A stretch of 53,315 nucleotides of DNA from the IMG/VR virus record IMGVR_UViG_3300030519_000023, positions 1 through 53,315 of that record. One strand, written 5' to 3'. Positions 1-53,315 of this stretch are shown one piece after another. The position numbers and the translations under genes are program-made. This DNA comes from a virus. Its lineage: Duplodnaviria > Caudoviricetes. How positions within the stretch are numbered: the first letter of the stretch is position 1; the number at the start of each line of letters is the position of its first letter. The notes beneath the pieces were generated by a model. The model searched no databases, had not been told where the DNA came from, and saw nothing but the letters and a program-made list of their open reading frames with translations.

Positions 1-34
1 CAATAGCCGAGGATCAGCTGGGGCGTCATCTAAA

Positions 35-397
35 TCAAACCACGGGGGCGGCCGGGGCCGCGGCGGAAGCGGCGGTCTTGGCAGCCACAGCAGCTTCAAC
101 GGCAGCTTCGAACTTCTGGGCTTCGGCCAAGGCCTTGGCAGCTTCGGCATCCGCCTTGGCTTTGTCGGCTTCGAAGTCAGCCTTCACCCGGGTGGAGACC
201 TTGGCCAGGAAGGACTCAACCCCATCGCCCAGAACCTCCGCGGCTGCCTTGATCTTCTTGGCGTCCGCTTCGGCGATGGCCGCCCCCTTCGCGGCATCGG
301 CCTTGAGGTTGGACCAGTAGTGGCCCAGGAACAGCGCCGCCAGGGCGACGAGAGCCCAGATGATGTGGATCAGGTTGGAACTGATGATTTCAGGCAT
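35..397 (-). CDS. Membrane-anchored Ala/Lys-rich coiled-coil protein (lysis cassette 1)
   Basis: ATG at 397 with GAGGA RBS; N-terminal hydrophobic helix IIWALVALAALFLG followed by an Ala/Lys/Glu-rich helix. Confidence 0.7.
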   Translation of the reverse strand: MPEIISSNLIHIIWALVALAALFLGHYWSNLKADAAKGAAIAEADAKKIKAAAEVLGDGVESFLAKVSTRVKADFEADKAKADAEAAKALAEAQKFEAAVEAAVAAKTAASAAAPAAPVV

Positions 398-407
398 GAT
401 GGTTTCC

Positions 408-1079
408 TCAGAAGGTGATGGCGGCGCCAACAAGCGCCAGGGTTTGGGATTTGCCCCCGGCCATTGCCGGCAGGCCCTGCTGGATCAGCTCGCCCACCAC
501 CCGCACCCGGGCGATGTCCTGCTCCACGATGACGCCCACGGCCGACTGGCCTGGGGCATAGAGCAGCCCGGCGGCCCGCCGGTATGTGGGATGGATGGCC
601 TGGCGCAGCTCGCCCACCGCGGCGTCATCCTGGACGAAGGCCTGCCGGTGATCCTGGTCGGCCAGGGTGAGCTGCAGGTTCTGGGCCTTCAGGTCGGTGA
701 TGTCCTTGGCTTGGGCGGCGATCAGGGCATCCTTCGCCAGATCCAGCTCAGGAGGAACCGACGCAGGCTCAGGGTCGGGCATTCCAGGCAGGGGATCGGG
801 ACCAGGGGGGCGAGGAGCGGCCGCCCGCAGCCGCGCCACTTGAGCCTGCAGGCGGGAAACGTTTTGATCGTCGGTGGCGATGGCCGGGGCGATTTCCTGG
901 GCGGCTGCGGCATGCTGATCCCCCTGTTTGGCGGCGGCCTGGGACGCCCCCTGGTCCACGTTGGCCTGCTGGATGTGCGCTTGGTCCCGTTTGCCCTGGC
1001 TGTGGTCCCGGTACATGAAGATGCCGGCCAGCACCAGGGCGAGGCCGGCGGCGCCGATGAGGTAGCCCTTGCCGATCAC
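408..1079 (-). CDS. Putative spanin-like protein (N-terminal TM, coiled coil, C-terminal beta-strands ending in Phe)
   Basis: TM YLIGAAGLALVLAGIFMY, Gln/Ala coiled coil, Pro-rich linker, C-terminus ...TLALVGAAITF; lies downstream of endolysin and holin. Confidence 0.55.
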   Translation of the reverse strand: MIGKGYLIGAAGLALVLAGIFMYRDHSQGKRDQAHIQQANVDQGASQAAAKQGDQHAAAAQEIAPAIATDDQNVSRLQAQVARLRAAAPRPPGPDPLPGMPDPEPASVPPELDLAKDALIAAQAKDITDLKAQNLQLTLADQDHRQAFVQDDAAVGELRQAIHPTYRRAAGLLYAPGQSAVGVIVEQDIARVRVVGELIQQGLPAMAGGKSQTLALVGAAITF

Positions 1080-1279
1080 TGGGGCGCCTTCTCGGTCAGG
1101 AGGACCTGCTTGGTGCTCAGGGCGTGGATCTGGTTCTTCAGACCGTTGCCGGGCATCACCAGGGTGGTCTCCGCCTCGAGGCAGCAGAAATTCTCATCTC
1201 CAGAGATGGATTTGACCTCCAGTTCCAAGGTGACGATGTCACCGGCCTGGATGAGGGTGCCGTTTTTGTCATGGCTCAT
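1076..1279 (-). CDS. Small hypothetical phage protein (DKNG..I..GD.V beta-rich motif)
   Basis: Coupled by ATGA overlaps to both neighbours. Confidence 0.65.
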   Translation of the reverse strand: MSHDKNGTLIQAGDIVTLELEVKSISGDENFCCLEAETTLVMPGNGLKNQIHALSTKQVLLTEKAPQ

Positions 1280-1602
1280 TGCTGATCCCCTTGAGGAAGT
1301 TGGTCATCCCGCTTGAAGTGGGCCGCAACGGTCCCACCCACAAGCAACGTCGCCAGAGACACCAGCACCACGCCGACGCCCTGTTTGATGTCATGGTCAT
1401 TGCCCTTGAGGATCTGGTACGCAGCCGCCCCGCAAAGCATCAGGAATCCCACCATCACCGTCTGGGTCCCGCGAACCAGCGCCCAGCGCTTCGGATCCTG
1501 CGGTCGGTCCTGCCGGATCAGATCCTCGAACCTGCCAGTCCGCGCCTGGGAGGTCATAGCCATAGGGGTTGCAGATGGCGCAGTCGCACATTCAAGCGGC
1601 AT
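1276..1602 (-). CDS. Putative holin (2 TM helices)
   Basis: ATG at 1602 overlaps the endolysin end by 11 nt; hydrophobic segments VMVGFLMLCGAAAY and VGVVLVSLATLLVGGTVAA; charged C-terminal tail. Confidence 0.65.
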   Translation of the reverse strand: MPLECATAPSATPMAMTSQARTGRFEDLIRQDRPQDPKRWALVRGTQTVMVGFLMLCGAAAYQILKGNDHDIKQGVGVVLVSLATLLVGGTVAAHFKRDDQLPQGDQQ

Positions 1603-2086
1603 TCGGCACCGCCCTGGCGCGCACCAGCCAGCCGGCCAGAAACTCCTCATCCTCTGGGTGTGCGGCCTCGATCTCGTTGTAGCGCGCCACCGAGGCGTCG
1701 CAGATTTTCTGGATGAGGCAATCAGGGTCCTGGGCATTGACGGCCGCCTCTGTAGCAGGGCCGTACGCGCCATCGGCGTCTACACCCAGGATGTGCTGGA
1801 CCATGCGGACCTCGGTTCCCCCACCGAAGTTGACGCACAGATCCATGATTTTTGAGGCAACGGCCTGGCTCTGGATCCCATCAAATCGCCAGAACTCGGC
1901 TCGGTAGATCCGCTCCACGTCTGCGTCCGAGATGGCCCGTAGCGCGTCCTCGGTCATGATCCCGTAGTGCTGGGCCACCGCCAGGGTAATGCCATGCATG
2001 GTTGGGCCGCCTCGATCGTTGCGACGGTTGGACCAGCCTCCCTCGTGAGGGAGCAGGAACTGCAGCGCGGGTTCCAGTTGGGCCAC
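1592..2086 (-). CDS. Endolysin, glycoside hydrolase family 108 (copy 1)
   Basis: HEGGWSN..DRGGPT..GIT catalytic motif; C-terminal GWLVRA peptidoglycan-binding motif. Confidence 0.92.
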   Translation of the reverse strand: MAQLEPALQFLLPHEGGWSNRRNDRGGPTMHGITLAVAQHYGIMTEDALRAISDADVERIYRAEFWRFDGIQSQAVASKIMDLCVNFGGGTEVRMVQHILGVDADGAYGPATEAAVNAQDPDCLIQKICDASVARYNEIEAAHPEDEEFLAGWLVRARAVPNAA

Positions 2087-2130
2087 GGATAGCCTCCGGT
2101 CCCAGAATGCGGGGAGGAGGTCGGCCGGGT

Positions 2131-2149
2131 GTCGTCATGGGATGACGAC
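2131..2149. promoter_or_regulatory. Perfect inverted repeat upstream of lysis cassette 1 (possible operator)
   Basis: GTCGTCAT-GGG-ATGACGAC between a terminator and the endolysin RBS. Confidence 0.35.
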
Positions 2150-2159
2150 GGAAAGGGCA

Positions 2160-2185
2160 TAAAAAGGCCCCCGGTGAAGGGGGCC
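2160..2185 (-). terminator. Rho-independent terminator closing the small-gene array
   Basis: Minus strand: GGCCCCC-TTCACC-GGGGGCC followed by TTTTTA. Confidence 0.8.
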
Positions 2186-2200
2186 GATCCGAGAACAGGA

Positions 2201-2437
2201 CTACTTGCGGTTGCGGAGATGGGTGCAGATCGGGCACTGGCACGGCGTCCAGGTGGCGCAGTAATCGGGCGGATCCTGGTGCAGCTTCTGCACTTCCAGT
2301 GCGGCATACTCCAGTTCCTCCAGACTCGCGACCCGAACGCGAAGGGCATCCAGCCCGCAGTCGCATTCCCGGTCCAGGTAGTGATTACAGAAGGCGTGAT
2401 GCACCGGCTCCATTGTAATTTCATGTTCGGTCGCCAT
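2201..2437 (-). CDS. Small Cys/His-rich hypothetical protein (cassette 8)
   Basis: AGGAG RBS and ATG at 2437; H...C...CDCG and CQCPIC motifs. Confidence 0.7.
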   Translation of the reverse strand: MATEHEITMEPVHHAFCNHYLDRECDCGLDALRVRVASLEELEYAALEVQKLHQDPPDYCATWTPCQCPICTHLRNRK

Positions 2438-2466
2438 GTTGGCTCCTGGGTTCGTGGGGTTGGACA

Positions 2467-2571
2467 TCAGCCTTTCGGCTTAGGGTAGGTGGGTGCGGAG
2501 CCCACCGTTTTCGGTGGGCTCCCTGGATTCAGGACTTTCTTGCCGGTGTGAACGGGATGGGGTTGCTTCAA
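2467..2571 (-). CDS. Tiny 34-aa ORF or structured-RNA cassette (cassette 7)
   Basis: AAGGAGGAG RBS and TTG at 2571; TGA abuts the next TGTCCA; contains an 11-bp perfect hairpin at 2497-2522. Confidence 0.4.
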   Translation of the reverse strand: MKQPHPVHTGKKVLNPGSPPKTVGSAPTYPKPKG

Positions 2572-2590
2572 GGCTCCTCCTTTTGGACAG

Positions 2591-2749
2591 TTACGGTTTC
2601 GTGGGGTCTTCGGGACGAGTGGAGCAGAACGAGCATTTCGGGTCGCTGCACTTCGGCGTCCTCCAGCCGCAATCCGGGCACCACCAGGAATCCCAGCGGT
2701 CGAAATACTGCTGGTTGTTGTGCTTGCCGGGGCAATTCAGCATCGTCAT
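2591..2749 (-). CDS. Small Zn-finger protein (cassette 6)
   Basis: GGAG RBS and ATG at 2749; CPDC...CSDPKCSFC..RP. Confidence 0.7.
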   Translation of the reverse strand: MTMLNCPGKHNNQQYFDRWDSWWCPDCGWRTPKCSDPKCSFCSTRPEDPTKP

Positions 2750-2763
2750 GCTCCTGGACAAGA

Positions 2764-3609
2764 TCATTCGTTGACGGCCTTCGGAATCCATGACCCCTCC
2801 GGCATTTCGTCTGGATCGGTTTCGAGGAAGCAGGAACAGGTGATCCCCGGCTGGCGGTAGCCGCCCTTGAACAGGCGGGCCGTGTCTGCGTGGCCGGCCT
2901 TGATGGCTCCATCCTCGATCTGCTCCGCGATGGCGTAGAGGTCGGGGTGGACGGCACGGAGGGCATCCCACTCCTTCTCCCGCATGTTCGGGCAACAGAA
3001 GCAGGAGGACTTACCCACCTCCACCTTCCACCGCCGGTTGATGATGTGGCACTCCTCACGGTTCATGTGCCAGGCCACCAGGGGATACCATGGCATTTCT
3101 GTGGTTAGGTCAACCTCGGGGCTGGAGCAGTAGCGATGTGCCGCTGCCTCAACCCGAGCGCGTTCCCCAGCGTCGTAGCCGATGGCCACGGCGGACCGGG
3201 GGAACCCATGTTCTTTGCGCCACTTTTGCATGGGCTGGATCTTCCACTTCGAGGTGCAGCCGGCCAGATTGTAGGCTTTGCTGGGAAGGTAGCCTGTGCG
3301 CAGGGCATTCTCATGGATGGGCTCGAAGGTGCCATCCTGCCGGATCCACCTGACCACCTCGAAGGGCCACCCCGCCTTGGCCGCCCAAGCGGCGAACTGC
3401 TCAACGGATCGGTAGGTCTCGGGAGTCTCGCTCCCGGTGTCCGCGAACAGGGTCCAGTCCGGGCGAAGGCCCCGCTCGAAGCAGCCCAGAGCCATAGCCC
3501 AGGAATTCGCCCCGGCACCGATGTTCATCCCCCAGGTATGCAGGGGTGGTAGGGGCGAGAAGATCGGCAGGGGCTCGATCTCGTCCAGGTTGAAAAGGGA
3601 ATCGCTCAA
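2764..3609 (-). CDS. PAPS-reductase-like (PP-loop) family protein (cassette 5)
   Basis: GAGANS (PP-loop variant), FADTGSE, CTSKWKIQP, IGYDAGE, KSSCFCCP; TTG start at 3609 after GAGG. Confidence 0.8.
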   Translation of the reverse strand: MSDSLFNLDEIEPLPIFSPLPPLHTWGMNIGAGANSWAMALGCFERGLRPDWTLFADTGSETPETYRSVEQFAAWAAKAGWPFEVVRWIRQDGTFEPIHENALRTGYLPSKAYNLAGCTSKWKIQPMQKWRKEHGFPRSAVAIGYDAGERARVEAAAHRYCSSPEVDLTTEMPWYPLVAWHMNREECHIINRRWKVEVGKSSCFCCPNMREKEWDALRAVHPDLYAIAEQIEDGAIKAGHADTARLFKGGYRQPGITCSCFLETDPDEMPEGSWIPKAVNE

Positions 3610-3646
3610 GGGTGCCTCGGAAGGTTCACGGGTTTGGACAGGTGCG

Positions 3647-3985
3647 CTAGGTGCGCGGGGTGATGGAGAGGTCGATCCCAGACCGGCCCTCGTTGGGCGG
3701 GGCCTGGAGCAGCGGGAAGAACCACGCAAGGCGGCCGTGAGGCATGGCCTGGGGTGTGTAGGGGAACTCCGTCTGGTGGTTGAGCCACTTGACGCGCTTC
3801 CACATGGCCAGGGCCAGGACTTCAGGCGCCACAGCCTCATCCGTCCAGGGGATCGCCACCACATCCATGTCGTTGGCGAGGGAGCCGTGGATCGCCAGGG
3901 CATATCCGTTCTCTCGGGCCACCTCACACAGGCCAGCGTAAAGACCGGCGTAGGCGGGGGCGATGTTTGCGGTTTTCATCGTCAT
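3647..3985 (-). CDS. Small phage protein with a Pol-beta-type nucleotidyltransferase-like motif (cassette 4)
   Basis: GYALAIHGSLANDMDVVAIPW = hGS-x-DxD signature. Confidence 0.6.
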   Translation of the reverse strand: MTMKTANIAPAYAGLYAGLCEVARENGYALAIHGSLANDMDVVAIPWTDEAVAPEVLALAMWKRVKWLNHQTEFPYTPQAMPHGRLAWFFPLLQAPPNEGRSGIDLSITPRT

Positions 3986-3997
3986 GCTCCTGGACAG

Positions 3998-4153
3998 TTA
4001 CGGGTGGCTGGGGGTCAGGACGATGAACCGGGGCCGGGCGAACCGCCGTAGCCCTCGGTAATCGCCTGGGGTTGGGGTGATGGCAAAGCCGTAGCCCCGA
4101 ACGCGAAGCCAGCAGCACCATCGGCAGAAATGGATTGCGGTTTGATGATTCAC
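3998..4153 (-). CDS. Small hypothetical protein, 51 aa (cassette 3; below the ORF-track cutoff)
   Basis: GGAGG RBS and GTG at 4153; MNHQTAIHFCRWCCWLRVRG...TPSHP; the stop is followed by C-TGTCCA. Confidence 0.55.
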   Translation of the reverse strand: MNHQTAIHFCRWCCWLRVRGYGFAITPTPGDYRGLRRFARPRFIVLTPSHP

Positions 4154-4177
4154 GATGCCTCCCGCATCTGGACAAGA

Positions 4178-4312
4178 TCAGGGCTTGTCGGGTTTGTCGT
4201 AGTGGACGTTGACGGAATTACAGTGGGGGCATTTATCTTCGGGGTCTTTTGCCCAGGTCCACCACTTGAACCCGCAAGTCCAGCACTTCATGGGTTGTTG
4301 GGGAGAGAACAT
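4178..4312 (-). CDS. Small Zn-ribbon protein (cassette 2)
   Basis: CWTCG...CPHCNS; ATG at 4312 after TGTCCAGGAG. Confidence 0.65.
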   Translation of the reverse strand: MFSPQQPMKCWTCGFKWWTWAKDPEDKCPHCNSVNVHYDKPDKP

Positions 4313-4332
4313 GCGGATCTCCTGGACAGCCT

Positions 4333-4557
4333 CTACGGCTGAGGGTTTTCCTTCTGCCACTTCTCCCAGGCGGCGATGATGCGCGGGTTCTGGTGCCAGA
4401 GGTCGATGTCGTCGTTGGTGGTTTCGTTGGGATAGAAACTGGGACCGAAGTAGCGGTGATATTCCATCCAGATCCCGCGCCCCAGGTGGACTCGCCTGGG
4501 TGCCATGCAGATGACCCCAACGCGCTTACCGTGCTCTATGAGTGGGATGCAAGGCAT
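4333..4557 (-). CDS. Small hypothetical protein (cassette 1)
   Basis: GGAGG RBS directly after TGTCCA; MEYHRYFGPSF motif. Confidence 0.7.
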   Translation of the reverse strand: MPCIPLIEHGKRVGVICMAPRRVHLGRGIWMEYHRYFGPSFYPNETTNDDIDLWHQNPRIIAAWEKWQKENPQP

Positions 4558-4664
4558 TGATGCCTCCTGGACAGATTCGGCCCTCGTTGAAGCCGGTGCG
4601 GGCCGGGCCGAAACCCGCGCCGGGGCTACATCGTTGGTTCCTAATCCCGGAATAGGATCGGAAC

Positions 4665-5000
4665 CTAAGCCGCCGATTGGGCCGAGGCTTCGGCCAGCCG
4701 CTTTTGCCGGGCAACCTTGAGGGCGTAGCGGTCATCATCCGCCTCAAGACACATCCCACATCTCGTTTTGCCCTTCACGGCGTTGTTCTTCCCGCACTCC
4801 AGGCAGATGCCCAACTTCTTCCATATCACCCGCATCCTGGCGATGTATTTATTGTCATACAGGGCCTTTTTGGCCTTACAGGCTGGGCATCGGACGCTCC
4901 CCTTATGGGGTTTCCCACATGCGATGCACTGGCCGGCAGCTTTCCGCCGCTCTCTCATCCGGCGGTGTGCCGCCCGGTCGGTGGTTAAGGTCCGCGTCAT
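4665..5000 (-). CDS. Basic protein with duplicated CxxCG...RCxxC Zn fingers
   Basis: CIACGK..RCPAC and CLECGK..RCGMC. Confidence 0.75.
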   Translation of the reverse strand: MTRTLTTDRAAHRRMRERRKAAGQCIACGKPHKGSVRCPACKAKKALYDNKYIARMRVIWKKLGICLECGKNNAVKGKTRCGMCLEADDDRYALKVARQKRLAEASAQSAA

Positions 5001-5253
5001 GCCGTCTTCCGCTTCGGGGCCGTCGCTAGGGCCGGGGCCGGAGGGGTCGATACCTTCTCGGCAAACGTCCGGGCCTGGTCCCTGGATCCGAAAGGGCCAT
5101 GGATGGGGCCAGGTTCTTCCCGTCCATTTCCGACATGAGGGTCAGCCAGTGGCCATGCCGGGTCTCCCAGCAATGAGCCACGGCCGACCGCCCAGCCATG
5201 AGGTGGTGTCCGATGCTGCCGACGACGGGAACCCAAGATAAGTTACTGGCCAT
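4997..5253 (-). pseudogene. Small gene with an apparent 1-nt frameshift near 5105
   Basis: Start at 5253 (AAGGAGG RBS) is in one frame; the C-terminus HGPFGSRDQARTFAE, ending in an ATGA overlap at 4997, is in another. Confidence 0.4.
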
Positions 5254-5419
5254 GACGGGCCTCCTTCTGGACTTGATGCTGAAACTGGTCGGCCTTGTAG
5301 TTCTCCCAGACCTGGGGGAGGAGACAGAAACAGAGGACGAGGAGGCAAAGGCCGACGACCCACCACCCGAGTTCCCGGATGTCTTCCTCGGTCAGGGCGG
5401 GCTCGGCCTCGAAGCTCAT
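5243..5419 (-). CDS. Small single-TM protein
   Basis: WWVVGLCLLVLCFCLL; ATGA-coupled to the upstream gene. Confidence 0.65.
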   Translation of the reverse strand: MSFEAEPALTEEDIRELGWWVVGLCLLVLCFCLLPQVWENYKADQFQHQVQKEARHGQ

Positions 5420-5571
5420 TTCCACCCCTTGGCGACCACGTCGTCATGGATGGCTTGCCGTTTGGCCCAGTCGTCCACATGAGCCAGGAACGAGATGGCC
5501 TCCAGCTCGGGGCTCGTCACCCGGGGCGTCCTGGACCGACGTTGAAACAGGTTTTGGATGAAAGCGATCAT
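5416..5571 (-). CDS. Small hypothetical protein
   Basis: GAGG RBS and ATG at 5571; coupled to the downstream gene. Confidence 0.55.
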   Translation of the reverse strand: MIAFIQNLFQRRSRTPRVTSPELEAISFLAHVDDWAKRQAIHDDVVAKGWK

Positions 5572-5589
5572 GCCGACCTCCGAAGGAAG

Positions 5590-5609
5590 CGGGCCCCCGA
5601 AGGGGCCCG
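5590..5609 (-). terminator. GC hairpin with C(UUCG)G loop after DUF932 (weak terminator or processing site)
   Basis: GGGCCCC-TTCG-GGGGCCC on the minus strand; poor U tract. Confidence 0.4.
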
Positions 5610-5618
5610 GGATTGCGC

Positions 5619-6680
5619 CTACATGCCCCTGGAGACCAGGGAAGTCCATTCGGAGCCCTGGAGTGTCATCACCGAGCCGCCCATGTCCTGAAGCTCAATG
5701 GCGCGGTCGTAGTTCTGATTGCCGTTGGCGACCTGGGTGAGGCTATTCGCCAGTCCCCATCTCGTGTGGTCGCGCTCCGCCAGAAAGCTGTAGAGGACCG
5801 ACTTCTTCTCGGCGTCCCGGAGCTGGAATCGGGTAGCCACTTCTTCGACCACCAGTCCAGGATCGCCAGGAACCTTGTCGTTGGCCTTCTCCCGAATCCC
5901 GTCCAGGATCTTCTTGAACCCGTCCTCGCTGGTCAGGGTATTGAGGTGGTCCCGCATTTCGAGCCAGAAGGCTTGATCCATGGCCTTCTTGGTCTCGTCC
6001 TTGAGAACCGTGAAGTCGTCATTGTCGGCCAGGAGTCGGCCGCCCAGATGAGCCCGGGACTTGCCATACTCGAATCCGGTCATGCCGTTGGTGCAGCGAA
6101 GCCGCTTGAGCCAGGGCAGGATTTCGATCTTACCCATGCCGATCTCGGAATTCTTGATCAGGAAGCCACCCTGCACTTCATCGCCGACGCGGATCTCGCC
6201 GGTCAGGGCCGGGGTGACCACCTGGACATAGAGGCGGGATTCGGTCACGGTGGCCGATTCGACCTGGAATTCAGGGCTCCCCAGGATGACCGGGAGCAGG
6301 TATTCAGCCACCTCCTCGTTCTCGATCATCTTGTAGCCGTTACTCAGGACGGCGCGGGCGTTGTCCCCGAGGGTGCGAATCAGGCGGCGTTCCCCCTTGT
6401 GGTTGTCTAGGAGGCGGTTGACGTTGAGATGGATGAGGTCCGGGGCGTTCTCCCGGAGTTTGGTCATGAACCCCCTGGGAATGCCGAGATAGTCAGAAAG
6501 CTGGTTCCGGGCGTGATCGCTGGTCCTGGTGGCGACCGGGCCGGTGGAGTTCATCCAGGTGAGGTTCTGGTCCTCATCCATGCGGAGGTCGGTCGCCGGG
6601 ATCACGAAGTCCCGCTTGTTCTTGGCATTGTCCAGGATGGTCTGAACCAGGACGGGAATGGAGTCGCCTTTGATGGTCAT
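5619..6680 (-). CDS. DUF932-family protein
   Basis: LIRTLGDNARAVLSNGY..IEN, VGDEVQGGFLIKNSEIG, RLRCTNGM, HTRWGLANSLT motifs. Confidence 0.85.
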   Translation of the reverse strand: MTIKGDSIPVLVQTILDNAKNKRDFVIPATDLRMDEDQNLTWMNSTGPVATRTSDHARNQLSDYLGIPRGFMTKLRENAPDLIHLNVNRLLDNHKGERRLIRTLGDNARAVLSNGYKMIENEEVAEYLLPVILGSPEFQVESATVTESRLYVQVVTPALTGEIRVGDEVQGGFLIKNSEIGMGKIEILPWLKRLRCTNGMTGFEYGKSRAHLGGRLLADNDDFTVLKDETKKAMDQAFWLEMRDHLNTLTSEDGFKKILDGIREKANDKVPGDPGLVVEEVATRFQLRDAEKKSVLYSFLAERDHTRWGLANSLTQVANGNQNYDRAIELQDMGGSVMTLQGSEWTSLVSRGM

Positions 6681-6714
6681 GGGTGCCTTTCAGGCTGGAC
6701 GTTGCAGCGTCCGA

Positions 6715-6963
6715 TTATTGGTTAACGGCCTTGTTGATGAAGGTGTTTACCCGGATCCCCTTGGAGAGCATGGAGATCGCGGCGTTGAGTGATTCGAGCT
6801 GGAGGCCCCGGGGATGGGTCTCGCCTCGTTCCCAGCGACCCGGGGTCGCCGGGGAAACCCGGATGAGCCTTGCGAATGCTGCTTGGCTCAACCGGGCGAG
6901 TTTCCGATACCGCCGGATCTCCGCCGGGGAGGGGATTACCTGGGGGGCGTGATTTCGGTCCAT
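6715..6963 (-). CDS. XRE/Cro-type HTH regulator
   Basis: IRRYRKLARLSQAAFARLIRVSPATPGRWERGETHP. Confidence 0.85.
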   Translation of the reverse strand: MDRNHAPQVIPSPAEIRRYRKLARLSQAAFARLIRVSPATPGRWERGETHPRGLQLESLNAAISMLSKGIRVNTFINKAVNQ

Positions 6964-7226
6964 GGCGAATCCTCGTTTTCTCGGTAAAGGGCCAGCATCA
7001 GGGTCTTTTCGCCCAGGACCACGTTCTGGACTCGGGGATCGGGAGAAGGGGCCGCCGCGACCTCGTAGCGAACCGCCAGGATTTGCGTCACGGCGGGCCG
7101 GTCCTGGTAGCGGATGATCCGTTCCCACAGCTTTTCGAGGTCGGTGGTCTTGGCGTCCCGGATCGTGTCGATGGCATTGCCAGCCTGGATCTGATAGACG
7201 GCTTCGGGGATGGTCGCGGTGGCCAT
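6936..7226 (-). CDS. Hypothetical protein
   Basis: Operonic position and typical codon usage. Confidence 0.65.
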   Translation of the reverse strand: MATATIPEAVYQIQAGNAIDTIRDAKTTDLEKLWERIIRYQDRPAVTQILAVRYEVAAAPSPDPRVQNVVLGEKTLMLALYRENEDSPWTEITPPR

Positions 7227-7230
7227 TGGT

Positions 7231-7662
7231 CTACCCGACCTTGGTCAGGAGGTCTTGAGCCACGGCGCCAGAGAGGCGGGACTTGATGCCAGAGACCATG
7301 TTGGTCAGGTAGGCGATCTGCTGGGACAGGAGTTCCAGGGTCACCGGCTCATCCGCCTTGCGGGGATCTGTCACGAGGGCGATGGGCTCCGGGATGGGAT
7401 CGACTTCAATGGGAGCCATGACCTCAAAGCTGTTGCCGTGGCTCCCCGACCCGCGAATGACCCCAACGAGCCCCATTCTTCCGATAGCGTTGGCGATGGA
7501 CGAGACGGTGGCGCGGGGCGTCATGTATTCGTTCATCACTTCCGGGATGGAGGTCTCCAGGTGGACATGGAGCTGGGTCAGGGTGTAGATCCCGGGCGCC
7601 ATCGCCAGGATGGTGTCCGCCACTTTGTTGGCGCGGGCCTTCGAGAAAGGCTTGAGGTTCAT
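7231..7662 (-). CDS. Hypothetical protein, possible winged helix
   Basis: AAGGAG RBS and ATG at 7662; first gene after the promoter. Confidence 0.65.
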   Translation of the reverse strand: MNLKPFSKARANKVADTILAMAPGIYTLTQLHVHLETSIPEVMNEYMTPRATVSSIANAIGRMGLVGVIRGSGSHGNSFEVMAPIEVDPIPEPIALVTDPRKADEPVTLELLSQQIAYLTNMVSGIKSRLSGAVAQDLLTKVG

Positions 7663-7717
7663 GAGATTGCTCCTTGCAGGGAGGGTTGGTTGAGTCGTCT
7701 TGCTGCTTTGATAACCC

Positions 7718-7746
7718 AATATGCGCCCGTGCCTGATACGAGTCAA
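7718..7746 (-). promoter_or_regulatory. Sigma70-like early promoter
   Basis: TTGACT-N17-CATATT with an AT-rich UP-like tract upstream. Confidence 0.65.
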
Positions 7747-7775
7747 TACCTTTTGATACTTTATTTTCGCATGTG

Positions 7776-8000
7776 CTACTTTTTAGCGCCGGAGGCAATG
7801 CTCTGGGCCTCCCGCGTCCATGCGTCCACGTTCCCATCGTTGAGGCCCTGGTTGCGGATCCAGTCCAATCGGCTTCGGAAATGGTCCGAACCGGATGCGC
7901 GAATTTGACGTAATTTGTCTCGGTCGCGTCTCAAGTCCGCCTCGATCCCTGCTAGGAGAAGACGGGCGTCATCCATGGGGTCCTTCTTTGGCTCTGCCAC
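7776..8000 (-). CDS. Small helical hypothetical protein
   Basis: AGGAG RBS directly after the polyvalent gene. Confidence 0.6.
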   Translation of the reverse strand: MAEPKKDPMDDARLLLAGIEADLRRDRDKLRQIRASGSDHFRSRLDWIRNQGLNDGNVDAWTREAQSIASGAKK

Positions 8001-8008
8001 GTCCGCTC

Positions 8009-11000
8009 CTATGCCGCTGCCGGATTCGCTTGCCCTGCCCTGGCCCGAACTGCCTTCAGGTCCCCGGCCAGCCCGGAGTCATCCTGGAAGCCATTGGGAT
8101 CCTGGAAAATCTCGCCCAGGACGCCCTTGCGCTTGATGCGCTCCATGTTGTTCTTCTCCCATGGGTGATCAGCCTGGAGAGTGATGCTCTCGACGTTGTC
8201 CTTCTGCCCCAGGCGCCAGATGCGGGCCGTCCGCTGGTTGTGGACCATGGCCGTCGACGGGATGTCGTGGTGGATGATGCACTTCCCATGCTGGAGATTC
8301 AGCCCGGTGGCGCCGGCATCGCTCATGACGATCACGTCGGCCTGTCCGCTGTCGAACCGGGCCGCCTTCGCCGCCTTGTCCTTGGAACTGTCCTTGCCGG
8401 TGAGACTGGTGGCTTTGATCCCAGCTTTCTCCATGGCCGCCTGAATCGACGCGACGGCCTCCAGGTTGTGGCTAAAAATGACGACCGGCTTTCCCTCGGC
8501 GATGCGCTCCTTGGCGATGCGAACATGCTCCGCCATCTTGCCGCCCTCGGGATCCAAGTTGATGATCCGGTTCATAGCCGATTCACGCATGGTCCCGACG
8601 GCTTTTCGCACCTTCTCGGCGATGGCCTGGTGGTCGGCCTCGGGCTTCCCGTCGAAGGACTTGGGTGCCAGCATCTTGGCCCATTTCACGGTGTCGGGGG
8701 CCCCGGTGCGGAGTTTCCCGCTGGCCAGCTCCACCTGGTCCACGGCCTGGTGCTGCTTGTCGGTAAGGGCGACCGACGGATTGGACTTGTAGCATTCCTT
8801 CCCTGGGTCGACGCGGCCGTTGAACCAGTACCGGGCCAGTTCCTGAGCCATGGACTTCTTTGCCAGGGGCGCGTCGTTCTTGTATCGCCGCATGAATTCG
8901 TCCTTCGACTCGGGCGGATACTTGTGAGGGTCGATCTTGTTCAGGTTTGACCAGACCTCCGACACGTCGTTTTTGAGGGGGTCGCCCGTGGCCATTACGA
9001 CATGCTCAGAGTTGTAGGAGTGGGCATCCAGCACCTTGCTCCAGGTGGAATCCTCCTTTCCATCCCGGTCCAGGGCGCCGTGGGCCTCGTCCACCATCAT
9101 GGCGTTGAAGTCGATCCCAGCCTTGATGAACGCTTCCTTGACGGATGCAGCGGCGTCCTTGGGGGATGCCGAATGCAGAAATTCCCTGGCACCCTCGGGC
9201 CCGCTGCCCAGGTGGTCGCCCAGGATCTTTAGGGTATCGTCCCGAAGGGTCTGGTGGGTCACGACGACCGCCTGCTGGTCGGGGTCGCGGTAGGCGGCCA
9301 GCCTCTCGTCGTAGCTCTCGCCCGGGGCGGCATGGACATGAAAGCCGCTGGATGGGTCGATGAACCGGATGGCTTCGGCGCCGAACTGGGCCTGGACGAC
9401 CGACGGGACGGCGATGATGCCCTTCTTGAGCTTCCCCTGCTGGTGAAGGGTCGTGAGGCTGCCCAGCATGATCGGGGTCTTGCCGCTGCCGGCGCCATAG
9501 AAAAGCCCCATCCGTTTGAGCTGGGTGATCGCCTTGACGGCCCTCTGCTGCTGGACGTATTTCCCGCTCATGTGGAGCCCGTCCTGGACGTTCACTGACC
9601 CCTTTCGCCCAGCAAAGGGCGCCGACGCGGCCGGCATGAGCCCCCGGATTTGGTTCTCCAGGGCAGTCCCAAGGTGGTAGCGTTCCCCGGGCGCCAGCTC
9701 GGGCTTCTCCCATGCGGCAGCCGGCGCCTCCTCTCTCCCGGGCTCCGGCTCCTCGGTTTCGTTCAAGTTGAATAGGGCCCCGTCCTGGACCTTTGCTAGG
9801 GCCTGGGCTGCCTTCGCCTCCTTGAGCTTGTCTCCGACCTTCCCCGCCCCGAACTGGCCGCCGCCCTTCTTCTGGAGCTTCGCCTGTTGGGACTTGCGAT
9901 CTGCGGCCAGGGCCTCGGCCTCCTTGTCTCCCAAGGTCATCTGGAGGTGCGCCTGGGCCCCGGAAATGTCGGCCGTCGCCATCTGGAGCTTCTGGCCGGT
10001 CAGGTGGTGGTAGTGGTCGTGGAAGGCTTCATTGAGCTGCCCCCGCATCACGTCCTGGATGGCGCCCTGGGCGAACTTGGTCCCACCCATCCGCTGGATG
10101 TAGCTGTCCCAAAGGGTCGGCTTGGTGGCGTCCTCGTGATATTCGGATTCGAGCTGCTGCCGCTTGTTGTTCCACTCCACCCATTTGTCCGACGCGGCTC
10201 CCTCAGCGTCGGCCGCGTCGTCGTCGCTCATGCCGGCGAATAGATTCATGGACTGGACTTCGGCGTTGGTCTTCTCGGGCTCGGGGCCCAGGTTGCCGAT
10301 GGCCTGGTCGAATTTCCACTTCTTGGCGTCGTCGCTGTTCGCCTTGCCGCCGAAGTGTTCCTTGTAGAAGAAGTCCCGGATGGCCGACGCGTGTTCGTGG
10401 GTCAGTTCGCCCTGGGGGATATAGGCGGCGGCCAGCCGGGGATCCTTGGCCAGTGCCCGGTGAAGTGCCTCATGGAAGTTTCCATCGTCCTGCACCCGCT
10501 GGCCCTGGAGGGTCGTTCCTGCCTCATTGGGGTTCGCGGCCATGTAGCCCTGCATCATGGGATCCAAGTCGGCTGCGATCTCGTGGGGGGCCCGGACGCG
10601 GGTCTTGAGCATGGGCTTCCCGTTGATCTCTATGGGCTTCCCGGTCTCCTTGTCCTTTTCCTGAATGGGCTGGCTCTTGGCGTCCTTTTCCACGACCCGC
10701 AGGGGGACCATCTCGTTCATGGCTGCGTCCCAATGAGCCTGAGCTTCCGGGGAGAGGTCCAGCTTGGCCCCGCCATAGACGCTGGCAACGATGTCCTCGG
10801 GTCGTTCCCCGTCGGCCAGCCGTGAGCCCATCCATGCCTGGAGCTTCCCCTTCACCGCCTCAGCGTCGTCTCCGTCCTGGATATCGTGGTGCCGCTGGAA
10901 TTCGGCGGGCTCCATTTCGGGGTTGGAATACCGGTCGGCCAGCCGATTGGCGAACCCAGCCGGGATCCAGTTGTCCTCATCCTGCTGGCCACCCTTGAGA

Positions 11001-13483
11001 GACAAGGCCACCTCCCTCTCGCCCAGGGCCGCGCAATCCACCGGCTTGACCATGGCGTCCATAGCTGCGCCCTGGGCGGTGATGACGGCCTCCCCGTCCT
11101 CGTGGCTGATCTGGTAGCTTCCCTCGGGCATCCCAAGGGCGGCTGCCGTCATGACTGCCTTCTCAGGGGTCATCTTGCCCAGAGGGATCTGGTACTCGTT
11201 CAGAGGGGTGGAGTGGAGGGCGGCGATCAGGGCAGCTCTCGCTTCCAGTCGCCCCAGGGCCCCGCCCAGGACCCGACGCGCCTCTTTCAGGGCCTCCACC
11301 TTATTCTTCTGGATCTCTACAGCGGCCGGGATGTCGTGAGCTACTTCCAGGAGTTCCTGGTCACATTGGGCAGCCTTGGCCCGGAGAGCCTGGGCGTCCT
11401 CGGTCACCTGGGGAAGCAAGGTCTCCTGCTCTTGGAGGTGGTGGTGCTCCAGAGCCTCCAGGACGGCTTGCTGGTCCTCGGGGCTGAAGTTCTGCCGAAG
11501 GGCACGGGCGACGACGTGGGCAGCCCCCTCGGGCCCCAGGCACTCAACAACGTCCCGGTCGATCATTCCCTGGCCCAGGGCCGCCAGGCCGACATCGTGC
11601 AGAAGGTCAAAGGCGCCGGCTCCCCGGCTCTGGTGCATTCCCTCCATTTCGCCGGTCTTGAACGGGTCGATGTCGCTCCCCTCGGGGAATCTCTCGCCCA
11701 CCTCCTCCAGGAATCCCTGGACGTGCTGGGTCAGGAGCTGCTCGTGCAGGGACTGGACCAGGGCTTCGTGTTCCTCGGGGGTGCCGACGGCCATCTGGAA
11801 CCCCGGCTCGAAGGTGATCCCCTTCTTGGCTGCCATCTGCTGTTTGTAGGTCGCCCGGAGTGCCTGGCGGGCCCGCAGGAGGTGGGCCAGGGTCTCATTG
11901 GACTCCAGGGATTCCTTCACGGCGTCACGCATGGCGGCGGCCTTCTGTGCCTGGAGGTCTTTAGTCGCCTTGTGAATCTGGATGTTCGCGGCCTGTTCCT
12001 CCGGGCTCTTGGGGCCCGTAGCCTCCTTGGGCGCCTTGCCTTCGGCAGCTTGAATCTCGTTCACGGCAGCCATCAGCTTTTCGCTGGTCATGCCGGCCTT
12101 CTCTGCCCGCTCGGCCAGCTTCTGGTTGTAGCCGGGCCCGGACTTGCCCTGGGTTTCCGAGAGGATGGCGTCCAGGTCCATAGGGGAATCCCCGCCGACC
12201 AAGTTGATCCCGCTGGCTCCCCGGGCCTCGGCGTCCAAGAGAACCTTCTTCTCTGCCTCGGCGACGATCTTCTTGGCCTCGGCCAGCCGGGCCCGGTGCG
12301 CCTCCTTGGCAACCTTGGGGTCGTCCTCGCCCTTGAACAGATCCTCATGGTCGCCGCCCTGGCCACCTGTGGCGGTTCCCAGGACGTCGTTGATGAACTT
12401 GTCCTCGGCCTGCTTGCGCTCCGCCCGAGCCCCGTCAGAGACCTCCCGCTCCTTGGCGAGGTCATCGGGTGACAGGCTGGCCTTCCGCTTCGCCTCGGCC
12501 TCGCGGCGGCCCTTGGCGTTGGCCCTGGACTCCTCCTTGTATTGTGCCGGGTTCTTCAGGCCATGCAGTCGGAGCCCATTCAGTTTTCCCTGGGCGCCAC
12601 CGATGACGCGGGCAGCGCCGTTGCTACCCTGGATCGGCTGGATGAGGAGAGGGTGGCCCTTGGAACCGGGCCCGTCGGGGTGCGCGGTAATCCAGTGGGC
12701 CCCGGCGGGGATGGGGTCTCCGCCCTTGACGATGGTGCGCCAGCCGTCACGCCGTCGCTGGTCCTCGGCGCAATGACAGCAGTTGAGCCCGTCGCCTTGG
12801 TAGTCCGGTGGCTTCGGGCCACCGCACCGGGCCTTGCAACCATCCGGCCTCGGGAAAATCCAGCCGTGCCCAGAATTAGGCATGTCGGGGTCCCAAAGCT
12901 GTAAGCCCTCTGCTTCGCTCTTGGCGATGGTCCGGGTGGCGTTCTCATCTGCCAGCCAGTCCTTGAAGTCGTCGATGGTGTGGGCGGCGATGGAGTGGAA
13001 GCCGTCCCAGCCCTTGCTGTAGTTGGCGAAGTAGGCAGCCTTGGCCTCCGCCTCGGTGTCCCATCCGATCATGACCTTGTGTTCATCGAATTCGCCAGAG
13101 AGCGGATCCACCTGATTGACGATGAAGACCGACTGGCTCTCCGGGTTGGGCCCGACAAAGCAATCCACCCCGTCCCCGTCTGCCCCGAAGGACCGCTTGC
13201 AAAATCCATAATGGTTGGCCATCTTGACCGACCACTTCGTCCCGCAGGAGTCAACCCCGCTTCGGATACTCCCGACGGGATTCTCAATGGCGATGGGGAT
13301 CCCCTGGACGACGATGTGCCCGCGCCGGCCGCCCTCCCGTGGCTCGGCCTTCCCTGCCTGTCGATCCAGATCTGGGGTGGTCAAGGGCTTGATCTTCAGG
13401 GCGATAGTGGGGGTCCAGCCGACGGGAATCAGCCACCCGGTTTCCCCGGATTCGTTATCGGTAAAGGGGATTCCGGCGTTCAT
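8009..13483 (-). CDS. Large polyvalent protein: InPase-like domain, Cys motif, HWIT module and C-terminal SNF2/SF2 helicase
   Basis: IENPVGSIRSG...HYG...GADGDGVDCFVG...FDEHKVMIG (InPase); helicase motifs GAGSGKT, VDEAH, ATGDP, GLNLQ, QRTARIWRLGQ; ATG at 13483 after GAGG. Confidence 0.88.
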   Translation of the reverse strand: MNAGIPFTDNESGETGWLIPVGWTPTIALKIKPLTTPDLDRQAGKAEPREGGRRGHIVVQGIPIAIENPVGSIRSGVDSCGTKWSVKMANHYGFCKRSFGADGDGVDCFVGPNPESQSVFIVNQVDPLSGEFDEHKVMIGWDTEAEAKAAYFANYSKGWDGFHSIAAHTIDDFKDWLADENATRTIAKSEAEGLQLWDPDMPNSGHGWIFPRPDGCKARCGGPKPPDYQGDGLNCCHCAEDQRRRDGWRTIVKGGDPIPAGAHWITAHPDGPGSKGHPLLIQPIQGSNGAARVIGGAQGKLNGLRLHGLKNPAQYKEESRANAKGRREAEAKRKASLSPDDLAKEREVSDGARAERKQAEDKFINDVLGTATGGQGGDHEDLFKGEDDPKVAKEAHRARLAEAKKIVAEAEKKVLLDAEARGASGINLVGGDSPMDLDAILSETQGKSGPGYNQKLAERAEKAGMTSEKLMAAVNEIQAAEGKAPKEATGPKSPEEQAANIQIHKATKDLQAQKAAAMRDAVKESLESNETLAHLLRARQALRATYKQQMAAKKGITFEPGFQMAVGTPEEHEALVQSLHEQLLTQHVQGFLEEVGERFPEGSDIDPFKTGEMEGMHQSRGAGAFDLLHDVGLAALGQGMIDRDVVECLGPEGAAHVVARALRQNFSPEDQQAVLEALEHHHLQEQETLLPQVTEDAQALRAKAAQCDQELLEVAHDIPAAVEIQKNKVEALKEARRVLGGALGRLEARAALIAALHSTPLNEYQIPLGKMTPEKAVMTAAALGMPEGSYQISHEDGEAVITAQGAAMDAMVKPVDCAALGEREVALSLKGGQQDEDNWIPAGFANRLADRYSNPEMEPAEFQRHHDIQDGDDAEAVKGKLQAWMGSRLADGERPEDIVASVYGGAKLDLSPEAQAHWDAAMNEMVPLRVVEKDAKSQPIQEKDKETGKPIEINGKPMLKTRVRAPHEIAADLDPMMQGYMAANPNEAGTTLQGQRVQDDGNFHEALHRALAKDPRLAAAYIPQGELTHEHASAIRDFFYKEHFGGKANSDDAKKWKFDQAIGNLGPEPEKTNAEVQSMNLFAGMSDDDAADAEGAASDKWVEWNNKRQQLESEYHEDATKPTLWDSYIQRMGGTKFAQGAIQDVMRGQLNEAFHDHYHHLTGQKLQMATADISGAQAHLQMTLGDKEAEALAADRKSQQAKLQKKGGGQFGAGKVGDKLKEAKAAQALAKVQDGALFNLNETEEPEPGREEAPAAAWEKPELAPGERYHLGTALENQIRGLMPAASAPFAGRKGSVNVQDGLHMSGKYVQQQRAVKAITQLKRMGLFYGAGSGKTPIMLGSLTTLHQQGKLKKGIIAVPSVVQAQFGAEAIRFIDPSSGFHVHAAPGESYDERLAAYRDPDQQAVVVTHQTLRDDTLKILGDHLGSGPEGAREFLHSASPKDAAASVKEAFIKAGIDFNAMMVDEAHGALDRDGKEDSTWSKVLDAHSYNSEHVVMATGDPLKNDVSEVWSNLNKIDPHKYPPESKDEFMRRYKNDAPLAKKSMAQELARYWFNGRVDPGKECYKSNPSVALTDKQHQAVDQVELASGKLRTGAPDTVKWAKMLAPKSFDGKPEADHQAIAEKVRKAVGTMRESAMNRIINLDPEGGKMAEHVRIAKERIAEGKPVVIFSHNLEAVASIQAAMEKAGIKATSLTGKDSSKDKAAKAARFDSGQADVIVMSDAGATGLNLQHGKCIIHHDIPSTAMVHNQRTARIWRLGQKDNVESITLQADHPWEKNNMERIKRKGVLGEIFQDPNGFQDDSGLAGDLKAVRARAGQANPAAA

Positions 13484-13612
13484 GGGTGCCTCAAAATTCG
13501 ACTTGCAATCCTGCTTGGACGGGGGCATATTTCTGGAGTGCAACAGGGGGGCGGAATATAGCCGGACCAATCCCCAAGTAGGCCCGTCCGAGGCTACCCC
13601 TTTGGCGGGCCA

Positions 13613-14260
13613 TCACTTTGCCTCGGAATCGTTCTGGATTTCGATCACGACGCTCTTGGCTTCAGCCGTCTCCGTTGGCCTTGCCGCTTCCATTTCGTAC
13701 CCGGATACGACCCAGGTCGGAACGGTGTCAGTGGGAAGGGCCGGGTTGTCATAGAAGGGCGATAGGGTTACCTGGTGCTTCCCGCTGGTGGCCCATATTT
13801 GGGGCGTCGTGCTGGGGCGCCGGTTGTCTTTCCCTGGGGGCTCGACCTTCAAGTCTCCACGAACAAGGCATTCCGCCATCCCCCTCATGCAAGCCGCCAA
13901 GTCCTGCCCCCGTTTGGCCCGCTGGTCGATAATATGTTCCAGCCGCTCGTATTCCAGCCCGATTGGGCCAAGTCGCATATGCTTCGTGGTCATGTAGGGC
14001 GGGTGCCCCTTCCCTTTTTGGAGCTGGAGGATGGCGGCATAGGTCGCCTTGACCCGCTGATCCTCAAGCTGCGCGAAGGCGGCCTGATCAACCCACCGGA
14101 CACTGGCCTTAACGGGATGCAATCCGCCCTTCCCGTCATGGCTGAAATGCGCCCGAACCGTGACTGCCCGCTGGGCCTTTTCGATGGGGCGGCCGGAAGT
14201 CACGGCGTTGAAGGCATCCGTCAACAGGTGCCAGAGCAAATACCCACTCGGGGGTTCCAT
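13613..14260 (-). CDS. Putative PBECR (barnase/EndoU/colicin/RelE-like) RNase effector
   Basis: LEHIIDQR...WVVSGYE pattern; RPIEKA site followed by a tag-like segment. Confidence 0.5.
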   Translation of the reverse strand: MEPPSGYLLWHLLTDAFNAVTSGRPIEKAQRAVTVRAHFSHDGKGGLHPVKASVRWVDQAAFAQLEDQRVKATYAAILQLQKGKGHPPYMTTKHMRLGPIGLEYERLEHIIDQRAKRGQDLAACMRGMAECLVRGDLKVEPPGKDNRRPSTTPQIWATSGKHQVTLSPFYDNPALPTDTVPTWVVSGYEMEAARPTETAEAKSVVIEIQNDSEAK

Positions 14261-14805
14261 CAGTCCACCAGGTCGGTCTTGGGGTTCACTTTCTTCTTCT
14301 TGGGCTCGTCCGTCCCGGGCATGGCGATCTCTTTCCCGGGCAGTTTGAAGGCGTTCCCCTTGTGGGGGATGTCGGTGGCCTGGGACGACTCGGTGTCGTA
14401 GCGCGGCTCCTCCATGAGGCCCTGGCGGGTGGCCGTGGAATATGCGTCGGTGCCGAGCTGCCACTTCAGGAACCCATCGGGAAGGGTGCCCACACCGGGG
14501 ACATCGCTGGCGGCCTTGGCGATGGGGCGCTCTCCCTCCGGCGCCGGCCGACCTTCCTCCATCCAGTCCAGGATCCGCCCGGAGATGGCGCGGCCCCGGC
14601 GGCTGTCGCCCTGACTCGACTTGACGATGGTGCGGAGTCGATCCATGGGCAGCCCGTCCATCACGGCCTGATGAATCGCATCGGCAGCCCCGACGCTCTC
14701 GGGCAGCTCCTGGATGGACTTGGTGATGGCGCGGGGCGACTGTGACGCCATGGCCAGGGCCTGGATGGCGGAAAAGAAACGGACTTCGAGGGAATGGTTG
14801 TCCAT
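14260..14805 (-). CDS. Probable internal head protein with three maturation sites
   Basis: RAITKS, RTIVKS and RPIAKA; GGAG RBS. Confidence 0.65.
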   Translation of the reverse strand: MDNHSLEVRFFSAIQALAMASQSPRAITKSIQELPESVGAADAIHQAVMDGLPMDRLRTIVKSSQGDSRRGRAISGRILDWMEEGRPAPEGERPIAKAASDVPGVGTLPDGFLKWQLGTDAYSTATRQGLMEEPRYDTESSQATDIPHKGNAFKLPGKEIAMPGTDEPKKKKVNPKTDLVD

Positions 14806-14822
14806 GACGGCTCCAGAATGGC

Positions 14823-15344
14823 TTAGAAGGTGGTGGTGACGACCTTCCGCCAGGTGTTCGTGGCAATGCAAATGCAGAGCTGTCCCGCATCGGCCCAAAT
14901 CTGACCCTTGATACCAGCGGCCGAGCTGTTGGCGGGAGCGGCAGAGACGAAGGAAAGAGGATCCGCTACCCATGCCGTCCCGGTGTAGGTCACGAACCCG
15001 CCGACGTCCTGGACGTAAAGATTCATTCCCGTCTTGGGCGCCATGAAGTCCCATTCAAAGGAGTAGGGATTGGGCTTACCATCCTTGACGATCTGAGGAT
15101 TGCAGATAGCCAAGTTGCCAGCCTGACCCGACCAAGCCCCGGTGGCGCCAGCGGGAACGATGTAGAGGTCGCCCTGAGTCGGCCCGGTGGGAGGAGTGGT
15201 AGTGGTCGCCGACTTGGGGCCACCATGCAGGAGGGCGTCCAGGATGAAGACCAGCCCGGAAATGTCCCCATTCAGAGGGACCGCCAGAGGCATCGCCAGA
15301 CTGGGGGAAACTTTGGTAGCGGGGGTGGTATTGATAACGGGCAT
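14823..15344 (-). CDS. DUF2793-domain fibre or decoration protein
   Basis: PPTGPTQGDLYIVPAGATGAWSGQAGNLA...WDFMAPKTG; C-terminal GIKGQIWAD..LCICIATNTW fibre motif. Confidence 0.8.
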   Translation of the reverse strand: MPVINTTPATKVSPSLAMPLAVPLNGDISGLVFILDALLHGGPKSATTTTPPTGPTQGDLYIVPAGATGAWSGQAGNLAICNPQIVKDGKPNPYSFEWDFMAPKTGMNLYVQDVGGFVTYTGTAWVADPLSFVSAAPANSSAAGIKGQIWADAGQLCICIATNTWRKVVTTTF

Positions 15345-15434
15345 CGGGGGCTCCTCGCGGGTGGCGTAAAGCCCAACCCTGCCAGGAACCCCCGATGCGA
15401 ACCGCTAGGGCCAAGCCCTACCGTGCCCCTAATG

Positions 15435-15812
15435 CTAGGTTAAATCATCGTCGATCCATGGCCGAATCCGCCCCTTCGCCGGCTTCGGCGGAGCGAGGCG
15501 TGAACGCTGGAGGCCATTCATGCTGCTCCAGCACCCCATGTACGCATCGTGCCGGTCGTTCTCGATCACACTCCCCTTGAAGTTGGGGTAGTTCAGGGCC
15601 ATGACTTCCCGGGTCAGAGCGATTGCCACCTCCTGTCGGGAAATCAGGGTGCGAAAACGATAGTCGTGATTGGCAGTTTCCGAGACCTTAGCCTTCGGAA
15701 AGACTCGCTCTAGGTCACCCTTAACCCGGCCTCGGACCAGGAGCCGATCCTTGGGATCCCCGGCTGGCGGCTGGACGATAGACAGAAACGCATCATTGAG
15801 AAAAACCCACAC
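15435..15812 (-). CDS. Conserved-type hypothetical protein (MWxF..F.S.V / LVRxR / DY.FR / Y.NFK), separately promoted
   Basis: GTG start with GAGG RBS; motif pattern recalled from a widespread uncharacterised family. Confidence 0.75.
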   Translation of the reverse strand: MWVFLNDAFLSIVQPPAGDPKDRLLVRGRVKGDLERVFPKAKVSETANHDYRFRTLISRQEVAIALTREVMALNYPNFKGSVIENDRHDAYMGCWSSMNGLQRSRLAPPKPAKGRIRPWIDDDLT

Positions 15813-15853
15813 TCTAAACCTCCTCGAAAGCCGTTGCAGCGGCGGTATGTCTT

Positions 15854-15882
15854 AATATCGGCCCAAAGCGACCGTAAGTCAA
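15854..15882 (-). promoter_or_regulatory. Sigma70-like promoter for the 15435-15812 gene
   Basis: TTGACT-N17-GATATT, the same architecture as the 7718-7746 promoter. Confidence 0.6.
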
Positions 15883-15902
15883 GAATGGAATTGGACAGCA
15901 CG

Positions 15903-15925
15903 AGAAAACCCCCTTTCGGGGGCGT
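15903..15925 (-). terminator. Rho-independent terminator after the Nudix gene
   Basis: GCCCCC-GAAA-GGGGGT followed by TTTCT. Confidence 0.75.
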
Positions 15926-15927
15926 TC

Positions 15928-17043
15928 TCAAAAATCCATGTCTTGCCAGAATCCAGTGGGTTCCTCGGGGGCGCCCTTGGGGGCCTTCGGCGGCGGGACG
16001 TATTTTGGAACCGGCCGAGGCCCAGCTCCCAGAGCCTCAGCCAGCCCGTGGTCGGTGGCCATGTTGAGGTAGTGGTAGAGGAGAGACCGGGGCACCAGGG
16101 AGACCGCCTGGCTCTCCCAACCGCAATCCGTTGGGGTTCCCCCGACGCGCCTGGCCGTGTAGTACCTGGCCGTCGTGGTGGTCCTCTGGACATCCTCCAA
16201 GAACCCGGTGATCTCCGCCTTCAGTCCGCACTCCTCGAATGCCTCCCGGATCGCGGTGGCCTGGAGGGCGTCGTCCCCGTCGACGTGGCCCTTGGGGAAC
16301 GAGCCCCGGTAGCCTCCGAACTGGTTGGTGGGATGGATAACCCAGACCCGGCCGTCGGGCTCCTCGATCACCAGCCCGGCGGCCGGCGCCTTCCCCTCGG
16401 GGAGGGGGGGCTCCTGAATGGTCGGGTCCTGGCCCTCAACCTCCATCCAGTCCTCGTCCGTCGTCGGGTGGTCGGCCCAGGGCGCCATGGCGACCCCGTT
16501 TAGGGACGCGGGGGCCTTCCCGCCCGGGATCCAGGTTGCGACGGCACTGGGGTCCTCCCAGGTGTCCGCCCCGGTGGCCTTGGACGGATCCTTGATATAG
16601 GCGTCATTCCCCTTCTCGTCCAGCTTGGGGTGCTTCTTGGCCCCAGGGTTGTGCTTGAGGAAATAGGCCAGTTGTTCCTCGGGGGTGTATTTCGGCTTCT
16701 CCGGGGCTCCTTCCGGCTTCGCCCAGGACCACTTCCCGGACGGGGCCTGGCCGGCGGAGTGCGAGGGGGCCTGGCCGGTCTTGCCGGGGATCTTGAACGG
16801 GGCCGACGTGACCGGCTTCGATGCCTGGGTGCCGAAGTGGTTGTTCTTCCACGGCTGGTAGCCGATCTTGTCGTCCGGGTTGACGTGCTTTGGCGGCGGG
16901 GCCGGCGCCATGTTGACCGGCTTCAGGTTCTTGGGGGCGGCTTTGGATGGCGGGGCCTGGGCGGCGGCCCGGGAGTCCTCATGCTCGGGGATCCAGACCC
17001 GCTTGCCGTTGAATTCGCGGAAGAAACCCTTGATCTCCCTCAT
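15928..17043 (-). CDS. Nudix hydrolase with N-terminal tag and Pro/Lys-rich linker
   Basis: Nudix box PKGHVDGDDALQATAIREAFEECGL; ATG at 17043. Confidence 0.88.
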   Translation of the reverse strand: MREIKGFFREFNGKRVWIPEHEDSRAAAQAPPSKAAPKNLKPVNMAPAPPPKHVNPDDKIGYQPWKNNHFGTQASKPVTSAPFKIPGKTGQAPSHSAGQAPSGKWSWAKPEGAPEKPKYTPEEQLAYFLKHNPGAKKHPKLDEKGNDAYIKDPSKATGADTWEDPSAVATWIPGGKAPASLNGVAMAPWADHPTTDEDWMEVEGQDPTIQEPPLPEGKAPAAGLVIEEPDGRVWVIHPTNQFGGYRGSFPKGHVDGDDALQATAIREAFEECGLKAEITGFLEDVQRTTTTARYYTARRVGGTPTDCGWESQAVSLVPRSLLYHYLNMATDHGLAEALGAGPRPVPKYVPPPKAPKGAPEEPTGFWQDMDF

Positions 17044-17504
17044 TACCCCTCCCCGGTCAGAAGGAATTTGATGGCACTCTTGACGGCCCGCTGGAGCATG
17101 AAGCCAACCCATTCCGGGTCCTCGTCTCCACCATGGAGATCATTCGCCGACTTCACGACCTGGGTAGCCAAGAACAGGAAGAATGCCTGGCCCGGATCCT
17201 GACTGGGTTCCTCGAATTTGACCGACCGCTGGGCCCTTACGTGAGCCCCCAGACGGTCGGGAGTATTCCATTCGGTGGCGTAGAACGTTGGGTCCTTCCC
17301 CATGAAGGCGTCACCCAAGACCGTAGCCTTCAAGCGAATGGCAGCCATGGCATCGTCCCTGGTTGCCACTCCTTTCCCGAAGGAGTCGTAATCCTTTAGG
17401 ACATCGGCCACGAATTTCTGAACGATGGCGCCCACGTCGCCCAGGTCATTGAGGGCAACCTTCCCTTTTGGCTGGTGGTCGAAGTTCAGCGAGTTTCCGA
17501 TCAT
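17043..17504 (-). CDS. Helical hypothetical protein coupled to the kinase-ART gene (candidate immunity or partner)
   Basis: Overlaps both neighbours; no enzyme motif; no tag. Confidence 0.65.
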   Translation of the reverse strand: MIGNSLNFDHQPKGKVALNDLGDVGAIVQKFVADVLKDYDSFGKGVATRDDAMAAIRLKATVLGDAFMGKDPTFYATEWNTPDRLGAHVRAQRSVKFEEPSQDPGQAFFLFLATQVVKSANDLHGGDEDPEWVGFMLQRAVKSAIKFLLTGEG

Positions 17505-20251
17505 ACCGTCACCCCTTTCTTAAACTGGTCAACGGAATCAACGAAGGTCGGGTCAGGAGGGAGCATGAGCAATTCGAGTTTCATCGTTTTCCCGTCAGAA
17601 GCCTTACCCTTGCTTAATATCATAAACCGCTGCCCGGGGAGGGTCGTGATCTCCTGTTCGCTGGACATGCTATGGGATCCGTAGGAATCCATGGCCTTGG
17701 CTCCTTCAGCATAGTGAATCTCCAGGAGGAGGTCGCTCCCGAAGTGCTTATGGCTGCCCCAGTCCTCGCCCTTGGAACAACACATAGAATCGGTATTCTG
17801 GAAAAGCAATCCCGGCTCCGCCTGTTGAAGCTGCTTGGCCATGGTAGAGGGAATGTCCATCCAGCGCCAGAGACGGGCCCCTTCGTGCTTCGGAATGGCG
17901 TATTCGTAGCTCTCTTTGATTGCCAATTTGATGTCAGTCCCGCCATAAGAAACGTCATTCCCTTTGAAGTGGTGATTAATCGAACCGGTGGATTGGACGT
18001 TGCTGATGTAGGACTTCAGGTTCTTCGGCATCTTCTCGTATTGGGAATAACCCAGTTTCGCCTCAGCCGGAGTAACGTTGCTTCCGGCGTTCTTGGGTCT
18101 GAAGTCTTCTGGGTTTGCCACGCTGCCAAGCAGCATGAAGTATCCGAGAACCTCGGAGCTATCAATGTTATCGGTGTTCTTACCGAACGGTTTGGATGGG
18201 AAGGCATCTGAAAGGCCAGAAACATCCTCTGCCTGAGCAAGGGAGTAGGTCTTCAGCTTCTCAGAACCAGGGTTTGCTACCACATCCATGTAGGCAACGA
18301 GACCGGACCAATACTGTTTGACATGAGTGCTGGGATGCTGTTCGATGGGGATCAGCTTGGATTCCCCAGTCCCCTTGTCGACTAGATGGACCTGTAAGTT
18401 CTTCAACCGAACCAGGTCCCCCTTCATGGCCGCCCGGTGGACCTCGGCGGCGGCCTCCTGATTCGCTTCGTTGACCTTTTGGGTTGCAGAAAGTCCCTTC
18501 CCTTGGCCGTTCCAGTCGAGGAAGTCGGGCGGCTTGGGAATCTGAGCTTTATCCACCGGGAGCCTCTTTGGGTCAGGCTTGGGGGGATGAGCGATAGCCT
18601 CGGCCTCCGGGAACTGCTTGGCGAGGTAGTTTTTCCGGGCGATCAGCTTGGCCGACAGGGCGGCCTTTTGGTTGTCGTCTCCGGGGCCAAAAAGCTGGAC
18701 TGCCTTGGCGATAACGTCGTCTGGCATTTCCAGTACCGGAACCATGCTCTGGTTCATCTCCTCCTGAGTCATGGAGCCGAAGACGGAGGCAGACTGGGGA
18801 TTCTTGACCGCATCCTTCAGTGTGTGGATCTCGGGGACAGTGTTCCCGAAAGCTGGCCCCTTCTGGCCGCCCTGTGCCCGGAAGTCCAGAGCCCCGCCGG
18901 GGTCGATCCGCACAGCCTTTCCGTCGGGACCGACCAGCAGGTTGTCATAACCCAGGCCGACCACATCCCAATTCGCCAGCCACGCGTCGGCGCCGAACCC
19001 TTCCTTGACCCCGGCTTTTGCCCCCAGAGCTTCCCCGTCGCCGACCTTTGCCAGGCCCTCTTGGAAAGCAGAGGCGATCCCAAGCTTTCCGTCCTTCTGG
19101 ACCAGCTTCACCTTGGGGGCACCGATGCCCATCAGGTCGTAGAACTTGGCGGCCAGCATTTCACTCTTGGCCTGATCCTCGCTCCCTGGGAACTTGATAT
19201 ACCACTTCTTGCCGAAGGCGTCCTCATACAGGCCACCCGGGTTCGATCCCTTCTGTGGGCCAATCTGCTTGAATGGGAACGCCTTGGGAAGCGGGGCTAC
19301 CTTGGGAACCACCGTGGCCGGTCCCTTCTTCTCGACCAGCTCCCACCGATGGTTAGCGTTCAGGACGTAGGTCTGCCCGTTCTCCAGCTTGGTATCGCCG
19401 ATCTTGGGCCCCGTCTGGTCGCCCATCCCCTTGAACTTGAAGGCATCCTTCCACGACTTCTTGCCCCACAAACCAGGGACCGCCGTGAAGGTCATATCCT
19501 TGCCGTCCGCCTTGAGCTTGATCCCGCCGTCGACGGCCGGGTTGTTGACGACAGAGTAGGTGTCGCCCCCGTACTCGAATTGCATTCCCTCTTTAACCTG
19601 GGAGAATGCGGGGTGCGACCCGATAGTCGGGGTCTTGTCCGCCTTGGGCTTGGTTGGAGCCTTCCCGACGGCCACCTGGGCTTCCAAGTGAGCCGCCAGG
19701 GCCAGGTATTCATCCTTGGGCACCAGGTAACTCTGCTGCTTCTTTTTGTATCCGGCTGGGTGCATTGCCGCAATGGCTTTGGCTACGGCCGCCTTCATCG
19801 GGGTGCCGTCGTCGTTCTTCTTGCTGACCATGAAGAACTTTCCGCTGGGCGTCGAGAGGTGGACGTAGAACCCGCCGAGGTTGGCAGAATGCCCCTTGCC
19901 GATGGCCTGGAGCTGATCCACAAGGCTGGGCTCGGCCGCCTGGGGCTCGGTCGTTGCTGGAACGGGATCCGGCTCCGGCTGCGCCTCGTCACCCCCAAAC
20001 ATCTTTTCAAAGTCCCGGTCCACGTCGAACGAAACGGCTCCATGCGGGGGGGCGGCTGCCTCTCGGGGGGGCTCGGTGCCCTTGGGTGCTATGGTGGTGG
20101 CACCGGGTTCCTTCGGCGACTCCTGGGCGTCGGGATACATCCTCGCAAAATCATCGTCCGTGGTTCCCTTGACCTCGTAATCCCGCCCCTTGACATGGAC
20201 GAGCTGGCCGTGGACGGTGCGGTAGAAGTCTTTCCCGTGATGGAGGGCCAT
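17501..20251 (-). CDS. Effector: PI3/PI4K- or HipA-like kinase domain plus C-terminal R-S-E ADP-ribosyltransferase
   Basis: Kinase: GPQKGSNPGG, WYIK, SEMLAAKFY, WLANWDVVGLGYDNL, RIDPGG. ART: RLWRW...SMCCS...SEQEITTLPGQRF. Confidence 0.75.
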   Translation of the reverse strand: MALHHGKDFYRTVHGQLVHVKGRDYEVKGTTDDDFARMYPDAQESPKEPGATTIAPKGTEPPREAAAPPHGAVSFDVDRDFEKMFGGDEAQPEPDPVPATTEPQAAEPSLVDQLQAIGKGHSANLGGFYVHLSTPSGKFFMVSKKNDDGTPMKAAVAKAIAAMHPAGYKKKQQSYLVPKDEYLALAAHLEAQVAVGKAPTKPKADKTPTIGSHPAFSQVKEGMQFEYGGDTYSVVNNPAVDGGIKLKADGKDMTFTAVPGLWGKKSWKDAFKFKGMGDQTGPKIGDTKLENGQTYVLNANHRWELVEKKGPATVVPKVAPLPKAFPFKQIGPQKGSNPGGLYEDAFGKKWYIKFPGSEDQAKSEMLAAKFYDLMGIGAPKVKLVQKDGKLGIASAFQEGLAKVGDGEALGAKAGVKEGFGADAWLANWDVVGLGYDNLLVGPDGKAVRIDPGGALDFRAQGGQKGPAFGNTVPEIHTLKDAVKNPQSASVFGSMTQEEMNQSMVPVLEMPDDVIAKAVQLFGPGDDNQKAALSAKLIARKNYLAKQFPEAEAIAHPPKPDPKRLPVDKAQIPKPPDFLDWNGQGKGLSATQKVNEANQEAAAEVHRAAMKGDLVRLKNLQVHLVDKGTGESKLIPIEQHPSTHVKQYWSGLVAYMDVVANPGSEKLKTYSLAQAEDVSGLSDAFPSKPFGKNTDNIDSSEVLGYFMLLGSVANPEDFRPKNAGSNVTPAEAKLGYSQYEKMPKNLKSYISNVQSTGSINHHFKGNDVSYGGTDIKLAIKESYEYAIPKHEGARLWRWMDIPSTMAKQLQQAEPGLLFQNTDSMCCSKGEDWGSHKHFGSDLLLEIHYAEGAKAMDSYGSHSMSSEQEITTLPGQRFMILSKGKASDGKTMKLELLMLPPDPTFVDSVDQFKKGVTV

Positions 20252-20254
20252 GGT

Positions 20255-22885
20255 CTACTCCATCTCTTTCAGTTTGGTCATGGCCTTTTTGGCGTAGCCG
20301 GCCCATTTCTGGCCGAAGTCGCCCCAGGACGGCCCTTCCTCGGATTTATTCGGGAGCCCCTGCTTTGCCTTGTGCCCGGCGACGAGCGCCAGGTGCTTGG
20401 CGTGTTGGACGTAGCTCTCCAGCTCTTTCTTGCTGGGGGTGTAGCCGGAGTCCTTGGTGATGGCGAGGTGGGTATCGCTCAATCCGTCCATGATGGGTTT
20501 GGTCGCGGCATCCCAGTCGTGTTCGTGCCACTTCTCCGAGGGAGGCTTCGGCATGAACGGATCGGGCTTGACTGCGACCTTCGGCGTCTGGCCAAGAGAA
20601 TCAGCCATCTTCCCGTGATATTCGGCCAGGGCGGCATGAGCCTTGGCGGCTGCGGTATGGCTGCTCTGGAGGTGCGCCGGCCCAGGCTTGATGGGGGTAT
20701 CGGTCAGGTTGAAGGAATTGCCAAGTTGGGCGTGATACACCCCAGCCTTCCCATGGGCTCCGGCCGCCTTCAGGTGTGATTCGGCATCTCCCATGTTCGC
20801 GGCATTGCCGGAGGCATACTGGGCAGCCTCGGAATAGGCGTGAGCATCACTGGCATGTCCGGTGGCCTCGGGGTGATGCGCCGTGATCTTTCCGGCGAGG
20901 TCCGAGATAGCATGGGCCAAGTCGCTGGCTCCGCCCGGGGTTGGATTATCTTTGAACCCGGCCCCGGCACCCTTCACGACGCCCCTGGCCTCCTGCACCT
21001 GGGGGTGGGCTTCTTCCCAGTCCAACACGTCGGTATCGGGCATGACCTGGGCGTTCTTGGTTCCCCACTCCTTGGCCGCCTTCTTGATGCTCTCGATGAC
21101 TGCGTTCCCAGAGACGCCCAGGTCTTTGGTGTGCATCTTGCCGTCGGCGAATTCATACCAGACCTTCCCGCCCGGATAGGAAAGGCCCGCCTGGAGGTGG
21201 TCCTTGGCGTTGAAGTAGATCCGATGCTTGGCTCCCTTGGTCCACTCCTTGCCGACCCCGGCCAGCTCGGCGACGGTGGGCATGGATCCCCCGCCCTGCT
21301 CCTCCGGGTGCTGCTCGATGGCCAGCTCCCAGTGGTGATTTTCGTTGAGGACGAACTGCTTCCCGTTCTCGGTCTTGGTATCGCCGACCTTCGGGCCGTC
21401 CTCGTCCGGGACCAGGGCGGCAGCATTGGCCGAATGCCAGCCCATTTGGTAGCCCTTCATGGCGTCGATGTTGCTCCCGACCGGGGCGCCAGGCTTGAGC
21501 TGGGAGTCCATGAAATCTTTGTTCTCGCTTGGGATCACAGAGAGCCCCTTGGCGTGAGCCTCCTGGCCCATCTCGTAGGCCGACTTGGGTTGGGCCGCAA
21601 GGTATGCGGCATCCCCGGCCGCATCCTCAACCTCGCCTTCGGCCTGTTCGATGGCGAATCCTACATGCTTTGCCTTGGCGGCAAGGTGCTGGGCGGCCTT
21701 CTCTTGGTGGTAGTCCTTCAGTTTCTGGCTGATCGGAAGGTCGGCGTCCAGGATGGCCTGGTGAGAATTGGCAGCCGCATCATGGGCAGCTACGGCCGCG
21801 CCATGCTCCGTGGAATTGTGCTTGGAACTCACGGCATGGAACGTGTCGGCTTCCTCGGATTGAGCCGAGGCCAGCCCCGCTCCCTTATGGTATTTGGCCA
21901 TCTGGTTGTGATAGGCGGCATTCGAGAAGTGTTCCTTCTGTGCGTCCCCTTCGCTACCAATCGCCACCTTGGCCTGAGCCACGGCGGCATCCTGATGGGC
22001 CTTTACGGCGGAATCGTGGGTCTGGACATCATCCGTCGGGGAATAGCTGTAGGCGTCGGCCTCCTCGCTGGCTTCCTTGGCTGCTAGGGCATCCTCGGAG
22101 ATGCCGGTCACCTTCACCGGCTCCGGCACGGGGGCCTCCTTGGGCACCTCTGCGCCATGGAGGACCGCCATGACCTTGGCCGCCACCTCGCCGCCGGCCG
22201 CGCCATGCCCGAAGAAGAAATGTGGAAAGGCCGAATCGTTCCCGTGGTGGACCGCTCCGCCCTGCTTGGGCTCCATGGTCTCGCCGGTCACCTTGTAGAT
22301 GGCCTCCTTGATGGCGTTGGCGTCGGCCTTGTTCGCCGCCCGGAGATACCAACCCTTGTTCTTGTTGACGCCCATGGCGGTGCGCTCCGCCAGGGACGCC
22401 ACCTTGGCCCCTTCGGGAGCATGGCCCTCGGTCCACTTCGTCTTGCCCTCGTGGACTGCGTAGTGGCCGACCTTCTTCCCCGCCTTGGCTGGGGGCTGGG
22501 CGGCATGAACCGCGTCATCGTAGGCTGCCACCGGGACCAGCTTGCCGTTGGACTCTCGGAAGGTGGCGTCATGGTGGGACTTGCCGATGGGCCTCTGTTC
22601 CAGGATCGTTCCGTTCGCCATGTGCTTCACTGGCCTGGTCGCCATGGTCGCGGCCAGGGGGCCCGACATGGCTCCCCCCATCGAACCGGCGCATTTGCAA
22701 ACCAGACTGGAGCCCTCGTCCGGGTCCATCCCGTCGTCCACGGCGTCATCGAACGCCTTCAGGAGGTCCCGGCCTTCGTCCACGTCCTCGGGCTTCCGGC
22801 AGAAGTTCTTGGGAAGGCATTTCGCCTTATAGTAGGCACCGGCTTTCATGGCCAGAGCATTGGCATGGTCCTTCTTGATGGCCAC
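20255..22885 (-). CDS. Large His/Ala-repeat internal virion protein
   Basis: GTG with GAGGAGG RBS; RDLLKA and RPIGKS sites; tag; AHxxAAxxH repeats; modules shared with neighbouring genes. Confidence 0.7.
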   Translation of the reverse strand: MAIKKDHANALAMKAGAYYKAKCLPKNFCRKPEDVDEGRDLLKAFDDAVDDGMDPDEGSSLVCKCAGSMGGAMSGPLAATMATRPVKHMANGTILEQRPIGKSHHDATFRESNGKLVPVAAYDDAVHAAQPPAKAGKKVGHYAVHEGKTKWTEGHAPEGAKVASLAERTAMGVNKNKGWYLRAANKADANAIKEAIYKVTGETMEPKQGGAVHHGNDSAFPHFFFGHGAAGGEVAAKVMAVLHGAEVPKEAPVPEPVKVTGISEDALAAKEASEEADAYSYSPTDDVQTHDSAVKAHQDAAVAQAKVAIGSEGDAQKEHFSNAAYHNQMAKYHKGAGLASAQSEEADTFHAVSSKHNSTEHGAAVAAHDAAANSHQAILDADLPISQKLKDYHQEKAAQHLAAKAKHVGFAIEQAEGEVEDAAGDAAYLAAQPKSAYEMGQEAHAKGLSVIPSENKDFMDSQLKPGAPVGSNIDAMKGYQMGWHSANAAALVPDEDGPKVGDTKTENGKQFVLNENHHWELAIEQHPEEQGGGSMPTVAELAGVGKEWTKGAKHRIYFNAKDHLQAGLSYPGGKVWYEFADGKMHTKDLGVSGNAVIESIKKAAKEWGTKNAQVMPDTDVLDWEEAHPQVQEARGVVKGAGAGFKDNPTPGGASDLAHAISDLAGKITAHHPEATGHASDAHAYSEAAQYASGNAANMGDAESHLKAAGAHGKAGVYHAQLGNSFNLTDTPIKPGPAHLQSSHTAAAKAHAALAEYHGKMADSLGQTPKVAVKPDPFMPKPPSEKWHEHDWDAATKPIMDGLSDTHLAITKDSGYTPSKKELESYVQHAKHLALVAGHKAKQGLPNKSEEGPSWGDFGQKWAGYAKKAMTKLKEME

Positions 22886-22895
22886 GGGGCCTCCT

Positions 22896-23879
22896 CTACT
22901 TGTCCAGGTTCAACAGGGACTGCCGGCGAAGCTCCAGGGCGGCCAGGGCGATCTTGTCGCCGCCGACCCGGGACTTCTGCTTTTCCAACTGGCCCAGCCG
23001 GGCGTCGACGTAGGACTTCATCATCTGGCGGCTGTTGGCCTCGTCCTCCTGGTCCCCTTGGGCCTTGGCAACTCCCCGGTCTGCCTTGGAATATTTGGCC
23101 AGGGCTGCATTCATCTCGGACGCTGGGACCTTGGCATCACCAGCTTTACCCTTGTGGTAGCGGCTGGCCTCATGGTGGGCCAGCCATGCCTTCTGGTGCC
23201 CCTCGTTGCCCTCCGTGGGGGGATGGACCTTCCCGTCCATGTCCTCGTACCCATCGCTATCCTCGGTCGCCTGGTTATGGCTCATTTCGGCAGCCAGGTG
23301 AAGCGAATGGGCGATGTAATGGTCCTTCTGGCTCCCGGTACGGTCTGCCTCCTGCGATGCGCGGTGGGCCGTCTGTGAGTAGCCAAGCATTTCTTTTGCG
23401 TCACGCCCCTTGACGGCTTCGGCGGCAGCGATAGCTTTCCCGCTGGGCGACTCGTCGGTGACCTTCTCCGGCGCCTTCTCTTTGCCTTCAGCCTTGGTCT
23501 CCGGCTGGACTTCCTTGTCTACCGGCTTATCCAGCTCGGTCTTGGCCGGGGCGGATTCGCTCCCTGCCTTCAGATGGGCATGGATCGCCGTGGCGTCCTG
23601 GAGGCTGGACACATGATGGTGGTCATAGGCGCCGACCCGGCCGAAGTGGCTGGCCCCGGATCTTCGCTTCTCTGTCTTGATGTCCAGGTGCTTGGCGGCG
23701 GCCTCGATCTGTTTTCCGTCTTCGGCGTCGGATGCCCGGAGGTAGTGGGTTCCTGACTTGTGCTTGCCGATGGCGGTTCGTTCGTGCAGCTCCGCCGGGC
23801 GCCCCTGCCCTTCGCCACCCTCCCCCACGTAGACAGTCTTGCCATTGACGACGCGATAGTAGCTCTTGTGGTGGCTCAT
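22896..23879 (-). CDS. Tagged internal virion protein, partial paralog of 20255-22885
   Basis: AGGAG RBS and ATG at 23879; MSHHKSYYRVVNGKTVYV; shared LxERTAxG...YLRA module. Confidence 0.7.
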   Translation of the reverse strand: MSHHKSYYRVVNGKTVYVGEGGEGQGRPAELHERTAIGKHKSGTHYLRASDAEDGKQIEAAAKHLDIKTEKRRSGASHFGRVGAYDHHHVSSLQDATAIHAHLKAGSESAPAKTELDKPVDKEVQPETKAEGKEKAPEKVTDESPSGKAIAAAEAVKGRDAKEMLGYSQTAHRASQEADRTGSQKDHYIAHSLHLAAEMSHNQATEDSDGYEDMDGKVHPPTEGNEGHQKAWLAHHEASRYHKGKAGDAKVPASEMNAALAKYSKADRGVAKAQGDQEDEANSRQMMKSYVDARLGQLEKQKSRVGGDKIALAALELRRQSLLNLDK

Positions 23880-24005
23880 CGGATACTCCTGAATCCCGAT
23901 TGGACCCCGAGCGGAGGGCTTCATCCGTTCCATACCCAGTGCTACCAGCCACCTATGGCGTTGCCCATAGGACTTTAGGGTGCCCTTTACCTTGACTCTC
24001 CAGGC

Positions 24006-24866
24006 ATGGGCACCTCCGTTCTTACTCCCGGCCTGGAGACTCGCGGAAGCGGGGGGCACGGAGTCTGCCTACAGTTCGAGCGTTCCGTCTTCAAGGCCCA
24101 GGCCGAAGTTGAGGGTGGCCAGCGGGTCGTCTACCTCGAAGCCAGCACTGAAATCCGGGACATGCAGGGCGACCGGATCCTGCTCTCTGCCCTCGAAGCG
24201 TCCATTCCCTACTTCCTGAAATATGGCCGGCTCGACCTGGACCATGCCTCCGTTCTGGGGCAGATTCGGGGCGTCAAGGTCAACCCCTACGCTTTTGAAA
24301 TCGGGCGTCCTCTGGATGTGCGACTGCGTGATGGCTCCATCTGGGTCAAGGCCGCCATCTATACGGCCGGAGAGGGAAACCGGTTCACTGAAGCCGCCGA
24401 CCTTTTCTGGGACTCCCTTCAATCGAAGCCTCCCGTCATCTGGTATCCCAGCGTGGCCGGCGATGTCTATGCCGAAGAAACCACCTCCGAAGGTGGCCTC
24501 CCCACTCAGGAAGTGCGCGGCATCCGGTGGCACTCCATCGGCCTGTCCCGGACCCCGGTCAATACCGCTGTCGGTTCTGTCACCACCATGCCGGTTCGCG
24601 CCTTCGCCAAAGCATTCTCCGGCCTGGCCGACCTGAAGGACACCCTGGGCTCCCTGGCCCCCGCGCTGCCCTCTCGCGGCCTCGCCACGGCGGCCGGGAA
24701 GGTCCCTGGCGCCGATGACCCCATCTATATCCGCCTCGCCATGGACGCCCTCCTGGAGGCCACGGAGGCGGGTGGCCTGGATGGCTACCTAACCCTCGCC
24801 ACCGAGCGGGGAGTGCCCGCCGATGTGGCCATGGCCCTTCTCGTCGTCCTTCTCTCTCGTCGCTGA
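24006..24866 (+). CDS. Prohead (maturation) protease
   Basis: YLEASTEIRDMQGDRI..., LDLDH, EIGRP, PSVAG; lies upstream of scaffold and capsid genes. Confidence 0.82.
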   Translation: MGTSVLTPGLETRGSGGHGVCLQFERSVFKAQAEVEGGQRVVYLEASTEIRDMQGDRILLSALEASIPYFLKYGRLDLDHASVLGQIRGVKVNPYAFEIGRPLDVRLRDGSIWVKAAIYTAGEGNRFTEAADLFWDSLQSKPPVIWYPSVAGDVYAEETTSEGGLPTQEVRGIRWHSIGLSRTPVNTAVGSVTTMPVRAFAKAFSGLADLKDTLGSLAPALPSRGLATAAGKVPGADDPIYIRLAMDALLEATEAGGLDGYLTLATERGVPADVAMALLVVLLSRR

Positions 24867-24882
24867 ACCAAGGAGCCAATTC

Positions 24883-25749
24883 ATGAGTGCCCTTTCCGAT
24901 CTGCAAACCGCCGTGCGCTCCATCCTCAAGGGGATCAAGGAGGATCCCGCCAAGAAGGTCGGCGGCAAGGCTCCCGTCCCGACCAATCCCGGCGATCCCG
25001 ATGAACTCCAGCCCGATCCCCGCGTCGGCGATGCCTCGCCCACGAAGGCCGATGCCACCAAGGCCAAGGCTGATGCGGAGCCTGAAACCGACGGCGAAGC
25101 GGATCCTGAAGCGGATCCCGAAGGCGAGGACGGCGAAGTCAACCCTCCCGCAACCACCAAGGAAGAAGAAGGCGGCGAAGGCGATACCACTACCACGGGG
25201 GAGGAGGGCGACGACCCTGAGAATCCCCAGCGCCCCGGTGCCAAACGTCCCGTCGCCAAGGGCTTCGATGAATTCGGCAACCGCGACCTGGAGCCTGGCG
25301 AAGTCCGGTCCCTCCTAAAGGCCCTGGAATACGGCGTCACGCCCCCCATGACCCAGGACAAGCTCCTGCACGAGGGCGAAAACCTCAAGGCCGTCCTGGA
25401 CGACATCCTCAAGTTCCTGACCCATGCCGCCCAGAAGATGGAAGGCCACGACGTCATCATGGGCGACATTTTCGCGGAGCTGGACCGCCTCAAGAAGGGA
25501 TCCGATGTCCACGACCGGGAGATTGCCAAGGCCCTGAGCCTTTATGGCGATCCCACCAAGGCCCCCGCCGAAGCCCCCCGCGCAATCTCCAAGTCCCTGG
25601 TCCTCCCCTCCACTCCTCCCGCTGCCCCGGCTCTGCCCGGAGCCGACGTGGCGAACGAAATCTACTCCGCCCTCAAGGCCGGAAAGATGACCAACGCCCA
25701 GGCGATGCAGCGGTGCCGGGAGACACGGGCCGCCGCGTCGGTCCAGTAG
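24883..25749 (+). CDS. Capsid scaffolding protein
   Basis: Acidic low-complexity N-terminal half plus coiled coil; five RxPhixK[SAG] sites; lies between protease and capsid genes. Confidence 0.7.
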   Translation: MSALSDLQTAVRSILKGIKEDPAKKVGGKAPVPTNPGDPDELQPDPRVGDASPTKADATKAKADAEPETDGEADPEADPEGEDGEVNPPATTKEEEGGEGDTTTTGEEGDDPENPQRPGAKRPVAKGFDEFGNRDLEPGEVRSLLKALEYGVTPPMTQDKLLHEGENLKAVLDDILKFLTHAAQKMEGHDVIMGDIFAELDRLKKGSDVHDREIAKALSLYGDPTKAPAEAPRAISKSLVLPSTPPAAPALPGADVANEIYSALKAGKMTNAQAMQRCRETRAAASVQ

Positions 25750-25800
25750 TGCCGCCTTTCAACCTCAACCCCTTTTCGGCCTAAAGGCCAGGAGTTACCG

Positions 25801-27249
25801 ATGGACGTTCTTTCGATCCTCGGCCAGTTGGCCGAAACTTCCGCTGATCCCCGGATCCGCACCCTGGTCAAGTCCCTGACCTCCACCCAGGCGGGCGTGA
25901 ACCTCGCGGCCCTGACCGGCGGCGGCGCAACGCGGGTGGAAGCCCTGGAGCCGGAACTGGCGACCGCCACCGTCCAGAATCCCCACTTCGTGCTGTTCAA
26001 CCTCCTGTTCCCCAACCGACACACGAGCTGGAGCCTGATCGACCAGCAGGTTGTCCAGGACGGCATCGGCGGATACCCCGGCAGCGCGGTCTCCAACGAA
26101 ACCGGCTCCAACCTCAACCAGCGCAACGGCGCCTACCACCGGGTCATCACCGAGCTGAAGGTGCTGGCTGAATTCGGCGGCGTCACCGTTCCCACCGCCA
26201 TGCAGGGCGCCCTTCAGCAGGCGGCCGGCGCGGCTGACTTCAACTCGGCCGAGCAGGAAATCTTCTCCGCCCTGTCCCGGGTCCTCCAGACCGCCGAGTG
26301 GGAGCTGATTTTCGGCGACCCCACCATGAGCCCCCTGGAATTCCAGGGCATCATCCCCGGTCTCCTGGCCAACGCCCCCCAGAACGTGCTGAACCTGGGC
26401 GGAATCGCCCTGAACACCGGCAGTCAGGTCGCCCCCCTCGCGGCCCGCATCTCCGGCTTCGGCTCCTGGGGCTCCCCCGACGCCCTGATCGTTTCCCCGG
26501 CTTGCAAGGCGGACTTCGACGGCCACCTGGAAGCGGGATACCGGGTCAACCTGGATGCCAACGTTCCCAGCACCACCCTGGGCGCGATGGTCAAGTCCAT
26601 CAAGTATAACGGCCTGGGCATCGGCAACGGCGTCCTGGATCTCTACCCCCATGTGTTCCTGGACGAGAACATGCGGCAGCCGGTGGAGAACTTCGCCGCG
26701 ACTGAAATCTCCGGCAACGCCCCGGCCTCCATGACCGGTGTCGCCTCCGGCGCGACCGGCTCCATCCCCGCCGGCACCTATGCCTACCGGGTGGAAGCCG
26801 CCGGTCCCGGCTTCGTGTCGTCCTCGGTCCTCGTGACTGGCTCGACCGTCGTCGTCGCCGCGACCAACCAGGTGGCCCTGACCATCACCCAGTCCTCGGG
26901 TGCGGCCGAGAGCTACTACAACGTCTACCGCTCCAGCAAGAACGGCAGCACCGCTTCCAATATGTGCCGGTTCATCGGGCGCGTGGCCAAGACCGGCGCA
27001 ACCACCGTGTTCACCGACACCAACGCCACCATTCCCGGCACTTCCCAGGCCATCATGCTGACCTCGGCCCCGCAGTATGACGCTCTGCGTCTGGTGCAGA
27101 TGGCGCCCCCCAGCAAGATCCCCCTCGCCATGACCACCCTCCAGTATCAGTTCGCGGTCATGTATCTGGCTTGCCTCCGGCTCTCCCTGCCGAAGAAGCA
27201 TGCCCTGATCACCAACATCCTGCCCTCCAACGCCACCTGGCTGCCCTGA
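25801..27249 (+). CDS. Major capsid protein (A511/SPO1/K-like, with Ig-like insertion)
   Basis: LVKS-LT...GGGATRVEALE N-terminus; GTYAYRVEA...YYNVYRS insertion domain; strong codon bias; followed by a terminator. Confidence 0.88.
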   Translation: MDVLSILGQLAETSADPRIRTLVKSLTSTQAGVNLAALTGGGATRVEALEPELATATVQNPHFVLFNLLFPNRHTSWSLIDQQVVQDGIGGYPGSAVSNETGSNLNQRNGAYHRVITELKVLAEFGGVTVPTAMQGALQQAAGAADFNSAEQEIFSALSRVLQTAEWELIFGDPTMSPLEFQGIIPGLLANAPQNVLNLGGIALNTGSQVAPLAARISGFGSWGSPDALIVSPACKADFDGHLEAGYRVNLDANVPSTTLGAMVKSIKYNGLGIGNGVLDLYPHVFLDENMRQPVENFAATEISGNAPASMTGVASGATGSIPAGTYAYRVEAAGPGFVSSSVLVTGSTVVVAATNQVALTITQSSGAAESYYNVYRSSKNGSTASNMCRFIGRVAKTGATTVFTDTNATIPGTSQAIMLTSAPQYDALRLVQMAPPSKIPLAMTTLQYQFAVMYLACLRLSLPKKHALITNILPSNATWLP

Positions 27250-27264
27250 GTCATCTGGCACCTC

Positions 27265-27300
27265 GGCCCGGGTGCCCCCATGGGGTGCCTGGGCCTTTTT
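27265..27300 (+). terminator. Rho-independent terminator after the capsid gene
   Basis: GGCCCGGGTGCCCC-CAT-GGGGTGCCTGGGCC-TTTTT. Confidence 0.7.
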
Positions 27301-27314
27301 GATAGGAGTCCCCT

Positions 27315-27794
27315 GTGTCCGATCCCACCACCGTCACCGTGGCCCATCAGGGCCGCCCCTTCGATCCCCCTGTCATCAATACCAGTGCGGGCCCGGTCAT
27401 CTTCTGTCCCAACCCGGATGGCGGAAACCTCTGGCTTGGCCAGGCGTCTCCCGACCAAGCGGCCGAGCTGCTCAATTTCCCCTTTTTCCTGGAATTCAAA
27501 GGCGCCACGCCGGCCCCCAGTGCGGATTATGCCCCCCTGCCCGACAAGACCTGGACCAAGCCCGGCATCGCCCAGTGGGCCCTGGAATTCCTGGACGTGA
27601 CCCTGGACCAGACCAAGACCAAGGATGCGATGCTGGCCGACCTCAAGACGGCTTCCGATGCCGTGGCCGCCGCCAGCGTGGCCGTCCCCGCTGCCACCCC
27701 GGATCCCACCGCCCCGAATGCTGCTCTGGCTGCAATCCAGGCTGCCGAGGTTGCCCTCCAGGCCGCCGAAGCTGCGAACACCCCCCAGTCCTAA
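27315..27794 (+). CDS. Post-capsid accessory protein with HeH/LEM-like motif
   Basis: WTKPGIAQWALEFLDVTLDQTKTKDAML; AGGAG RBS with GTG start. Confidence 0.6.
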   Translation: MSDPTTVTVAHQGRPFDPPVINTSAGPVIFCPNPDGGNLWLGQASPDQAAELLNFPFFLEFKGATPAPSADYAPLPDKTWTKPGIAQWALEFLDVTLDQTKTKDAMLADLKTASDAVAAASVAVPAATPDPTAPNAALAAIQAAEVALQAAEAANTPQS

Positions 27795-27806
27795 ACCGGA
27801 GCATCC

Positions 27807-28580
27807 ATGGCCTTCCTGGTCACGCCAGCCTATCTCTTGGCAACCTACTTGAGTGGGCTGGTGACCCGGCTGCCCCAACTTGGCGAACCCGTGTTCGCTC
27901 CGTTCATTGCTGATGCCATCGCCGAGGGCCAGCTCCAAGTGAGCCGGGTCCTCGGTACCCGTTTTGCCCCGACCACCTTTACGCCCCAGTTCGACCCATA
28001 TGCCGATCCAGCCCTGGATCAAACTAACGGCCCGGCTGAATACGAGCCCTACTACCAGTGGCCCGGCTCCCTCCCGGGGGACGGCTTCCCGCGTATCAAG
28101 CCCCGGATCCGCCCCCTTCAGTCGGTCGTGAGCCTGATCCTCACCGTCCCTGGCACCCTCGTTTCCCAGTTCACCTTCGACCAGTCCTGGCTCCGGTGCG
28201 ACCGAAAGTCCAACGAGATCGTCATCGCCCCCGCGGGCGGGAACGCCGTCTATGCCCTCGCCTACGCTATGGGCGGCCTGGGGTGGCGGACGCCCCAGAG
28301 CTGCGCCCTGACCTATGTCGCTGGCCTGGAGCCCACCAACCCGGACTGGCCCAAGATCAACCGGCTGACGGCCATGAGGGCAACCCTGGCCCTTTTCCCC
28401 ATGATCTCCAGCATGATGAACCCCACGGCCATTTCCTCCCAATCGGCTGACGGAATCTCCCAGTCGCGCAAGTCGGGCTTCATCTTTTCCGACCTGGCTG
28501 AAAAGCTGGAGAAGGATTGCGAAGCCCTCACCAACGAACTCCTGGCGGCCTGGGATGGCCCCGGGCTGTTCGTGATGTGA
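27807..28580 (+). CDS. Head-tail adaptor (neck) protein
   Basis: Position; RPLQSVVSL, LTYVAG, ISSQSADGISQS pattern. Confidence 0.7.
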   Translation: MAFLVTPAYLLATYLSGLVTRLPQLGEPVFAPFIADAIAEGQLQVSRVLGTRFAPTTFTPQFDPYADPALDQTNGPAEYEPYYQWPGSLPGDGFPRIKPRIRPLQSVVSLILTVPGTLVSQFTFDQSWLRCDRKSNEIVIAPAGGNAVYALAYAMGGLGWRTPQSCALTYVAGLEPTNPDWPKINRLTAMRATLALFPMISSMMNPTAISSQSADGISQSRKSGFIFSDLAEKLEKDCEALTNELLAAWDGPGLFVM

Positions 28581-28593
28581 CGGGAGAAAACCA

Positions 28594-30135
28594 GTGGGTG
28601 CCTATCACGACGTAGCGTTTTATACCTTCGAGATTTGGGATTCAAACCTCATCGGACAGGCTTCGCAAGCGGATCTTGCGGACGCCTTCTCCCAATCCGT
28701 CACCCTTCGGCTGGCCCCCCAGGCGTTCACCGCTGAACAGGGGTTCAGGGCCGACTTCGGGATCGACCTCGCAGGCAACCCCGTGATCGTGGAAGCCGGG
28801 TTTGCCCCGGGCCGGTGGACCATGCGGGGCGTCTTTGGCGTCGGTCAACAAGGGTTGAGGGATTTGGCCTCCAATTATGACCAGGGGCTTATCACCTTCG
28901 GGCTCGATAATCGCCTTGCCCTTCGGGCTCTTTTTCAGAATTATGCCGACTCCAACGCTGCGCTTCTAGCCCAGCAAAAACCTCTTTTGAAGATGGTTTT
29001 CATGGCCCAGTCGGGCGGCCCTTCGGAATGGAAAAACGAGGTATGGTGGATCCTTCCGGTCGGGATGCCAACCGATGACCGGACGGCCTCCAAGCCCCTG
29101 GATTGGTCCTACTCCCTCACCTTCTGGGCCCTCCAGCGGGTGGATCAGGTAGTGGCCCTTTCGGACCAGCTCAATGGAATGTCGATCACCGGGCTCCTGG
29201 CCGCGATCAAGGCTATCACCGCCGAGATTCAAAGCATCCAGACCCTGATGAATATCAGCCAGTGGCCCATCGTCCAGACCATCCAGGGAATCATCACGGC
29301 GGTCCAGGGGGCGATCAATGCGGCCCAGAATCTCAGCGCCACCGTTTCGGCCGACACCCAGGGAGTCGCGGACCTCCTCCGCACCGCCGCCTTTGCGGTC
29401 TCCTCTCTGACCCAGACCGTCGTCAATGCCACGACGCTCCCCGTCCAGGCCAAGCAGGATCTCATCTGCGCCCTGACCAGCATGAGGATCGCCATCGGCG
29501 GGGCTCTCCTGCCCATCACCACCAATGGCGCCCTTACCATCGCCCCGACGCCCCCGTCCCCTGTCCCGGTCATCCCCGGGCGGGACCTCCGGCAGATTGC
29601 CGCCACCGTCCTCGGCGACGAGTCGGCATGGTCCACCATCGCTGCCCTGAACAACCTGGTCTACCCCTTCGTCTCCTGGCCGGCGCAAGGCGGCTCCCCA
29701 GCTCTTTCGAGCGGATTGGTCCCCGGTATCGTCGCGGCCCCCGGCGCCATCCTCTCGGTCCCCTCTGCCGCCCAGGCTGAAATCTTGGACCCGGTAGGGC
29801 TCGACCTGGACCCGGACGGTGGGGACTTTCTGGTTGGGAGCCTCCAGAACCTCGTCAATGCTCTCAATCGTCGGCTCAATACGCCCCTCGGCTACCTGCC
29901 CCAGCATCCCTCCTACGGCTCCTTGCTCTACGCCTACCTGGGCAAGGGCTTGACCGTGGACAACGCTCTGGCTATCCGGGGCGCCGTCGCCCAGACCCTG
30001 CTCCGCGACCCCCGCGTGACGGCGGTGACCCAGGTGACCGTGGCCTGTGATAGCACGACGGGGATTATCACCCCCACCGCAACCGTTCAAACCATCCTCG
30101 GCCCGGCCAGTTTCGCCGTGACCGGCGGTTCGTAA
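28594..30135 (+). CDS. Baseplate protein: tube-initiator-like, LysM and gp25-like fusion
   Basis: DLRQIAATVLGDESAWSTIAALNNL (LysM); LNTPLGYLPQHPSYGS...DPRVTAV (gp25/W). Confidence 0.75.
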   Translation: MGAYHDVAFYTFEIWDSNLIGQASQADLADAFSQSVTLRLAPQAFTAEQGFRADFGIDLAGNPVIVEAGFAPGRWTMRGVFGVGQQGLRDLASNYDQGLITFGLDNRLALRALFQNYADSNAALLAQQKPLLKMVFMAQSGGPSEWKNEVWWILPVGMPTDDRTASKPLDWSYSLTFWALQRVDQVVALSDQLNGMSITGLLAAIKAITAEIQSIQTLMNISQWPIVQTIQGIITAVQGAINAAQNLSATVSADTQGVADLLRTAAFAVSSLTQTVVNATTLPVQAKQDLICALTSMRIAIGGALLPITTNGALTIAPTPPSPVPVIPGRDLRQIAATVLGDESAWSTIAALNNLVYPFVSWPAQGGSPALSSGLVPGIVAAPGAILSVPSAAQAEILDPVGLDLDPDGGDFLVGSLQNLVNALNRRLNTPLGYLPQHPSYGSLLYAYLGKGLTVDNALAIRGAVAQTLLRDPRVTAVTQVTVACDSTTGIITPTATVQTILGPASFAVTGGS

Positions 30136-30144
30136 GGTGACCCC

Positions 30145-31416
30145 ATGACTGCATCCGCCTTCCAGGTCCGCGACTGGACCAGCTACACCCAGACCATGGC
30201 CTCGTGGATCGCCTCCAACCCGGGGCTGGTCCCGGGCTTCAATATGCCCTCCGACATGCAGACCGGATCCCTGGAGCGGGCCCACCTGGAGGCCATCGCC
30301 GTGGTCATGGAGGACTATGACGTGCGGGCAGACGGGGCCGTCGAATACGCCATCAACAACGCCGTCTACAATGCCTTCGGGTTCCCGGCCCTCTCTGCCA
30401 TTGCCTCTACTAGCGCCGTCGTCTTCTCCGCCCTGGTCGCGCCGGCCGTGAACATCGACATCCCCACGGGGACCAAGGTCGCCACGGCTTCAGGCGTCCA
30501 GTTCGTGACCATCCAGGACGCGACCCTCTCGGCCGGCGCCTTCAGCTCGGCAGCCGTCCCCGTCCAGGCGGCCACCCCGGGGGTCGCCGGGAACGTCCCG
30601 GCCGCCTCTCTCGCCCGGATCCTCTATCCCATTGCCGGGATTGATTCAGTCACCAACGGCCAGGCTACCGTGGGCGGGGCCGACGCGGAAACGGACGCGG
30701 CCAGGTCCGTCCGGTTCCAGAGCTGGATCAATACCCTGGTCCGGGGCACCAAGGAGGCCCTGGAATATGCTGCCATCAACGCCTCGGGCGCCTCCGTCGT
30801 GGATGCCCTTGCTGTCGAGCCTTTCCTTCTAATCCCGGCCCCGGCCGCTTTCGGGAACGTCTGGCTGTTCATTGACGACGGCCTCGGCACCGGAACCTTC
30901 ACCCCCCTCCTGGCCAACGGAACCATCGCCACCGCGACCTCCACCTCTCCGGTGACCGTCTCCAACCAGACCCTGATCGCCAAGGTTCTCAATGGGGGAC
31001 TGGGCCCGAATAACACCTTCATTCCGGGCTGGAAGGCCGCCGGAATTTCGGTGACCCTCAAGCCGGTCCCGCTATGCCCGGTCTACCTGACGGCTGCCGT
31101 GACGACCGCGACGAGCGCCAAAGGCAGGTTTGCGGCCATCCAGACCGCCCTGACCAATGCCGCCCTGACGGTGTTCAACTCCGTGACCATCGGCGAGACA
31201 GTGAGTTTCCACCAGCTCCTGGTCGCCCTCTCCATCGCCGACCCGGACATCATGAGCGTCAATCTCCAGATGGGAACCGCCCCGGGCTCCTACATCGCCC
31301 CCGGCATCGACATCGCATGGAACCCGAATGACCCGATTCAGGTTGGGTCCAGGTTCACCATGGAGAACGGGCTGGCCAGCGACAACAACACCTATCCCCT
31401 CTGGAACCTCTCATGA
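30145..31416 (+). CDS. Baseplate J-like wedge protein
   Basis: IPTGTKV, GVAGNVPA, GGADAETDAARSVRF, RGTKEAL. Confidence 0.9.
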   Translation: MTASAFQVRDWTSYTQTMASWIASNPGLVPGFNMPSDMQTGSLERAHLEAIAVVMEDYDVRADGAVEYAINNAVYNAFGFPALSAIASTSAVVFSALVAPAVNIDIPTGTKVATASGVQFVTIQDATLSAGAFSSAAVPVQAATPGVAGNVPAASLARILYPIAGIDSVTNGQATVGGADAETDAARSVRFQSWINTLVRGTKEALEYAAINASGASVVDALAVEPFLLIPAPAAFGNVWLFIDDGLGTGTFTPLLANGTIATATSTSPVTVSNQTLIAKVLNGGLGPNNTFIPGWKAAGISVTLKPVPLCPVYLTAAVTTATSAKGRFAAIQTALTNAALTVFNSVTIGETVSFHQLLVALSIADPDIMSVNLQMGTAPGSYIAPGIDIAWNPNDPIQVGSRFTMENGLASDNNTYPLWNLS

Positions 31417-33467
31417 CCGCAACCCATTACGGCGTCCAGGTCCGGGTCTATCTGGATTCAGTAGGGGCCATCATCCAGCAGGGGGTGGACCGGACCTATT
31501 CCCTCAAGATGCTGGAAACCGGGACTTCATTCACCGACGAGAACGGAAAGGTCTATTCGGATCCCATTGGGATTTCGGCCATCGACACCACCGAGAACAT
31601 GCGGGGGCACTCAGCCGGGCTCTCGCTCATGATGGGCACCATCGGGTCCATGCTTCGGACCCGGGTGGAATGCCAGGACTGCTTGAGAATCGAGGCCAAT
31701 ACTGGCGCCGGCTGGCGATGCCTATTCGACGGATTCATCTCCGGGGCCTCCTGGTCCCGCACCTCCACTGTTCGGGGCTACTCCTGGCGGCTCCAGCTTC
31801 ACGCCGAAGGGCTCCAGCGACTATTCCAACAGGGATGGCTCAACTGGCGCGGCGCCCTGGCGGCCGGGGCATCGGACATCCTGACGGCCCAGGGAATCCA
31901 GATTCTGAACAATCTCACCCGGGACAACCTTTTCACCAACCCCCAGAAGTTCATCGGAATGCTCCTGAATTTTGGGGTTTCAGACCTCATGGGGCTCACC
32001 GGGAGGGACGGGAATCCCATCGCTCTCAACCAGTATTGGCAGCTCGGGAACTACGGCGCCACGGCCGGCGGAGAGCCTGACTTTGATGCATCCACCCCCA
32101 TATGGACGAATTCGATGGGGCTCCAGCTTTCCGCCGTCCTCTACTCCTACCTGGAGGCAGAGGGGCCCCTGTGGCAGACCATCGTCAACTGCTCCGAGCC
32201 GGAACTGCACGAGCTTTTTGTGACCTACCTACCCCTGGGTGGAGACGACTCGAACTCCGAAGTCCCGACCGTGGTCTTCCGTCCCATTCCTTTTCCTGGC
32301 CAGGCGGGCGACCCAGCCGAGGGCCAGGCTATGCCGGCGGGGATGTCCTATCCCGACGATTCTGGTTGGAGTGCCCTCCCGGTGCTTCTCCTGGGCGGGA
32401 CTGATGGTCCGGCCCCCCTCAGCGTCTCTGCGTCCAAAAGCGATGCGGAGCGGAAAAATATGTTCGTCTGGTCGATGTCCACGGCCCTGGACGGGGACCA
32501 GAATTCCATTCTCGGGTTCAAGATGATGCTGGGCTACTACCTGGACCAGAATTCCCTTCGCCGGTATGGGTTCTGTTCTGACCAGATCACCACCAACGTC
32601 TACGACCGAAAGAATGCCGACTGGCTTGGGCAACAGATTCCCCGCGTCCTGGGCCGGGCCGCCTTTCAGCGGGCCGCCCTCCCCTACCTCTGGACCCACC
32701 AGCGCCACTACCCCCTCCTGCCCGGGGCCCGCGCCGGGACGGTCCTTCAAGACTCGACCGACGGGATCTGTGGCTACATCACCTCGGTCTCCCACCAGAT
32801 ACAGGCAGGGGATCCCGGGTCATTCCGGGCCGCAACCACTCTCCAGGTCGAGCGGGTGGTAGAAGGTGCAGATGCTCCGGTCACCCAAAGTTCCTATCCT
32901 GATGCCGTCCGGGAATACCTCTGGGACCTCCAGCATTTCGATTACAAGCCCGAGGACAACCCGGCAATCCAGGCCATCGTCTACAGCGAGAAGGGGAACC
33001 CTACTCCGGCCAAGGGGTTCAACCGGGTTGAGCCATGGACGGGGGCCATCGTGGTTCCGGCCGGAGGGGGGCTGGGAGCCCTCCGAATGCGCGGGGTCCG
33101 GTGTGGCGTCCACAAGGCCGTGGATTATTCGATGCCCGTCGGAACCCCCCTGGTTGCTCCCTGTGATGGGCAGTTTTTGGGGTGCTTCACTCAGAAAGAT
33201 TCCACCGGGAACATGATCGGGGCTGGACAGTATGTCCGCTTCCTTGCCGACGATGGAACCCATCATATGTTCGCCCACCTGTCCGTCTTTCCAACCCTTG
33301 CTGCGGGGGCCCGGGTCCTCTGTGGCGTTACAGGACTTGGGGTCACCGGGATCACCGGCCACACGACCGGGCCGCACCTCCACTGGCAAGTCCTCCAGAA
33401 TCTTGGAGGGAAAGACCGAGTGCTGGACCCCCAGGCTTGGCTTGCAGGACAAGGAGCCCCGCTATGA
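31413..33467 (+). CDS. Baseplate hub with C-terminal M23 endopeptidase
   Basis: HKAVD...FAHLS...TGHTTGPHLHW (HxxxD and HxH). Confidence 0.85.
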   Translation: MTATHYGVQVRVYLDSVGAIIQQGVDRTYSLKMLETGTSFTDENGKVYSDPIGISAIDTTENMRGHSAGLSLMMGTIGSMLRTRVECQDCLRIEANTGAGWRCLFDGFISGASWSRTSTVRGYSWRLQLHAEGLQRLFQQGWLNWRGALAAGASDILTAQGIQILNNLTRDNLFTNPQKFIGMLLNFGVSDLMGLTGRDGNPIALNQYWQLGNYGATAGGEPDFDASTPIWTNSMGLQLSAVLYSYLEAEGPLWQTIVNCSEPELHELFVTYLPLGGDDSNSEVPTVVFRPIPFPGQAGDPAEGQAMPAGMSYPDDSGWSALPVLLLGGTDGPAPLSVSASKSDAERKNMFVWSMSTALDGDQNSILGFKMMLGYYLDQNSLRRYGFCSDQITTNVYDRKNADWLGQQIPRVLGRAAFQRAALPYLWTHQRHYPLLPGARAGTVLQDSTDGICGYITSVSHQIQAGDPGSFRAATTLQVERVVEGADAPVTQSSYPDAVREYLWDLQHFDYKPEDNPAIQAIVYSEKGNPTPAKGFNRVEPWTGAIVVPAGGGLGALRMRGVRCGVHKAVDYSMPVGTPLVAPCDGQFLGCFTQKDSTGNMIGAGQYVRFLADDGTHHMFAHLSVFPTLAAGARVLCGVTGLGVTGITGHTTGPHLHWQVLQNLGGKDRVLDPQAWLAGQGAPL

Positions 33468-34471
33468 TGGGTGCCAATCTCGCCGTCGTTCATGCCCAGG
33501 TCCCCGAGCGCAACGGGGTCCAGGTGACGTGGCGCAACCTCCAATTTCAGGGGGCCCCAAACCCGTCGGATGAGGGATATGGTTTCGTGCGGGTCGGCAG
33601 CCAGCGGGCCCACCCGGCCCTCGGCATGGAAACCGACCTTCCTGCCGTTGGAGAACTCGGCCTGGTCCTCACCCTGGACGAGGAAGTGAGCATTTGGGTC
33701 TGCTCGGTGCCATGGCAGGACAACAACGCCATTTCGCCGGGCCTCACCCTGAAACGGCACGATTCGGGGGTCATCTCCCAGATCAACGCGTCCGGGGAGT
33801 GCCAGCTCGATTTTCCGGGCGGAATCTGCATCCGCACCACCATCGCCGACGAGCCCCTGATCATCCCCACGGGGAGCAACATCAAAGACCTGGGAGCCAG
33901 CACCACCAACTGGATGGCCATCGACCACCCTTCTGGCCTGTCCCTAAAGATCAGTCCCCTCGGTGACGTGGACATCACCGGGGCCAACGGGATCTCTATG
34001 TCGGCCGTGGCGCCCATCTCCATCCAGGGCTTCGGGACGTTCAATCTGTCCACCCTTCCCATGGCCGACAATCCCAACGCTGCCCTGGACTGGGGAACGG
34101 GCCCGAACGGCACCGGAATGGTCCAGCCGGTTTTGGATGTCACCGTCAATTCCGGCGGCAAGCTTATCCTGACCAGCGCCGGGGATACCGACATCACCGC
34201 GACGGGGGCACTCAATATCACTTCCACCGGGACAGCCACCCTCCACTCCGGCGGAAGCCTGAATCTGAACGCCACGGGTACCGTCAACCTCCAGGGCGGC
34301 GGGGTGCAGTTCGCCATGGCCGCCATCGTGGACTGGGCTACCTCCCATACCCACTCCGTCTCCGGCACCAGCGCCACGGGCGGGGCCGTCACGGGAACGG
34401 CCGCCGCCGCCTCCACACCACCCTCTGCGGCCTGCAAGTCGTCCAGTGCCCTCCAGGGCCTCCACGCATGA
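33464..34471 (+). CDS. Baseplate spike (gpV/gp45-like)
   Basis: LPAVGELGLV OB-fold motif, beta-helical repeats, SHTH metal-binding apex; ATG at 33464. Confidence 0.8.
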   Translation: MMGANLAVVHAQVPERNGVQVTWRNLQFQGAPNPSDEGYGFVRVGSQRAHPALGMETDLPAVGELGLVLTLDEEVSIWVCSVPWQDNNAISPGLTLKRHDSGVISQINASGECQLDFPGGICIRTTIADEPLIIPTGSNIKDLGASTTNWMAIDHPSGLSLKISPLGDVDITGANGISMSAVAPISIQGFGTFNLSTLPMADNPNAALDWGTGPNGTGMVQPVLDVTVNSGGKLILTSAGDTDITATGALNITSTGTATLHSGGSLNLNATGTVNLQGGGVQFAMAAIVDWATSHTHSVSGTSATGGAVTGTAAAASTPPSAACKSSSALQGLHA

Positions 34472-35301
34472 CGGACTTCTTCCTGACCCTCCCCAACGGG
34501 CTCCTGGACGCCTTGAAGCCCGAGATTCTCGCCATAGCCACCATGGTCCCGGATGAATTCGTCAATCTGGCCCATGCTGTCGGCGTGACGGCCTACGACG
34601 CCAAGGACAAATACGAGGGATACCTGGCCGGGGGCGCCATACCCGGCCGGGGCCAACTCAAGAAACCGGCGATCCTCAAGGGGCAAACCATCTGCCGCCC
34701 CCTGAATGCAATGGCTTGGTCCATCGGCCACGAGGACGACGCGGCCAAACGGATCGAGGAAGGGTCGCCGGAATACGACATGAAGAAGTCCCTTGCCACG
34801 GCGCCGAAGGCTCGGACAGCAAAAGACGGGTCGAAATACCTAATCATCCCCTTTCGCCACGGGATCCCTGGCACCCGAGGAATGCCGGCCATGCCCAAAG
34901 CTGTTTATAAGCTGGCCAAGGCAATGAGCTTCAGCCATCACCTGGGAGTGGTCGGCAGCCGTCTTTCCGCCACCGGCCACCAGGTCCCGCTCTTTGGCTA
35001 CCAGTGGGGTGACCGCTTAGGCAAGGGCCTGGCGCCCAAGTCGAAGCCCTGGCATGTGACCGACCCCTATGCCGGAATGGTCCGGTTCAAGGACGCCACC
35101 AAGGCCAAGACTGCCGCCGGATACATCACCTTCCGGGTCATGAGCGAGAAGTCTGCCGCCCGGTCATGGATCCGCCCGGCCCAGCCCGGCCTGTTTCCCC
35201 TGGAAACCGCCATGGAGCAAGCATGGGATGAAAACGTCCCCTACCTGGAAGCCGCCCTTTGGGAGGACATCCAGGTGAAGTGGGGCGTTCAGTCCGACTA
35301 G
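34468..35301 (+). CDS. Neck / tail-completion protein
   Basis: YDMKKSL...YLIIPFRH...YITFRVMS...SWIRP motifs of K/A511-type neck proteins. Confidence 0.65.
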   Translation: MTDFFLTLPNGLLDALKPEILAIATMVPDEFVNLAHAVGVTAYDAKDKYEGYLAGGAIPGRGQLKKPAILKGQTICRPLNAMAWSIGHEDDAAKRIEEGSPEYDMKKSLATAPKARTAKDGSKYLIIPFRHGIPGTRGMPAMPKAVYKLAKAMSFSHHLGVVGSRLSATGHQVPLFGYQWGDRLGKGLAPKSKPWHVTDPYAGMVRFKDATKAKTAAGYITFRVMSEKSAARSWIRPAQPGLFPLETAMEQAWDENVPYLEAALWEDIQVKWGVQSD

Positions 35302-36587
35302 GTTTTGATGATGTAGAACAGGGCCACCCAGGGCGGCATGGTGTTGTGGGGCAGTCCGCCGCCAACATCGGTCATGGCGAGAGGCGGAGTGACGATGTTC
35401 AACTCCGTTCCAGACAGGTTGGTGTCATATCCCGCCGCCGTGGTCGTATCTTGCCCGGCAACAGAAATAGGGATCAGGCCATAACCAGTTCCGGTTCCAG
35501 TATTAGCAGGAGTGTGGTCATGGCTCGGCATCTGGGTCTTGGCGAGGGTGTTCTGTTCCTTGCCGTCAGAATTACCAAGGGCGTTGGTGTGCCCCGGAGT
35601 GTTGAGACCATCATCGCTGAGGCCCTGGGCAACCGGGGCATTGCTGGCGCCCAGGACGAACTGGCCCTGGAGGTTGGGAACCTTGAAATTCCCACCGCTG
35701 CCACCGAATATCGTTCCAATCGCGGCAAAAAGGGCGGGATAGGTGGCCGTCGGATAGGTCGTTCCATCGCAGAGAAGGTATCCAGCCGGAGCAATCGCCC
35801 CCGCGAAAGCGATCACTGAACCAGAGGGCTCGGACCCGTTGGTTCCGTTGGTTCCATTGGTTCCGTTGGTTCCGTTCGCGCCGGCCGCTCCAGTCGCGCC
35901 GGTCGCCCCCGGGACGCCCTGGATGCCCTGGGGCCCGGTCGCGCCCGGAGTAAGGCTGATGTTTCGGAAATGGGCATCCAGGCTTCCGAAGGTCTCCCGG
36001 GCGGTGATGATTTCCTGGAGGTAGGGATAGATGCTGGACCAGCGGCAGTCGGTCGGGATATAGGCGGATACCGTGGGAGTTCCACCACCGGTCGCCGGTA
36101 CGCTGACCTGAGCCAAGACGACCGGGGCCCCTCCGGTTCCATTGGGGCCCGAGTAGGAGGCCGCCAGAGTCGGAGGCACAGGGCTGGCTGCCGGAACACC
36201 TTCGACCACCAGGTAGTAGGGATACATACTGGCGTCCATGAACGCATTCGGCTGGCCGTTGGTCATGCAGTCGCCGAGGGTGCTGGCATCAACCCACTGG
36301 TGGCAGCCAACTAAGAGGTCAATCCGAGGCAGGGCACTGGCCGCCGGGACGGTGAAGTTGACCGGTGCATCCTCCTTGATGGTGCCGCGCCCCTGGGCAT
36401 CCGACCCGACCTCGCGCCAGACGAAGGTGTTCCGGTCACCGCCCGGGTTGATCGTCGCGGTCCAGGGCCCGGTCCCGGCAATGGTCAAGGCGCCCATCTC
36501 GAAGACCCCGGCCGGGAGCGGAACCGCCCGCTGAATAGAGTTGTCCGAAACCATCTCACCGAAAAGAATGCTTAATTGAGTCGCCAT
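35298..36587 (-). CDS. Tail fibre with collagen-like segment and tail-collar domain
   Basis: G-X-Y repeats; PSGSVIAFAG..PAGYLLCDG..YPALFAAIG..VPNLQG; HNTMPP..ALFYIIKT. Confidence 0.9.
   Translation of the reverse strand: MATQLSILFGEMVSDNSIQRAVPLPAGVFEMGALTIAGTGPWTATINPGGDRNTFVWREVGSDAQGRGTIKEDAPVNFTVPAASALPRIDLLVGCHQWVDASTLGDCMTNGQPNAFMDASMYPYYLVVEGVPAASPVPPTLAASYSGPNGTGGAPVVLAQVSVPATGGGTPTVSAYIPTDCRWSSIYPYLQEIITARETFGSLDAHFRNISLTPGATGPQGIQGVPGATGATGAAGANGTNGTNGTNGTNGSEPSGSVIAFAGAIAPAGYLLCDGTTYPTATYPALFAAIGTIFGGSGGNFKVPNLQGQFVLGASNAPVAQGLSDDGLNTPGHTNALGNSDGKEQNTLAKTQMPSHDHTPANTGTGTGYGLIPISVAGQDTTTAAGYDTNLSGTELNIVTPPLAMTDVGGGLPHNTMPPWVALFYIIKT
35838..35876 (-). repeat. 9-bp tandem repeat encoding (NGT)x4
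   Basis: GTTGGTTCC-type units in the collagen-like region. Confidence 0.75.
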
Positions 36588-36596
36588 GGGCTCCGC

Positions 36597-37445
36597 CTAT
36601 GCAATGGGGTAGTCGTTTCGTTCCTGGAGCTGGAGGGCACTCTGGACGGTCACGGTCATGTTCGCGGTCACAAGGAAAGCCGGGACGCCCAGAGCCTCAA
36701 AGTCCTCACCCTCGCGGTAGCTGATGGTCGGGTCTCCCCAGCCAAGGGTCCGGGCGGTATCCATAACCACCTCCATGGCTCCTCCCATCCATGGGCCCAG
36801 GGCCGACCGCTGTTCCGGGGTCTCGCACCAGCCGATGATGGAAAGCTGGAGGGTCCAGAGCTTGCCCTTGGTCAGGTTGTTGACGAAGGCTCCGGTCATG
36901 ACGCCCTGCATCATGTCCCCGACCATCACCCCCATGGGCACCAGGCCGTCGACCTGGACATTGATCATCGGCCAGCCGTGGGTATCCCGAGGGAAGGCCC
37001 GGGTGACCCGGAGAATTTTTCCCGGGAGGGGCTGGACGGTCGTTGCCACGTCCTTGATCCGATCCACCACCCAGTCCGCATCCCATGGGAATTCCCAGGT
37101 AAAGGCCGGGTTCAGGTTGTAGCCCGACTGGGAAACCCCGGTATCCCAAACGCCACCGGACTGAGTGAAGACGGTCAGAACGATCCCATTGGTCATCGGG
37201 GCGCCCCAGAAGGGAGCCACGGTCCCGCCCCCGTTGGGGGAATGGGCATGGGTGACGGTGGCAAAGACCGGAAGGGGGATGTTGATCTGGACCAGGGCCG
37301 GGTTGGGGTCGTTGTAGGCGATGGCAGCCACGGGCCCGATAAAGGCAACGATGGCCTCCACCTGGGCCTGGAGCTGGACCTCAACGATTCCAGCCCCACC
37401 GATGGCGAGGGGCGTCAGGGTCACAGCAGAGGCAGATAGGCTCAT
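36597..37445 (-). CDS. Tail-terminator-like structural protein
   Basis: RAFPRD...WPMINVQ...LSIIGWCETPEQR pattern; ATGA-coupled. Confidence 0.5.
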   Translation of the reverse strand: MSLSASAVTLTPLAIGGAGIVEVQLQAQVEAIVAFIGPVAAIAYNDPNPALVQINIPLPVFATVTHAHSPNGGGTVAPFWGAPMTNGIVLTVFTQSGGVWDTGVSQSGYNLNPAFTWEFPWDADWVVDRIKDVATTVQPLPGKILRVTRAFPRDTHGWPMINVQVDGLVPMGVMVGDMMQGVMTGAFVNNLTKGKLWTLQLSIIGWCETPEQRSALGPWMGGAMEVVMDTARTLGWGDPTISYREGEDFEALGVPAFLVTANMTVTVQSALQLQERNDYPIA

Positions 37446-38347
37446 GTCTGGGTGTACTCCCCAAGGGCAAACAGGCCACGGCACTGGGTTCCGGCGGCTT
37501 TGCGGCGATTCACCAGGGCATTCACCAAGGCCGGCGTGATGTGCTTGGATCCGATGGATTGGTCGGCATTCCGAACCAGGGGAATCTGGACATAGAAGCA
37601 CCCGGCCAAGGAGTCATCCCCGGCGGTGAAGCCCGGCGTATTGGCCGCCTTGGCGGGGGTGAAATTCTTGTTTCCGATGATCGAGGCAAGGGCAGGGTTT
37701 GCCGGACCGAAGGTGGAATTCAGGAACCGATGACCGCCAGTCTGGGCCGCCGCGTCCACGACGTTGACACTGAGCCCCTGGGGCAGCCCGAAGGCCGCAT
37801 TGATGACCAGGGCCAGTCCGTAGCTGGTCGTGGATGGGCGAGAAATGTCGGCCAGAATCCGAAGCGCATACTGGCTGTCGGTCTCCATCACCCAAACCGG
37901 GGGAGTCTGGGTCAAGTCCTGGTATCCCCAACGAGAGTTTCCCAGGGCACTCCCCCAGTCGTCCAGGTAGCCCCCAGAGGCGCCGGAAGCCGTCGATGAC
38001 CCCGTGGGCGGGGTTTGGCTTGCCGGGGGCACCACGAGGGTAGGAGTGGGATCGTAGGGAATGGGCGGGTTGATGTAGTAGCCAGTCCAGAGGGCGAACC
38101 GGGGATCCTGGCTCGGAGCCACATAGGCCGGGTTCGACATCGGCAGGAGGCTCGGGGAGACCGGCTGCTGATTGCAAGCCGCGCCGACCGAGAGCTGTTG
38201 CTCGAATGCCGTCGCCTGGGCATCCTGCCAATCCCCCAGAAAATACGATGCCGCGATGAGCCTCGCCAAAGGGAGGCCCGAAGTCGGAGGTGCCGGCGGG
38301 ATGAGCCGCGCCAGTCGGTCCAGGGTTAGCTGTTGTCCACTCGCCAT
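37442..38347 (-). CDS. Baseplate wedge protein (P2 gpI/DUF2612-like)
   Basis: ASGGYLDDWG...ETDSQYALRIL...RKAAG. Confidence 0.72.
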   Translation of the reverse strand: MASGQQLTLDRLARLIPPAPPTSGLPLARLIAASYFLGDWQDAQATAFEQQLSVGAACNQQPVSPSLLPMSNPAYVAPSQDPRFALWTGYYINPPIPYDPTPTLVVPPASQTPPTGSSTASGASGGYLDDWGSALGNSRWGYQDLTQTPPVWVMETDSQYALRILADISRPSTTSYGLALVINAAFGLPQGLSVNVVDAAAQTGGHRFLNSTFGPANPALASIIGNKNFTPAKAANTPGFTAGDDSLAGCFYVQIPLVRNADQSIGSKHITPALVNALVNRRKAAGTQCRGLFALGEYTQT

Positions 38348-38476
38348 AGGGAAAGCCTCGCCCGGGAGGGCCCTTAGAAGGCCGAACCCCTTGTGTTAGG
38401 TGGCTCCTATCCCTATGCCCATGGCTCCGGGCGCCCCTCCTCTCTGCGAATCCTTGGGGATCACATGGAGGCGTTT

Positions 38477-40252
38477 ATGCCGGGCAACATTGGGCTTTTC
38501 GTGGGCGGAACCCAAGTGGTGCGGCCTTCCGTCGTCACCCAGATCAATACCAGCGCAATGGTTCCGACCAGCAATGGATCCCCGCAGATTGCCGGGTTCA
38601 TTGGTGCTTTCGACGGCGGCGTCCCCAACGTCATCATGACGTTCACCTCCCTGGCCCAGGCCATGGCGACCCTTCGCGGCGGCCAGGCCCTGAGCTACCT
38701 GGCGCGGATCTTCCAGCCTGGCGGCGGCAATGCCGGAGCCAGCCAGGTCTATGTGGTCCGGGCCGGCGCCCCGACTCAGGCCACCCAGGCGAACCCCTGC
38801 GGATTGACCTTCACCTCCCGGGACTTTGGGCTGCACACCAACGGCATCTCCGTCACCGTGGCCGTGGGCGCCGTCACTCCCTGGGCCGTCACCGTCGCCA
38901 AGCCCGCCGACAACTACTCCCGGACTTACAACGTCGGGGCTGCCCTGACCGTTTCCTCCAGTGCCGTGCTGCCCAAGCTGATCTTCGATGAAATCAACAT
39001 GCTGGCGACGATGCAGGAAAACGGCGTGACCGTTTCCACCATGACCTTCCCCATTGGGAATGGCGTCACCATCTCCCAGCTCATTCCCTGGATCAACGCA
39101 CGAGCCGGGTGGAATGCCGCCCTGGCGACCGGCGCCGATCCTTCGATGCCGTGCCAGTACATGGACAACCCGACCGGCGGCTTCACTATCGGCACCACCG
39201 CCACCCCCGTCACCGCGTCCCAGGGCATGGCGATCTACGAGATCAACCTGAACGACGCCCAGGTCACCGTCGCCCTCACGACCGGAAGCACCTATGCCGC
39301 CCTGGCGGTTGAAGCTGCCGCTCCCCTGTCCGGTGGCACCGGTAACTCCCAGGTGGTCCTTTCCACTGGAGCCGCTGGCGACTGGGCCACCGCCCTGGGC
39401 GTCATGGATACCGTGGACTGCGCGGCACTTTTCCTGGCCTCGTCCCTCCCCGCCGTTCAGGCTCTGGGATACCAGGACTGCCTGACCCAGCGCACCATCA
39501 CCCGGAAGCGATACCGGATCCTCTACACCGGCAACGCCCCGGCTGGGACCTCCACCCCGGAAACCTCCAACGTCGCCGCCACGGTCCTCAACGCCCCGAT
39601 CCTCGCCGGCCCCGTGGTCTACGCCTGGAACGGAACCGCCGGGCTCAACCCGATGTCGGGCCTGACCGAGCAGCTCGGCAGCCTCGGCACCGCCGCCCAG
39701 CTCTGCGGCATGGCTTGTGGCACGGGCCCCGCCCAGTCCCTGACCAACAACTTCCTGACCTCCTACGGCCTGGAATACCCCAACCCATCCGACGCGGATG
39801 TCAACGCCCTCCTCTTGGCGGGCATCACCCCCATCGTGACGGACCCCGTGACCGGGAACGCCGTGGTAGTCCAGGCGATCACGACCTACCAGGGCGGAAG
39901 CAACGTGTCCTTCCGCACCCTGGTCGGCCTTCGGGTCCAGGACGCCATCTCCCGGATGTTCAACTCGGTCCTTGCGTCCTTCGTCGGTGCCCCGCTCGAC
40001 ATGGCCACTGGCCAGTCGATCTACGCGACGTGCCAGAAGAACCTGGACGCCAACACCATGAGCCCCCAGAACACCAGCGGGTTCTTGACTCCTGGCTTCG
40101 TCAACGGGGCCGAAGTCCCGGCCTGGACCAACCTGAGCGTGACGACCGATGGGCTCCAGACCTGGTTTGCCAGCGTCCAGGCCCACCCGGTCTGCGAGTC
40201 GGACTACATCGACGTCTCCGTGAACCTGGTCCCCGTCCCGATCAACCTGTGA
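38477..40252 (+). CDS. Contractile tail sheath protein
   Basis: RPSVVTQIN N-terminus, SRDFGLHTNGI, LLLAGITPI, QAITTY; GGAGG RBS. Confidence 0.9.
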   Translation: MPGNIGLFVGGTQVVRPSVVTQINTSAMVPTSNGSPQIAGFIGAFDGGVPNVIMTFTSLAQAMATLRGGQALSYLARIFQPGGGNAGASQVYVVRAGAPTQATQANPCGLTFTSRDFGLHTNGISVTVAVGAVTPWAVTVAKPADNYSRTYNVGAALTVSSSAVLPKLIFDEINMLATMQENGVTVSTMTFPIGNGVTISQLIPWINARAGWNAALATGADPSMPCQYMDNPTGGFTIGTTATPVTASQGMAIYEINLNDAQVTVALTTGSTYAALAVEAAAPLSGGTGNSQVVLSTGAAGDWATALGVMDTVDCAALFLASSLPAVQALGYQDCLTQRTITRKRYRILYTGNAPAGTSTPETSNVAATVLNAPILAGPVVYAWNGTAGLNPMSGLTEQLGSLGTAAQLCGMACGTGPAQSLTNNFLTSYGLEYPNPSDADVNALLLAGITPIVTDPVTGNAVVVQAITTYQGGSNVSFRTLVGLRVQDAISRMFNSVLASFVGAPLDMATGQSIYATCQKNLDANTMSPQNTSGFLTPGFVNGAEVPAWTNLSVTTDGLQTWFASVQAHPVCESDYIDVSVNLVPVPINL

Positions 40253-40262
40253 GGTAGAGACC

Positions 40263-40679
40263 ATGGCAAATCTGGCCACTCAGCAAGTCATCGGCGGCCA
40301 TACCGCCCGCATTCTCCTGAACGGGGCCGACGTAGGCTTCGTTCAGGGCCTCACCTGGAACATTGATGGCGGCATCCAGGAAGTCTTCGTCCTGGGTTCC
40401 GTCGAGGCCCAGGAACACCAGCAGACGCATTACAGCGTCTCTGGCGAACTGAGCCGCTACTACATCCGTAACATGATTGTGGACTCGTCCGCCCTGGGCG
40501 CCCGAACGGCCGCCGACATGATCAGGACCGGAACCTTCGACCTCCAGGTGATCGACACCACCTCGGGGCAGACCATCGAGACGCTGGAGAGCTGCACCTT
40601 GGCCACCCAGTCCAGCGGTGTCCAGGCGGGCGCCCTGGTCTCCCAGAGGTATTCCTTCCGCGCCCTCAAGACGAGGTAG
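40263..40679 (+). CDS. Tail tube protein
   Basis: 138 aa beta-rich protein directly after the sheath; VGFVQG..VFVLGS.E. Confidence 0.85.
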   Translation: MANLATQQVIGGHTARILLNGADVGFVQGLTWNIDGGIQEVFVLGSVEAQEHQQTHYSVSGELSRYYIRNMIVDSSALGARTAADMIRTGTFDLQVIDTTSGQTIETLESCTLATQSSGVQAGALVSQRYSFRALKTR

Positions 40680-40682
40680 CCC

Positions 40683-41084
40683 GTGGCCGAAGAAATCACC
40701 GACCCCATTCTCCGCGAAGCCGCCGGCCTGGATCCCAGGCTGGCGAAGGTCGGAGACAAGGACATCCTGAAGGCCCCCCGGTTTGAGTCGGAATTCGATT
40801 CCCCCGGCTTCCCGGCCCTTTCCGGCAAGGTCACCGTCCGCTATGCCAACGTCGGCGATACCCTCGCCATCGAGGCGCTGTCCATGGGCGGCGGCCGGTT
40901 CGCCGAAGCCATTGCCACCCTTCAGGTCTGCGTCGATTCTGCCCCTGCCTCCTGGTATCGGGCCTCGAAGGAAGGGGGGATTCCCAGCCTGGACCTGTCG
41001 ACCATTCTGGACGCGGAATCCCTGGTTGATCTCTACCAGGCATACTCCGCCTGGCGGTCGGCCTTTCGACGCGGCGGCAAGTGA
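40683..41084 (+). CDS. Tail assembly chaperone (G-like)
   Basis: Follows the tube gene; acidic; ends shortly after GCC TTT CGA. Confidence 0.7.
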   Translation: MAEEITDPILREAAGLDPRLAKVGDKDILKAPRFESEFDSPGFPALSGKVTVRYANVGDTLAIEALSMGGGRFAEAIATLQVCVDSAPASWYRASKEGGIPSLDLSTILDAESLVDLYQAYSAWRSAFRRGGK

Positions 41085-41334
41085 ATTCATCTGGAAGGAC
41101 CCATCCCACCGGATGACGATGGTTTGGGAGGGGTCCAGGGCCCTCGGCCTCCACCCCTGGCACCCCGACGTGATGCAGCTCTCCCAGCACCAGCTCTGGT
41201 GGGCCATCGTTCAGAGCCGGGAAGACAAGGGGTTCTCGCCCCGGGGCCGGCGCGAAGAAGCCAGAGCCCAAGAACGTAGCGAATCGGTCGGAAAGCTCGT
41301 CGCCTGGGCCGACACCCATATTTCCGGGAGCTGA
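41064..41334 (+). CDS. Tail chaperone +1 frameshift extension (GT-like)
   Basis: +1 frame FDAAASEFIWKDP...HPDVMQLSQHQLWW is open up to the next gene. Confidence 0.55.
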
Positions 41335-41337
41335 CCC

Positions 41338-41958
41338 ATGTTTGACACCCTCGCCTTCGACCAGCTCCTCGGCACTCCTGACCAGGGCTCCCGCCTTCTG
41401 TGGGCCCAGGCCAGGAGGTGCGTGTGCTTCGACCTGGACGGCGGGACGAACATCGCCTGTCCGATCTGCTCGGGCTCGGCCTACGTCTGGGAGGACTGGT
41501 CCGATGAATTCCGGGCCGGGATGGTCGGCCTGTCCGGGAGGGCCATCGAGAATCTTTCTCAGCGTTTCGGGCCCGGCATGGTGGGGGACGCCACGATCTC
41601 CCTGCCCCAGTCCGCCCCCCCCTATTCCTCGGCCACCCAGCGCGACCGGTTCGTGGCTCTGGATGCCCTGGACATCTTCGAGTGGAGCCTAATCCCCGGG
41701 GTCGCGGTCAAGATGCCGGTCAACGGGGTTCTCCTGGAGGCCCGGGTGATCGCCACCTCTGGCCTGTCCATGGTCCGGGTTCCGGTCCCCCAACCCGACG
41801 CCAACGAACGGATCTCCGTCACCACCCAAACCGTCGTGCGCCTCCAGGCCCCCCGCCGTTTTGAGGTGGTCACCGACCTGTCCCAGGTCCGGGCCATCAT
41901 GCCGGGGCTCCCTCGCAAAGTCCTGGTGAAGCTGATTGACGTAAGCGTGAGGTGGTAG
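41338..41958 (+). CDS. Head-closure / neck protein with Zn finger
   Basis: WAQARRCVC...CPICSGSAY, GDATIS, RDRFV. Confidence 0.65.
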   Translation: MFDTLAFDQLLGTPDQGSRLLWAQARRCVCFDLDGGTNIACPICSGSAYVWEDWSDEFRAGMVGLSGRAIENLSQRFGPGMVGDATISLPQSAPPYSSATQRDRFVALDALDIFEWSLIPGVAVKMPVNGVLLEARVIATSGLSMVRVPVPQPDANERISVTTQTVVRLQAPRRFEVVTDLSQVRAIMPGLPRKVLVKLIDVSVRW

Positions 41959-41959
41959 C

Positions 41960-43840
41960 ATGGCCGAATTCCTGAAAGACCTCCATGTCCAACTCAAGGT
42001 AGGGGCCGACTTCGCCGAAGCCGAGGCCGCCAACGCCCAAGCCGTAGAGCGGATCAAACAATCCCAGGTCCAGGCCGTCTCGGGCGGTACCGGCAACTTC
42101 ACTATGGGCGCCACGACGCCCCACGTCCTCCCGCCGGCCCAGGGCCCCTTGTCTTCCGCCTACTCCATGATGGGCAACGCCGGACCCAGCGCGGGCATGT
42201 CGGCAGAACTGGCCAACGGCCAGGTGAAAGACCTGTTCCGGGAGCTGATCAAGGCCCTGGAGGGGAACACCAACGCAAAGAAGGATGGAACGGGTGGGAG
42301 CGAAGGATCCCCTGCCGGAGCAGGTGGCGCCCCTCCCATTGAAGGTGGCGCCCCTGGAATCACCGGTCCAGCCCCGGCCGGGGGGATCTTCGGAAGGAAC
42401 TCCCTGCATTCCTGGGAGGTTCAGCGGGCCATGAATGACCCCATGGGATTCGCTTCAGGGGCGATCATGGGCCCCGCGATGGCTAAAGCCGGGCGGCTGG
42501 CCATGATGGAGTCCGGGGGAGCCCTGGGAGAGATTGGGGCGGCTGGATCCATAGGGCTCATCGGGGGCGCCCTTTATGGGGGCTACAAGATCGGCGACAT
42601 GATCAACCAGGGAACCCTCTCTGCCGGAGAAAGAGAGGTTCAGAAGCGAATGCGGGACGCCACCCTGTCCTCCGGGGTGGGCCTGGACTTTCGCGGACTC
42701 ACCTTCTCCAAGGATCGCCTGAAGCCCGCCGATGGGCTCAGTGACAACTTCAATTATGACTATGCCCGCGAAGGGCTCCAGGGACTCGGTGTTCACCTGG
42801 GCGACATGGGCGATGCCGACCGGGCAGGGATGCCGGCCTTCATGTCCAGGATGGGTCAGGCATCGAATCAAATGGGCGTTTCCCGCGACGGCACGGCCGG
42901 GTTCATGGGACAACTTTGGGCATCTGGGGCCGGAGAAAAGACCCTCTCTGGATCCCAAACGATCCTCGAAAAAATCCGGGAAACCATCGAGGCCGGCAAC
43001 AAGATCGGAATCAAGGGGAACGACACTCTCCAGGCCGTCTCGTCCCTGATGCAGATGGAGCAGACCCGCTCCGGCGCCGTCTCGGGGTCCGTATTTGACC
43101 GAATGCGCCGAGAGCAGGAAGCGTTGGGAGATTTCGACAAGCACTCGCTGGGCGGCTCAAAATCGCTTGGGGTAATGAACGCGGCTGGAAACAACCATAA
43201 CGCCATTTTCCAGGGTGCAGAGATGGCCTCGCTCCTTAGCCCAACTGGCCTTACCGGTGCCGGAAAGGCGGCATGGCATGACCTCCCCCACAATAAGGCG
43301 CTCGATAGTCTGCCTGACTACGAAAAGGCCCAGATACTCATGGATTCCCCAGAGTATAAAAGAACATTTGGGGCAAAAATGCTCCAGGGATCGTGGGGAA
43401 AGTTGCCACCCATTGTCCAGAGACACCTCATGGGGCTCGATGGACAATCCATCCTCCAGGCCGACTCCTATCTTGCCGTGGCTCGGCATGGATTTAAGCC
43501 TAAAAAGAAGGACGGATCCTCCCTTGGCTCCGACTTCAATCAGGAACTCAATGAAACAGAACACCTATCGGCCTATGGTGGCCAAGTCAAAGAGATCGCT
43601 ACGTCGGGAGCCAGTGAACAGAGGCTTATGGGTCTTCTTCAATGGGAGGCCGAAAAAGCTAAAGCGGAACTCGAAGCAAGTAAGACGTTCAGTCAGGGCG
43701 TTGATAATTTTGGTGGTTGGGTATCACAGTTGACTGCTGGAAGCTGGATAGACCGAGCCAAGGCTGGCTTTGGGATGGCATTTGACCCAGGAGGGACGGT
43801 CAGGGGATGGATGCACAATGATCCAAACAAAAAACAATAA
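41960..43840 (+). CDS. Tape measure protein
   Basis: Gly/Ala/Met-rich helical protein with a hydrophobic segment, downstream of tube and chaperones. Confidence 0.7.
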   Translation: MAEFLKDLHVQLKVGADFAEAEAANAQAVERIKQSQVQAVSGGTGNFTMGATTPHVLPPAQGPLSSAYSMMGNAGPSAGMSAELANGQVKDLFRELIKALEGNTNAKKDGTGGSEGSPAGAGGAPPIEGGAPGITGPAPAGGIFGRNSLHSWEVQRAMNDPMGFASGAIMGPAMAKAGRLAMMESGGALGEIGAAGSIGLIGGALYGGYKIGDMINQGTLSAGEREVQKRMRDATLSSGVGLDFRGLTFSKDRLKPADGLSDNFNYDYAREGLQGLGVHLGDMGDADRAGMPAFMSRMGQASNQMGVSRDGTAGFMGQLWASGAGEKTLSGSQTILEKIRETIEAGNKIGIKGNDTLQAVSSLMQMEQTRSGAVSGSVFDRMRREQEALGDFDKHSLGGSKSLGVMNAAGNNHNAIFQGAEMASLLSPTGLTGAGKAAWHDLPHNKALDSLPDYEKAQILMDSPEYKRTFGAKMLQGSWGKLPPIVQRHLMGLDGQSILQADSYLAVARHGFKPKKKDGSSLGSDFNQELNETEHLSAYGGQVKEIATSGASEQRLMGLLQWEAEKAKAELEASKTFSQGVDNFGGWVSQLTAGSWIDRAKAGFGMAFDPGGTVRGWMHNDPNKKQ

Positions 43841-43855
43841 ATGTGGGTATTTATA

Positions 43856-44257
43856 TTAAAAATCTCGGTCCAGTTTCCTAAATCCACCCTTTTCCCCACT
43901 CATATTTTTAATTGAATTTTCAGGAATATTATCCAAATATTTTATCGCAATATCTGCCGGAGTTCCTTTGGCGTCTGCGTCTGTCCACCAAGCATCAATC
44001 TCCTTGTTGAATTCCTTCTCTTTCTCCACATAGGAACTGCCCGCTTCCTTGAAGACCCGACTCATTTCCTCCGTTACCGTCAGATGGTATTGGGTTGCAG
44101 AAATATACTCGTATGATCCATTAGATGATAAAAAATATTGATGTATCTTTTTTGATTTTGCGTTATGGAACTCTGTAATAAGAAAATTTACGCTAATGCA
44201 CCATATGGTTAGTGCGGCCACAACCCCAAGCGCGACCTTTGCCCATTTCTTATTCAT
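43856..44257 (-). CDS. AT-rich moron-like membrane-anchored or exported protein
   Basis: MNKKWAKVALGVVAALTIWCISV signal/TM; markedly AT-rich; opposite strand. Confidence 0.75.
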   Translation of the reverse strand: MNKKWAKVALGVVAALTIWCISVNFLITEFHNAKSKKIHQYFLSSNGSYEYISATQYHLTVTEEMSRVFKEAGSSYVEKEKEFNKEIDAWWTDADAKGTPADIAIKYLDNIPENSIKNMSGEKGGFRKLDRDF

Positions 44258-44377
44258 GCCATCTCCCGATCTCCACATTATCCACAAGGCGACGCGCCCA
44301 GCAATACCAGCGGGGTATCCCGTTGGACGACCGCCTCCCGGGCCGGGCCTTGCTCAAGGCTGGAGGTGGAGGGCCCC

Positions 44378-44872
44378 ATGGCCACGATTGAAGCGGCAAT
44401 GCCATTCCTTTTGAACCACGAAGGCGGCTGGAGCAACCGGCGGCAGGACCGTGGCGGCCCGACCATGAAGGGGATCACCCTGGCCGTGGCTCAGGCATTC
44501 GGCATCATGACTGAGGATGACCTCCGCAACATTTCCGACGAGGACGTGCTGCGGATCTATCGCGCCGGCTACTGGCGGTTCGATGGGGTGAACGATCAGA
44601 GGGTCGCCAGCAAGTGCTTCGACCTCTGCGTCAACTTCGGGGACGGGACGGAGCTGAAAATGATCCAGGTCATCGTCGGAGTCCCGGCCGATGGGCATTA
44701 TGGTCCCGCGACCGAGACCGCGATCAACGCCGAGGACCCGGACCAGCTCATCCAGGCTATCTCGGATGCTGCCGTGGCCAGGTATGAGGAAATCGTGGCC
44801 AGGAATCCCAACGACGAGGAATTCATGCGGGGCTGGCTGGTTCGTGCCAAGGACGTGCCGGATGTCGCCTGA
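44378..44872 (+). CDS. Endolysin, glycoside hydrolase family 108 (copy 2)
   Basis: HEGGWSN..DRGGPT..GIT; GGAGG RBS. Confidence 0.92.
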   Translation: MATIEAAMPFLLNHEGGWSNRRQDRGGPTMKGITLAVAQAFGIMTEDDLRNISDEDVLRIYRAGYWRFDGVNDQRVASKCFDLCVNFGDGTELKMIQVIVGVPADGHYGPATETAINAEDPDQLIQAISDAAVARYEEIVARNPNDEEFMRGWLVRAKDVPDVA

Positions 44873-45182
44873 ACCATGCCTGACCCCCGAGACCCCTATC
44901 TCCCCTGCCCCTACTCCGACGACCATTACGTCCCGCTGCCTCCAGGCACTCCAGAAGATCGTCCGGGACCTGATGACGGGGAAGGACAATACCAGCCATG
45001 ACCTGGGGAAGTATTCCTGGGTCATCTGCACCATCGCCATCATCGGCGGCTGGTATTGGCAGCTTGTCCATAAGGCCCCGAACATGAACATCAAAGACCT
45101 GGCCATCGCCCTTGCCGGAAATACCGCCTCCCACGGCATCGCCATCGGGATGAAGGGCTCCACCGAACCCAACCCGAGGTGA
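44862..45182 (+). CDS. Putative holin
   Basis: ATG overlaps the endolysin end by 11 nt; TM YSWVICTIAIIGGWYW plus a second hydrophobic helix. Confidence 0.65.
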   Translation: MSPEPCLTPETPISPAPTPTTITSRCLQALQKIVRDLMTGKDNTSHDLGKYSWVICTIAIIGGWYWQLVHKAPNMNIKDLAIALAGNTASHGIAIGMKGSTEPNPR

Positions 45183-45541
45183 CCATGCTCCCACTCAACG
45201 TCCTCCTGACCCAAGCCAAGGCTTACCTCAACGTGATCATCGGCACCCTGGTCACTCTGGTCGTTCTGGCCACCGGGACCTATATCGCCGTCCTACGCCA
45301 CGAGCGCAACGACGCCCGCGCCAAGGTCGCCGTCCTCCAGCCCGTGGTTGACGGTTACATCGCCGCCTCCAAGGCCCTCCAGACCCGCCTGGACGCCGCG
45401 AACAAGGCTCTCGGCGACGAGGATAAGGCATCCAAGGAACTGATCGCCAGTCTTCAGAAATCCGCCCCCAAGAATCCCGCCCAGGTCAACGCCTGGGCCA
45501 TCGCTGCCTCCAAGCGAATCGCGGCCGAGGCCAAAAGGTGA
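45179..45541 (+). CDS. Inner-membrane spanin (Rz-like)
   Basis: N-terminal TM followed by a coiled coil; precedes a lipoprotein gene. Confidence 0.75.
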   Translation: MTMLPLNVLLTQAKAYLNVIIGTLVTLVVLATGTYIAVLRHERNDARAKVAVLQPVVDGYIAASKALQTRLDAANKALGDEDKASKELIASLQKSAPKNPAQVNAWAIAASKRIAAEAKR

Positions 45542-45544
45542 ATC

Positions 45545-45805
45545 ATGCGGCAACACTTCCTCTGGCTCTGCGTGGGGGCTTCCCTCCTTGTTGGGTGCAA
45601 CAAACCCCCGGTGGTGTTCCCGTGTCCGCCCCCTCCAGTCGTGACGCAACCTTCCCTTCGCACCGCGTCCCTCGACCCCCAGAGTTCCCCGGATCAGGTG
45701 ACGGAAGCCTACGTCCTGGACCTGGCCGATTGGGTGGGTTACGCGACCCAGCTCCAGGTCGCCCTGGACGCCTACCGGCCGGCGCCTTCCTTCCCGCCCA
45801 AGTAG
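45545..45805 (+). CDS. Outer-membrane lipoprotein spanin (Rz1-like)
   Basis: Lipobox LVG-C followed by Pro-rich PCPPPP. Confidence 0.8.
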   Translation: MRQHFLWLCVGASLLVGCNKPPVVFPCPPPPVVTQPSLRTASLDPQSSPDQVTEAYVLDLADWVGYATQLQVALDAYRPAPSFPPK

Positions 45806-45810
45806 GCGGA

Positions 45811-45993
45811 ATGCCCCTGGTCATCTCCCCACGGTTGACCATGCGAATCATCGAACAGTCGGCAATGCTCGACGCCGCCATGGCCATGCCGCGTGTCTCC
45901 GAAGTAGGACTGGAGGCTGCGGTAAGGGCCATGGAGCAATTTTCAGCAGGGCTCCGGGCCCAAGCGGAGGCAAGACGTGGGATCGGACTGTGA
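45811..45993 (+). CDS. Small hypothetical protein
   Basis: Fills the gap in the operon; weak RBS. Confidence 0.4.
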   Translation: MPLVISPRLTMRIIEQSAMLDAAMAMPRVSEVGLEAAVRAMEQFSAGLRAQAEARRGIGL

Positions 45994-46624
45994 GCGTGAC
46001 CACCGGGAGCTGAGGGAGGACGTGATCGACGCCCGCCTCGCCCTGGCAAACCTGACCAAGGACTTGGAGACGGTCAAGAATCTCCTCTCCAGCATGGCCA
46101 ACATTCTCCAGGACAACCTGGTGACCATCTCGGCCCATGACAAGGCCAGCATGGACTGGCGCGGGGTTCTCCTGACCACCGTTGAATCGGCCGTCAACCG
46201 GATCAATCTGATCGAGCGGGAGATTGACGAAACGAACCGGTTCCACGAGAGCTATGAGGCCCTCCGGGGCACCATCGAATCAGGGCTGGCCGATGTCTCC
46301 AGCAACCGGACCCTCCTGCTTGGGATCCTTGGAATGGCGCCCCTTGCCGACCCTCCGCCCCTCATTCGGGACTTGAAAGAGACCTTGGGCATCCTCCGGT
46401 CAATGAACGACCTGGCGCCCGACACCGGCCGGGCCCAGACCGGCCTGTCCTGGTGGTGGCCGCGCATCAAAGAAGCCGCCGCCCACGGGATTGTCCTCGC
46501 GTTCCTGGCTTTGTGCTTCAACCTGTTGCTGCCGTATTTGTCTTTGGCGAAAGAGGCGAAGACTGAGGCTCAACAGGTGTTCCAGCTCCCAACTGTGCCT
46601 GTAGCTCCGCTTCCACGGCCTTAA
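45977..46624 (+). CDS. Coiled-coil protein with C-terminal TM
   Basis: GGAGG RBS with GTG start; GIVLAFLALCFNLLLPYL. Confidence 0.6.
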   Translation: MGSDCERDHRELREDVIDARLALANLTKDLETVKNLLSSMANILQDNLVTISAHDKASMDWRGVLLTTVESAVNRINLIEREIDETNRFHESYEALRGTIESGLADVSSNRTLLLGILGMAPLADPPPLIRDLKETLGILRSMNDLAPDTGRAQTGLSWWWPRIKEAAAHGIVLAFLALCFNLLLPYLSLAKEAKTEAQQVFQLPTVPVAPLPRP

Positions 46625-47030
46625 CCGTATCCATCACCCGATGGGCCTGGGCAATGACCTTTGCAAGGTCTCCAAACGTTAGGCCAGAGATGCCCGTGTT
46701 CTCCCATATGAGAATAAAGTTTGAAAGTTCTCTGGCTGCCACGACAAGGTCTATCAGGTCCGGGAAGGTGGCCGGGGCGGATCCAGGGATAGGGGCCTGT
46801 GTTGGCTTGGATATTGGAGGTCCGCCAAGCGGTTCTCCTGTCAACTCCTCAATCGAAACGTCCAAGGCCCTCGCTATTGCATAAAGGGTTCCCCCGTAGA
46901 CAGGGCCTCCTCCCTCCAAACGCGCCACGGTCGCCCGGTGCTTCCCGATGGCTTTTGCTAATTCCGGTTGGGTTATGTTCTTGACGGCTCGTAGCCGTTT
47001 CACCCTTGCTGCGACCGATTCCCAATCCAT
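46518..47030 (-). CDS. CI-like repressor (XRE HTH)
   Basis: RVKRLRAVKNITQPELAKAIGKHRATVARLEGG; divergent from the early operon across an AT-rich gap. Confidence 0.8.
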   Translation of the reverse strand: MDWESVAARVKRLRAVKNITQPELAKAIGKHRATVARLEGGGPVYGGTLYAIARALDVSIEELTGEPLGGPPISKPTQAPIPGSAPATFPDLIDLVVAARELSNFILIWENTGISGLTFGDLAKVIAQAHRVMDTVKAVEAELQAQLGAGTPVEPQSSPLSPKTNTAATG

Positions 47031-47073
47031 GTCTCACCTTCTGTTCAAATTTGATAATATTTGTTTTTTCTTC

Positions 47074-47102
47074 TTGCACATCGTCTCGTTACGTCTTACC
47101 TT
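47074..47102 (+). promoter_or_regulatory. Sigma70-like rightward early promoter in the immunity region
   Basis: TTGCAC-N17-TACCTT after a T-rich tract. Confidence 0.5.
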
Positions 47103-47197
47103 TGATACATGAACTCCAACCGGGTTACACAACCCAACAAAATACCACAAAAAAAGGCCCCGACTGCAATCGGGACCTGCTTTCTGGAGGCTTTCGT

Positions 47198-47467
47198 ATG
47201 ACGACTCCCCTTCATTCTAAGATCGAAAGCGTCGAGGCGCAACTGCCCCGTCGCACTCGCGGGCCTATCTTCGCTATCAAAAACGGAGTGATGGGGCTCG
47301 ATTTTGCTTGTGGACACTTCATTCCCGGCGCCATCAAGGGCGAGGAAGGGGCCCGCGTCAAGGATGCCTTGGCGATGATCTCCCCCTGCCCCAAGTGCTG
47401 GCCGTTGGGTGCCAACTTCCATCGAGCCATGGTCGCTGACGCGATGCTCCCGGCGGTGAATGCGTGA
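47198..47467 (+). CDS. Small Zn-binding protein
   Basis: CGH...CPKC; GGAGG RBS. Confidence 0.65.
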   Translation: MTTPLHSKIESVEAQLPRRTRGPIFAIKNGVMGLDFACGHFIPGAIKGEEGARVKDALAMISPCPKCWPLGANFHRAMVADAMLPAVNA

Positions 47468-47682
47468 AGAACAGGGACGCCATGAAGCTACTCGAAAGGG
47501 CCGAGCGACGTCTGAAGTCCTATCAAGGGATCGCCAAATACGCCATCGAGACGAAACAAGACGTTGTGCTGGATCCTCGGGAAATGTTTGAACCCGAAGA
47601 CGCTTCCCTCCTTCGAGACATCCAGGAAGCCATCTCTCAATCCAGGGGCGTGATGCCCCTTCCATTCGCCCAGGAGGCGTGA
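47464..47682 (+). CDS. Hypothetical protein
   Basis: Coupled overlaps with both neighbours. Confidence 0.6.
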   Translation: MKNRDAMKLLERAERRLKSYQGIAKYAIETKQDVVLDPREMFEPEDASLLRDIQEAISQSRGVMPLPFAQEA

Positions 47683-48551
47683 TGAACCAGGAACCGCTCC
47701 CCTTCGATGAGGGATCGTCGGCCGTCGAAGTCCTCGAAGCTGAATCGAACATCCACCCGCTGGTGAAAGTCGTCACCGACGCCACCACTCCCGAGGCCCT
47801 GGCCGAAGTCGCCGCCCGGGAAGCTGCCCCCCTGCTCTCCAAGCCGTTCCTGGCCGTCGTCAAGTCTCAGGCCGACTATGAGCTGAACGCTGCCCACATA
47901 GTGTCCCTGAAGGGCATGGAGAAGGCCCTGGAGGCCAAGCGGCTGTCCATCACGACTCCGCTGAATGCTACCCTCTCCGCCGTCAACGACCTTTTCCGGG
48001 GCCCCAAGGCGGACATCAAGAACGCCATCGCTTCCTGCGAGTCCCCCATGCTGGTTCATGTCCGGGAGCAGGACCGGATCCGCCAGGAATCCGAAGCCGC
48101 CGCCCGCCGGGTTGCCGCCGAGGAAACCAGGAAGCAGGACGAGGCCCGTCGGCTGGCGTCCGAGGAACTCCAGCGGGCCCAGGACGCTGCCCTTGCTGCC
48201 GCCAAGGCTGTCCAGGCCGAGACCAACCCGTTCCTGCGGGCCGCCCGCCAAGCCGAGACCGTCCAGGCTGCCGAGACCGTCCGGGTCGCCGCTGAAACGA
48301 CCGTTGCGGCCGTCCGGGACCAGCGGGCCATGGAGTCCAGCGTCCAGGCCGTGGCCATCCCCCAGGTTCGTGCGGCCGGAACCAAAATCAACCGGCCCTG
48401 GAAGTTTGAATACATCGACAAGGCCCTGATCCCCCGGGAATACATGCTTCCCAACGAACAACTGATCGGCGCCACCATCCGCACCCTCAAGGGTGACGCG
48501 AAAATCGCCGGGATCCGCATCTACCAAGACATCGCCATTGGAGGCAGGTAG
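47679..48551 (+). CDS. Coiled-coil recombination-module protein (Gam/Gp157-like)
   Basis: Long coiled coil; WKFEYIDKALIPREY...IAGIRIY; adjacent to RecT. Confidence 0.6.
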   Translation: MMNQEPLPFDEGSSAVEVLEAESNIHPLVKVVTDATTPEALAEVAAREAAPLLSKPFLAVVKSQADYELNAAHIVSLKGMEKALEAKRLSITTPLNATLSAVNDLFRGPKADIKNAIASCESPMLVHVREQDRIRQESEAAARRVAAEETRKQDEARRLASEELQRAQDAALAAAKAVQAETNPFLRAARQAETVQAAETVRVAAETTVAAVRDQRAMESSVQAVAIPQVRAAGTKINRPWKFEYIDKALIPREYMLPNEQLIGATIRTLKGDAKIAGIRIYQDIAIGGR

Positions 48552-48553
48552 TT

Positions 48554-49621
48554 ATGACCACCGAAACCACCACCGAAACCACCGCTCTGGCCACCCGCCC
48601 GGCCCAGTCCGTCGAGACCGTCAAGATGGATATGTCCACTCTCCAGGGAATGGAAGCCCTCCAGCGGGCCGGGAACCTCCTGGCCAGCTCCACCCTGGTT
48701 CCCGAAATCTACCGGCGGTGGAAGGTCGAGAAGTCCGGGGAACGCACCGAGAACCCCAACGGCCTCGCCAACTGCGTCGTTGCCATGAACATGGCTACCC
48801 GCATGGGCGCCGACGTTCTCATGGTGATGCAGAACATGAACGTGATCGAGGGGCGCCCCTCCTGGTCCTCGATCTTCATCATTGCCTCTATCAACAAGTG
48901 CGGCCACTTCTCCCCCCTCCGGTTCGACATCACCGAACCCGGGAATGAAACGGAAGCGACCTTCAAATACGTCGAATGGGTGGACGCTGCCAACGGCAAA
49001 CGGCGCCCCGAAGACCGGGAAGGCAAGCTTGTGATCCGTCACCAGTCCTGCCGGGCCTGGGCCATCGAGAAGGCCACCGGAACCCGCCTGGATGGGCCCG
49101 AAATCACCATGCAGCTCGCCTTGGACGAGGGCTGGATCCAGAAGAAGGGCAGCAAATGGCGGACCATGCCCGAGGTCATGCTCCGCTATCGGGCTGCATC
49201 CATGTTTGGCAAGCTCTATGCCCCCGAACTCCTGATGGGTCTCCAGTCCAAAGAGGAACTGGAGGACATCATCGAGGCCGACGTGATCGAGGGGGAACCA
49301 TTCTCGTCACGGCCGCCCCAGCGCACCGCCCGCGCCCCCAAGGTCGCCAACGACCTCGGCTGGTCCATCGAAGCCATGGAGGAATTCGACGGGCTCATGG
49401 CCGAAGCCTATACCGCGTTCAAGGACGCCGGATACAGCACCGAATACACCACCTTCTCGGACGGATGGACCCCCAAGCGCGGCAAGAGTGAGGCTGTCGC
49501 CACCATCGCCGACCTCCGCAAGACCATCCAATCCCTGGCCAGCCCCGAGGCCCAGGGCGCGGCCCAGGAACAGCCGACCGGCGTCAACCCGGACTCGAAG
49601 CTCAAGCGGGACGCCCAGTGA
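48554..49621 (+). CDS. recT: RecT/Red-beta-like single-strand annealing protein
   Basis: VMQNMNVIEGRPSWSS...GSKWRTMPEVMLRYRA...APELLMGL. Confidence 0.8.
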   Translation: MTTETTTETTALATRPAQSVETVKMDMSTLQGMEALQRAGNLLASSTLVPEIYRRWKVEKSGERTENPNGLANCVVAMNMATRMGADVLMVMQNMNVIEGRPSWSSIFIIASINKCGHFSPLRFDITEPGNETEATFKYVEWVDAANGKRRPEDREGKLVIRHQSCRAWAIEKATGTRLDGPEITMQLALDEGWIQKKGSKWRTMPEVMLRYRAASMFGKLYAPELLMGLQSKEELEDIIEADVIEGEPFSSRPPQRTARAPKVANDLGWSIEAMEEFDGLMAEAYTAFKDAGYSTEYTTFSDGWTPKRGKSEAVATIADLRKTIQSLASPEAQGAAQEQPTGVNPDSKLKRDAQ

Positions 49622-49842
49622 ACCTCGTCGCTGATTCCGTCAAGATCCTCGGGCTTCTCCGGCAGTCCGGGGCCCTTGGCCTCACCGCTTCCGAAATCGC
49701 CGGATGGACCGGGAAAACCCTTACCGTGGTCGAGTCCCAACTCAAGTCGCTCCGCCGGCAGGGGTTGGTCAAGCGGACCACCCAAACGCGGCTCACCAAG
49801 GGGATTCAGGCCGCCATCTACCAACTCCCGGAGGCAGCATGA
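49618..49842 (+). CDS. Winged-helix DNA-binding protein
   Basis: GLTASEIAGWTGKTLTVVESQLKSLRRQGLV. Confidence 0.75.
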   Translation: MNLVADSVKILGLLRQSGALGLTASEIAGWTGKTLTVVESQLKSLRRQGLVKRTTQTRLTKGIQAAIYQLPEAA

Positions 49843-50231
49843 AACCGGAACCCATGGAATTTGATATGACCACCTGGACCTTCTCGGCGCCAGGCAAGGA
49901 AAGCAAGGTCATCACGGCGATCTTCCCGATGACCGAGCCCCAGGCCCGCGCCTCCGCCAAGCGGATGGGCTACGACGTAGTCTCCTTCTCTGCCTCTCGT
50001 AAGGTCAGCGTCGTCAAGGTGTATGCCGAACCGATCCCGACCGATGAGAAACTCCACCTCTGGCGCGTCATCGTCACCCGGGCCCAGTCCCAGGAGGTGG
50101 AGGTGGAAGCCGAGACCGAAGAAAAAGCCAGAGAGCTGGCTAAGGATGAAGCCCGCCCCGGCGACTGGGAATCCGATTCCCAAGACATCGAAGACATCGA
50201 AGACCTGGGCCCCGTGAAAGACGAGGAATGA
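49839..50231 (+). CDS. Hypothetical protein with DpnD/PcfM-like C-terminus
   Basis: VEVEAETEEKARELA motif; GGAGG RBS. Confidence 0.6.
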   Translation: MKPEPMEFDMTTWTFSAPGKESKVITAIFPMTEPQARASAKRMGYDVVSFSASRKVSVVKVYAEPIPTDEKLHLWRVIVTRAQSQEVEVEAETEEKARELAKDEARPGDWESDSQDIEDIEDLGPVKDEE

Positions 50232-50232
50232 C

Positions 50233-50508
50233 ATGGCTGAACTGATCGAATATCCCGCCCTACTCAACATGAGCCAGCTCCGCTCCGCCCTGAAGGGGAG
50301 GCTCCCGAGGGTTCCCGGCACCCGCACCCTTCACGCGGCCATCGACGCCGGTATGCCCTGGCACCCGGACCCGGTGGGCCGGAAGTTCCCGACCTTCGTC
50401 CTGGCCGAAATCTTGGAGTGGTGGCACTCCCCCAAGGTGACGACCAAACCCATCATCGCCTCCGACGTGGCCCTCCGTATCTCCCGTCGCTCCAGGAAGG
50501 TCAGCTAG
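50233..50508 (+). CDS. Xis/MerR-like HTH protein (paralog 1)
   Basis: LLNMSQL...IDAGMP...FVLAEILEWW. Confidence 0.65.
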   Translation: MAELIEYPALLNMSQLRSALKGRLPRVPGTRTLHAAIDAGMPWHPDPVGRKFPTFVLAEILEWWHSPKVTTKPIIASDVALRISRRSRKVS

Positions 50509-50601
50509 ATGCTTTGTGTTACCCCCGGCATACCGCAATGCGCCACTGAATCCGACGACACGACTCCTGGAATTCTGGATCTCCAATCCCAGGAGTCGCC
50601 C

Positions 50602-50811
50602 TTGTCCATCGAACCCATGCTCAACATGAAGGGCCTTTGTGACGGCCTATCCATCTGGCTCGGCCGAAAGGTTATCCGGGATTGCGTCTATCGCCGGATC
50701 CAGATGGGAATGCCGCACCATATCGACCGGGGCAGCGGCCGGAAGCTCTACGTCCTCTCTGAAGTGCAAGCGTGGTGGACTCGGCCGGCGGACAACGCCA
50801 AGGCTTCCTGA
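50602..50811 (+). CDS. Xis/MerR-like HTH protein (paralog 2)
   Basis: MLNMKGL...IQMGMP...YVLSEVQAWW; AGGAG RBS with TTG start. Confidence 0.65.
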   Translation: MSIEPMLNMKGLCDGLSIWLGRKVIRDCVYRRIQMGMPHHIDRGSGRKLYVLSEVQAWWTRPADNAKAS

Positions 50812-50868
50812 CCCTCTCCTGAACCCATTCCCGGGCCCGTTTCTGGCTGGCCCGACGCGAGGTCTGCT

Positions 50869-51309
50869 TTGTCTTGGATCATCACCCTGCCCTCTACCCC
50901 CGTCTCTGGCAACGTGGTCATGCGGATGCACTTCCGGGCCTACCGAGAGGTTCTGAAGGGATGGTTCTGGAAGCTCCGGGCCGCCGACGGCTTCAAGGAC
51001 ATCCCTAAGCCGACCGGGAAGCGGAAACTGACCATCCAGATCCACGGGCTCCGGCTCATGGACAAGGAAAACCGGTACTTCGCATGTAAACCCATGGTCG
51101 ATGTCCTCCGTCCGCCCAAGATCGACGCCGGGATCTACAAAACCGGCGCCAAAAAAGGCCAGGTCTGGACCCGTGAACGGATCGGCCACGGCCTGGTGCT
51201 TGACGACGACGACGCCCACCTGGACCTCCAGGTTCCCCCCATCGAGAAGCTGCTCAAGGGCGGCAAGCCCTACATCGTCCTGACCTTTGAGGATATTTCC
51301 AATGGATAG
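50869..51309 (+). CDS. RusA-like Holliday junction resolvase
   Basis: LPSTPVSGN, DKENRYFACKPMVDVL, GLVLDDD. Confidence 0.65.
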   Translation: MSWIITLPSTPVSGNVVMRMHFRAYREVLKGWFWKLRAADGFKDIPKPTGKRKLTIQIHGLRLMDKENRYFACKPMVDVLRPPKIDAGIYKTGAKKGQVWTRERIGHGLVLDDDDAHLDLQVPPIEKLLKGGKPYIVLTFEDISNG

Positions 51310-51697
51310 AGCCACCCTCCGCCTCCGGCTGGTAGTCGTTTTCTCCCACACCAACCTGCCCGCCTGTATCGTCGGAGAAACGGTCGATGCCCTCCTGGAC
51401 GAGCTGCCGTTCTTGGGCCGTCGCGGTCAGACCTGCCCGCCTCCGCCCAAGGGGAACTCCGAATACTGGCCCCTCCTCCTGGACTCGATCCAGATCCAAC
51501 TGGACCACCAGCGGTCCGAGACCGACAAGTTCAAGGCCATAGCGGAGGATCTGGAGCATCGGAACGACGCCGAACAGGAGCGGATCGCCGACCTGTTCGC
51601 GTCCATCTGCCTGGATGACCTCCTGGCCATGGCCGGTGACCCCAAGGCATTCCTGGACGCCATCAACCCTCCTCCCGTCGACGGGTGCCCATTTTGA
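51302..51697 (+). CDS. Hypothetical protein
   Basis: GAGG RBS; overlaps the upstream stop. Confidence 0.6.
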   Translation: MDRATLRLRLVVVFSHTNLPACIVGETVDALLDELPFLGRRGQTCPPPPKGNSEYWPLLLDSIQIQLDHQRSETDKFKAIAEDLEHRNDAEQERIADLFASICLDDLLAMAGDPKAFLDAINPPPVDGCPF

Positions 51698-51704
51698 AAA
51701 ACCT

Positions 51705-52244
51705 TCAAGCGAATGGGCCGTCAAGATCAGGGTTCCTCCACCCTGTCAAAAACTCTACTCGAAGCATTGATTCCCACCTTGCCATGGCCCACCAATTCCG
51801 GTTGAACTGCCCCAGTTCCCGCAAAAGGAGAGATTCAAGCGAGGATTCGAGCCTCTCTCCGGCCCACCATCTCCGCCCGATGGACTGGATCTTCTCGGCT
51901 AGTTCTACCTCGACCACCGCCCAGAAAATTTCGCCATCGTCGTCTTCCTCACTGATCATCGGCAAGGACTCCCCCAACCAACAGAACGTCTTTCGCTCGT
52001 CCCACTCAAGGCGTTTCCTTTCCTTGGCCTGGGATCTCTCATTCCCGTATTTCTCCCACTTGGAACGGAATGCCTCCTCCCGGACTTTTACTTCTTCAGG
52101 GGTTCGTTTCGCCGCCTTTTCCAACGTCACCCGCAACTTGTCTCTTAGCTCAATTACCGCTCCTGGGCCATGCTCCGCAACCAGCCGGATAACCGCCTTC
52201 TCGAAAATTGGCCCCAAGTCCCAGGACTTTCCTGAATCACTCAT
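51705..52244 (-). CDS. Hypothetical moron-like protein (Trp/Glu/Arg-rich)
   Basis: Opposite strand within the early operon; less GC-biased codons. Confidence 0.55.
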   Translation of the reverse strand: MSDSGKSWDLGPIFEKAVIRLVAEHGPGAVIELRDKLRVTLEKAAKRTPEEVKVREEAFRSKWEKYGNERSQAKERKRLEWDERKTFCWLGESLPMISEEDDDGEIFWAVVEVELAEKIQSIGRRWWAGERLESSLESLLLRELGQFNRNWWAMARWESMLRVEFLTGWRNPDLDGPFA

Positions 52245-52318
52245 TTCTACCCCTGAAAAAGTTCTTGCATTCTACTCCAGGCTGCCTAATCTCGACCCTG
52301 GAGCTAGTCCCTCCTCAG

Positions 52319-52526
52319 TGGCGGTGAGTCGCCATCGTAAGCAGAAAATGCAAGGCGGCACGACGGCATCCATGCCGGGAGTGCTGGAAACACAAAACCC
52401 GCAAGGGGAATACCAGCAGGGGCCCACTGACCCCGGACTAAACTCCCGGCCCAAGGCCGTTCCTGGGACTGAATACCCAAAATCCAGCAGGGTTAGTCCC
52501 CTGCTTATCAGTGAGGTGCCATCGTG
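52319..52526. ncRNA. Candidate multibranched structured RNA
   Basis: Nested stems 52359-70/52515-26, 52374-82/52442-50, 52382-87/52413-18; CCC-GCAA-GGG tetraloop; GGGG/CCCC hairpin. Confidence 0.45.
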
Positions 52527-52592
52527 AATGGCCTGAACCTTTCCCTTTCCCGGGAACGACGCGAGTCTGCCCCTTTCTTTGGGGGTATCCCG

Positions 52593-52736
52593 ATGAACCA
52601 AGAACTCTCCGCTGCCCTGAAGGCAATTTCCCGGGCCCTGGACGGTGCCCCAGACCGCGACGTCATCTTCGGGTGCCAGGTCATCCTCGAAACCCTATGT
52701 GACGCCGACAAGGGCGTCCTGGAGGCCGTGGGATGA
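52593..52736 (+). CDS. Small hypothetical protein
   Basis: GGGGG RBS; ATGA-coupled to the next gene. Confidence 0.5.
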   Translation: MNQELSAALKAISRALDGAPDRDVIFGCQVILETLCDADKGVLEAVG

Positions 52737-52834
52737 CCTTCCCATTCTTTATCTACCTAGCCGGAGCTACAGCCACCCTCTTGGCTCTCTGTCTGATCGT
52801 GCTTCTGGTCTTCAAGGAGAAGCCATGGCGGTAA
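52733..52834 (+). CDS. 33-aa single-TM peptide
   Basis: MTFPFFIYLAGATATLLALCLIVLLVFKEKPWR; translated by hand. Confidence 0.5.
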   Translation: MTFPFFIYLAGATATLLALCLIVLLVFKEKPWR

Positions 52835-53315
52835 ATTCGATCTCCGTTCACGGGCTGGACCCGTGGGCAATCCTGGGCCTCGCTCCCCATTCCTCCCCCG
52901 AGGAAGTGAGCGGGGCCATGAAGCTCCTAGCCAAGGCCATCCACCCGGACATTCTCCCTCGTGGTGCCGCCCTGATGCAGATCGTCCAGTCTGCCGCTGA
53001 GGCTTGCCAGCATGGCGGGGCTTGGCCGGTCGCTCACGCCCCGATGTTGACGCGGCCGGGCATGTCCTATCCCCCGAAGGCACCGCCCGTCCCTCGGGCG
53101 CCCATGGCTCCAGAAAGGGGCGGGGCCCCGGTGTGGCGCAAAACCAAAAAGGGTGGCTGGACCAAGCGCATCCGCCCGGATACCTGGGTCAACGTCTACC
53201 TCGCCAAGGATTGCTCCGGCTGGCGGTTCCTGGGCCCCGATGCGGATGGAAACACATATTTCGACGCTGAAAATTTCCATTCCGCTGAGGCCGCCATGGC
53301 TGCGGCTGATGAATA
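52825..53315 (+). CDS. J-domain (DnaJ-like) protein, truncated by the window end
   Basis: Hand translation: DPWAILGL...VSGAMKLLAKAIHPD...MQIVQSA (HPD at 52942-52950); AAGGAG RBS; absent from the ORF track. Confidence 0.8.
   Translation, partial: MAVNSISVHGLDPWAILGLAPHSSPEEVSGAMKLLAKAIHPDILPRGAALMQIVQSAAEACQHGGAWPVAHAPMLTRPGMSYPPKAPPVPRAPMAPERGGAPVWRKTKKGGWTKRIRPDTWVNVYLAKDCSGWRFLGPDADGNTYFDAENFHSAEAAMAAADE

Follow-up and report, generated by a model that had tools for sequence, protein, structure and literature searches.

TGTCCA as an apparent gene-cassette boundary in arrays of small accessory genes of uncultured phages

Results

The array in the window

The window, that is, the whole 53,315-nt stretch of phage DNA analysed here, carries on its minus strand, between positions 2201 and 4573, eight copies of TGTCCA (2461-4573; hereafter the core), each of which stands ahead of one small gene. 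In plus-strand terms, the cores are TGGACA at 2461, 2584, 2755, 3635, 3991, 4169, 4323 and 4568. Read along the gene strand, the features are as follows:

4574-4664, minus: non-coding spacer of 91 nt with an imperfect inverted repeat, from a zinc-ribbon gene (4665-5000) to the first core
4568-4573, minus: core 1, TGTCCA, heading g1; 91 nt past the previous stop (4665) and 10 nt before the ATG
4333-4557, minus: g1, 74 aa, phrog_7990 (unknown function)
4323-4328, minus: core 2, 4 nt past the g1 stop
4178-4312, minus: g2, 44 aa, weak zinc-ribbon matches, all under Pfam cut-offs
4169-4174, minus: core 3, 3 nt past the g2 stop
3998-4153, minus: g3, 51 aa
3991-3996, minus: core 4; identity (99.97-100%) with a second phage, type B, begins at 3997, one base before the core
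3647-3985, minus: g4, 112 aa, phrog_35913
3635-3640, minus: core 5, 6 nt past the g4 stop
2764-3609, minus: g5, 281 aa, PAPS-reductase-like, phrog_424 (E 2e-31), PF01507 below cut-off
2755-2760, minus: core 6, 3 nt past the g5 stop; opens the second copy of a 20-mer
2591-2749, minus: g6, 52 aa, Cys-rich, without a family match
2584-2589, minus: core 7, a polymorphic joint
2467-2571, minus: g7, 34 aa, TTG start, the least certain of the eight genes
2461-2466, minus: core 8, 0 nt past the g7 stop
2201-2437, minus: g8, 78 aa, Cys-rich; final unit, whose stop has no core after it
2166-2185, minus: intrinsic-terminator-like hairpin with a T run, closing the operon
1-3997, no strand assigned: module in common with type B, holding g4-g8, the terminator, a GH108 endolysin and downstream genes

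Over both strands of the whole window, TGTCCA occurs 48 times against 24.9 +/- 4.7 in 100 shuffles, none of which reached 48. Within 2201-4573, eight copies lie on the gene strand and none on the opposite strand, where length alone predicts about 0.5 per strand, and none falls inside the eight genes; among the other 40 copies of the window, the sole one judged intergenic is at 15892. Cores 2 to 8 follow the preceding stop by 4, 3, 1, 6, 3, 1 and 0 nt, respectively, and the eight cores precede their start codons by 5-25 nt. The flanks are mixed: CCGTAAC precedes the cores at 2584 and 3991 and TGATCT those at 2755 and 4169, an exact 20-mer (core plus GGAGCATGACGATG) is present at both 2755 and 3991, and GGAGGCATC follows the core at 4568 and recurs near that at 4169. 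Four products (g1, g2, g3 and g6) end in proline. On the gene strand of the array, neither a sigma-70-like promoter nor an internal terminator was found, the sole gene-strand terminator being at 2185-2166, and the window has no Pfam match to a tyrosine or serine recombinase (no PF00589 match). These results bear out most of what an earlier note had drawn from the letters of this DNA, namely eight TGTCCA-headed minus-strand genes (all eight coordinates match) without internal cores, seven cores 0-6 nt past stops, mixed flanks, four Pro-ending products, RBS-to-stop promoterless units, a closing terminator and the lack of a recombinase in the window.

The core in other phages

Many contigs of uncultured phages that are otherwise unrelated also carry same-strand TGTCCA arrays. 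The 34.4 kb of 19 array segments from other contigs hold 123 forward cores and 3 reverse copies, and 107 of the 123 forward cores lie 0-10 nt past an ORF stop; the same proximity to a stop is seen for 14.7% of random positions and for 10 of 83 copies on the reverse strand. In four large contigs counted outside their arrays, 7 of 47 forward copies and 7 of 61 reverse ones were at ORF stops, close to the rate for random positions. By our reading of the sequence, the first cores of arrays are tied to the gene start and not to a stop. Overall, 4-78 nt separate core and start codon, and the core is therefore not a translation element acting at a fixed distance. The array-bearing phages (GC content 51-63%) have almost no proteins in common with each other, and no protein family is common to all of them. 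Among 172 candidate cassettes, only 17 families have at least two members, and 5 of these are identical window/type B pairs. A homologue of g1 (44% identical) lies within the array of an unrelated phage, G005, and one of g3 (39% identical) within the G004 array; the g4 family consists of small phage proteins, with members in 41 cultured-phage records. One complete 43.5-kb genome, G006, whose virion genes are podovirus-like, has sixteen cores. No core accompanies the exonuclease, annealase and integrase, which are conserved genes of the array operons, and a 10-mer of core plus GGAG is only mildly enriched in two candidate MAGs (28 against 10 and 21 against 13).

Behind the core, hairpins predicted at -10 kcal/mol or below have their first paired base 0-3 nt past it in 8 of the 10 array leaders that have such a hairpin, and the leader families comprise predicted anti-Shine-Dalgarno (anti-SD) hairpins or hairpins with the SD in the loop, such as the small one after core 3 of the window. 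Predicted accessibility does not differ between core and flanks (0.47 against 0.47). Conservation is limited to 6 bp, around which there are neither inverted binding arms nor a dyad, and some complete intergenic spaces are merely 13-20 nt long. The single orientation relative to transcription, the short intergenic spaces beside stop codons and the presence of HTH proteins in or near arrays (family 2; L066 97-582) would suit stoperator-like DNA sites, in which an asymmetric phage-repressor operator at each accessory-gene junction would silence read-through transcription in lysogens, as in cluster A mycobacteriophages. We consider this very unlikely, as the site is of 6 bp and not 13 bp, is confined to arrays and not genome-wide, is present in G006 with its podovirus-like virion genes and no integrase match, and is accompanied by no repressor family common to the array-bearing phages.

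Joints and conservation at the core

Type B is 99.97-100% identical to window positions 1-3997 and unrelated from the base before core 4. The window form of this joint is bridged, at 2768-4190 and with 0 differences, by a contig from an independent run (X14 record 13) that is not flagged as a possible source. At core 7 (2584), run X8 has a different sequence directly after the core, and two contigs terminate exactly there. In addition, the 90% identity between the recombinase genes of L068 and L071, which runs over 689 nt, stops at the last base of the core. The population joints come from the assembled contigs of four runs, in which rare forms are dropped in assembly, and they include a breakpoint at window positions ~43-75 where there is no core. 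A chimera joined at the 20-mer repeat, with a coincidental run of the motif, might be imagined from the presence of the 20-mer twice in the window and from the window and type B contigs, which break or branch at repeats. However, such an artefact, or chance, is extremely improbable given the shuffles, the recurrence of arrays in contigs of many separate records, the bridging contig from an unflagged run and the presence of cores on either side of the 3997 joint.

The core is under purifying selection: the exact core after the stop is kept in 5 of the 6 pairs of diverged homologous cassettes with a joint downstream (39-66% nucleotide identity, with a different next leader and gene), and by reading only four variant cores were found at true joints. 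The pre-core spacer moves with the upstream gene, and the leader moves with the downstream gene. The 20-mer of core and leader heads several unrelated ORFs, whole leaders are common to unrelated genes, and some genes are internally mosaic; family 1 proteins have a common C-terminal segment and differing N-termini. Shared leaders and internal mosaics therefore indicate that exchange is not confined to the core. Arrays of this architecture are spread across phages and have joints at the core, and the shuffling at a 6-bp core proposed in the earlier note stands in part: three near-identical comparisons break at the core edge, and diverged homologous cassettes retain the core next to differing neighbours, but exchange evidently occurs elsewhere too.

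A pure expression signal without a role in recombination (a site for processing, stability or control of translation, targeted, for instance, by an endoribonuclease of host or phage or by a repressor acting on accessory early genes) would explain the strict strand specificity, the strictly intergenic placement, the purifying selection and the anti-SD or SD-in-loop hairpin leaders directly behind the core. Joints would then coincide with the core solely since selection keeps whole genes and no other intergenic sequence is shared, and coreless gene-boundary breakpoints are indeed also present in the population. This explanation nevertheless seems unlikely to us. The three near-identical joints fall within or at the edge of the 6-bp core in intergenic spaces of 18-52 nt, a placement with a probability of ~0.02 under a uniform model (our own estimate from intergenic lengths); spacer and leader each travel with their own gene; and conserved genes on the same transcript lack the signal.

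Recombinases beside the arrays

A recombinase elsewhere, which the earlier note had proposed to look for, lies beside the same cassettes in the sister phage: type B encodes a 352-aa tyrosine recombinase whose stop is 2 nt before core 4. Against TIGR02249, the integron-integrase model, it scores 73.8 bits (cut-off 265) and against NF011946 55.1 bits (cut-off 435); its best models are XerA, XerC and XerD, all under their cut-offs. At 8 of 8 loci of one Xer-like tyrosine-recombinase clade, the enzyme gene stands immediately upstream of an array, and in 6 of the 8 independent contigs with an enzyme 57-65% identical and downstream sequence present, the enzyme stop is followed by a core within 2-8 nt. 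Downstream of the clade enzymes (26.1 kb), 34 of 37 forward cores are at ORF stops, with such cores at all 8 loci; upstream there are 5 forward cores in 22 kb. The recombinase gene is the only conserved gene across these loci. Loci with distant recombinases have no arrays (0 of 68; 594 kb). Where present, the recombinase is on the same strand as the cassettes, directly upstream, and abuts the preceding gene. L066 and type B have a second, classical integrase, and the Xer-like enzyme is therefore spare for lysogeny. The complete G006 genome has no match to PF00589 or PF00239, and the clade is absent from the sequenced parts of the window, G004 and G005. Upstream of the G006 and L070 arrays lie a RecE-like exonuclease and a phrog_1376 protein, and upstream of the L066 array a Sak4-like annealase; the order exonuclease, phrog_1376, array is common to G006 and L070, with or without the enzyme.

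These findings bear on the main rival to the reading that we favour below, a recombinase-driven cassette exchange that is integron-like but not an integron, in which the Xer-like enzyme upstream would insert and excise core-leader-ORF units by crossover within TGTCCA, the entry site being the core directly past the recombinase stop codon. CALINs are integrase-less attC clusters of bacteria, and enzyme-less arrays such as those of the window and G006 might resemble them, being served in trans or inherited. The abutment of enzyme stop and core in type B and in most of the clade contigs, the junction-type cores downstream at every clade locus, the conservation of solely the recombinase gene, the lack of arrays beside distant recombinases, the spare enzyme of L066 and type B and the location of all three near-identical joints at the core are all in its favour. 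So is the restriction of the core to shuffled genes, which would follow if every unit had entered through the site. We nonetheless hold this possible but doubtful. The site is 6 bp without arms or dyad, in spaces as short as 13-20 nt, whereas known tyrosine recombinases need ~30-bp sites or a folded attC. G006 is complete yet without a tyrosine or serine recombinase, the window, G004 and G005 lack the clade as sequenced, and the exact cores in diverged G006 cassettes point to selection in place. Shared leaders and intragenic mosaics mean that other joints exist, the adjacency may be plain synteny, as the common G006/L070 gene order with and without the enzyme suggests, and enzyme clade and motif may both mark phages of one host group. 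Distinctly doubtful, too, is the fuller proposal of a new kind of phage cassette system, in which the Xer-like clade, encoded at the array head, would capture promoterless accessory genes and reshuffle them by crossover within a bare 6-bp core without attC-like structure. Unrelated phages of a single host community would thereby draw on a common pool of small genes, and enzyme-less arrays like that of the window would be products of the system.

Discussion

Because the joint recurs in unrelated phages and coincides exactly with gene swaps, TGTCCA looks like an undescribed gene-cassette boundary, for which several mechanisms are conceivable. We tentatively favour, with a probability of about 0.45, a selected unit-boundary signal that doubles as short homology for a shuffling of cassettes like that of the mobile regulatory cassettes (PeSLs) of T4-type phages. 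The region is a hyperplastic array of self-contained translation units, in each of which TGTCCA is followed by a leader carrying its own Shine-Dalgarno, by a small accessory ORF and by a stop codon, and one long transcript would span the units and end at the terminator at 2166-2185. The hexamer forms the fixed 5' boundary of each unit, sequence-specific and common to a broad set of uncultured phages. As the core opens leaders whatever their length, and stabilising hairpins frequently start 0-3 nt behind it, we infer that it may mark unit boundaries or processing sites at the level of the polycistronic RNA.

Since the hexamer, with its leader family, is the only sequence common to non-homologous units, swaps of units between co-infecting phages could use it, often together with a 15-50-nt leader family, as short homology. 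The general recombination genes just upstream of such arrays would be the likely agents, and exchange would be homology-driven rather than site-specific, in a possible parallel with PeSLs. The 16 cores of G006, without a site-specific recombinase match, support this selected boundary signal. Several points count against it. The lack of the core from conserved operon genes is predicted by a mobility-linked site and not by a general expression signal; 6 bp are very short for homology-driven exchange; the Xer-like clade is upstream in 8 of 8 loci, with 0 of 68 distant-recombinase loci bearing arrays; and the mild enrichment of core plus GGAG in MAGs and the equal accessibility of core and flanks speak in the same direction. 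Nor was a trans-acting factor that would read the hexamer found.

The small accessory genes that phages carry, among them host-takeover genes, anti-defence genes and unknown ORFans, are the fastest-turning part of viral genomes, and mechanistic detail on how they move exists for just a few systems. Here, one invariant hexamer bounds more than 100 of them in phages with next to nothing else in common, joints of exchange coincide with it to the single base, and a particular clade of recombinases is encoded immediately upstream. Under any of the mechanisms considered, the motif offers a simple sequence handle for finding accessory-gene arrays in metagenomes, delimits units without gene calling, and is a concrete experimental target for how phages trade genes. 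If the recombinase reading were true, it would be an analogue of integrons in viruses with a much simpler site.

Comparison with known systems

The earlier note had likened the array to integrons while noting that GTTRRRY and attC were absent; the absence is confirmed and the likeness is partial. As in integrons, promoterless single-ORF units in one orientation are reassorted at a short conserved core exactly at each joint, the content is hyperdiverse and ORFan-rich, a tyrosine recombinase (here of one clade) lies beside the first site, and enzyme-less arrays exist. Integron attC sites have imperfect inverted repeats, an inverse core RYYYAAC and a core GTTRRRY, in a 57-141-bp element after the ORF. 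In contrast, TGTCCA sits 5' of each leader, the carrier is a phage genome, and the arrays are not integrons, having no IntI-type enzyme, no attC and no GTTRRRY at the joints. Within window positions 1251-4260, GTTRRRY on the gene strand was found at none of the 6 joints; its matches there are one on the gene strand inside g5 and one antisense overlapping the core at 2461. There is no room for attC hairpins, some spaces being 13-20 nt, and no inverse core, with 3 reverse cores in 34.4 kb. Nor is there the integron layout of divergent integrase, attI and Pc, as the recombinase gene belongs to the same string of genes as the cassettes and points in their direction.

Stoperators are bound by the phage repressor and are spread over both genome arms. 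Like them, the cores are asymmetric, lie in short intergenic spaces in one orientation to transcription and are many per genome. Unlike them, the cores are of 6 bp, occur in accessory arrays only, also in a genome without an integrase, and lack a genome-wide distribution, given the stop-adjacent copies outside arrays (7 of 47 forward, 7 of 61 reverse). The available part of Pope et al. (2011; PMC3203893) describes the stoperators of cluster A mycobacteriophages as 13-bp transcription-regulating sites. It also describes the SAS/ESAS of cluster K mycobacteriophages, 13 bp long, including the SD and located 3-7 bp before the start, for which a host- or phage-encoded reader was proposed; no recombination joints at SAS are reported in that part. 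As far as this source goes, the core resembles SAS in being an asymmetric one-orientation repeat limited to the non-structural part of the genome, at gene junctions ahead of genes of unrelated families and not at meaningful frequency in the host genome. It is not a SAS, as its invariant 6 nt lie upstream of the SD, 4-78 nt from the start, and hug the preceding stop; moreover, SAS are confined to one phage cluster, whereas the arrays span phages with almost no shared genes.

In PeSLs, as the available parts of Arbiol et al. (2010; PMC2839356) and Comeau et al. (2014; PMC4122927) describe them, a strong sigma-70-like early promoter is combined with a stem-loop terminator, and exchange is attributed to homologous recombination between repeats. 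On the gene strand, 2201-4573 holds no such composite: only 6 nt are invariant, the array has neither a promoter nor a terminator consensus within it, and its units are transcribed together. Hosts and phage types also differ, and PeSL mini-circles were shown physically according to these parts of the two papers, whereas the joints here are known from assembled contigs. As far as the same parts describe PeSLs, the arrays share with them short conserved sequences that flank small, variable and mostly ORFan genes in hyperplastic regions, with insertion, deletion and replacement joints between close relatives at the repeats.

An array of units headed by TGTCCA

The window, a whole virus record that is linear and has an estimated completeness of 60%, carries eight small ORFs (g1 to g8; 74, 44, 51, 112, 281, 52, 34 and 78 amino acids) on the minus strand from 4573 to 2201. 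The hexamer TGTCCA, the core, stands ahead of all eight, and the opposite strand of the array stretch has no copy; every position at which the earlier note had placed these eight copies was matched on re-counting. The whole window holds 48 copies versus 24.9 ± 4.7 in shuffles, and the 40 outside the array were read as lying in coding-type context, with the sole exception of that at 15892. Cores 2 to 8 follow the preceding stop by 0-6 nt, and the next start lies 5-25 nt beyond the core. Because core 1 is 10 nt from its own ATG and 91 nt from the preceding stop, we consider the core part of the 5′ end of a unit (core, leader, ORF and stop) and not part of the stop. The promoterless cassettes and terminator-closed array described in the earlier note were borne out, as neither a sigma-70-like promoter nor a terminator was found within the array on the gene strand, and a clean terminator stands at 2185-2166. 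The product of g5 resembles PAPS reductase (phrog_424), g1 and g4 fall in PHROGs without known function, g2 gave sub-threshold zinc-ribbon matches, and annotation searches of the array units returned no family match for g3, g6, g7 and g8.

Other features of the window
4665-5000, minus strand: basic double-zinc-ribbon-like protein ahead of the array; a Cys-rich ORF of similar appearance stands ahead of the Xer-like gene of locus L067
8009-13570, minus strand: 1853-aa protein; an N-terminal domain (residues ~80-220) is common to virion, endolysin and DarB-like PHROG families, and the C-terminal region is a helicase region (phrog_62)
15892-15897, minus strand: lone TGTCCA in an intergenic space, flanked by a terminator-like hairpin and a sigma-70-like promoter (TTGACT, 17 nt, TATTAA); it lies upstream of the promoter rather than within a leader, and may be there by chance

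Arrays in other phages

The exact 20-mer formed by the core and GGAGCATGACGATG occurs twice in the window; three more viral contigs and 29 stretches of metagenome also carry it. Most of these lie within arrays, and some are chance or coding matches.

Array-bearing viral contigs and loci
G004: 21 forward cores, 5.3 kb span
G006: 16 forward cores, 5.0 kb span; complete genome of 43.5 kb with terminal repeats
L046: 14 forward cores, no reverse copies
G005: 7 forward cores, 51% GC

Nineteen array segments (34.4 kb), including one locus (L044) with four forward cores and none at stops, hold 123 forward and 3 reverse cores, and 107 of the 123 sit 0-10 nt past a stop codon that ends an ORF of 30 codons or more. 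A wider count (131 forward, 4 reverse) was set aside because it included L035 and two non-array stretches of G005. Avoidance of the reverse strand in arrays was not significant (4 copies observed where 6-11 would be expected; the motif ranks 58th among 180 permuted hexamers). In the four large contigs, copies outside the arrays are about as frequent as chance predicts and seldom lie at stops (7/47 forward, 7/61 reverse). Matches in Opitutaceae and at L030, L034, L036, L047, L055, L035, L050, L037 and L058 were rejected as arrays, being coding or chance matches.

The phages that carry arrays have almost no proteins in common, and the cassette genes are hyperdiverse, with 17 families of at least two members among 172 candidates. 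Array units are not only tiny ORFans, since they include, besides the window's g5, a 338-aa DUF5131 (PF07505) protein that forms a single unit in the 16-core array of G006 (26788-27804; L028:6788-7804).

A blastn search of window 1900-5000 against 50,697 phage records gave one weak 106-nt match only, a 65-nt leader was unmatched among cultured phage records, and g4 has distant protein relatives in 41 such records; no motif-bearing cultured phage was found in these searches. A 25-mer that takes in core 1 and its flank occurred in none of the viral contigs. In a literature search for TGTCCA as a phage intergenic motif, none of the papers listed appeared, by title and the beginning of its abstract, to concern such a motif. 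Two MAGs that hold the 20-mer are only mildly enriched in the 10-mer of core plus GGAG (28 versus 10 and 21 versus 13), and a host signal was rejected. About one chance match of the 20-mer in that scan was estimated from the size of the collection.

A sister phage that shares one module

Three IMG/VR contigs recovered with g5 and two metagenome contigs are pieces of one other phage, the sister phage type B. It is 99.97-100% identical to window 1-3997, and no similarity to it is detectable over window 3998-12000. The identity begins one base ahead of core 4 (3991-3996). Upstream of this core, type B encodes a small terminase-like product, a large terminase of GpA type and a tyrosine recombinase of 352 aa, the stop of which is 2 nt from the core. 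The earlier note had seen no recombinase in the window; this Xer-like enzyme lies outside it, in type B. The window's own form of the 3997 joint recurs with 0 differences in a contig (spanning 2768-4190) from a public run not marked as a possible source, and this version of the joint is real. That the array is an artefact is barely conceivable.

Endolysin genes of the window
1592-2086, minus strand: GH108-type endolysin
44366-44872, plus strand: GH108-type endolysin; the two proteins are about 70% identical

The copy at 1592-2086 belongs to the module common to the window and type B, and so may have been imported. The window stops 28 nt into the gene that comes next in type B (window 1-75; L010:5040-5110).

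Retention of the core and exchange at its edge

Six diverged homologous cassette pairs (39-87% ORF identity) have a downstream joint. In five, both members keep the exact core past the stop, and the leader and gene beyond it differ; in the sixth, one member has a one-base variant. On reading, only four true joints had a variant core, two with TATCCA and one each with TGTCTA and TGTACA. The short spacer ahead of the core follows the inheritance of the upstream gene, and the leader that of the downstream gene.

Three independent joints from near-identical comparisons fall at the core edge: that between the window and type B at core 4; that at 2584, where run X8 shows another continuation straight after the core and two other contigs end at the core; and that between L068 and L071, whose recombinase genes match at 90% identity for 689 nt, as far as the final base of the core. 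These joints support the reassortment at a 6-bp core suggested in the earlier note. Exchange is not limited to the core: the whole 20-mer is common to unrelated ORFs, mosaicism occurs within genes, and the population breakpoint at window ~43-75, from which several public runs carry a different sequence, is a second polymorphic module boundary without TGTCCA. The intragenic mosaicism is shown by one family of coiled-coil-rich small proteins (arrays of L046, L056, L049, L053 and G006), in which an identical C-terminal segment sits behind unrelated N-termini. Among the joints listed for public-run contigs aligned to the window, none is core-to-core; the three listed have sides of 21-22 letters and lie elsewhere. 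Such contigs drop rare forms, so this result weighs neither way. In run X10, contig depth, which is a poor measure, is ~1.1 over g1-g3 (4006-4539) versus 5-9 in the flanks, a hint that the type A (window phage) backbone may mostly bear other units there in that sample.

Leaders

A few leader families follow the core, and they recur across phages.

Leader families
GGAG directly after the core
GAAAGG-type SD
Hairpin whose loop holds the SD (window g3; two cases in G006)
Anti-SD/SD hairpins
50-nt double hairpin (near-identical in G005 and G006)

Ten array leaders have predicted hairpins of -10 kcal/mol or lower, and in eight of them pairing begins 0-3 nt past the core. Next to the core, nothing stands out but the SD and the stop codon, which is TGA at 75 of 112 junctions and frequently lies at distance 3; no dyad or extended site surrounds the core. 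Rfam gave no family at E ≤ 1 across 32 kb of arrays, and predicted RNA accessibility of the core equals that of the flanks. A pure expression signal seems improbable.

Recombination genes beside the arrays

The type B enzyme scores under every curated cut-off, integron-integrase models included. It has about 70 relatives of 52-68% identity, and the nearest named one (55%), on a Mesoterricola silvestris chromosome, may offer only a lead to the host. A profile search recovered nine independent viral contigs with enzymes 57-65% identical, eight of them with downstream sequence. All eight have junction-type cores on the same strand downstream of the Xer-like gene, starting 2-8 nt after its stop in six, and this gene is the sole one conserved among the loci. 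Downstream there are 37 forward cores in 26.1 kb, 34 of them at ORF stops; upstream there are 5 in 22 kb. The 68 loci that carry distant recombinases (594 kb) all fall short of three junction-type cores.

Gene orders at three arrays
L066: HTH protein, Sak4-like annealase, endonuclease VII-like gene, Xer-like enzyme, array, second classical integrase
L070: RecE-like exonuclease, phrog_1376 protein, Xer-like enzyme, array
G006: RecE-like exonuclease, phrog_1376 protein, array

These orders place the array after general-recombination genes, on the same strand, in all three. Type B also has a second, integrase-like gene. The complete G006 genome has no tyrosine or serine recombinase, and the Xer-like gene is a frequent, not universal, neighbour of arrays. 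RecT/Erf Pfam models gave one sub-threshold match in the window and zero elsewhere. A blastp search (E ≤ 0.01) for a trans-acting protein common to all array phages found none; sharing by 3-4 of the five was limited to lysis genes.

Feature directly past the 21-core array of G004 (L022)
5562-6042: 95-aa tyrosine recombinase remnant (catalytic end), followed by sequence that, on translation, resembles a tRNA T-arm; it looks like a decayed prophage end

Any account has to accommodate a bare invariant hexamer that is restricted to shuffled genes and selected in place, joints that fall at the core, a partial link to a single recombinase clade, and arrays that lack any recombinase. We propose, with a probability of roughly 0.45, that TGTCCA is a signal of unit boundaries kept by selection and that it also supplies the short homology for PeSL-like shuffling, in which the phages' own recombination genes would exchange units. 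The main rival, cassette exchange driven by the recombinase, would explain the adjacency in 8/8 contigs and would confine the core to shuffled genes by construction; we regard it as unlikely, given that binding arms are absent altogether, that G006 has an array and no such enzyme, and that joints exist away from the core.

Comparison with known systems

The earlier note had likened the array to integrons while missing an attC signature; that absence was confirmed, and integron membership fails on enzyme, attC and orientation. Stoperators differ from TGTCCA in length, position and distribution, and a stoperator-like operator is very unlikely. The start-associated sequences of cluster K mycobacteriophages differ in the same three respects. 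The mobile regulatory cassettes of T4-type phages (PeSLs) are alike in shuffling behaviour, whereas their promoter-terminator composite is missing here. We class the TGTCCA arrays with a known kind, conserved junction repeats mediating modular shuffling of phage accessory genes, with a real chance that they are a novel recombinase-based cassette system.

Follow-up and report, generated by a model that had tools for sequence, protein, structure and literature searches.

Does one prohead-protease recognition sequence run through the head proteins of this phage and the divergently transcribed genes beside them? The window, meaning the whole 53,315-nt stretch of DNA analysed, comes from an uncultivated ~90-kb myovirus, of which it covers 53 kb; we found no tRNAs within it and no near-identical DNA in cultured phages. 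The original prediction listed 16 hexamers of the form R-x-Phi-x-K-[SAG] and read them as the map of a prohead-protease cleavage programme. All 16 were found in the named proteins by a six-frame regular-expression search, and the programme as first proposed is supported by the evidence below.

Distribution of the motif

The motif was defined post hoc, from sites already seen, and its counts were compared with those in composition-preserving shuffles. In the genes from 8009 to 27249 (6,337 aa), the strict form R-x-[LIVF]-x-K-[SAG] has 19 matches against 0.86 expected (shuffle mean), and none of 500 shuffles, whose maximum was 5, reached this count. The remaining 9,753 aa of called genes hold two matches against a mean of 1.05, with at least two in 136 of 500 shuffles. 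The enrichment foreseen for head and cargo proteins relative to other proteins is therefore present, and it is confined to the head genes and the genes adjacent to them. Among control motifs, the K/R-swapped form gave 0 matches (0.87 expected), the reversed form 2 (0.92), a form with acidic or amide P1' 2 (0.66), and a form with hydrophobic P1' 0 (0.59). The register control R[LIVF]..K[SAG] gave 3 (0.86), a count reached by 34 of 500 shuffles, and R..[LIVF]K[SAG] was likewise high (10 vs 0.86) because the same sites often have a hydrophobic P2. Per-protein counts, with Met also allowed at P3 and 2000 shuffles each, were 5 for the scaffold (0.045 expected; 0/2000 shuffles), 3 for the 181-aa protein (0.053; 0/2000), 3 for the 876-aa protein (0.046; 0/2000), 2 for the protease (0.044; 3/2000) and 1 for the capsid protein (0.022; 43/2000). 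The two matches in the polyvalent protein (0.386 expected; 125/2000) are not significant by count alone.

The sites are kept in relatives though their flanks diverge, as seen in the capsid protein, scaffold, protease, 181-aa, 876-aa and polyvalent proteins, the leader of the slot protein and the tail of the 327-aa protein. Relatives in which they recur have 29-84% identity, and across seven related stretches motif matches are nearly confined to head-arm genes that are homologous or hold the same position. Beyond P5-P1', the flanks of 20 sites have no common sequence; the surroundings of the motif are often predicted to be helical or amphipathic, P3 and P2 being hydrophobic. Four matches found by the search were missing from the earlier list: two close to the C-terminal end of the 22896-23879 protein (RGVAKA and RQMMKS), RGVVKG in the 876-aa protein (residue 634) and RVFPKA (15435-15812). 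RGVVKG, RAANKA, RQAGKA and RAAMKG are not conserved, and RAANKA of the 876-aa protein was rejected as a site, being part of the carrier domain's conserved YLRA motif. RELIKA, which had been noted in the tape measure, is indeed present at 42239, in a 626-aa protein at the tape-measure position, but it is not conserved (homologs have RDLIKT and RACRKA) and was rejected as a cleavage site.

Protease, scaffold and capsid protein

The protease, scaffold and capsid genes and their sites are as follows (↓, scissile bond).

24006..24866, plus strand: prohead protease, 286 aa (from fold, invariant residues and gene order)
24081-24098, plus strand: protease N-site RSVFKA, predicted self-cut K30↓A31
24597-24614, plus strand: protease C-site RAFAKA, predicted self-cut K202↓A203
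24883..25749, plus strand: scaffold, 288 aa, five sites (from motif count and conservation)
24916-24933, plus strand: scaffold RSILKG
25246-25263, plus strand: scaffold RPVAKG
25306-25323, plus strand: scaffold RSLLKA
25516-25533, plus strand: scaffold REIAKA
25579-25596, plus strand: scaffold RAISKS
25801..27249, plus strand: major capsid protein, 482 aa (phrog_752, PHROG E 6e-55)
25858-25875, plus strand: capsid RTLVKS, predicted cut K24↓S25

The AF2 model of the protease (mean pLDDT 81.5) has a confident core at 34-196 and pLDDT below 50 in segments 1-31 and 198-208. Both of its motif sites fall in these low-confidence linkers at the edges of the folded core, which they bracket as had been claimed. 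Foldseek ranks 1-3 are T4 gp21 5jbl (E 6e-4 to 2e-3, TM to target 0.53-0.57) and the matches after them are herpesvirus proteases (assemblins); as modelled, the protease has the T4 gp21 / herpesvirus assemblin fold. No Pfam match was found at E<=0.01, PHROG matches to 'head maturation protease' are weak (3e-5 and 2.6e-4), and none of the 120 homologs listed, of 131, has a precomputed Pfam domain. D77, D79, H80, S149 and K202 are invariant in 54/54 homologs, and His80 and Ser149 are likely the catalytic pair. Alignment with the protease of Listeria phage A511 by hhalign (91.6%, E 8e-7) places the N-site, His, Ser and C-site opposite their counterparts.

The order protease, scaffold, capsid is identical in every locus where both protease and capsid genes were found, and one motif is common to the capsid leader, the several sites of the scaffold and both ends of the protease itself. 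The five sites attributed to the scaffold are all there, in a protein that starts at 24883 and not at 24823. Four of them are kept in 3/3 aligned relatives and the fifth in 2/3, embedded in a divergent acidic linker; five cuts would leave the scaffold in six pieces. The capsid site, with its K24-S25 bond, is kept in three aligned relatives. The original prediction took cleavage of the A511 capsid protein at an N-terminal Lys-Ser bond as established, and the A511 record does annotate the mature capsid from Ser24, after QEDALK; the spacing from the site to GA(T/L)R.E is the same as after that annotated cut.

Proteins of the divergent arm

Transcribed away from the head genes are the candidate cargo proteins.

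8009..13570, minus strand: polyvalent protein, 1853 aa from the first start (alternative start 13528 possible)
Residues 83-206 of it: InPase domain (Pfam InPase PF18823, 6e-47)
Residues 213-218 (12917-12934, minus strand): RTIAKS
Between RTIAKS and RTIVKG: Cys-rich insert, 60 aa
Residues 278-283 (12722-12739, minus strand): RTIVKG
Residues 283-1853: large SF2/SNF2 helicase body (Pfam Helicase_C 5e-14, and SNF2)
13613..14260, minus strand: variable 'slot' protein, 215 aa
14174-14191, minus strand: slot-protein site RPIEKA
14260..14805, minus strand: 181-aa protein, three sites in its N-terminal 97 aa
14716-14733, minus strand: RAITKS of the 181-aa protein
14617-14634, minus strand: RTIVKS of the 181-aa protein
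14512-14529, minus strand: RPIAKA of the 181-aa protein
14823-15344: DUF2793 arm gene, with PHROG resemblance to tail-fibre proteins
15928..17043, minus strand: NUDIX-domain protein (Pfam NUDIX E 7e-13), without the cleavage motif
17501..20251, minus strand: 916-aa protein, without the cleavage motif; hairpin at residues 5-21, right after Met
20255..22885, minus strand: 876-aa protein, a putative N-terminal propeptide followed directly by hairpin and carrier domain
22754-22771, minus strand: RDLLKA of the 876-aa protein, predicted cut K43↓A44
22577-22594, minus strand: RPIGKS of the 876-aa protein, predicted cut K102↓S103
22896..23879, minus strand: 327-aa protein (longest ORF reaches 24059)
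23061-23078, minus strand: C-terminal RGVAKA of the 327-aa protein
23013-23030, minus strand: C-terminal RQMMKS of the 327-aa protein

At the sequence level, leaders ending in the motif occur in the 876-aa, 181-aa and slot proteins, and relatives' helicases have a mini-propeptide of this kind. RPIGKS is kept in 2/2 aligned homologs of the 876-aa protein and RDLLKA in 1/2, and all three sites of the 181-aa protein are kept in two homologs (64% and 34% identity). The slot protein has a conserved 28-aa leader, MEPPSGYLLWHLLTDAF...GRPIEK↓A, homologous to the N-termini of same-slot proteins in two relatives, while the bodies diverge; its gene starts at the ATG at 14260, and RPIEKA therefore occupies residues 24-29. 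The site claimed for this protein thus stands, whereas its label as PBECR-like comes down to ESM-Atlas language-model look-alikes (PBECR1/2/3 or MuF_C, 0.85-0.89, lead level), with no Pfam match at E<=1.

A 17-aa hairpin with the consensus H-x-K-x-Y-Y-R-x-x-N-G-K-x-V-x-V links several arm proteins. In the 876-aa protein the hairpin, SHHDATFRESNGKLVPV, begins at the predicted new N-terminus; the predicted cuts would leave at the N-terminus the hairpin that paralogs have right after Met, as at residues 4-21 of the NUDIX-domain protein. If the hairpin were a head-loading or ejection signal, it would need a free N-terminus, so that proteins would either start with it or be cut to expose it. The 327-aa protein also begins with the hairpin and a ~100-aa carrier domain, the latter assigned from alignment; its RQMMKS aligns with RAIQKS and RPMQKA in two of three homologs, before a conserved 39-aa tail. 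For the carrier domain, a profile search of PDB sequences gave 0 matches at E<=1 and Foldseek none below E 0.1. Neither Pfam at E<=1 nor PHROGs matched the 916-aa, 876-aa, 153-aa, 181-aa, slot or 125-aa proteins; PHROGs also gave nothing for the 327/387-aa protein, which has one sub-threshold Pfam match (NAGPA, E 0.028). Five arm genes, those of the 916-aa, 153-aa, NUDIX, DUF2793 and 125-aa proteins, are without a conserved site.

The polyvalent protein combines several unrelated enzyme domains (InPase, Helicase_C, SNF2) near head genes, and the PHROG matched by its InPase domain bears the name 'minor head protein'. Its sites do lie at domain boundaries, as proposed, RTIAKS after the InPase domain and RTIVKG before the helicase body. 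RTIAKS is kept in 3/3 homologs, from all of which the Cys-rich insert is absent. The stand-alone PHB04 helicase can be aligned, starting at its residue 12, to residues 287-1839, and the internal site matches the N-terminal mini-propeptide of relatives' stand-alone large helicases, where it lies only ~8 residues from the start. Indeed, a hydrophobic-x-K-[SAG] site precedes the conserved IPxGAxWITVHP by ~2-12 aa in 33/33 unique sequences (40/80 loci), both when the helicase starts there and when it is fused to upstream domains. Large helicase genes lie within the head modules of PHB04, Mecenats66 and Cumys, a Thermus phage related to Lalka27a; the polyvalent protein aligns with the Cumys helicase at 33% over ~1,200 aa. 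No peptidase domain came up in Pfam scans at E<=1, whether run on the whole protein or on residues 219-1340; sub-threshold matches in the middle region are HD (0.078), RQC (0.11) and MIER1_3_C (0.16). The reading of the divergent genes as head cargo gains from the helicase homologs inside relatives' head modules, one of them reported in virions, and loses from the five genes without a conserved site; that of the genes as polyproteins fits the polyvalent protein but not the remaining ones.

P5 arginine and the proposed programme

The scaffolds of Dolphis, PHB04, Mecenats66 and Thermus phage Cumys contain repeats of Phi-x-K-[SAG], as do those of the viral loci scored; judged from these repeats, Phi-x-K-[SAG] is used by the whole family of ~90-kb myoviruses. 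It would be the ancestral code. At nine unique R-class loci, Arg occupies P5 in 29/43 scaffold sites and 8/8 capsid sites, against 1/621 and 0/97 at the other 112 unique loci. As 14/43 R-class scaffold Phi-x-K-small sites are without it, Arg may be preferred rather than required. In the proteases, Arg is found at both own sites in 25/54, at neither in 27/54 and at one in 2/54. The locus counts and own-site states support the earlier claim that Arg extends the specificity, as a clade-specific change. The Arg state fits a single origin (one change on the tree, in 66% of bootstraps), and enzyme-substrate covariation is therefore essentially one event. In relatives the commonest P5 residue is Glu (131/489 sites), with Arg at none. 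Position 157 of the protease is Lys, Arg or Gly in relatives and Glu here, and D153 and E169 were gained too; P5 Arg is possibly read, in an S5 pocket, by these acidic residues (E157, D153, E169) just after the catalytic Ser. It is conceivable, but we think it rather doubtful, that all of the following hold jointly: a head protease that re-specified P5 to Arg by a charge swap beside its catalytic Ser, more than 15 substrate sites rewritten in step, and a 17-aa hairpin that is a real loading/ejection signal.

We consider the following explanation, taken as a whole, to be probable. The sequence R-x-[ILVFM]-x-K↓[S/A/G] is most likely cut, on the C-terminal side of its Lys, by the Ser/His protease 24006-24866. 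Acting within the assembled prohead, this enzyme would detach both flanks from its own core (31-202), take 24 residues off the capsid protein and break the scaffold into six pieces, which would allow the scaffold to leave. Divergent-arm proteins would lose N-terminal leaders of 28 to ~100 aa, some cut several times, and the InPase domain and, in this phage, the small Cys-rich peptide would be parted from the large helicase. After trimming, these proteins would remain in the head until they are injected together with the DNA. The clade would have added a requirement or strong preference for P5 Arg onto an ancestral Phi-x-K↓small.

Other explanations have to be weighed against the prohead-protease programme. 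The enzyme might cut the capsid protein, the scaffold and itself, with the arm-protein copies serving otherwise or being cut outside the head and the arm proteins not packaged. The five arm genes without conserved sites, the tail-fibre resemblance of the DUF2793 gene and the polyvalent motif count fit this reading, and packaging of the arm proteins is a prediction. We nevertheless hold it unlikely, given that arm sites keep their positions in N-terminal leaders and at the junction with the helicase, fused and unfused, that large helicase genes sit inside the head modules of three relatives, that a large helicase is reported in the virions of a distant relative (accessible part of preprint 10.64898/2026.04.20.719267), and that the InPase domain has its 'minor head protein' PHROG match and was predicted to be packaged in virions by Iyer et al. 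2017 (PMC5512222, as far as accessible).

The motif could instead be an uncut docking or assembly signal that binds, for example, scaffold, portal or protease. This appears quite improbable: the homologous A511 capsid position is annotated as cut, the sites bracket the protease core like the self-processing sites of SPN3US gp245 (accessible part of PMC10052503), stand-alone helicases carry the site only ~8 residues from their start, and cleavage agrees with the small P1' and with five spaced copies in a scaffold that has to exit the head. The frequent helical or amphipathic context with hydrophobic P3 and P2 would suit docking, and cleavage at the motif is itself predicted. Chance, compositional bias or a duplicated peptide module without its own function is highly improbable, even with a motif chosen post hoc and a few unconserved matches: the shuffles, the conservation of the same sites at 29-84% identity and the locus-wide P5 Arg counts already contradict it, and the 20 sites lack common flanks.

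The code provides a testable cleavage map for a widespread ~90-kb myovirus family known mostly from metagenomes; mature ends are predicted for the capsid protein, scaffold, protease and injected proteins. Polyvalent 'weapon' proteins, the code suggests, can be taken apart by the head protease, not only by an embedded peptidase. The clade-wide P5 switch offers a natural experiment in how specificity shifts jointly in a protease and all of its substrates, and short leaders with the hairpin could tag foreign proteins for loading into phage heads. In the literature outside subscription journals we found no published Lys-type code for the family and no report of prohead processing of polyvalent proteins; the accessible part of the Mecenats66 paper yielded no virion proteomics or cleavage data.

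A511 (Herelleviridae) has a homologous capsid protein (phrog_752) and protease and an equivalent cut, K23↓S24 against K24↓S25 here, at equal spacing to GA(L/T)R.E. Unlike the sites here, its capsid site is without P5 Arg (QEDALK↓S) and its scaffold sites resemble (T/E)-S/E-K↓S. The giant phages phiKZ and SPN3US use AXE/SXE/GXE. According to the accessible part of PMC10052503, SPN3US gp245 has 14 mapped sites in 9 substrates, with small-residue-x-Glu at P3-P1; as proposed here, several cuts fall within long N-terminal propeptides, the enzyme cleaves off a C-terminal segment of its own and many ejection proteins are processed. Those sites come from mass spectrometry whereas ours are predicted, the motif is another one, and the genome here, at ~90 kb, is not that of a jumbo phage.

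A large SF2-helicase protein encoded among head genes, the polyvalent protein is comparable to the 'large virionic helicase' (Lvh) of Thermus phage Lalka27a and to packaged anti-restriction proteins of the P1 DarB type. The 1715-aa Lvh is reported from purified Lalka27a virions and is presumed to be injected; in the accessible part of the preprint (10.64898/2026.04.20.719267) no processing site is reported for it, and the window protein differs in its extra N-terminal InPase domain. Polyvalent proteins as described by Iyer, Burroughs, Anand, de Souza and Aravind in 2017 (PMC5512222, accessible part) likewise combine InPase and helicase beside head genes and are predicted to be packaged. Self-processing by an embedded metallopeptidase domain, not present in all of them, was proposed there; the junction here has instead a prohead protease motif, and no metallopeptidase domain was found.

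The fold leads to T4, whose gp21 is the top Foldseek match (5jbl). T4 gp21 cuts at (L/I)-x-Glu in the scaffold core and in the capsid-targeting sequences of internal proteins, and its self-processing sites bracket its core. T4 propeptide roles are mentioned in the accessible part of PMC10052503. As in T4, the protease is predicted here to trim its own ends, the capsid leader to be removed and the scaffold to be diced, and the candidate cargo carries short N-terminal leaders ending in the cleavage motif. Unlike in T4, P1 is Lys and not Glu, the motif spans five positions starting with an Arg at P5, sequence similarity is not detectable by Pfam, and the candidate cargo includes a 1,850-aa polyvalent helicase. 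Most likely, then, the system resembles that of T4 but with a new recognition sequence.

Predicted cleavage sites in the head and divergent-arm genes

The window is the entire IMG/VR record, a linear sequence of 53,315 bp estimated to represent 60% of a phage genome, with a G+C content of 58-66%. Gene calling resolves two arms:

about 35 to about 23,900, minus strand: divergent arm
from 24,006, plus strand: protease, scaffold, capsid, baseplate genes, sheath and tape-measure-position protein

The major capsid protein matches phrog_752 (E 6e-55) and shares only about 31% identity with its counterparts in cultured 86-95 kb myoviruses (Pseudomonas Dolphis, Bordetella PHB04, Morganella Mecenats66), Thermus phages and Herelleviridae being more distant capsid relatives. 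No near-identical DNA was found among the cultured phages of the collection searched. Paralogous endolysin-like genes lie in opposite arms (1592-2086, minus strand; 44366-44872, plus strand), both matching phrog_315 with E about 1e-34. The tape-measure-position protein (41960-43840, plus strand) has no PHROG match and lies in a stretch of lower G+C content, 0.58 versus about 0.64 in the stretches alongside.

All sixteen R-x-hydrophobic-x-K-[SAG] hexamers listed in the original prediction were found where it had placed them, and the enrichment it anticipated in head and cargo genes over the others was borne out. With genes called by codon-usage score, 8009-27249 encodes 6,337 residues containing 19 copies of R-x-[LIVF]-x-K-[SAG], versus 0.86 in composition-preserving shuffles (0/500 reach 19), and the remaining 9,753 residues contain two, versus 1.05 expected. 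Single proteins stand out in the same way, namely the scaffold (5 sites versus 0.045 expected), the 181-aa protein (3 versus 0.053), the 876-aa protein (3 versus 0.046) and the protease (2 versus 0.044). Control motifs (swapped, reversed or with the wrong P1') remained at background level. A register-shifted control, R..[LIVF]K[SAG], likewise scored high (10 versus 0.86), since the same sites frequently have a hydrophobic P2. The 20 sites share no common sequence outside P5-P1', and therefore are not repeats of a single longer module.

The sites were then compared with three related viral contigs (capsid identity 84, 71 and 64%), whose sequences had been extended. The capsid site, the two protease sites and the three sites of the 181-aa protein are all kept in the three relatives, as are four of the five scaffold sites, the fifth being kept in two; the scaffold sites persist inside an acidic linker where little else aligns. 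In the 876-aa protein, RPIGKS is kept in 2/2 homologs and RDLLKA in 1/2, and RAANKA and RGVVKG are not kept in these two homologs. Across seven related stretches, matches fall nearly all in protease, scaffold, capsid and divergent-arm genes, with two tail-side genes carrying one match apiece. RELIKA of the tape measure was considered as a cut site and rejected: homologs read RDLIKT and RACRKA, and since it is not kept and about one chance match is expected outside the head region, we take it as chance.

The protease and a clade-specific P5 arginine

The 286-aa protease (24006-24866, plus strand) has 131 database homologs, and no Pfam domain appears among the 120 of them that were listed. D77, D79, H80, S149 and K202 are invariant in 54 aligned proteases, and K30 and A31 nearly so. 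In the AlphaFold model (mean pLDDT 81.5), the core 34-196 is confident, segments 1-31 and 198-208 are of low confidence, and the C-terminal part is a helical bundle. The predicted own sites K30↓A31 and K202↓A203 (↓, cut) thus sit at the core edges in flexible segments, in agreement with the proposal that they bracket the core. A Foldseek search with this model ranked T4 gp21 (5jbl) first, followed by herpesvirus assemblins. Profile comparison with the A511 protease gave a 91.6% probability, aligning the N-terminal site, the His, the Ser and the C-terminal site, which reads FMK↓S in A511. The Lys-Ser cleavage of the A511 capsid protein, cited as established, is confirmed at the level of the RefSeq record, which annotates residue 24, the first one past QEDALK, as the start of the mature protein; A511 and the window agree to within one residue in the spacing between the cut and GA(L/T)R.E. 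In A511 (stretch L099, 5443-6237 and 7293-8696), the protease sequence after the C-terminal site, FMK↓SWTTGHGTTPDTQVNAGALRRESL, closely mimics the capsid sequence after its cut, ALK↓SFTTGYGITPDTQTDAGALRREFL. The same mimicry is seen in Dolphis (stretch L014, 8005-8913 and 9594-11084), and none was found in the window's clade.

In cultured relatives and scored viral loci, scaffolds of about 210 aa have six to nine [LIVMF]-x-K-[SAG] sites, the capsid leader has one, and the protease core is flanked by such sites at either end; all lack the P5 Arg. In 70 distant viral loci, Arg occupies P5 in 0/507 scaffold and 0/76 capsid-leader sites, Glu being the commonest residue. Loci were then classed by the presence of Arg at the protease's own C-terminal site, with metagenome loci added and identical patterns collapsed (154 rows, 121 unique). 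P5 Arg occurs at 29/43 scaffold and 8/8 capsid sites of the nine Arg-class loci, versus 1/621 and 0/97 in the 112 others. The proposal that Arg extends the specificity is hence supported by these patterns as a clade-specific trait. Among the 54 aligned proteases, P5 Arg is present at both own sites in 25, at one in two, and absent from both in 27. A core-only protease tree explains the distribution of P5 Arg by one change (support 71/84; 66% of bootstrap trees); on this tree, P5 Arg would be a single evolutionary event and not repeated co-evolution. Among the residues that distinguish proteases with and without P5 Arg are three acidic ones gained on the hairpin that follows the catalytic Ser:

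position 153: D/E in 19/25 Arg-type proteases, S/A/K in others
position 157: E/D in 24/25 Arg-type proteases, K/R/G in others
position 169: E in 22/25 Arg-type proteases, V/T/I in others

It is attractive to infer that P5 may be read through a charge swap in the protease (D153, E157, E169).

Predicted junctions and leaders in putative cargo proteins

The 1853-aa polyvalent protein (8009-13570, minus strand) carries two sites:

residues 83-206: InPase domain
residues 213-218: RTIAKS, kept in 3/3 homologs
residues 278-283: RTIVKG, after the Cys-rich insert

Their predicted location at domain boundaries fits, RTIAKS following InPase and RTIVKG preceding the helicase, but their count is not significant (125/2000 shuffles). 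Between the two motifs lies a Cys-rich 60-aa insert, C-x3-C ... CC-x-C (residues 219-277; 12740-12916, minus strand), present in the window and in 0/3 aligned homologs; cutting at both motifs would set it free as a small peptide that may bind zinc.

The stand-alone 1,518-aa helicase of PHB04 aligns, starting at its residue 12, with residues 287-1839 of the polyvalent protein, and alignments were likewise obtained with the helicases of Mecenats66 and Thermus Cumys; these three helicase genes are embedded in head modules, immediately upstream of the protease gene. These helicases start MKPILFLK↓AS... or MKRLMIK↓AS..., directly ahead of the conserved IPxGAxWITVHP. The helicase is present in 40/80 viral loci (33 unique sequences), and all 33 carry hydrophobic-x-K-[SAG] about 2-12 residues before IPxGAxWITVHP, both where the helicase begins at this point and where 200-650 residues are fused upstream of it. 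Because the site is present in both forms, it marks a conserved predicted mature N-terminus, which in the window is an internal junction. According to a 2026 preprint, the structural genes of Thermus phage Lalka27a include that of a "large virionic helicase" of 1,715 aa, detected in purified virions and presumed injected (10.64898/2026.04.20.719267). InPase-bearing polyvalent proteins have been predicted to be packaged, with processing proposed via an embedded metallopeptidase (Iyer et al. 2017, PMC5512222); Pfam scans detected no such domain in the window's polyvalent protein. In the literature searched, we found no proposal of a prohead protease taking polyvalent proteins apart. A NUDIX protein (15928-17043, minus strand) is encoded in the same arm as the InPase domain, two domains often linked (Iyer et al. 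2017, PMC5512222), suggesting a nucleotide-directed function common to the putatively injected proteins.

The gene after that of the 181-aa protein has its true start at the ATG at 14260, and the first 28 residues of its product read MEPPSGYLLWHLLTDAF...GRPIEK↓A. This leader is homologous to the N-termini of same-slot proteins in two relatives, while the bodies diverge, the sequence signature of a putative leader that is removed from exchangeable cargo. For this protein, the "PBECR-like" label is only a lead.

The 327-aa and 876-aa proteins, together with several proteins of relatives, share a carrier domain of about 100 aa, which opens with a hairpin, H-x-K-x-[YF]-[YF]-R-x-x-N-G-K-x-V-x-V:

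23535-23897 and 22136-22504, minus strand: carrier domain
23861, 22564, 20227 and 17025, minus strand: hairpins

The domain was modeled by AF2 with a pLDDT of 83.8, had no PDB match by profile search or Foldseek, and elsewhere is fused to InPase, NT5C or WGR domains. In the 327-aa, 916-aa and NUDIX proteins, as in their homologs, the hairpin lies 2-6 residues past the Met; otherwise it lies 2-6 residues past a predicted cut, as in RPIGK↓SHHDATFRESNGK of the window and RSLLK↓AHVKGHTR, REILK↓AHVKSHYR, EPIMK↓AHVAAHTR and RAVEK↓AQVGAYTR of relatives. hhalign of the 916-aa and NUDIX hairpins is weak (E about 0.01 over 17-18 residues). This placement is an independent pattern that supports real cuts at the predicted K↓[SA] positions, and the hairpin suggests that motif-free arm proteins belong to the same class as those predicted to be cut. 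The hairpin may act as a signal for head loading or for ejection. Some carrier-domain proteins (P0132, P0135, P0143) are on 331-363 kb contigs, with two matches named Acidobacteria or Holophaga, and distant protease homologs (P0092, P0114) are named Burkholderiaceae or Gammaproteobacteria; these observations hint that the window's clade may infect Acidobacteriota and that prophage copies may exist.

Comparison with known maturation systems

Taken together, we hold prohead-protease cleavage at the predicted sites with high confidence and cargo packaging of the divergent-arm proteins with moderate confidence, the main points of interest being the switch of specificity across the clade and the junction ahead of the helicase. 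No published cleavage code for this phage family was found in the literature searched. The predicted system follows the same logic as T4 gp21 with its capsid-targeting leaders. The logic of phiKZ/SPN3US is also alike, with 14 sites distributed over 9 substrates, propeptides cut several times and a C-terminal segment that the protease removes from itself (PMC10052503); there the sites were measured, whereas those of the window are predicted from sequence. By contrast, the recognition sequence differs from those of T4 and phiKZ/SPN3US, with Lys at P1, a hydrophobic residue at P3 and Arg at P5.

Follow-up and report, generated by a model that had tools for sequence, protein, structure and literature searches.

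A junction-plus-hairpin header in phage polyvalent proteins, a candidate label for proteins handled inside the capsid

A tag shared by several proteins of one phage appears, from sequence comparison, to be the local form of a portable unit of about 30 residues, in which a junction, hydrophobic-x-K|[A/S], is followed by a basic, His-rich, predicted beta-hairpin. The tag was noticed in a stretch of 53,315 nucleotides, called the window below, that spans positions 1 to 53,315 of IMG/VR virus record IMGVR_UViG_3300030519_000023 (Duplodnaviria; Caudoviricetes). The header is apparently undescribed. Viral contigs are enriched in it, and cellular genomes seldom contain it. On balance, we favor a reading in which the header opens the cargo modules of polyvalent proteins, the head protease cuts at the junction, and the hairpin serves as a handling label for proteins inside the capsid.

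The strict tag pattern, [FY]R..[NH]G[KQ].V.[VI], scanned through the six-frame translation of the whole window, matches exactly four times, always on the minus strand and always within a real open reading frame. A tag profile of 22 instances (A4), run against the same translation with a reporting limit of E = 1000, recovers just these four copies, at 34-42 bits. The first-pass annotation had counted five; the fifth, in a protein it called PBECR-like, is absent from the profile output even at that limit. Proteins of the window that carry the tag or the junction, and their neighbors, are listed here.

23790 to 23879, minus strand: tag at the extreme N-terminus of the 327-aa protein (pattern match at 23826-23858; profile, 39.4 bits)
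22896 to 23879, minus strand: 327-aa His/Ala-rich putative cargo protein, made up of the tag, a loop, and a confident alpha/beta domain at residues 31-109 (AlphaFold2)
22493 to 22594, minus strand: junction RPIGK|S plus tag, residues 98-131 of the 876-aa protein (pattern match at 22529-22561; profile, 41.5 bits)
20255 to 22885, minus strand: 876-aa His/Ala-rich protein with an N-terminal pro-region of about 100 aa
20156 to 20251, minus strand: tag at the N-terminus of the 916-aa protein, gene 17501-20251 (pattern match at 20192-20224; profile, 36.7 bits)
16954 to 17043, minus strand: tag at the N-terminus of the Nudix protein, gene 15928-17043 (pattern match at 16990-17022; profile, 34.3 bits)
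14260 to 15054, minus strand: 264-aa open reading frame with three candidate protease sites
13613 to 14260, minus strand: 215-aa "PBECR-like" protein, with junction RPIEK|A at 14177-14191 and an undetectable tag
8009 to 13570, minus strand: 1853-aa InPase plus SNF2-helicase polyvalent protein (Pfam/PHROG)

Three proteins bear the tag at their first residues, namely the 327-aa protein (Met at 23879), the 916-aa protein (start at 20251), and the Nudix protein (start at 17043), while in the 876-aa protein it lies at about residue 103, immediately past RPIGK|S. Three N-terminal copies and two that would become N-terminal after cleavage had been proposed. All three of the former stand, as does the copy past RPIGK|S, but RPIEK|A proves to be a junction without a detectable tag. 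In a relative (protein P0002 of contig L003) the RPIEK|A junction precedes a canonical tag, and a homologue of the 264-aa reading frame (P0017 of L004) has a canonical tag at an internal position. Conservation of the tag at the same places in three related contigs brings the collection to 12 instances from four sources. A programmed frameshift that would fuse the 264-aa reading frame with the PBECR-like one was considered and rejected; the start codon of the 215-aa gene merely overlaps the stop codon of the upstream gene, at TGATG.

The four tagged proteins represent solo or two-domain versions of the polyvalent type. They had been described as unrelated, but the 327-aa and 876-aa proteins share a domain beyond the tag (blastp E 8e-7), and the 876-aa protein has a second hairpin-like motif in common with the 916-aa protein (E 1e-9). 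The Nudix assignment is borne out by the Pfam NUDIX model (E 7e-13; 49.2 bits against a cut-off of 21.1). The label kinase-ART finds no support from Pfam or PHROGs, and neither does PBECR-like, for which Pfam (E <= 0.01) and PHROGs (E <= 0.001) both came back empty. The body of the 916-aa protein has no match in Pfam, PHROG, or a PDB sequence search, and a structure search with the domain beyond the tag in the 327-aa protein returned just common alpha/beta look-alikes, with a best Z of 6.1. Homologues of the 327-aa protein either start M-[A/S]-H or have a leader of 7-13 residues ending in LLK; the longer reading frame that extends to 24059 is probably not translated. For the tag of this protein, AlphaFold2 predicts strands at residues 7-11 and 14-18, connected through an N-G turn, as a hairpin separate from the downstream domain, in keeping with the beta-hairpin first proposed, at a modest pLDDT of about 60 (about 57-61).

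An HMM of the tag, the search that the first-pass annotation had called for, finds fused-domain carriers well beyond this phage. Among 1.84 billion proteins the profile identifies 156 representatives at E <= 0.001, 33 of them at E <= 1e-10. The hairpin takes the form [H/Y/F]-[T/Y/F]-R-x(2-4)-G-K-x-V-x-V, seven residues past the junction, and is often followed by x-x-[H/Y]-[D/E]. About 15 positions of the tag are conserved in sequence across very different phages. A Pfam family is found at E <= 1e-4 in 53 of the 154 stored tagged proteins, in none of which does a Pfam family cover the tag or a portal or MuF domain appear by Pfam. The repertoire is that of polyvalent proteins, with InPase (14), ART-PolyVal (9), WGR (5), RadC (4), Zeta_toxin (3), S-AdoMet lyase (3), NUDIX (3), LPD1 (2), and DarA_C (2), plus Acb1, Topoisom_I, ParB_N, SNF2, and others. 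Tags sit between domains, as in P0037, which reads InPase (23-154), tag (171-201), ART (224-355), tag (362-388). Profile search and Pfam together thus uphold the earlier proposal of one portable tag joined to interchangeable enzyme modules.

Positions were counted for instances scoring at least 20 bits, after removal of 5 likely false matches and 19 proteins in or near the profile. Of the 167 that remain, 129 occupy internal positions, 35 come after a short leader (15 residues or fewer, ending in hydrophobics plus K), and 3 are leaderless, so that 38 are at or near the N-terminus, as against three of four in the window. Because most tags of the wider family are internal, the tag must be viewed as a module header of polyvalent proteins rather than an N-terminal leader. 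K-[A/S/G] stands upstream of the tag in 139 of the 167, a count that is partly circular because the search profile included the junction columns. Hairpin-only DNA patterns, which do not depend on the junction, matched 22 distinct real contexts in IMG/VR, of which 16 have K-[A/S/G] at the usual spacing. Three large phages (119-180 kb, two rated complete) have the hairpin with a different upstream sequence, and no prohead protease of the family encoded in the window was found in them; a Peptidase_S77 search of the three gave no match, but control genomes were equally silent, which makes that search uninformative.

Hairpin-pattern matches in viral contigs were real in 11 of 11 cases, compared with about 3 of 31 in 185,579 prokaryote genomes. 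By tblastn, with the tag segment and the two-tag protein P0069 as queries, the canonical tag was not found in 50,697 GenBank phage records. A 42-aa alignment search, which scored the 8000 candidates sharing most words, found 18 proteins only, all close relatives. No viral loci were found for P0041 and P0046, and the loci retrieved with P0037 matched just its InPase domain and had no tags.

Beside the tagged genes, on the plus strand, lie head genes with the following features.

24006 to 24866, plus strand: predicted prohead protease with the gp21/assemblin fold (AlphaFold2 plus Foldseek)
24823 to 25749, plus strand: acidic scaffold-like protein, net charge -20, with five candidate protease sites
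25858 to 25875, plus strand: RTLVK|S, a candidate site of maturation cleavage at residues 20-25 in the product of the major capsid gene (25801-27249)

The AlphaFold2 model of the protease has a confident core, and its top Foldseek match is T4 gp21 (5jbl; E 3e-4 to 5e-4, probability 1.00, TM on target 0.51-0.56), and herpesvirus proteases rank next; searching PDB sequences with the protease and with its profile gave nothing meaningful. The candidate catalytic residues H80 (in DLDH) and S149 (in PSVAG) are invariant in 40 of 40 homologues. Equally invariant in these 40 are K30 and K202, where the candidate self-cleavage sites K30|A and K202|A border the folded core, in linkers modelled with low confidence. 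Dolphis gp8, a member of this protease family (E 1e-88), carries its depositors' annotation as a capsid maturation protease. A search for longer, fused versions of the protease returned none, which is weak evidence. Co-folding of the protease with a 44-residue junction-plus-tag segment (score 0.01, mark 0.32) speaks neither for nor against binding.

RPIGKS and RPIEKA had been read as cleavage sites, and sequence counts lend weight to that reading. The motif R.[ILVFM].K[SAG] occurs 20 times in 13 head or cargo proteins of the window (6349 aa) and twice in the 28 other reading frames (8220 aa); shuffling gave a mean of 0.92 and a maximum of 6, with none of 2000 shuffles reaching 20. Corresponding counts in three relatives are 9 against 0, 5 against 0, and 15 against 1, for a motif with R at P5 that was defined after inspection of the window proteins, to which those of the relatives are homologous. 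Sites fall in the scaffold (5), the N-terminus of the capsid protein (1), and the protease itself, in all three without a hairpin. Two further candidate sites lie close to the C-terminus of the 327-aa protein, and three in the 876-aa protein (residues 39-44, 98-103, and 634-639). The 1853-aa protein has junction sites at residues 213-218 and 278-283, the second of which is then followed by a different hairpin, "HWIT". As a general feature of the site, R at P5 was rejected; it is missing in PHB04 and Dolphis, whose scaffolds and proteases are dense in just the looser hydrophobic-x-K-[S/A/G]. The capsid K|[A/S] is retained at the equivalent place in both. These observations suggest that the head protease cuts at the junction motif.

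Tagged genes flank or abut the protease, scaffold, and capsid genes in the window, which does not include this phage's portal, and in relatives they lie between portal and protease. In contig G004 the terminase is followed by portal, tagged proteins, helicase, and a weak protease-like match (E 2e-8), and in L011 genes resembling small terminase and portal (each a weak PHROG match) precede giant tagged proteins. The cultured Bordetella phage PHB04 shows portal, cargo block, protease, capsid. InPase and helicase, fused in the window, are separate genes in PHB04, and the leader of its helicase ends K|A. The 1853-aa protein is homologous to gp41 (1715 aa) of Thermus phage Lalka27a (33% identity, E 2e-88), described as virion-associated in bioRxiv 10.64898/2026.04.20.719267. 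Lalka27a gp41 has a different hairpin ("RWIT") and not the tag of the window. The single publication found on PHB04 contains no proteomics. By this homology, which concerns the untagged helicase neighbor only, the tagged proteins may likewise be present in the virion.

The favored reading may be set out as follows. The two-part header would begin each cargo module of phage-type polyvalent proteins, and the modules would here be either separate genes that start at or near the post-junction residue (the 327-aa, 916-aa, and Nudix proteins) or parts of a precursor (the 876-aa protein). The neighboring head-maturation protease most likely cuts the precursors at R-x-hydrophobic-x-K|[S/A/G], and would also process the scaffold, the capsid N-terminus, and itself. 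With the cut ahead of the hairpin, the hairpin would therefore become the mature N-terminus of each cargo protein. There it would most likely be a handling label for prohead incorporation, for co-ejection with the DNA, or for both, read by some head component. In other words, the hairpin may be what addresses cargo for loading or ejection.

We weighed three other explanations. The hairpin might be part of a processing signal and nothing more, a primed-side docking element that presents the K|[A/S] bond to the head protease and has no role in addressing or ejection. The constant spacing of junction and hairpin, seen in the same 139 of 167 tags and in 16 of the 22 contexts retrieved by the hairpin alone, would agree with this, as would the co-occurrence of tags and the window's protease family in window-like contigs. 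However, three of the window's four tags lack any upstream sequence to cut and still keep the conserved residues, the sites of capsid, scaffold, and protease manage without a hairpin, and the 119-180 kb phages have the hairpin without its usual upstream sequence and with no protease of this family found. We consider this account quite unlikely.

A basic, His-rich hairpin might instead bind packaged DNA non-specifically, so that the proteins exit the capsid with the genome; the first-pass annotation had named such a generic DNA-binding hairpin as a refutation of its proposal. Composition is in its favor, since the 28 residues from the junction average a net charge of +2.9 and 2.7 His (192 instances), and several small proteins (P0097, P0111, P0120, P0131, and P0151) consist of only two such hairpins and Lys-rich linkers. 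A look-up of P0097 in the ESM Atlas gave no usable match. Yet some 15 conserved positions across very different phages exceed what charge-driven binding needs, and the tag matches no nucleic-acid-binding family by Pfam in the 154 tagged proteins, so we regard escort by DNA as unlikely. It is very improbable that the hairpin is a functionless spacer or inherited remnant, a structural cap carried along by module shuffling or polyprotein splitting. Gene boundaries that coincide with junctions, as for InPase and helicase in the window and PHB04, do fit module shuffling, but conservation is too strong for a functionless unit when the linkers and domains on either side have diverged past recognition.

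A handling label on in-capsid proteins has a precedent in T4, correctly invoked at the outset, where the capsid-targeting sequence of internal proteins IPI-III and Alt is described in PMC9026906 as the first ~10 residues, ahead of the cut, and as removed by gp21 cutting after Glu. Like it, the tag is a short peptide that heads otherwise unrelated proteins of one phage, is linked to a prohead-protease site, and is associated with proteins that would be delivered alongside DNA. Unlike it, the wider-family tag is mostly internal and lies on the C-terminal side of a candidate cut after Lys; in the 139 of 167 instances, judged by sequence, the candidate site is N-terminal to the hairpin rather than C-terminal as removal would demand. 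The hairpin would therefore stay on the mature protein.

Iyer, Burroughs, Anand, de Souza, and Aravind described in 2017 (PMC5512222) the polyvalent proteins that phages and conjugative elements encode; in the available sections they predict packaging and injection of these proteins and ascribe their processing to embedded zincin-like metallopeptidases and C-terminal assemblin-like peptidases. The proteins studied here resemble them in the InPase, ART-PolyVal, RadC, LPD1, DarA_C, SNF2, ParB, and Nudix repertoire and in their location beside portal and head genes; several conflict-related enzyme domains occur in one chain (InPase and SNF2 in the 1853-aa protein), adjacent to head genes. The junction-plus-hairpin header was not found in those sections of PMC5512222, and the Pfam models from that work all leave the tag uncovered. 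The tag, unlike polyvalent proteins of conjugative elements, looks virus-restricted.

In SPN3US (gp245) and phiKZ-like phages, according to PMC10052503, the head protease cuts many head and ejection proteins, itself included, at one short motif, and N-terminal pro-regions of 20-254 residues, thought to target the prohead, are removed. The window resembles them in its candidate single short motif in head and cargo proteins and in the protease itself, but the header here would be retained. The cut of the SPN3US/phiKZ-like prohead protease follows Glu, and we know of no conserved retained header reported for these phages. MuF carriers and the P1 Dar system also load variable effector domains into heads in a modular way. 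MuF folds into a head-protein domain that exceeds 100 residues, and Dar packaging relies on helper proteins, whereas the header here is a 30-residue hairpin and Pfam finds no MuF in the 154 tagged proteins.

How in-capsid proteins are selected is poorly understood beyond T4 and the phiKZ-like giant phages, and polyvalent proteins are predicted injected weapons whose processing and loading are largely guesswork. Tagged enzyme modules are probably carried in the heads of many uncultured phages. The header would provide a key for finding effectors delivered by virions in metagenomic data, such as the Nudix, ADP-ribosyltransferase, Acb1-like, SAM-lyase, and Zeta-like modules seen here, together with a concrete cleavage motif and protease and a candidate handle for loading chosen proteins into heads. 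A further step, which we put forward only tentatively and with some doubt, is that the retained hairpin is a general address, read across a broad set of uncultured phages by a conserved prohead component such as the scaffold, the inner capsid surface, or the portal. If so, any protein that begins with the hairpin, natively or after cutting, would be packaged in the head for later injection. The hairpin would then be a second capsid-addressing code, mechanistically unlike the removable T4 sequence, and a sequence signature for virion-delivered anti-defense effectors in metagenomes.

The consensus [FY]-R-x-x-[NH]-G-[KQ]-x-V-x-[VI] has exactly four matches in a six-frame translation of the window, every one within a real gene. 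Three are the first residues of their proteins, as the first-pass annotation had described; the fourth lies directly after RPIGK|S (| marks the presumed cut), at about residue 103 of an 876-aa protein. Profile A4, built from 22 tag instances in the window and its relatives, finds the same four copies (34-42 bits) and no others. The annotation had counted five tagged proteins, two with the tag behind a predicted cleavage site; the "PBECR-like" copy drops out of both counts, because A4 recovers only the other four, and that protein has the junction RPIEK|A in common with them and nothing more. In the related contig L003, RPIEK|A is followed by a canonical tag. Conservation of the tag in three related contigs (12 instances), together with the database search, argues that it is not a chance match. 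The tagged proteins are also not as fully unrelated as was proposed: a domain that follows the tag is common to the 327-aa and 876-aa proteins (E 8e-7), and a second motif (E 1e-9) to the 876-aa and 916-aa proteins. That motif, approximately G-D-T-K-x-E-N-G-x-x-[FY]-V-L-N-x-N-H-x-W-E-L, is present also in the orthologue P0014 from related contig L002 and looks like another hairpin. Pfam confirms the Nudix label, and neither Pfam nor PHROGs bears out "kinase-ART" or "PBECR-like". The 916-aa protein has no match among PDB sequences.

The window, a 53,315 bp IMG/VR viral contig about 60% complete by CheckV, carries the tagged genes in a 16-kb minus-strand block directed away from the head module:

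8009-24059 (-): gene block holding the tagged genes
23826-23858, 22529-22561, 20192-20224, 16990-17022: tag copies (pattern match, six frames)
23870-23879, 22571-22582, 20237-20251 (-): His-bearing predicted mature N-termini
21305-21385 (-): second motif, 876-aa protein, from residue 501
19319-19399 (-): second motif, 916-aa protein, from residue 285
24006-24866 (+): protease, head module
24823-25749 (+): acidic scaffold-like protein, head module
25801-27249 (+): major capsid protein, head module
28594-31416: baseplate genes
38393-40252: contractile-tail sheath

At the far end of the block, a 1853-aa protein combines an InPase domain with an SNF2 helicase (Pfam), a pairing given as a hallmark of "polyvalent proteins" in the consulted portion of Iyer et al. 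2017 (PMC5512222). At 14258-14262 (-), the stop codon of a 264-aa ORF and the start codon of the PBECR-like gene overlap in a TGATG, which suggests translational coupling and disfavours a frameshift joining the two. Midway through the cargo block, distant from the tail genes, lies a gene (14823-15344, -) for a DUF2793, tail-fibre-like protein, and a pair of endolysin-like paralogues, each matching phrog_315, occupies opposite ends of the contig (1592-2086, -, and 44366-44872, +).

The tag had been proposed to be a likely beta-hairpin, and AlphaFold2, given residues 1-140 of the 327-aa protein and 15 aligned sequences, likewise predicts one (strands 7-11 and 14-18, pLDDT about 57-61). A loop connects it to an alpha/beta domain modelled with confidence (residues 31-109, pLDDT 85-96), for which structure comparison gave no clear fold match. 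In most tags the predicted mature N-terminus has His as its second and/or third residue (S-H-H, A-H-H, A-H-V), a pattern that we take to resemble copper/nickel-binding (ATCUN-type) N-terminal motifs.

The profile search for tag position and fused domains that the first-pass annotation had suggested was run against 1.84 billion representative proteins and returned 156 at E <= 0.001, 33 of them at E <= 1e-10. When 154 of these proteins were rescanned locally, the unit proved to be longer: hydrophobic-x-K-[A/S]-H-[V/I]-K-x-[H/Y]-[T/Y]-R, a turn of 2-4 residues ending G-K, and x-V-x-V, often extended by x-x-[H/Y]-[D/E]-D-x-R; many of the proteins hold two to five copies. Five of the listed proteins (P0078, P0085, P0123, P0141 and P0154) were judged false matches. 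Another five (P0097, P0111, P0120, P0131 and P0151), of 80-104 aa, consist of little beyond two hairpin copies and Lys-rich linkers, and one of these has a signal-peptide-like start. After exclusion of the false matches and of 19 proteins used for, or near to, the profile, 167 instances scoring at least 20 bits remained, in 127 proteins. The tag is internal in 129, follows a leader no longer than 15 residues ending in a hydrophobic run and K in 35, and lacks a leader in 3. K-[A/S/G] precedes it in 139 of the 167, with L, I, V, M or F at P3 in 138. A4 itself included junction columns, so the junction was retested in IMG/VR with DNA patterns specifying the hairpin alone; these found 17 and 11 loci, including two chance matches in broken frames, and K-[A/S/G] stands at the same distance in 16 of 22 distinct real contexts. 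Homologues of the 327-aa protein either start M-[A/S]-H or carry a leader of 7-13 residues ending LLK. By junction placement and by these starts and leaders, the K|[A/S] bond behaves as a boundary, sometimes as a gene start.

Of the 154 proteins, 53 have Pfam matches at E <= 1e-4, and the tag is covered by none of the families concerned. These families are those of the polyvalent repertoire: InPase (14), ART-PolyVal (9), WGR (5), RadC (4), Zeta_toxin, S-AdoMet lyase and NUDIX (3 each), LPD1 and DarA_C (2 each), besides Acb1, Topoisom_I, ParB_N, SNF2, GNAT and several DUFs. Wherever coordinates were compared, tags are placed between Pfam domains and never within one, as in tagged protein P0037 (InPase 23-154, tag 171-201, ART 224-355, tag 362-388).

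A candidate processing site, R.[ILVFM].K[SAG], whose R-at-P5 form was defined post hoc from these same proteins, occurs 20 times in 13 head and cargo proteins (6349 aa) against twice in 28 other ORFs (8220 aa); shuffling the head and cargo residues gave a mean of 0.92 and a maximum of 6, and 20 was reached in none of 2000 trials. The scaffold-like protein has five sites, the protease two and the capsid protein one (residues 20-25); no site occurs in the 916-aa, Nudix, 153-aa or DUF2793 proteins. For three related contigs, whose proteins are homologous to those of the window, the head/cargo against other counts are 9 and 0, 5 and 0, and 15 and 1. The candidate self-sites of the protease, K30 and K202, are unchanged in all 40 homologues and lie in low-confidence linkers at both edges of a confident AlphaFold2 core (residues 31-196). 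The best PDB matches of this model are T4 gp21 (5jbl; E 3e-4, probability 1.00, TM on target 0.51-0.56) and then herpesvirus proteases, and the family includes Pseudomonas phage Dolphis gp8, named a capsid maturation protease by its depositors (E 1e-88), and a protein of Bordetella phage PHB04 (E 4e-102). In these two phages scaffold and protease are dense in the looser hydrophobic-x-K-[S/A/G] only, and K|[A/S] is kept at equivalent places in the capsid and scaffold proteins.

In PHB04, a cultured phage whose capsid protein is 30% identical to that of the window, the cargo block lies between portal and protease. There, a short hydrophobic leader ending K|A opens the genes for InPase, methylase and helicase alike, and the hairpins are divergent and missed by the tag profile. 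Tag-bearing contig G004 runs from terminase through portal, a tagged 565-aa protein, a ParB-like protein and an SNF2 helicase to a weak protease-like match (E 2e-8). In L011, tagged giant proteins come after genes resembling small terminase and portal, each a weak PHROG match. The canonical tag was not found by tblastn in 50,697 GenBank phage records. Since matches to the four-residue-turn hairpin pattern are real in 11 of 11 cases in viral contigs and in about 3 of 31 among prokaryote genomes (185,579 species, one genome each), the unit looks viral rather than a general mobile-element feature. Three phages of 119-180 kb have a protein of about 300 aa with the hairpin near residue 23:

L078:9922-10815
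L080:9969-10868
L077:9265-10188

Upstream of these hairpins the sequence is unlike the usual junction, and the window-type protease family was not found in the three phages. The L078 protein, the one scanned, matches an RNA polymerase sigma factor family over its C-terminal half (phrog_351, E 5e-14) and could be a transcription factor that is packaged.

The best-supported reading takes the tag for a portable header of capsid-cargo modules. It would stand at the mature N-terminus of each module, where either translation begins or the head protease cuts. We infer, and favour, a role for the hairpin in the address or handling of proteins inside the capsid. Tags average a net charge of +2.9 and 2.7 His in the 28-residue stretch starting at the junction; non-specific escort of DNA is the weightiest of three alternatives. 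The scaffold-like protein, with a net charge of -20, contains a long stretch that is acidic and of low complexity; since the tags are basic, an electrostatic contact between scaffold and tag is conceivable. A hairpin serving only to dock the protease ranks second among the alternatives, and a passive spacer last. The T4 capsid-targeting sequence, cited earlier as precedent, lies before the cut and is removed (PMC9026906), whereas the window tag would remain at the mature N-terminus; the tag differs likewise from the long removable pro-regions of SPN3US (PMC10052503). No description of the tag unit was found in the same portion of PMC5512222 or in the further literature of a non-exhaustive search.

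The one experimental link to virions is indirect and runs through the helicase. The window's 1853-aa protein is homologous to gp41 (1715 aa) of Thermus phage Lalka27a (33% identity, E 2e-88), reported in bioRxiv 10.64898/2026.04.20.719267 as a virion-associated "large virionic helicase" by peptide mass fingerprinting. At 12611-12739 (-), the 1853-aa protein has RTIVK|G and then a different hairpin, H-W-I-T-x-H-P-x-G...P-L-L-I; a junction with an RWIT hairpin opens the helicase gene of PHB04 and is found near residue 90 of the Lalka27a virion-associated helicase. Because all three helicases carry a junction followed by an RWIT or HWIT hairpin, junction plus hairpin may be a general heading of cargo modules in this phage group.
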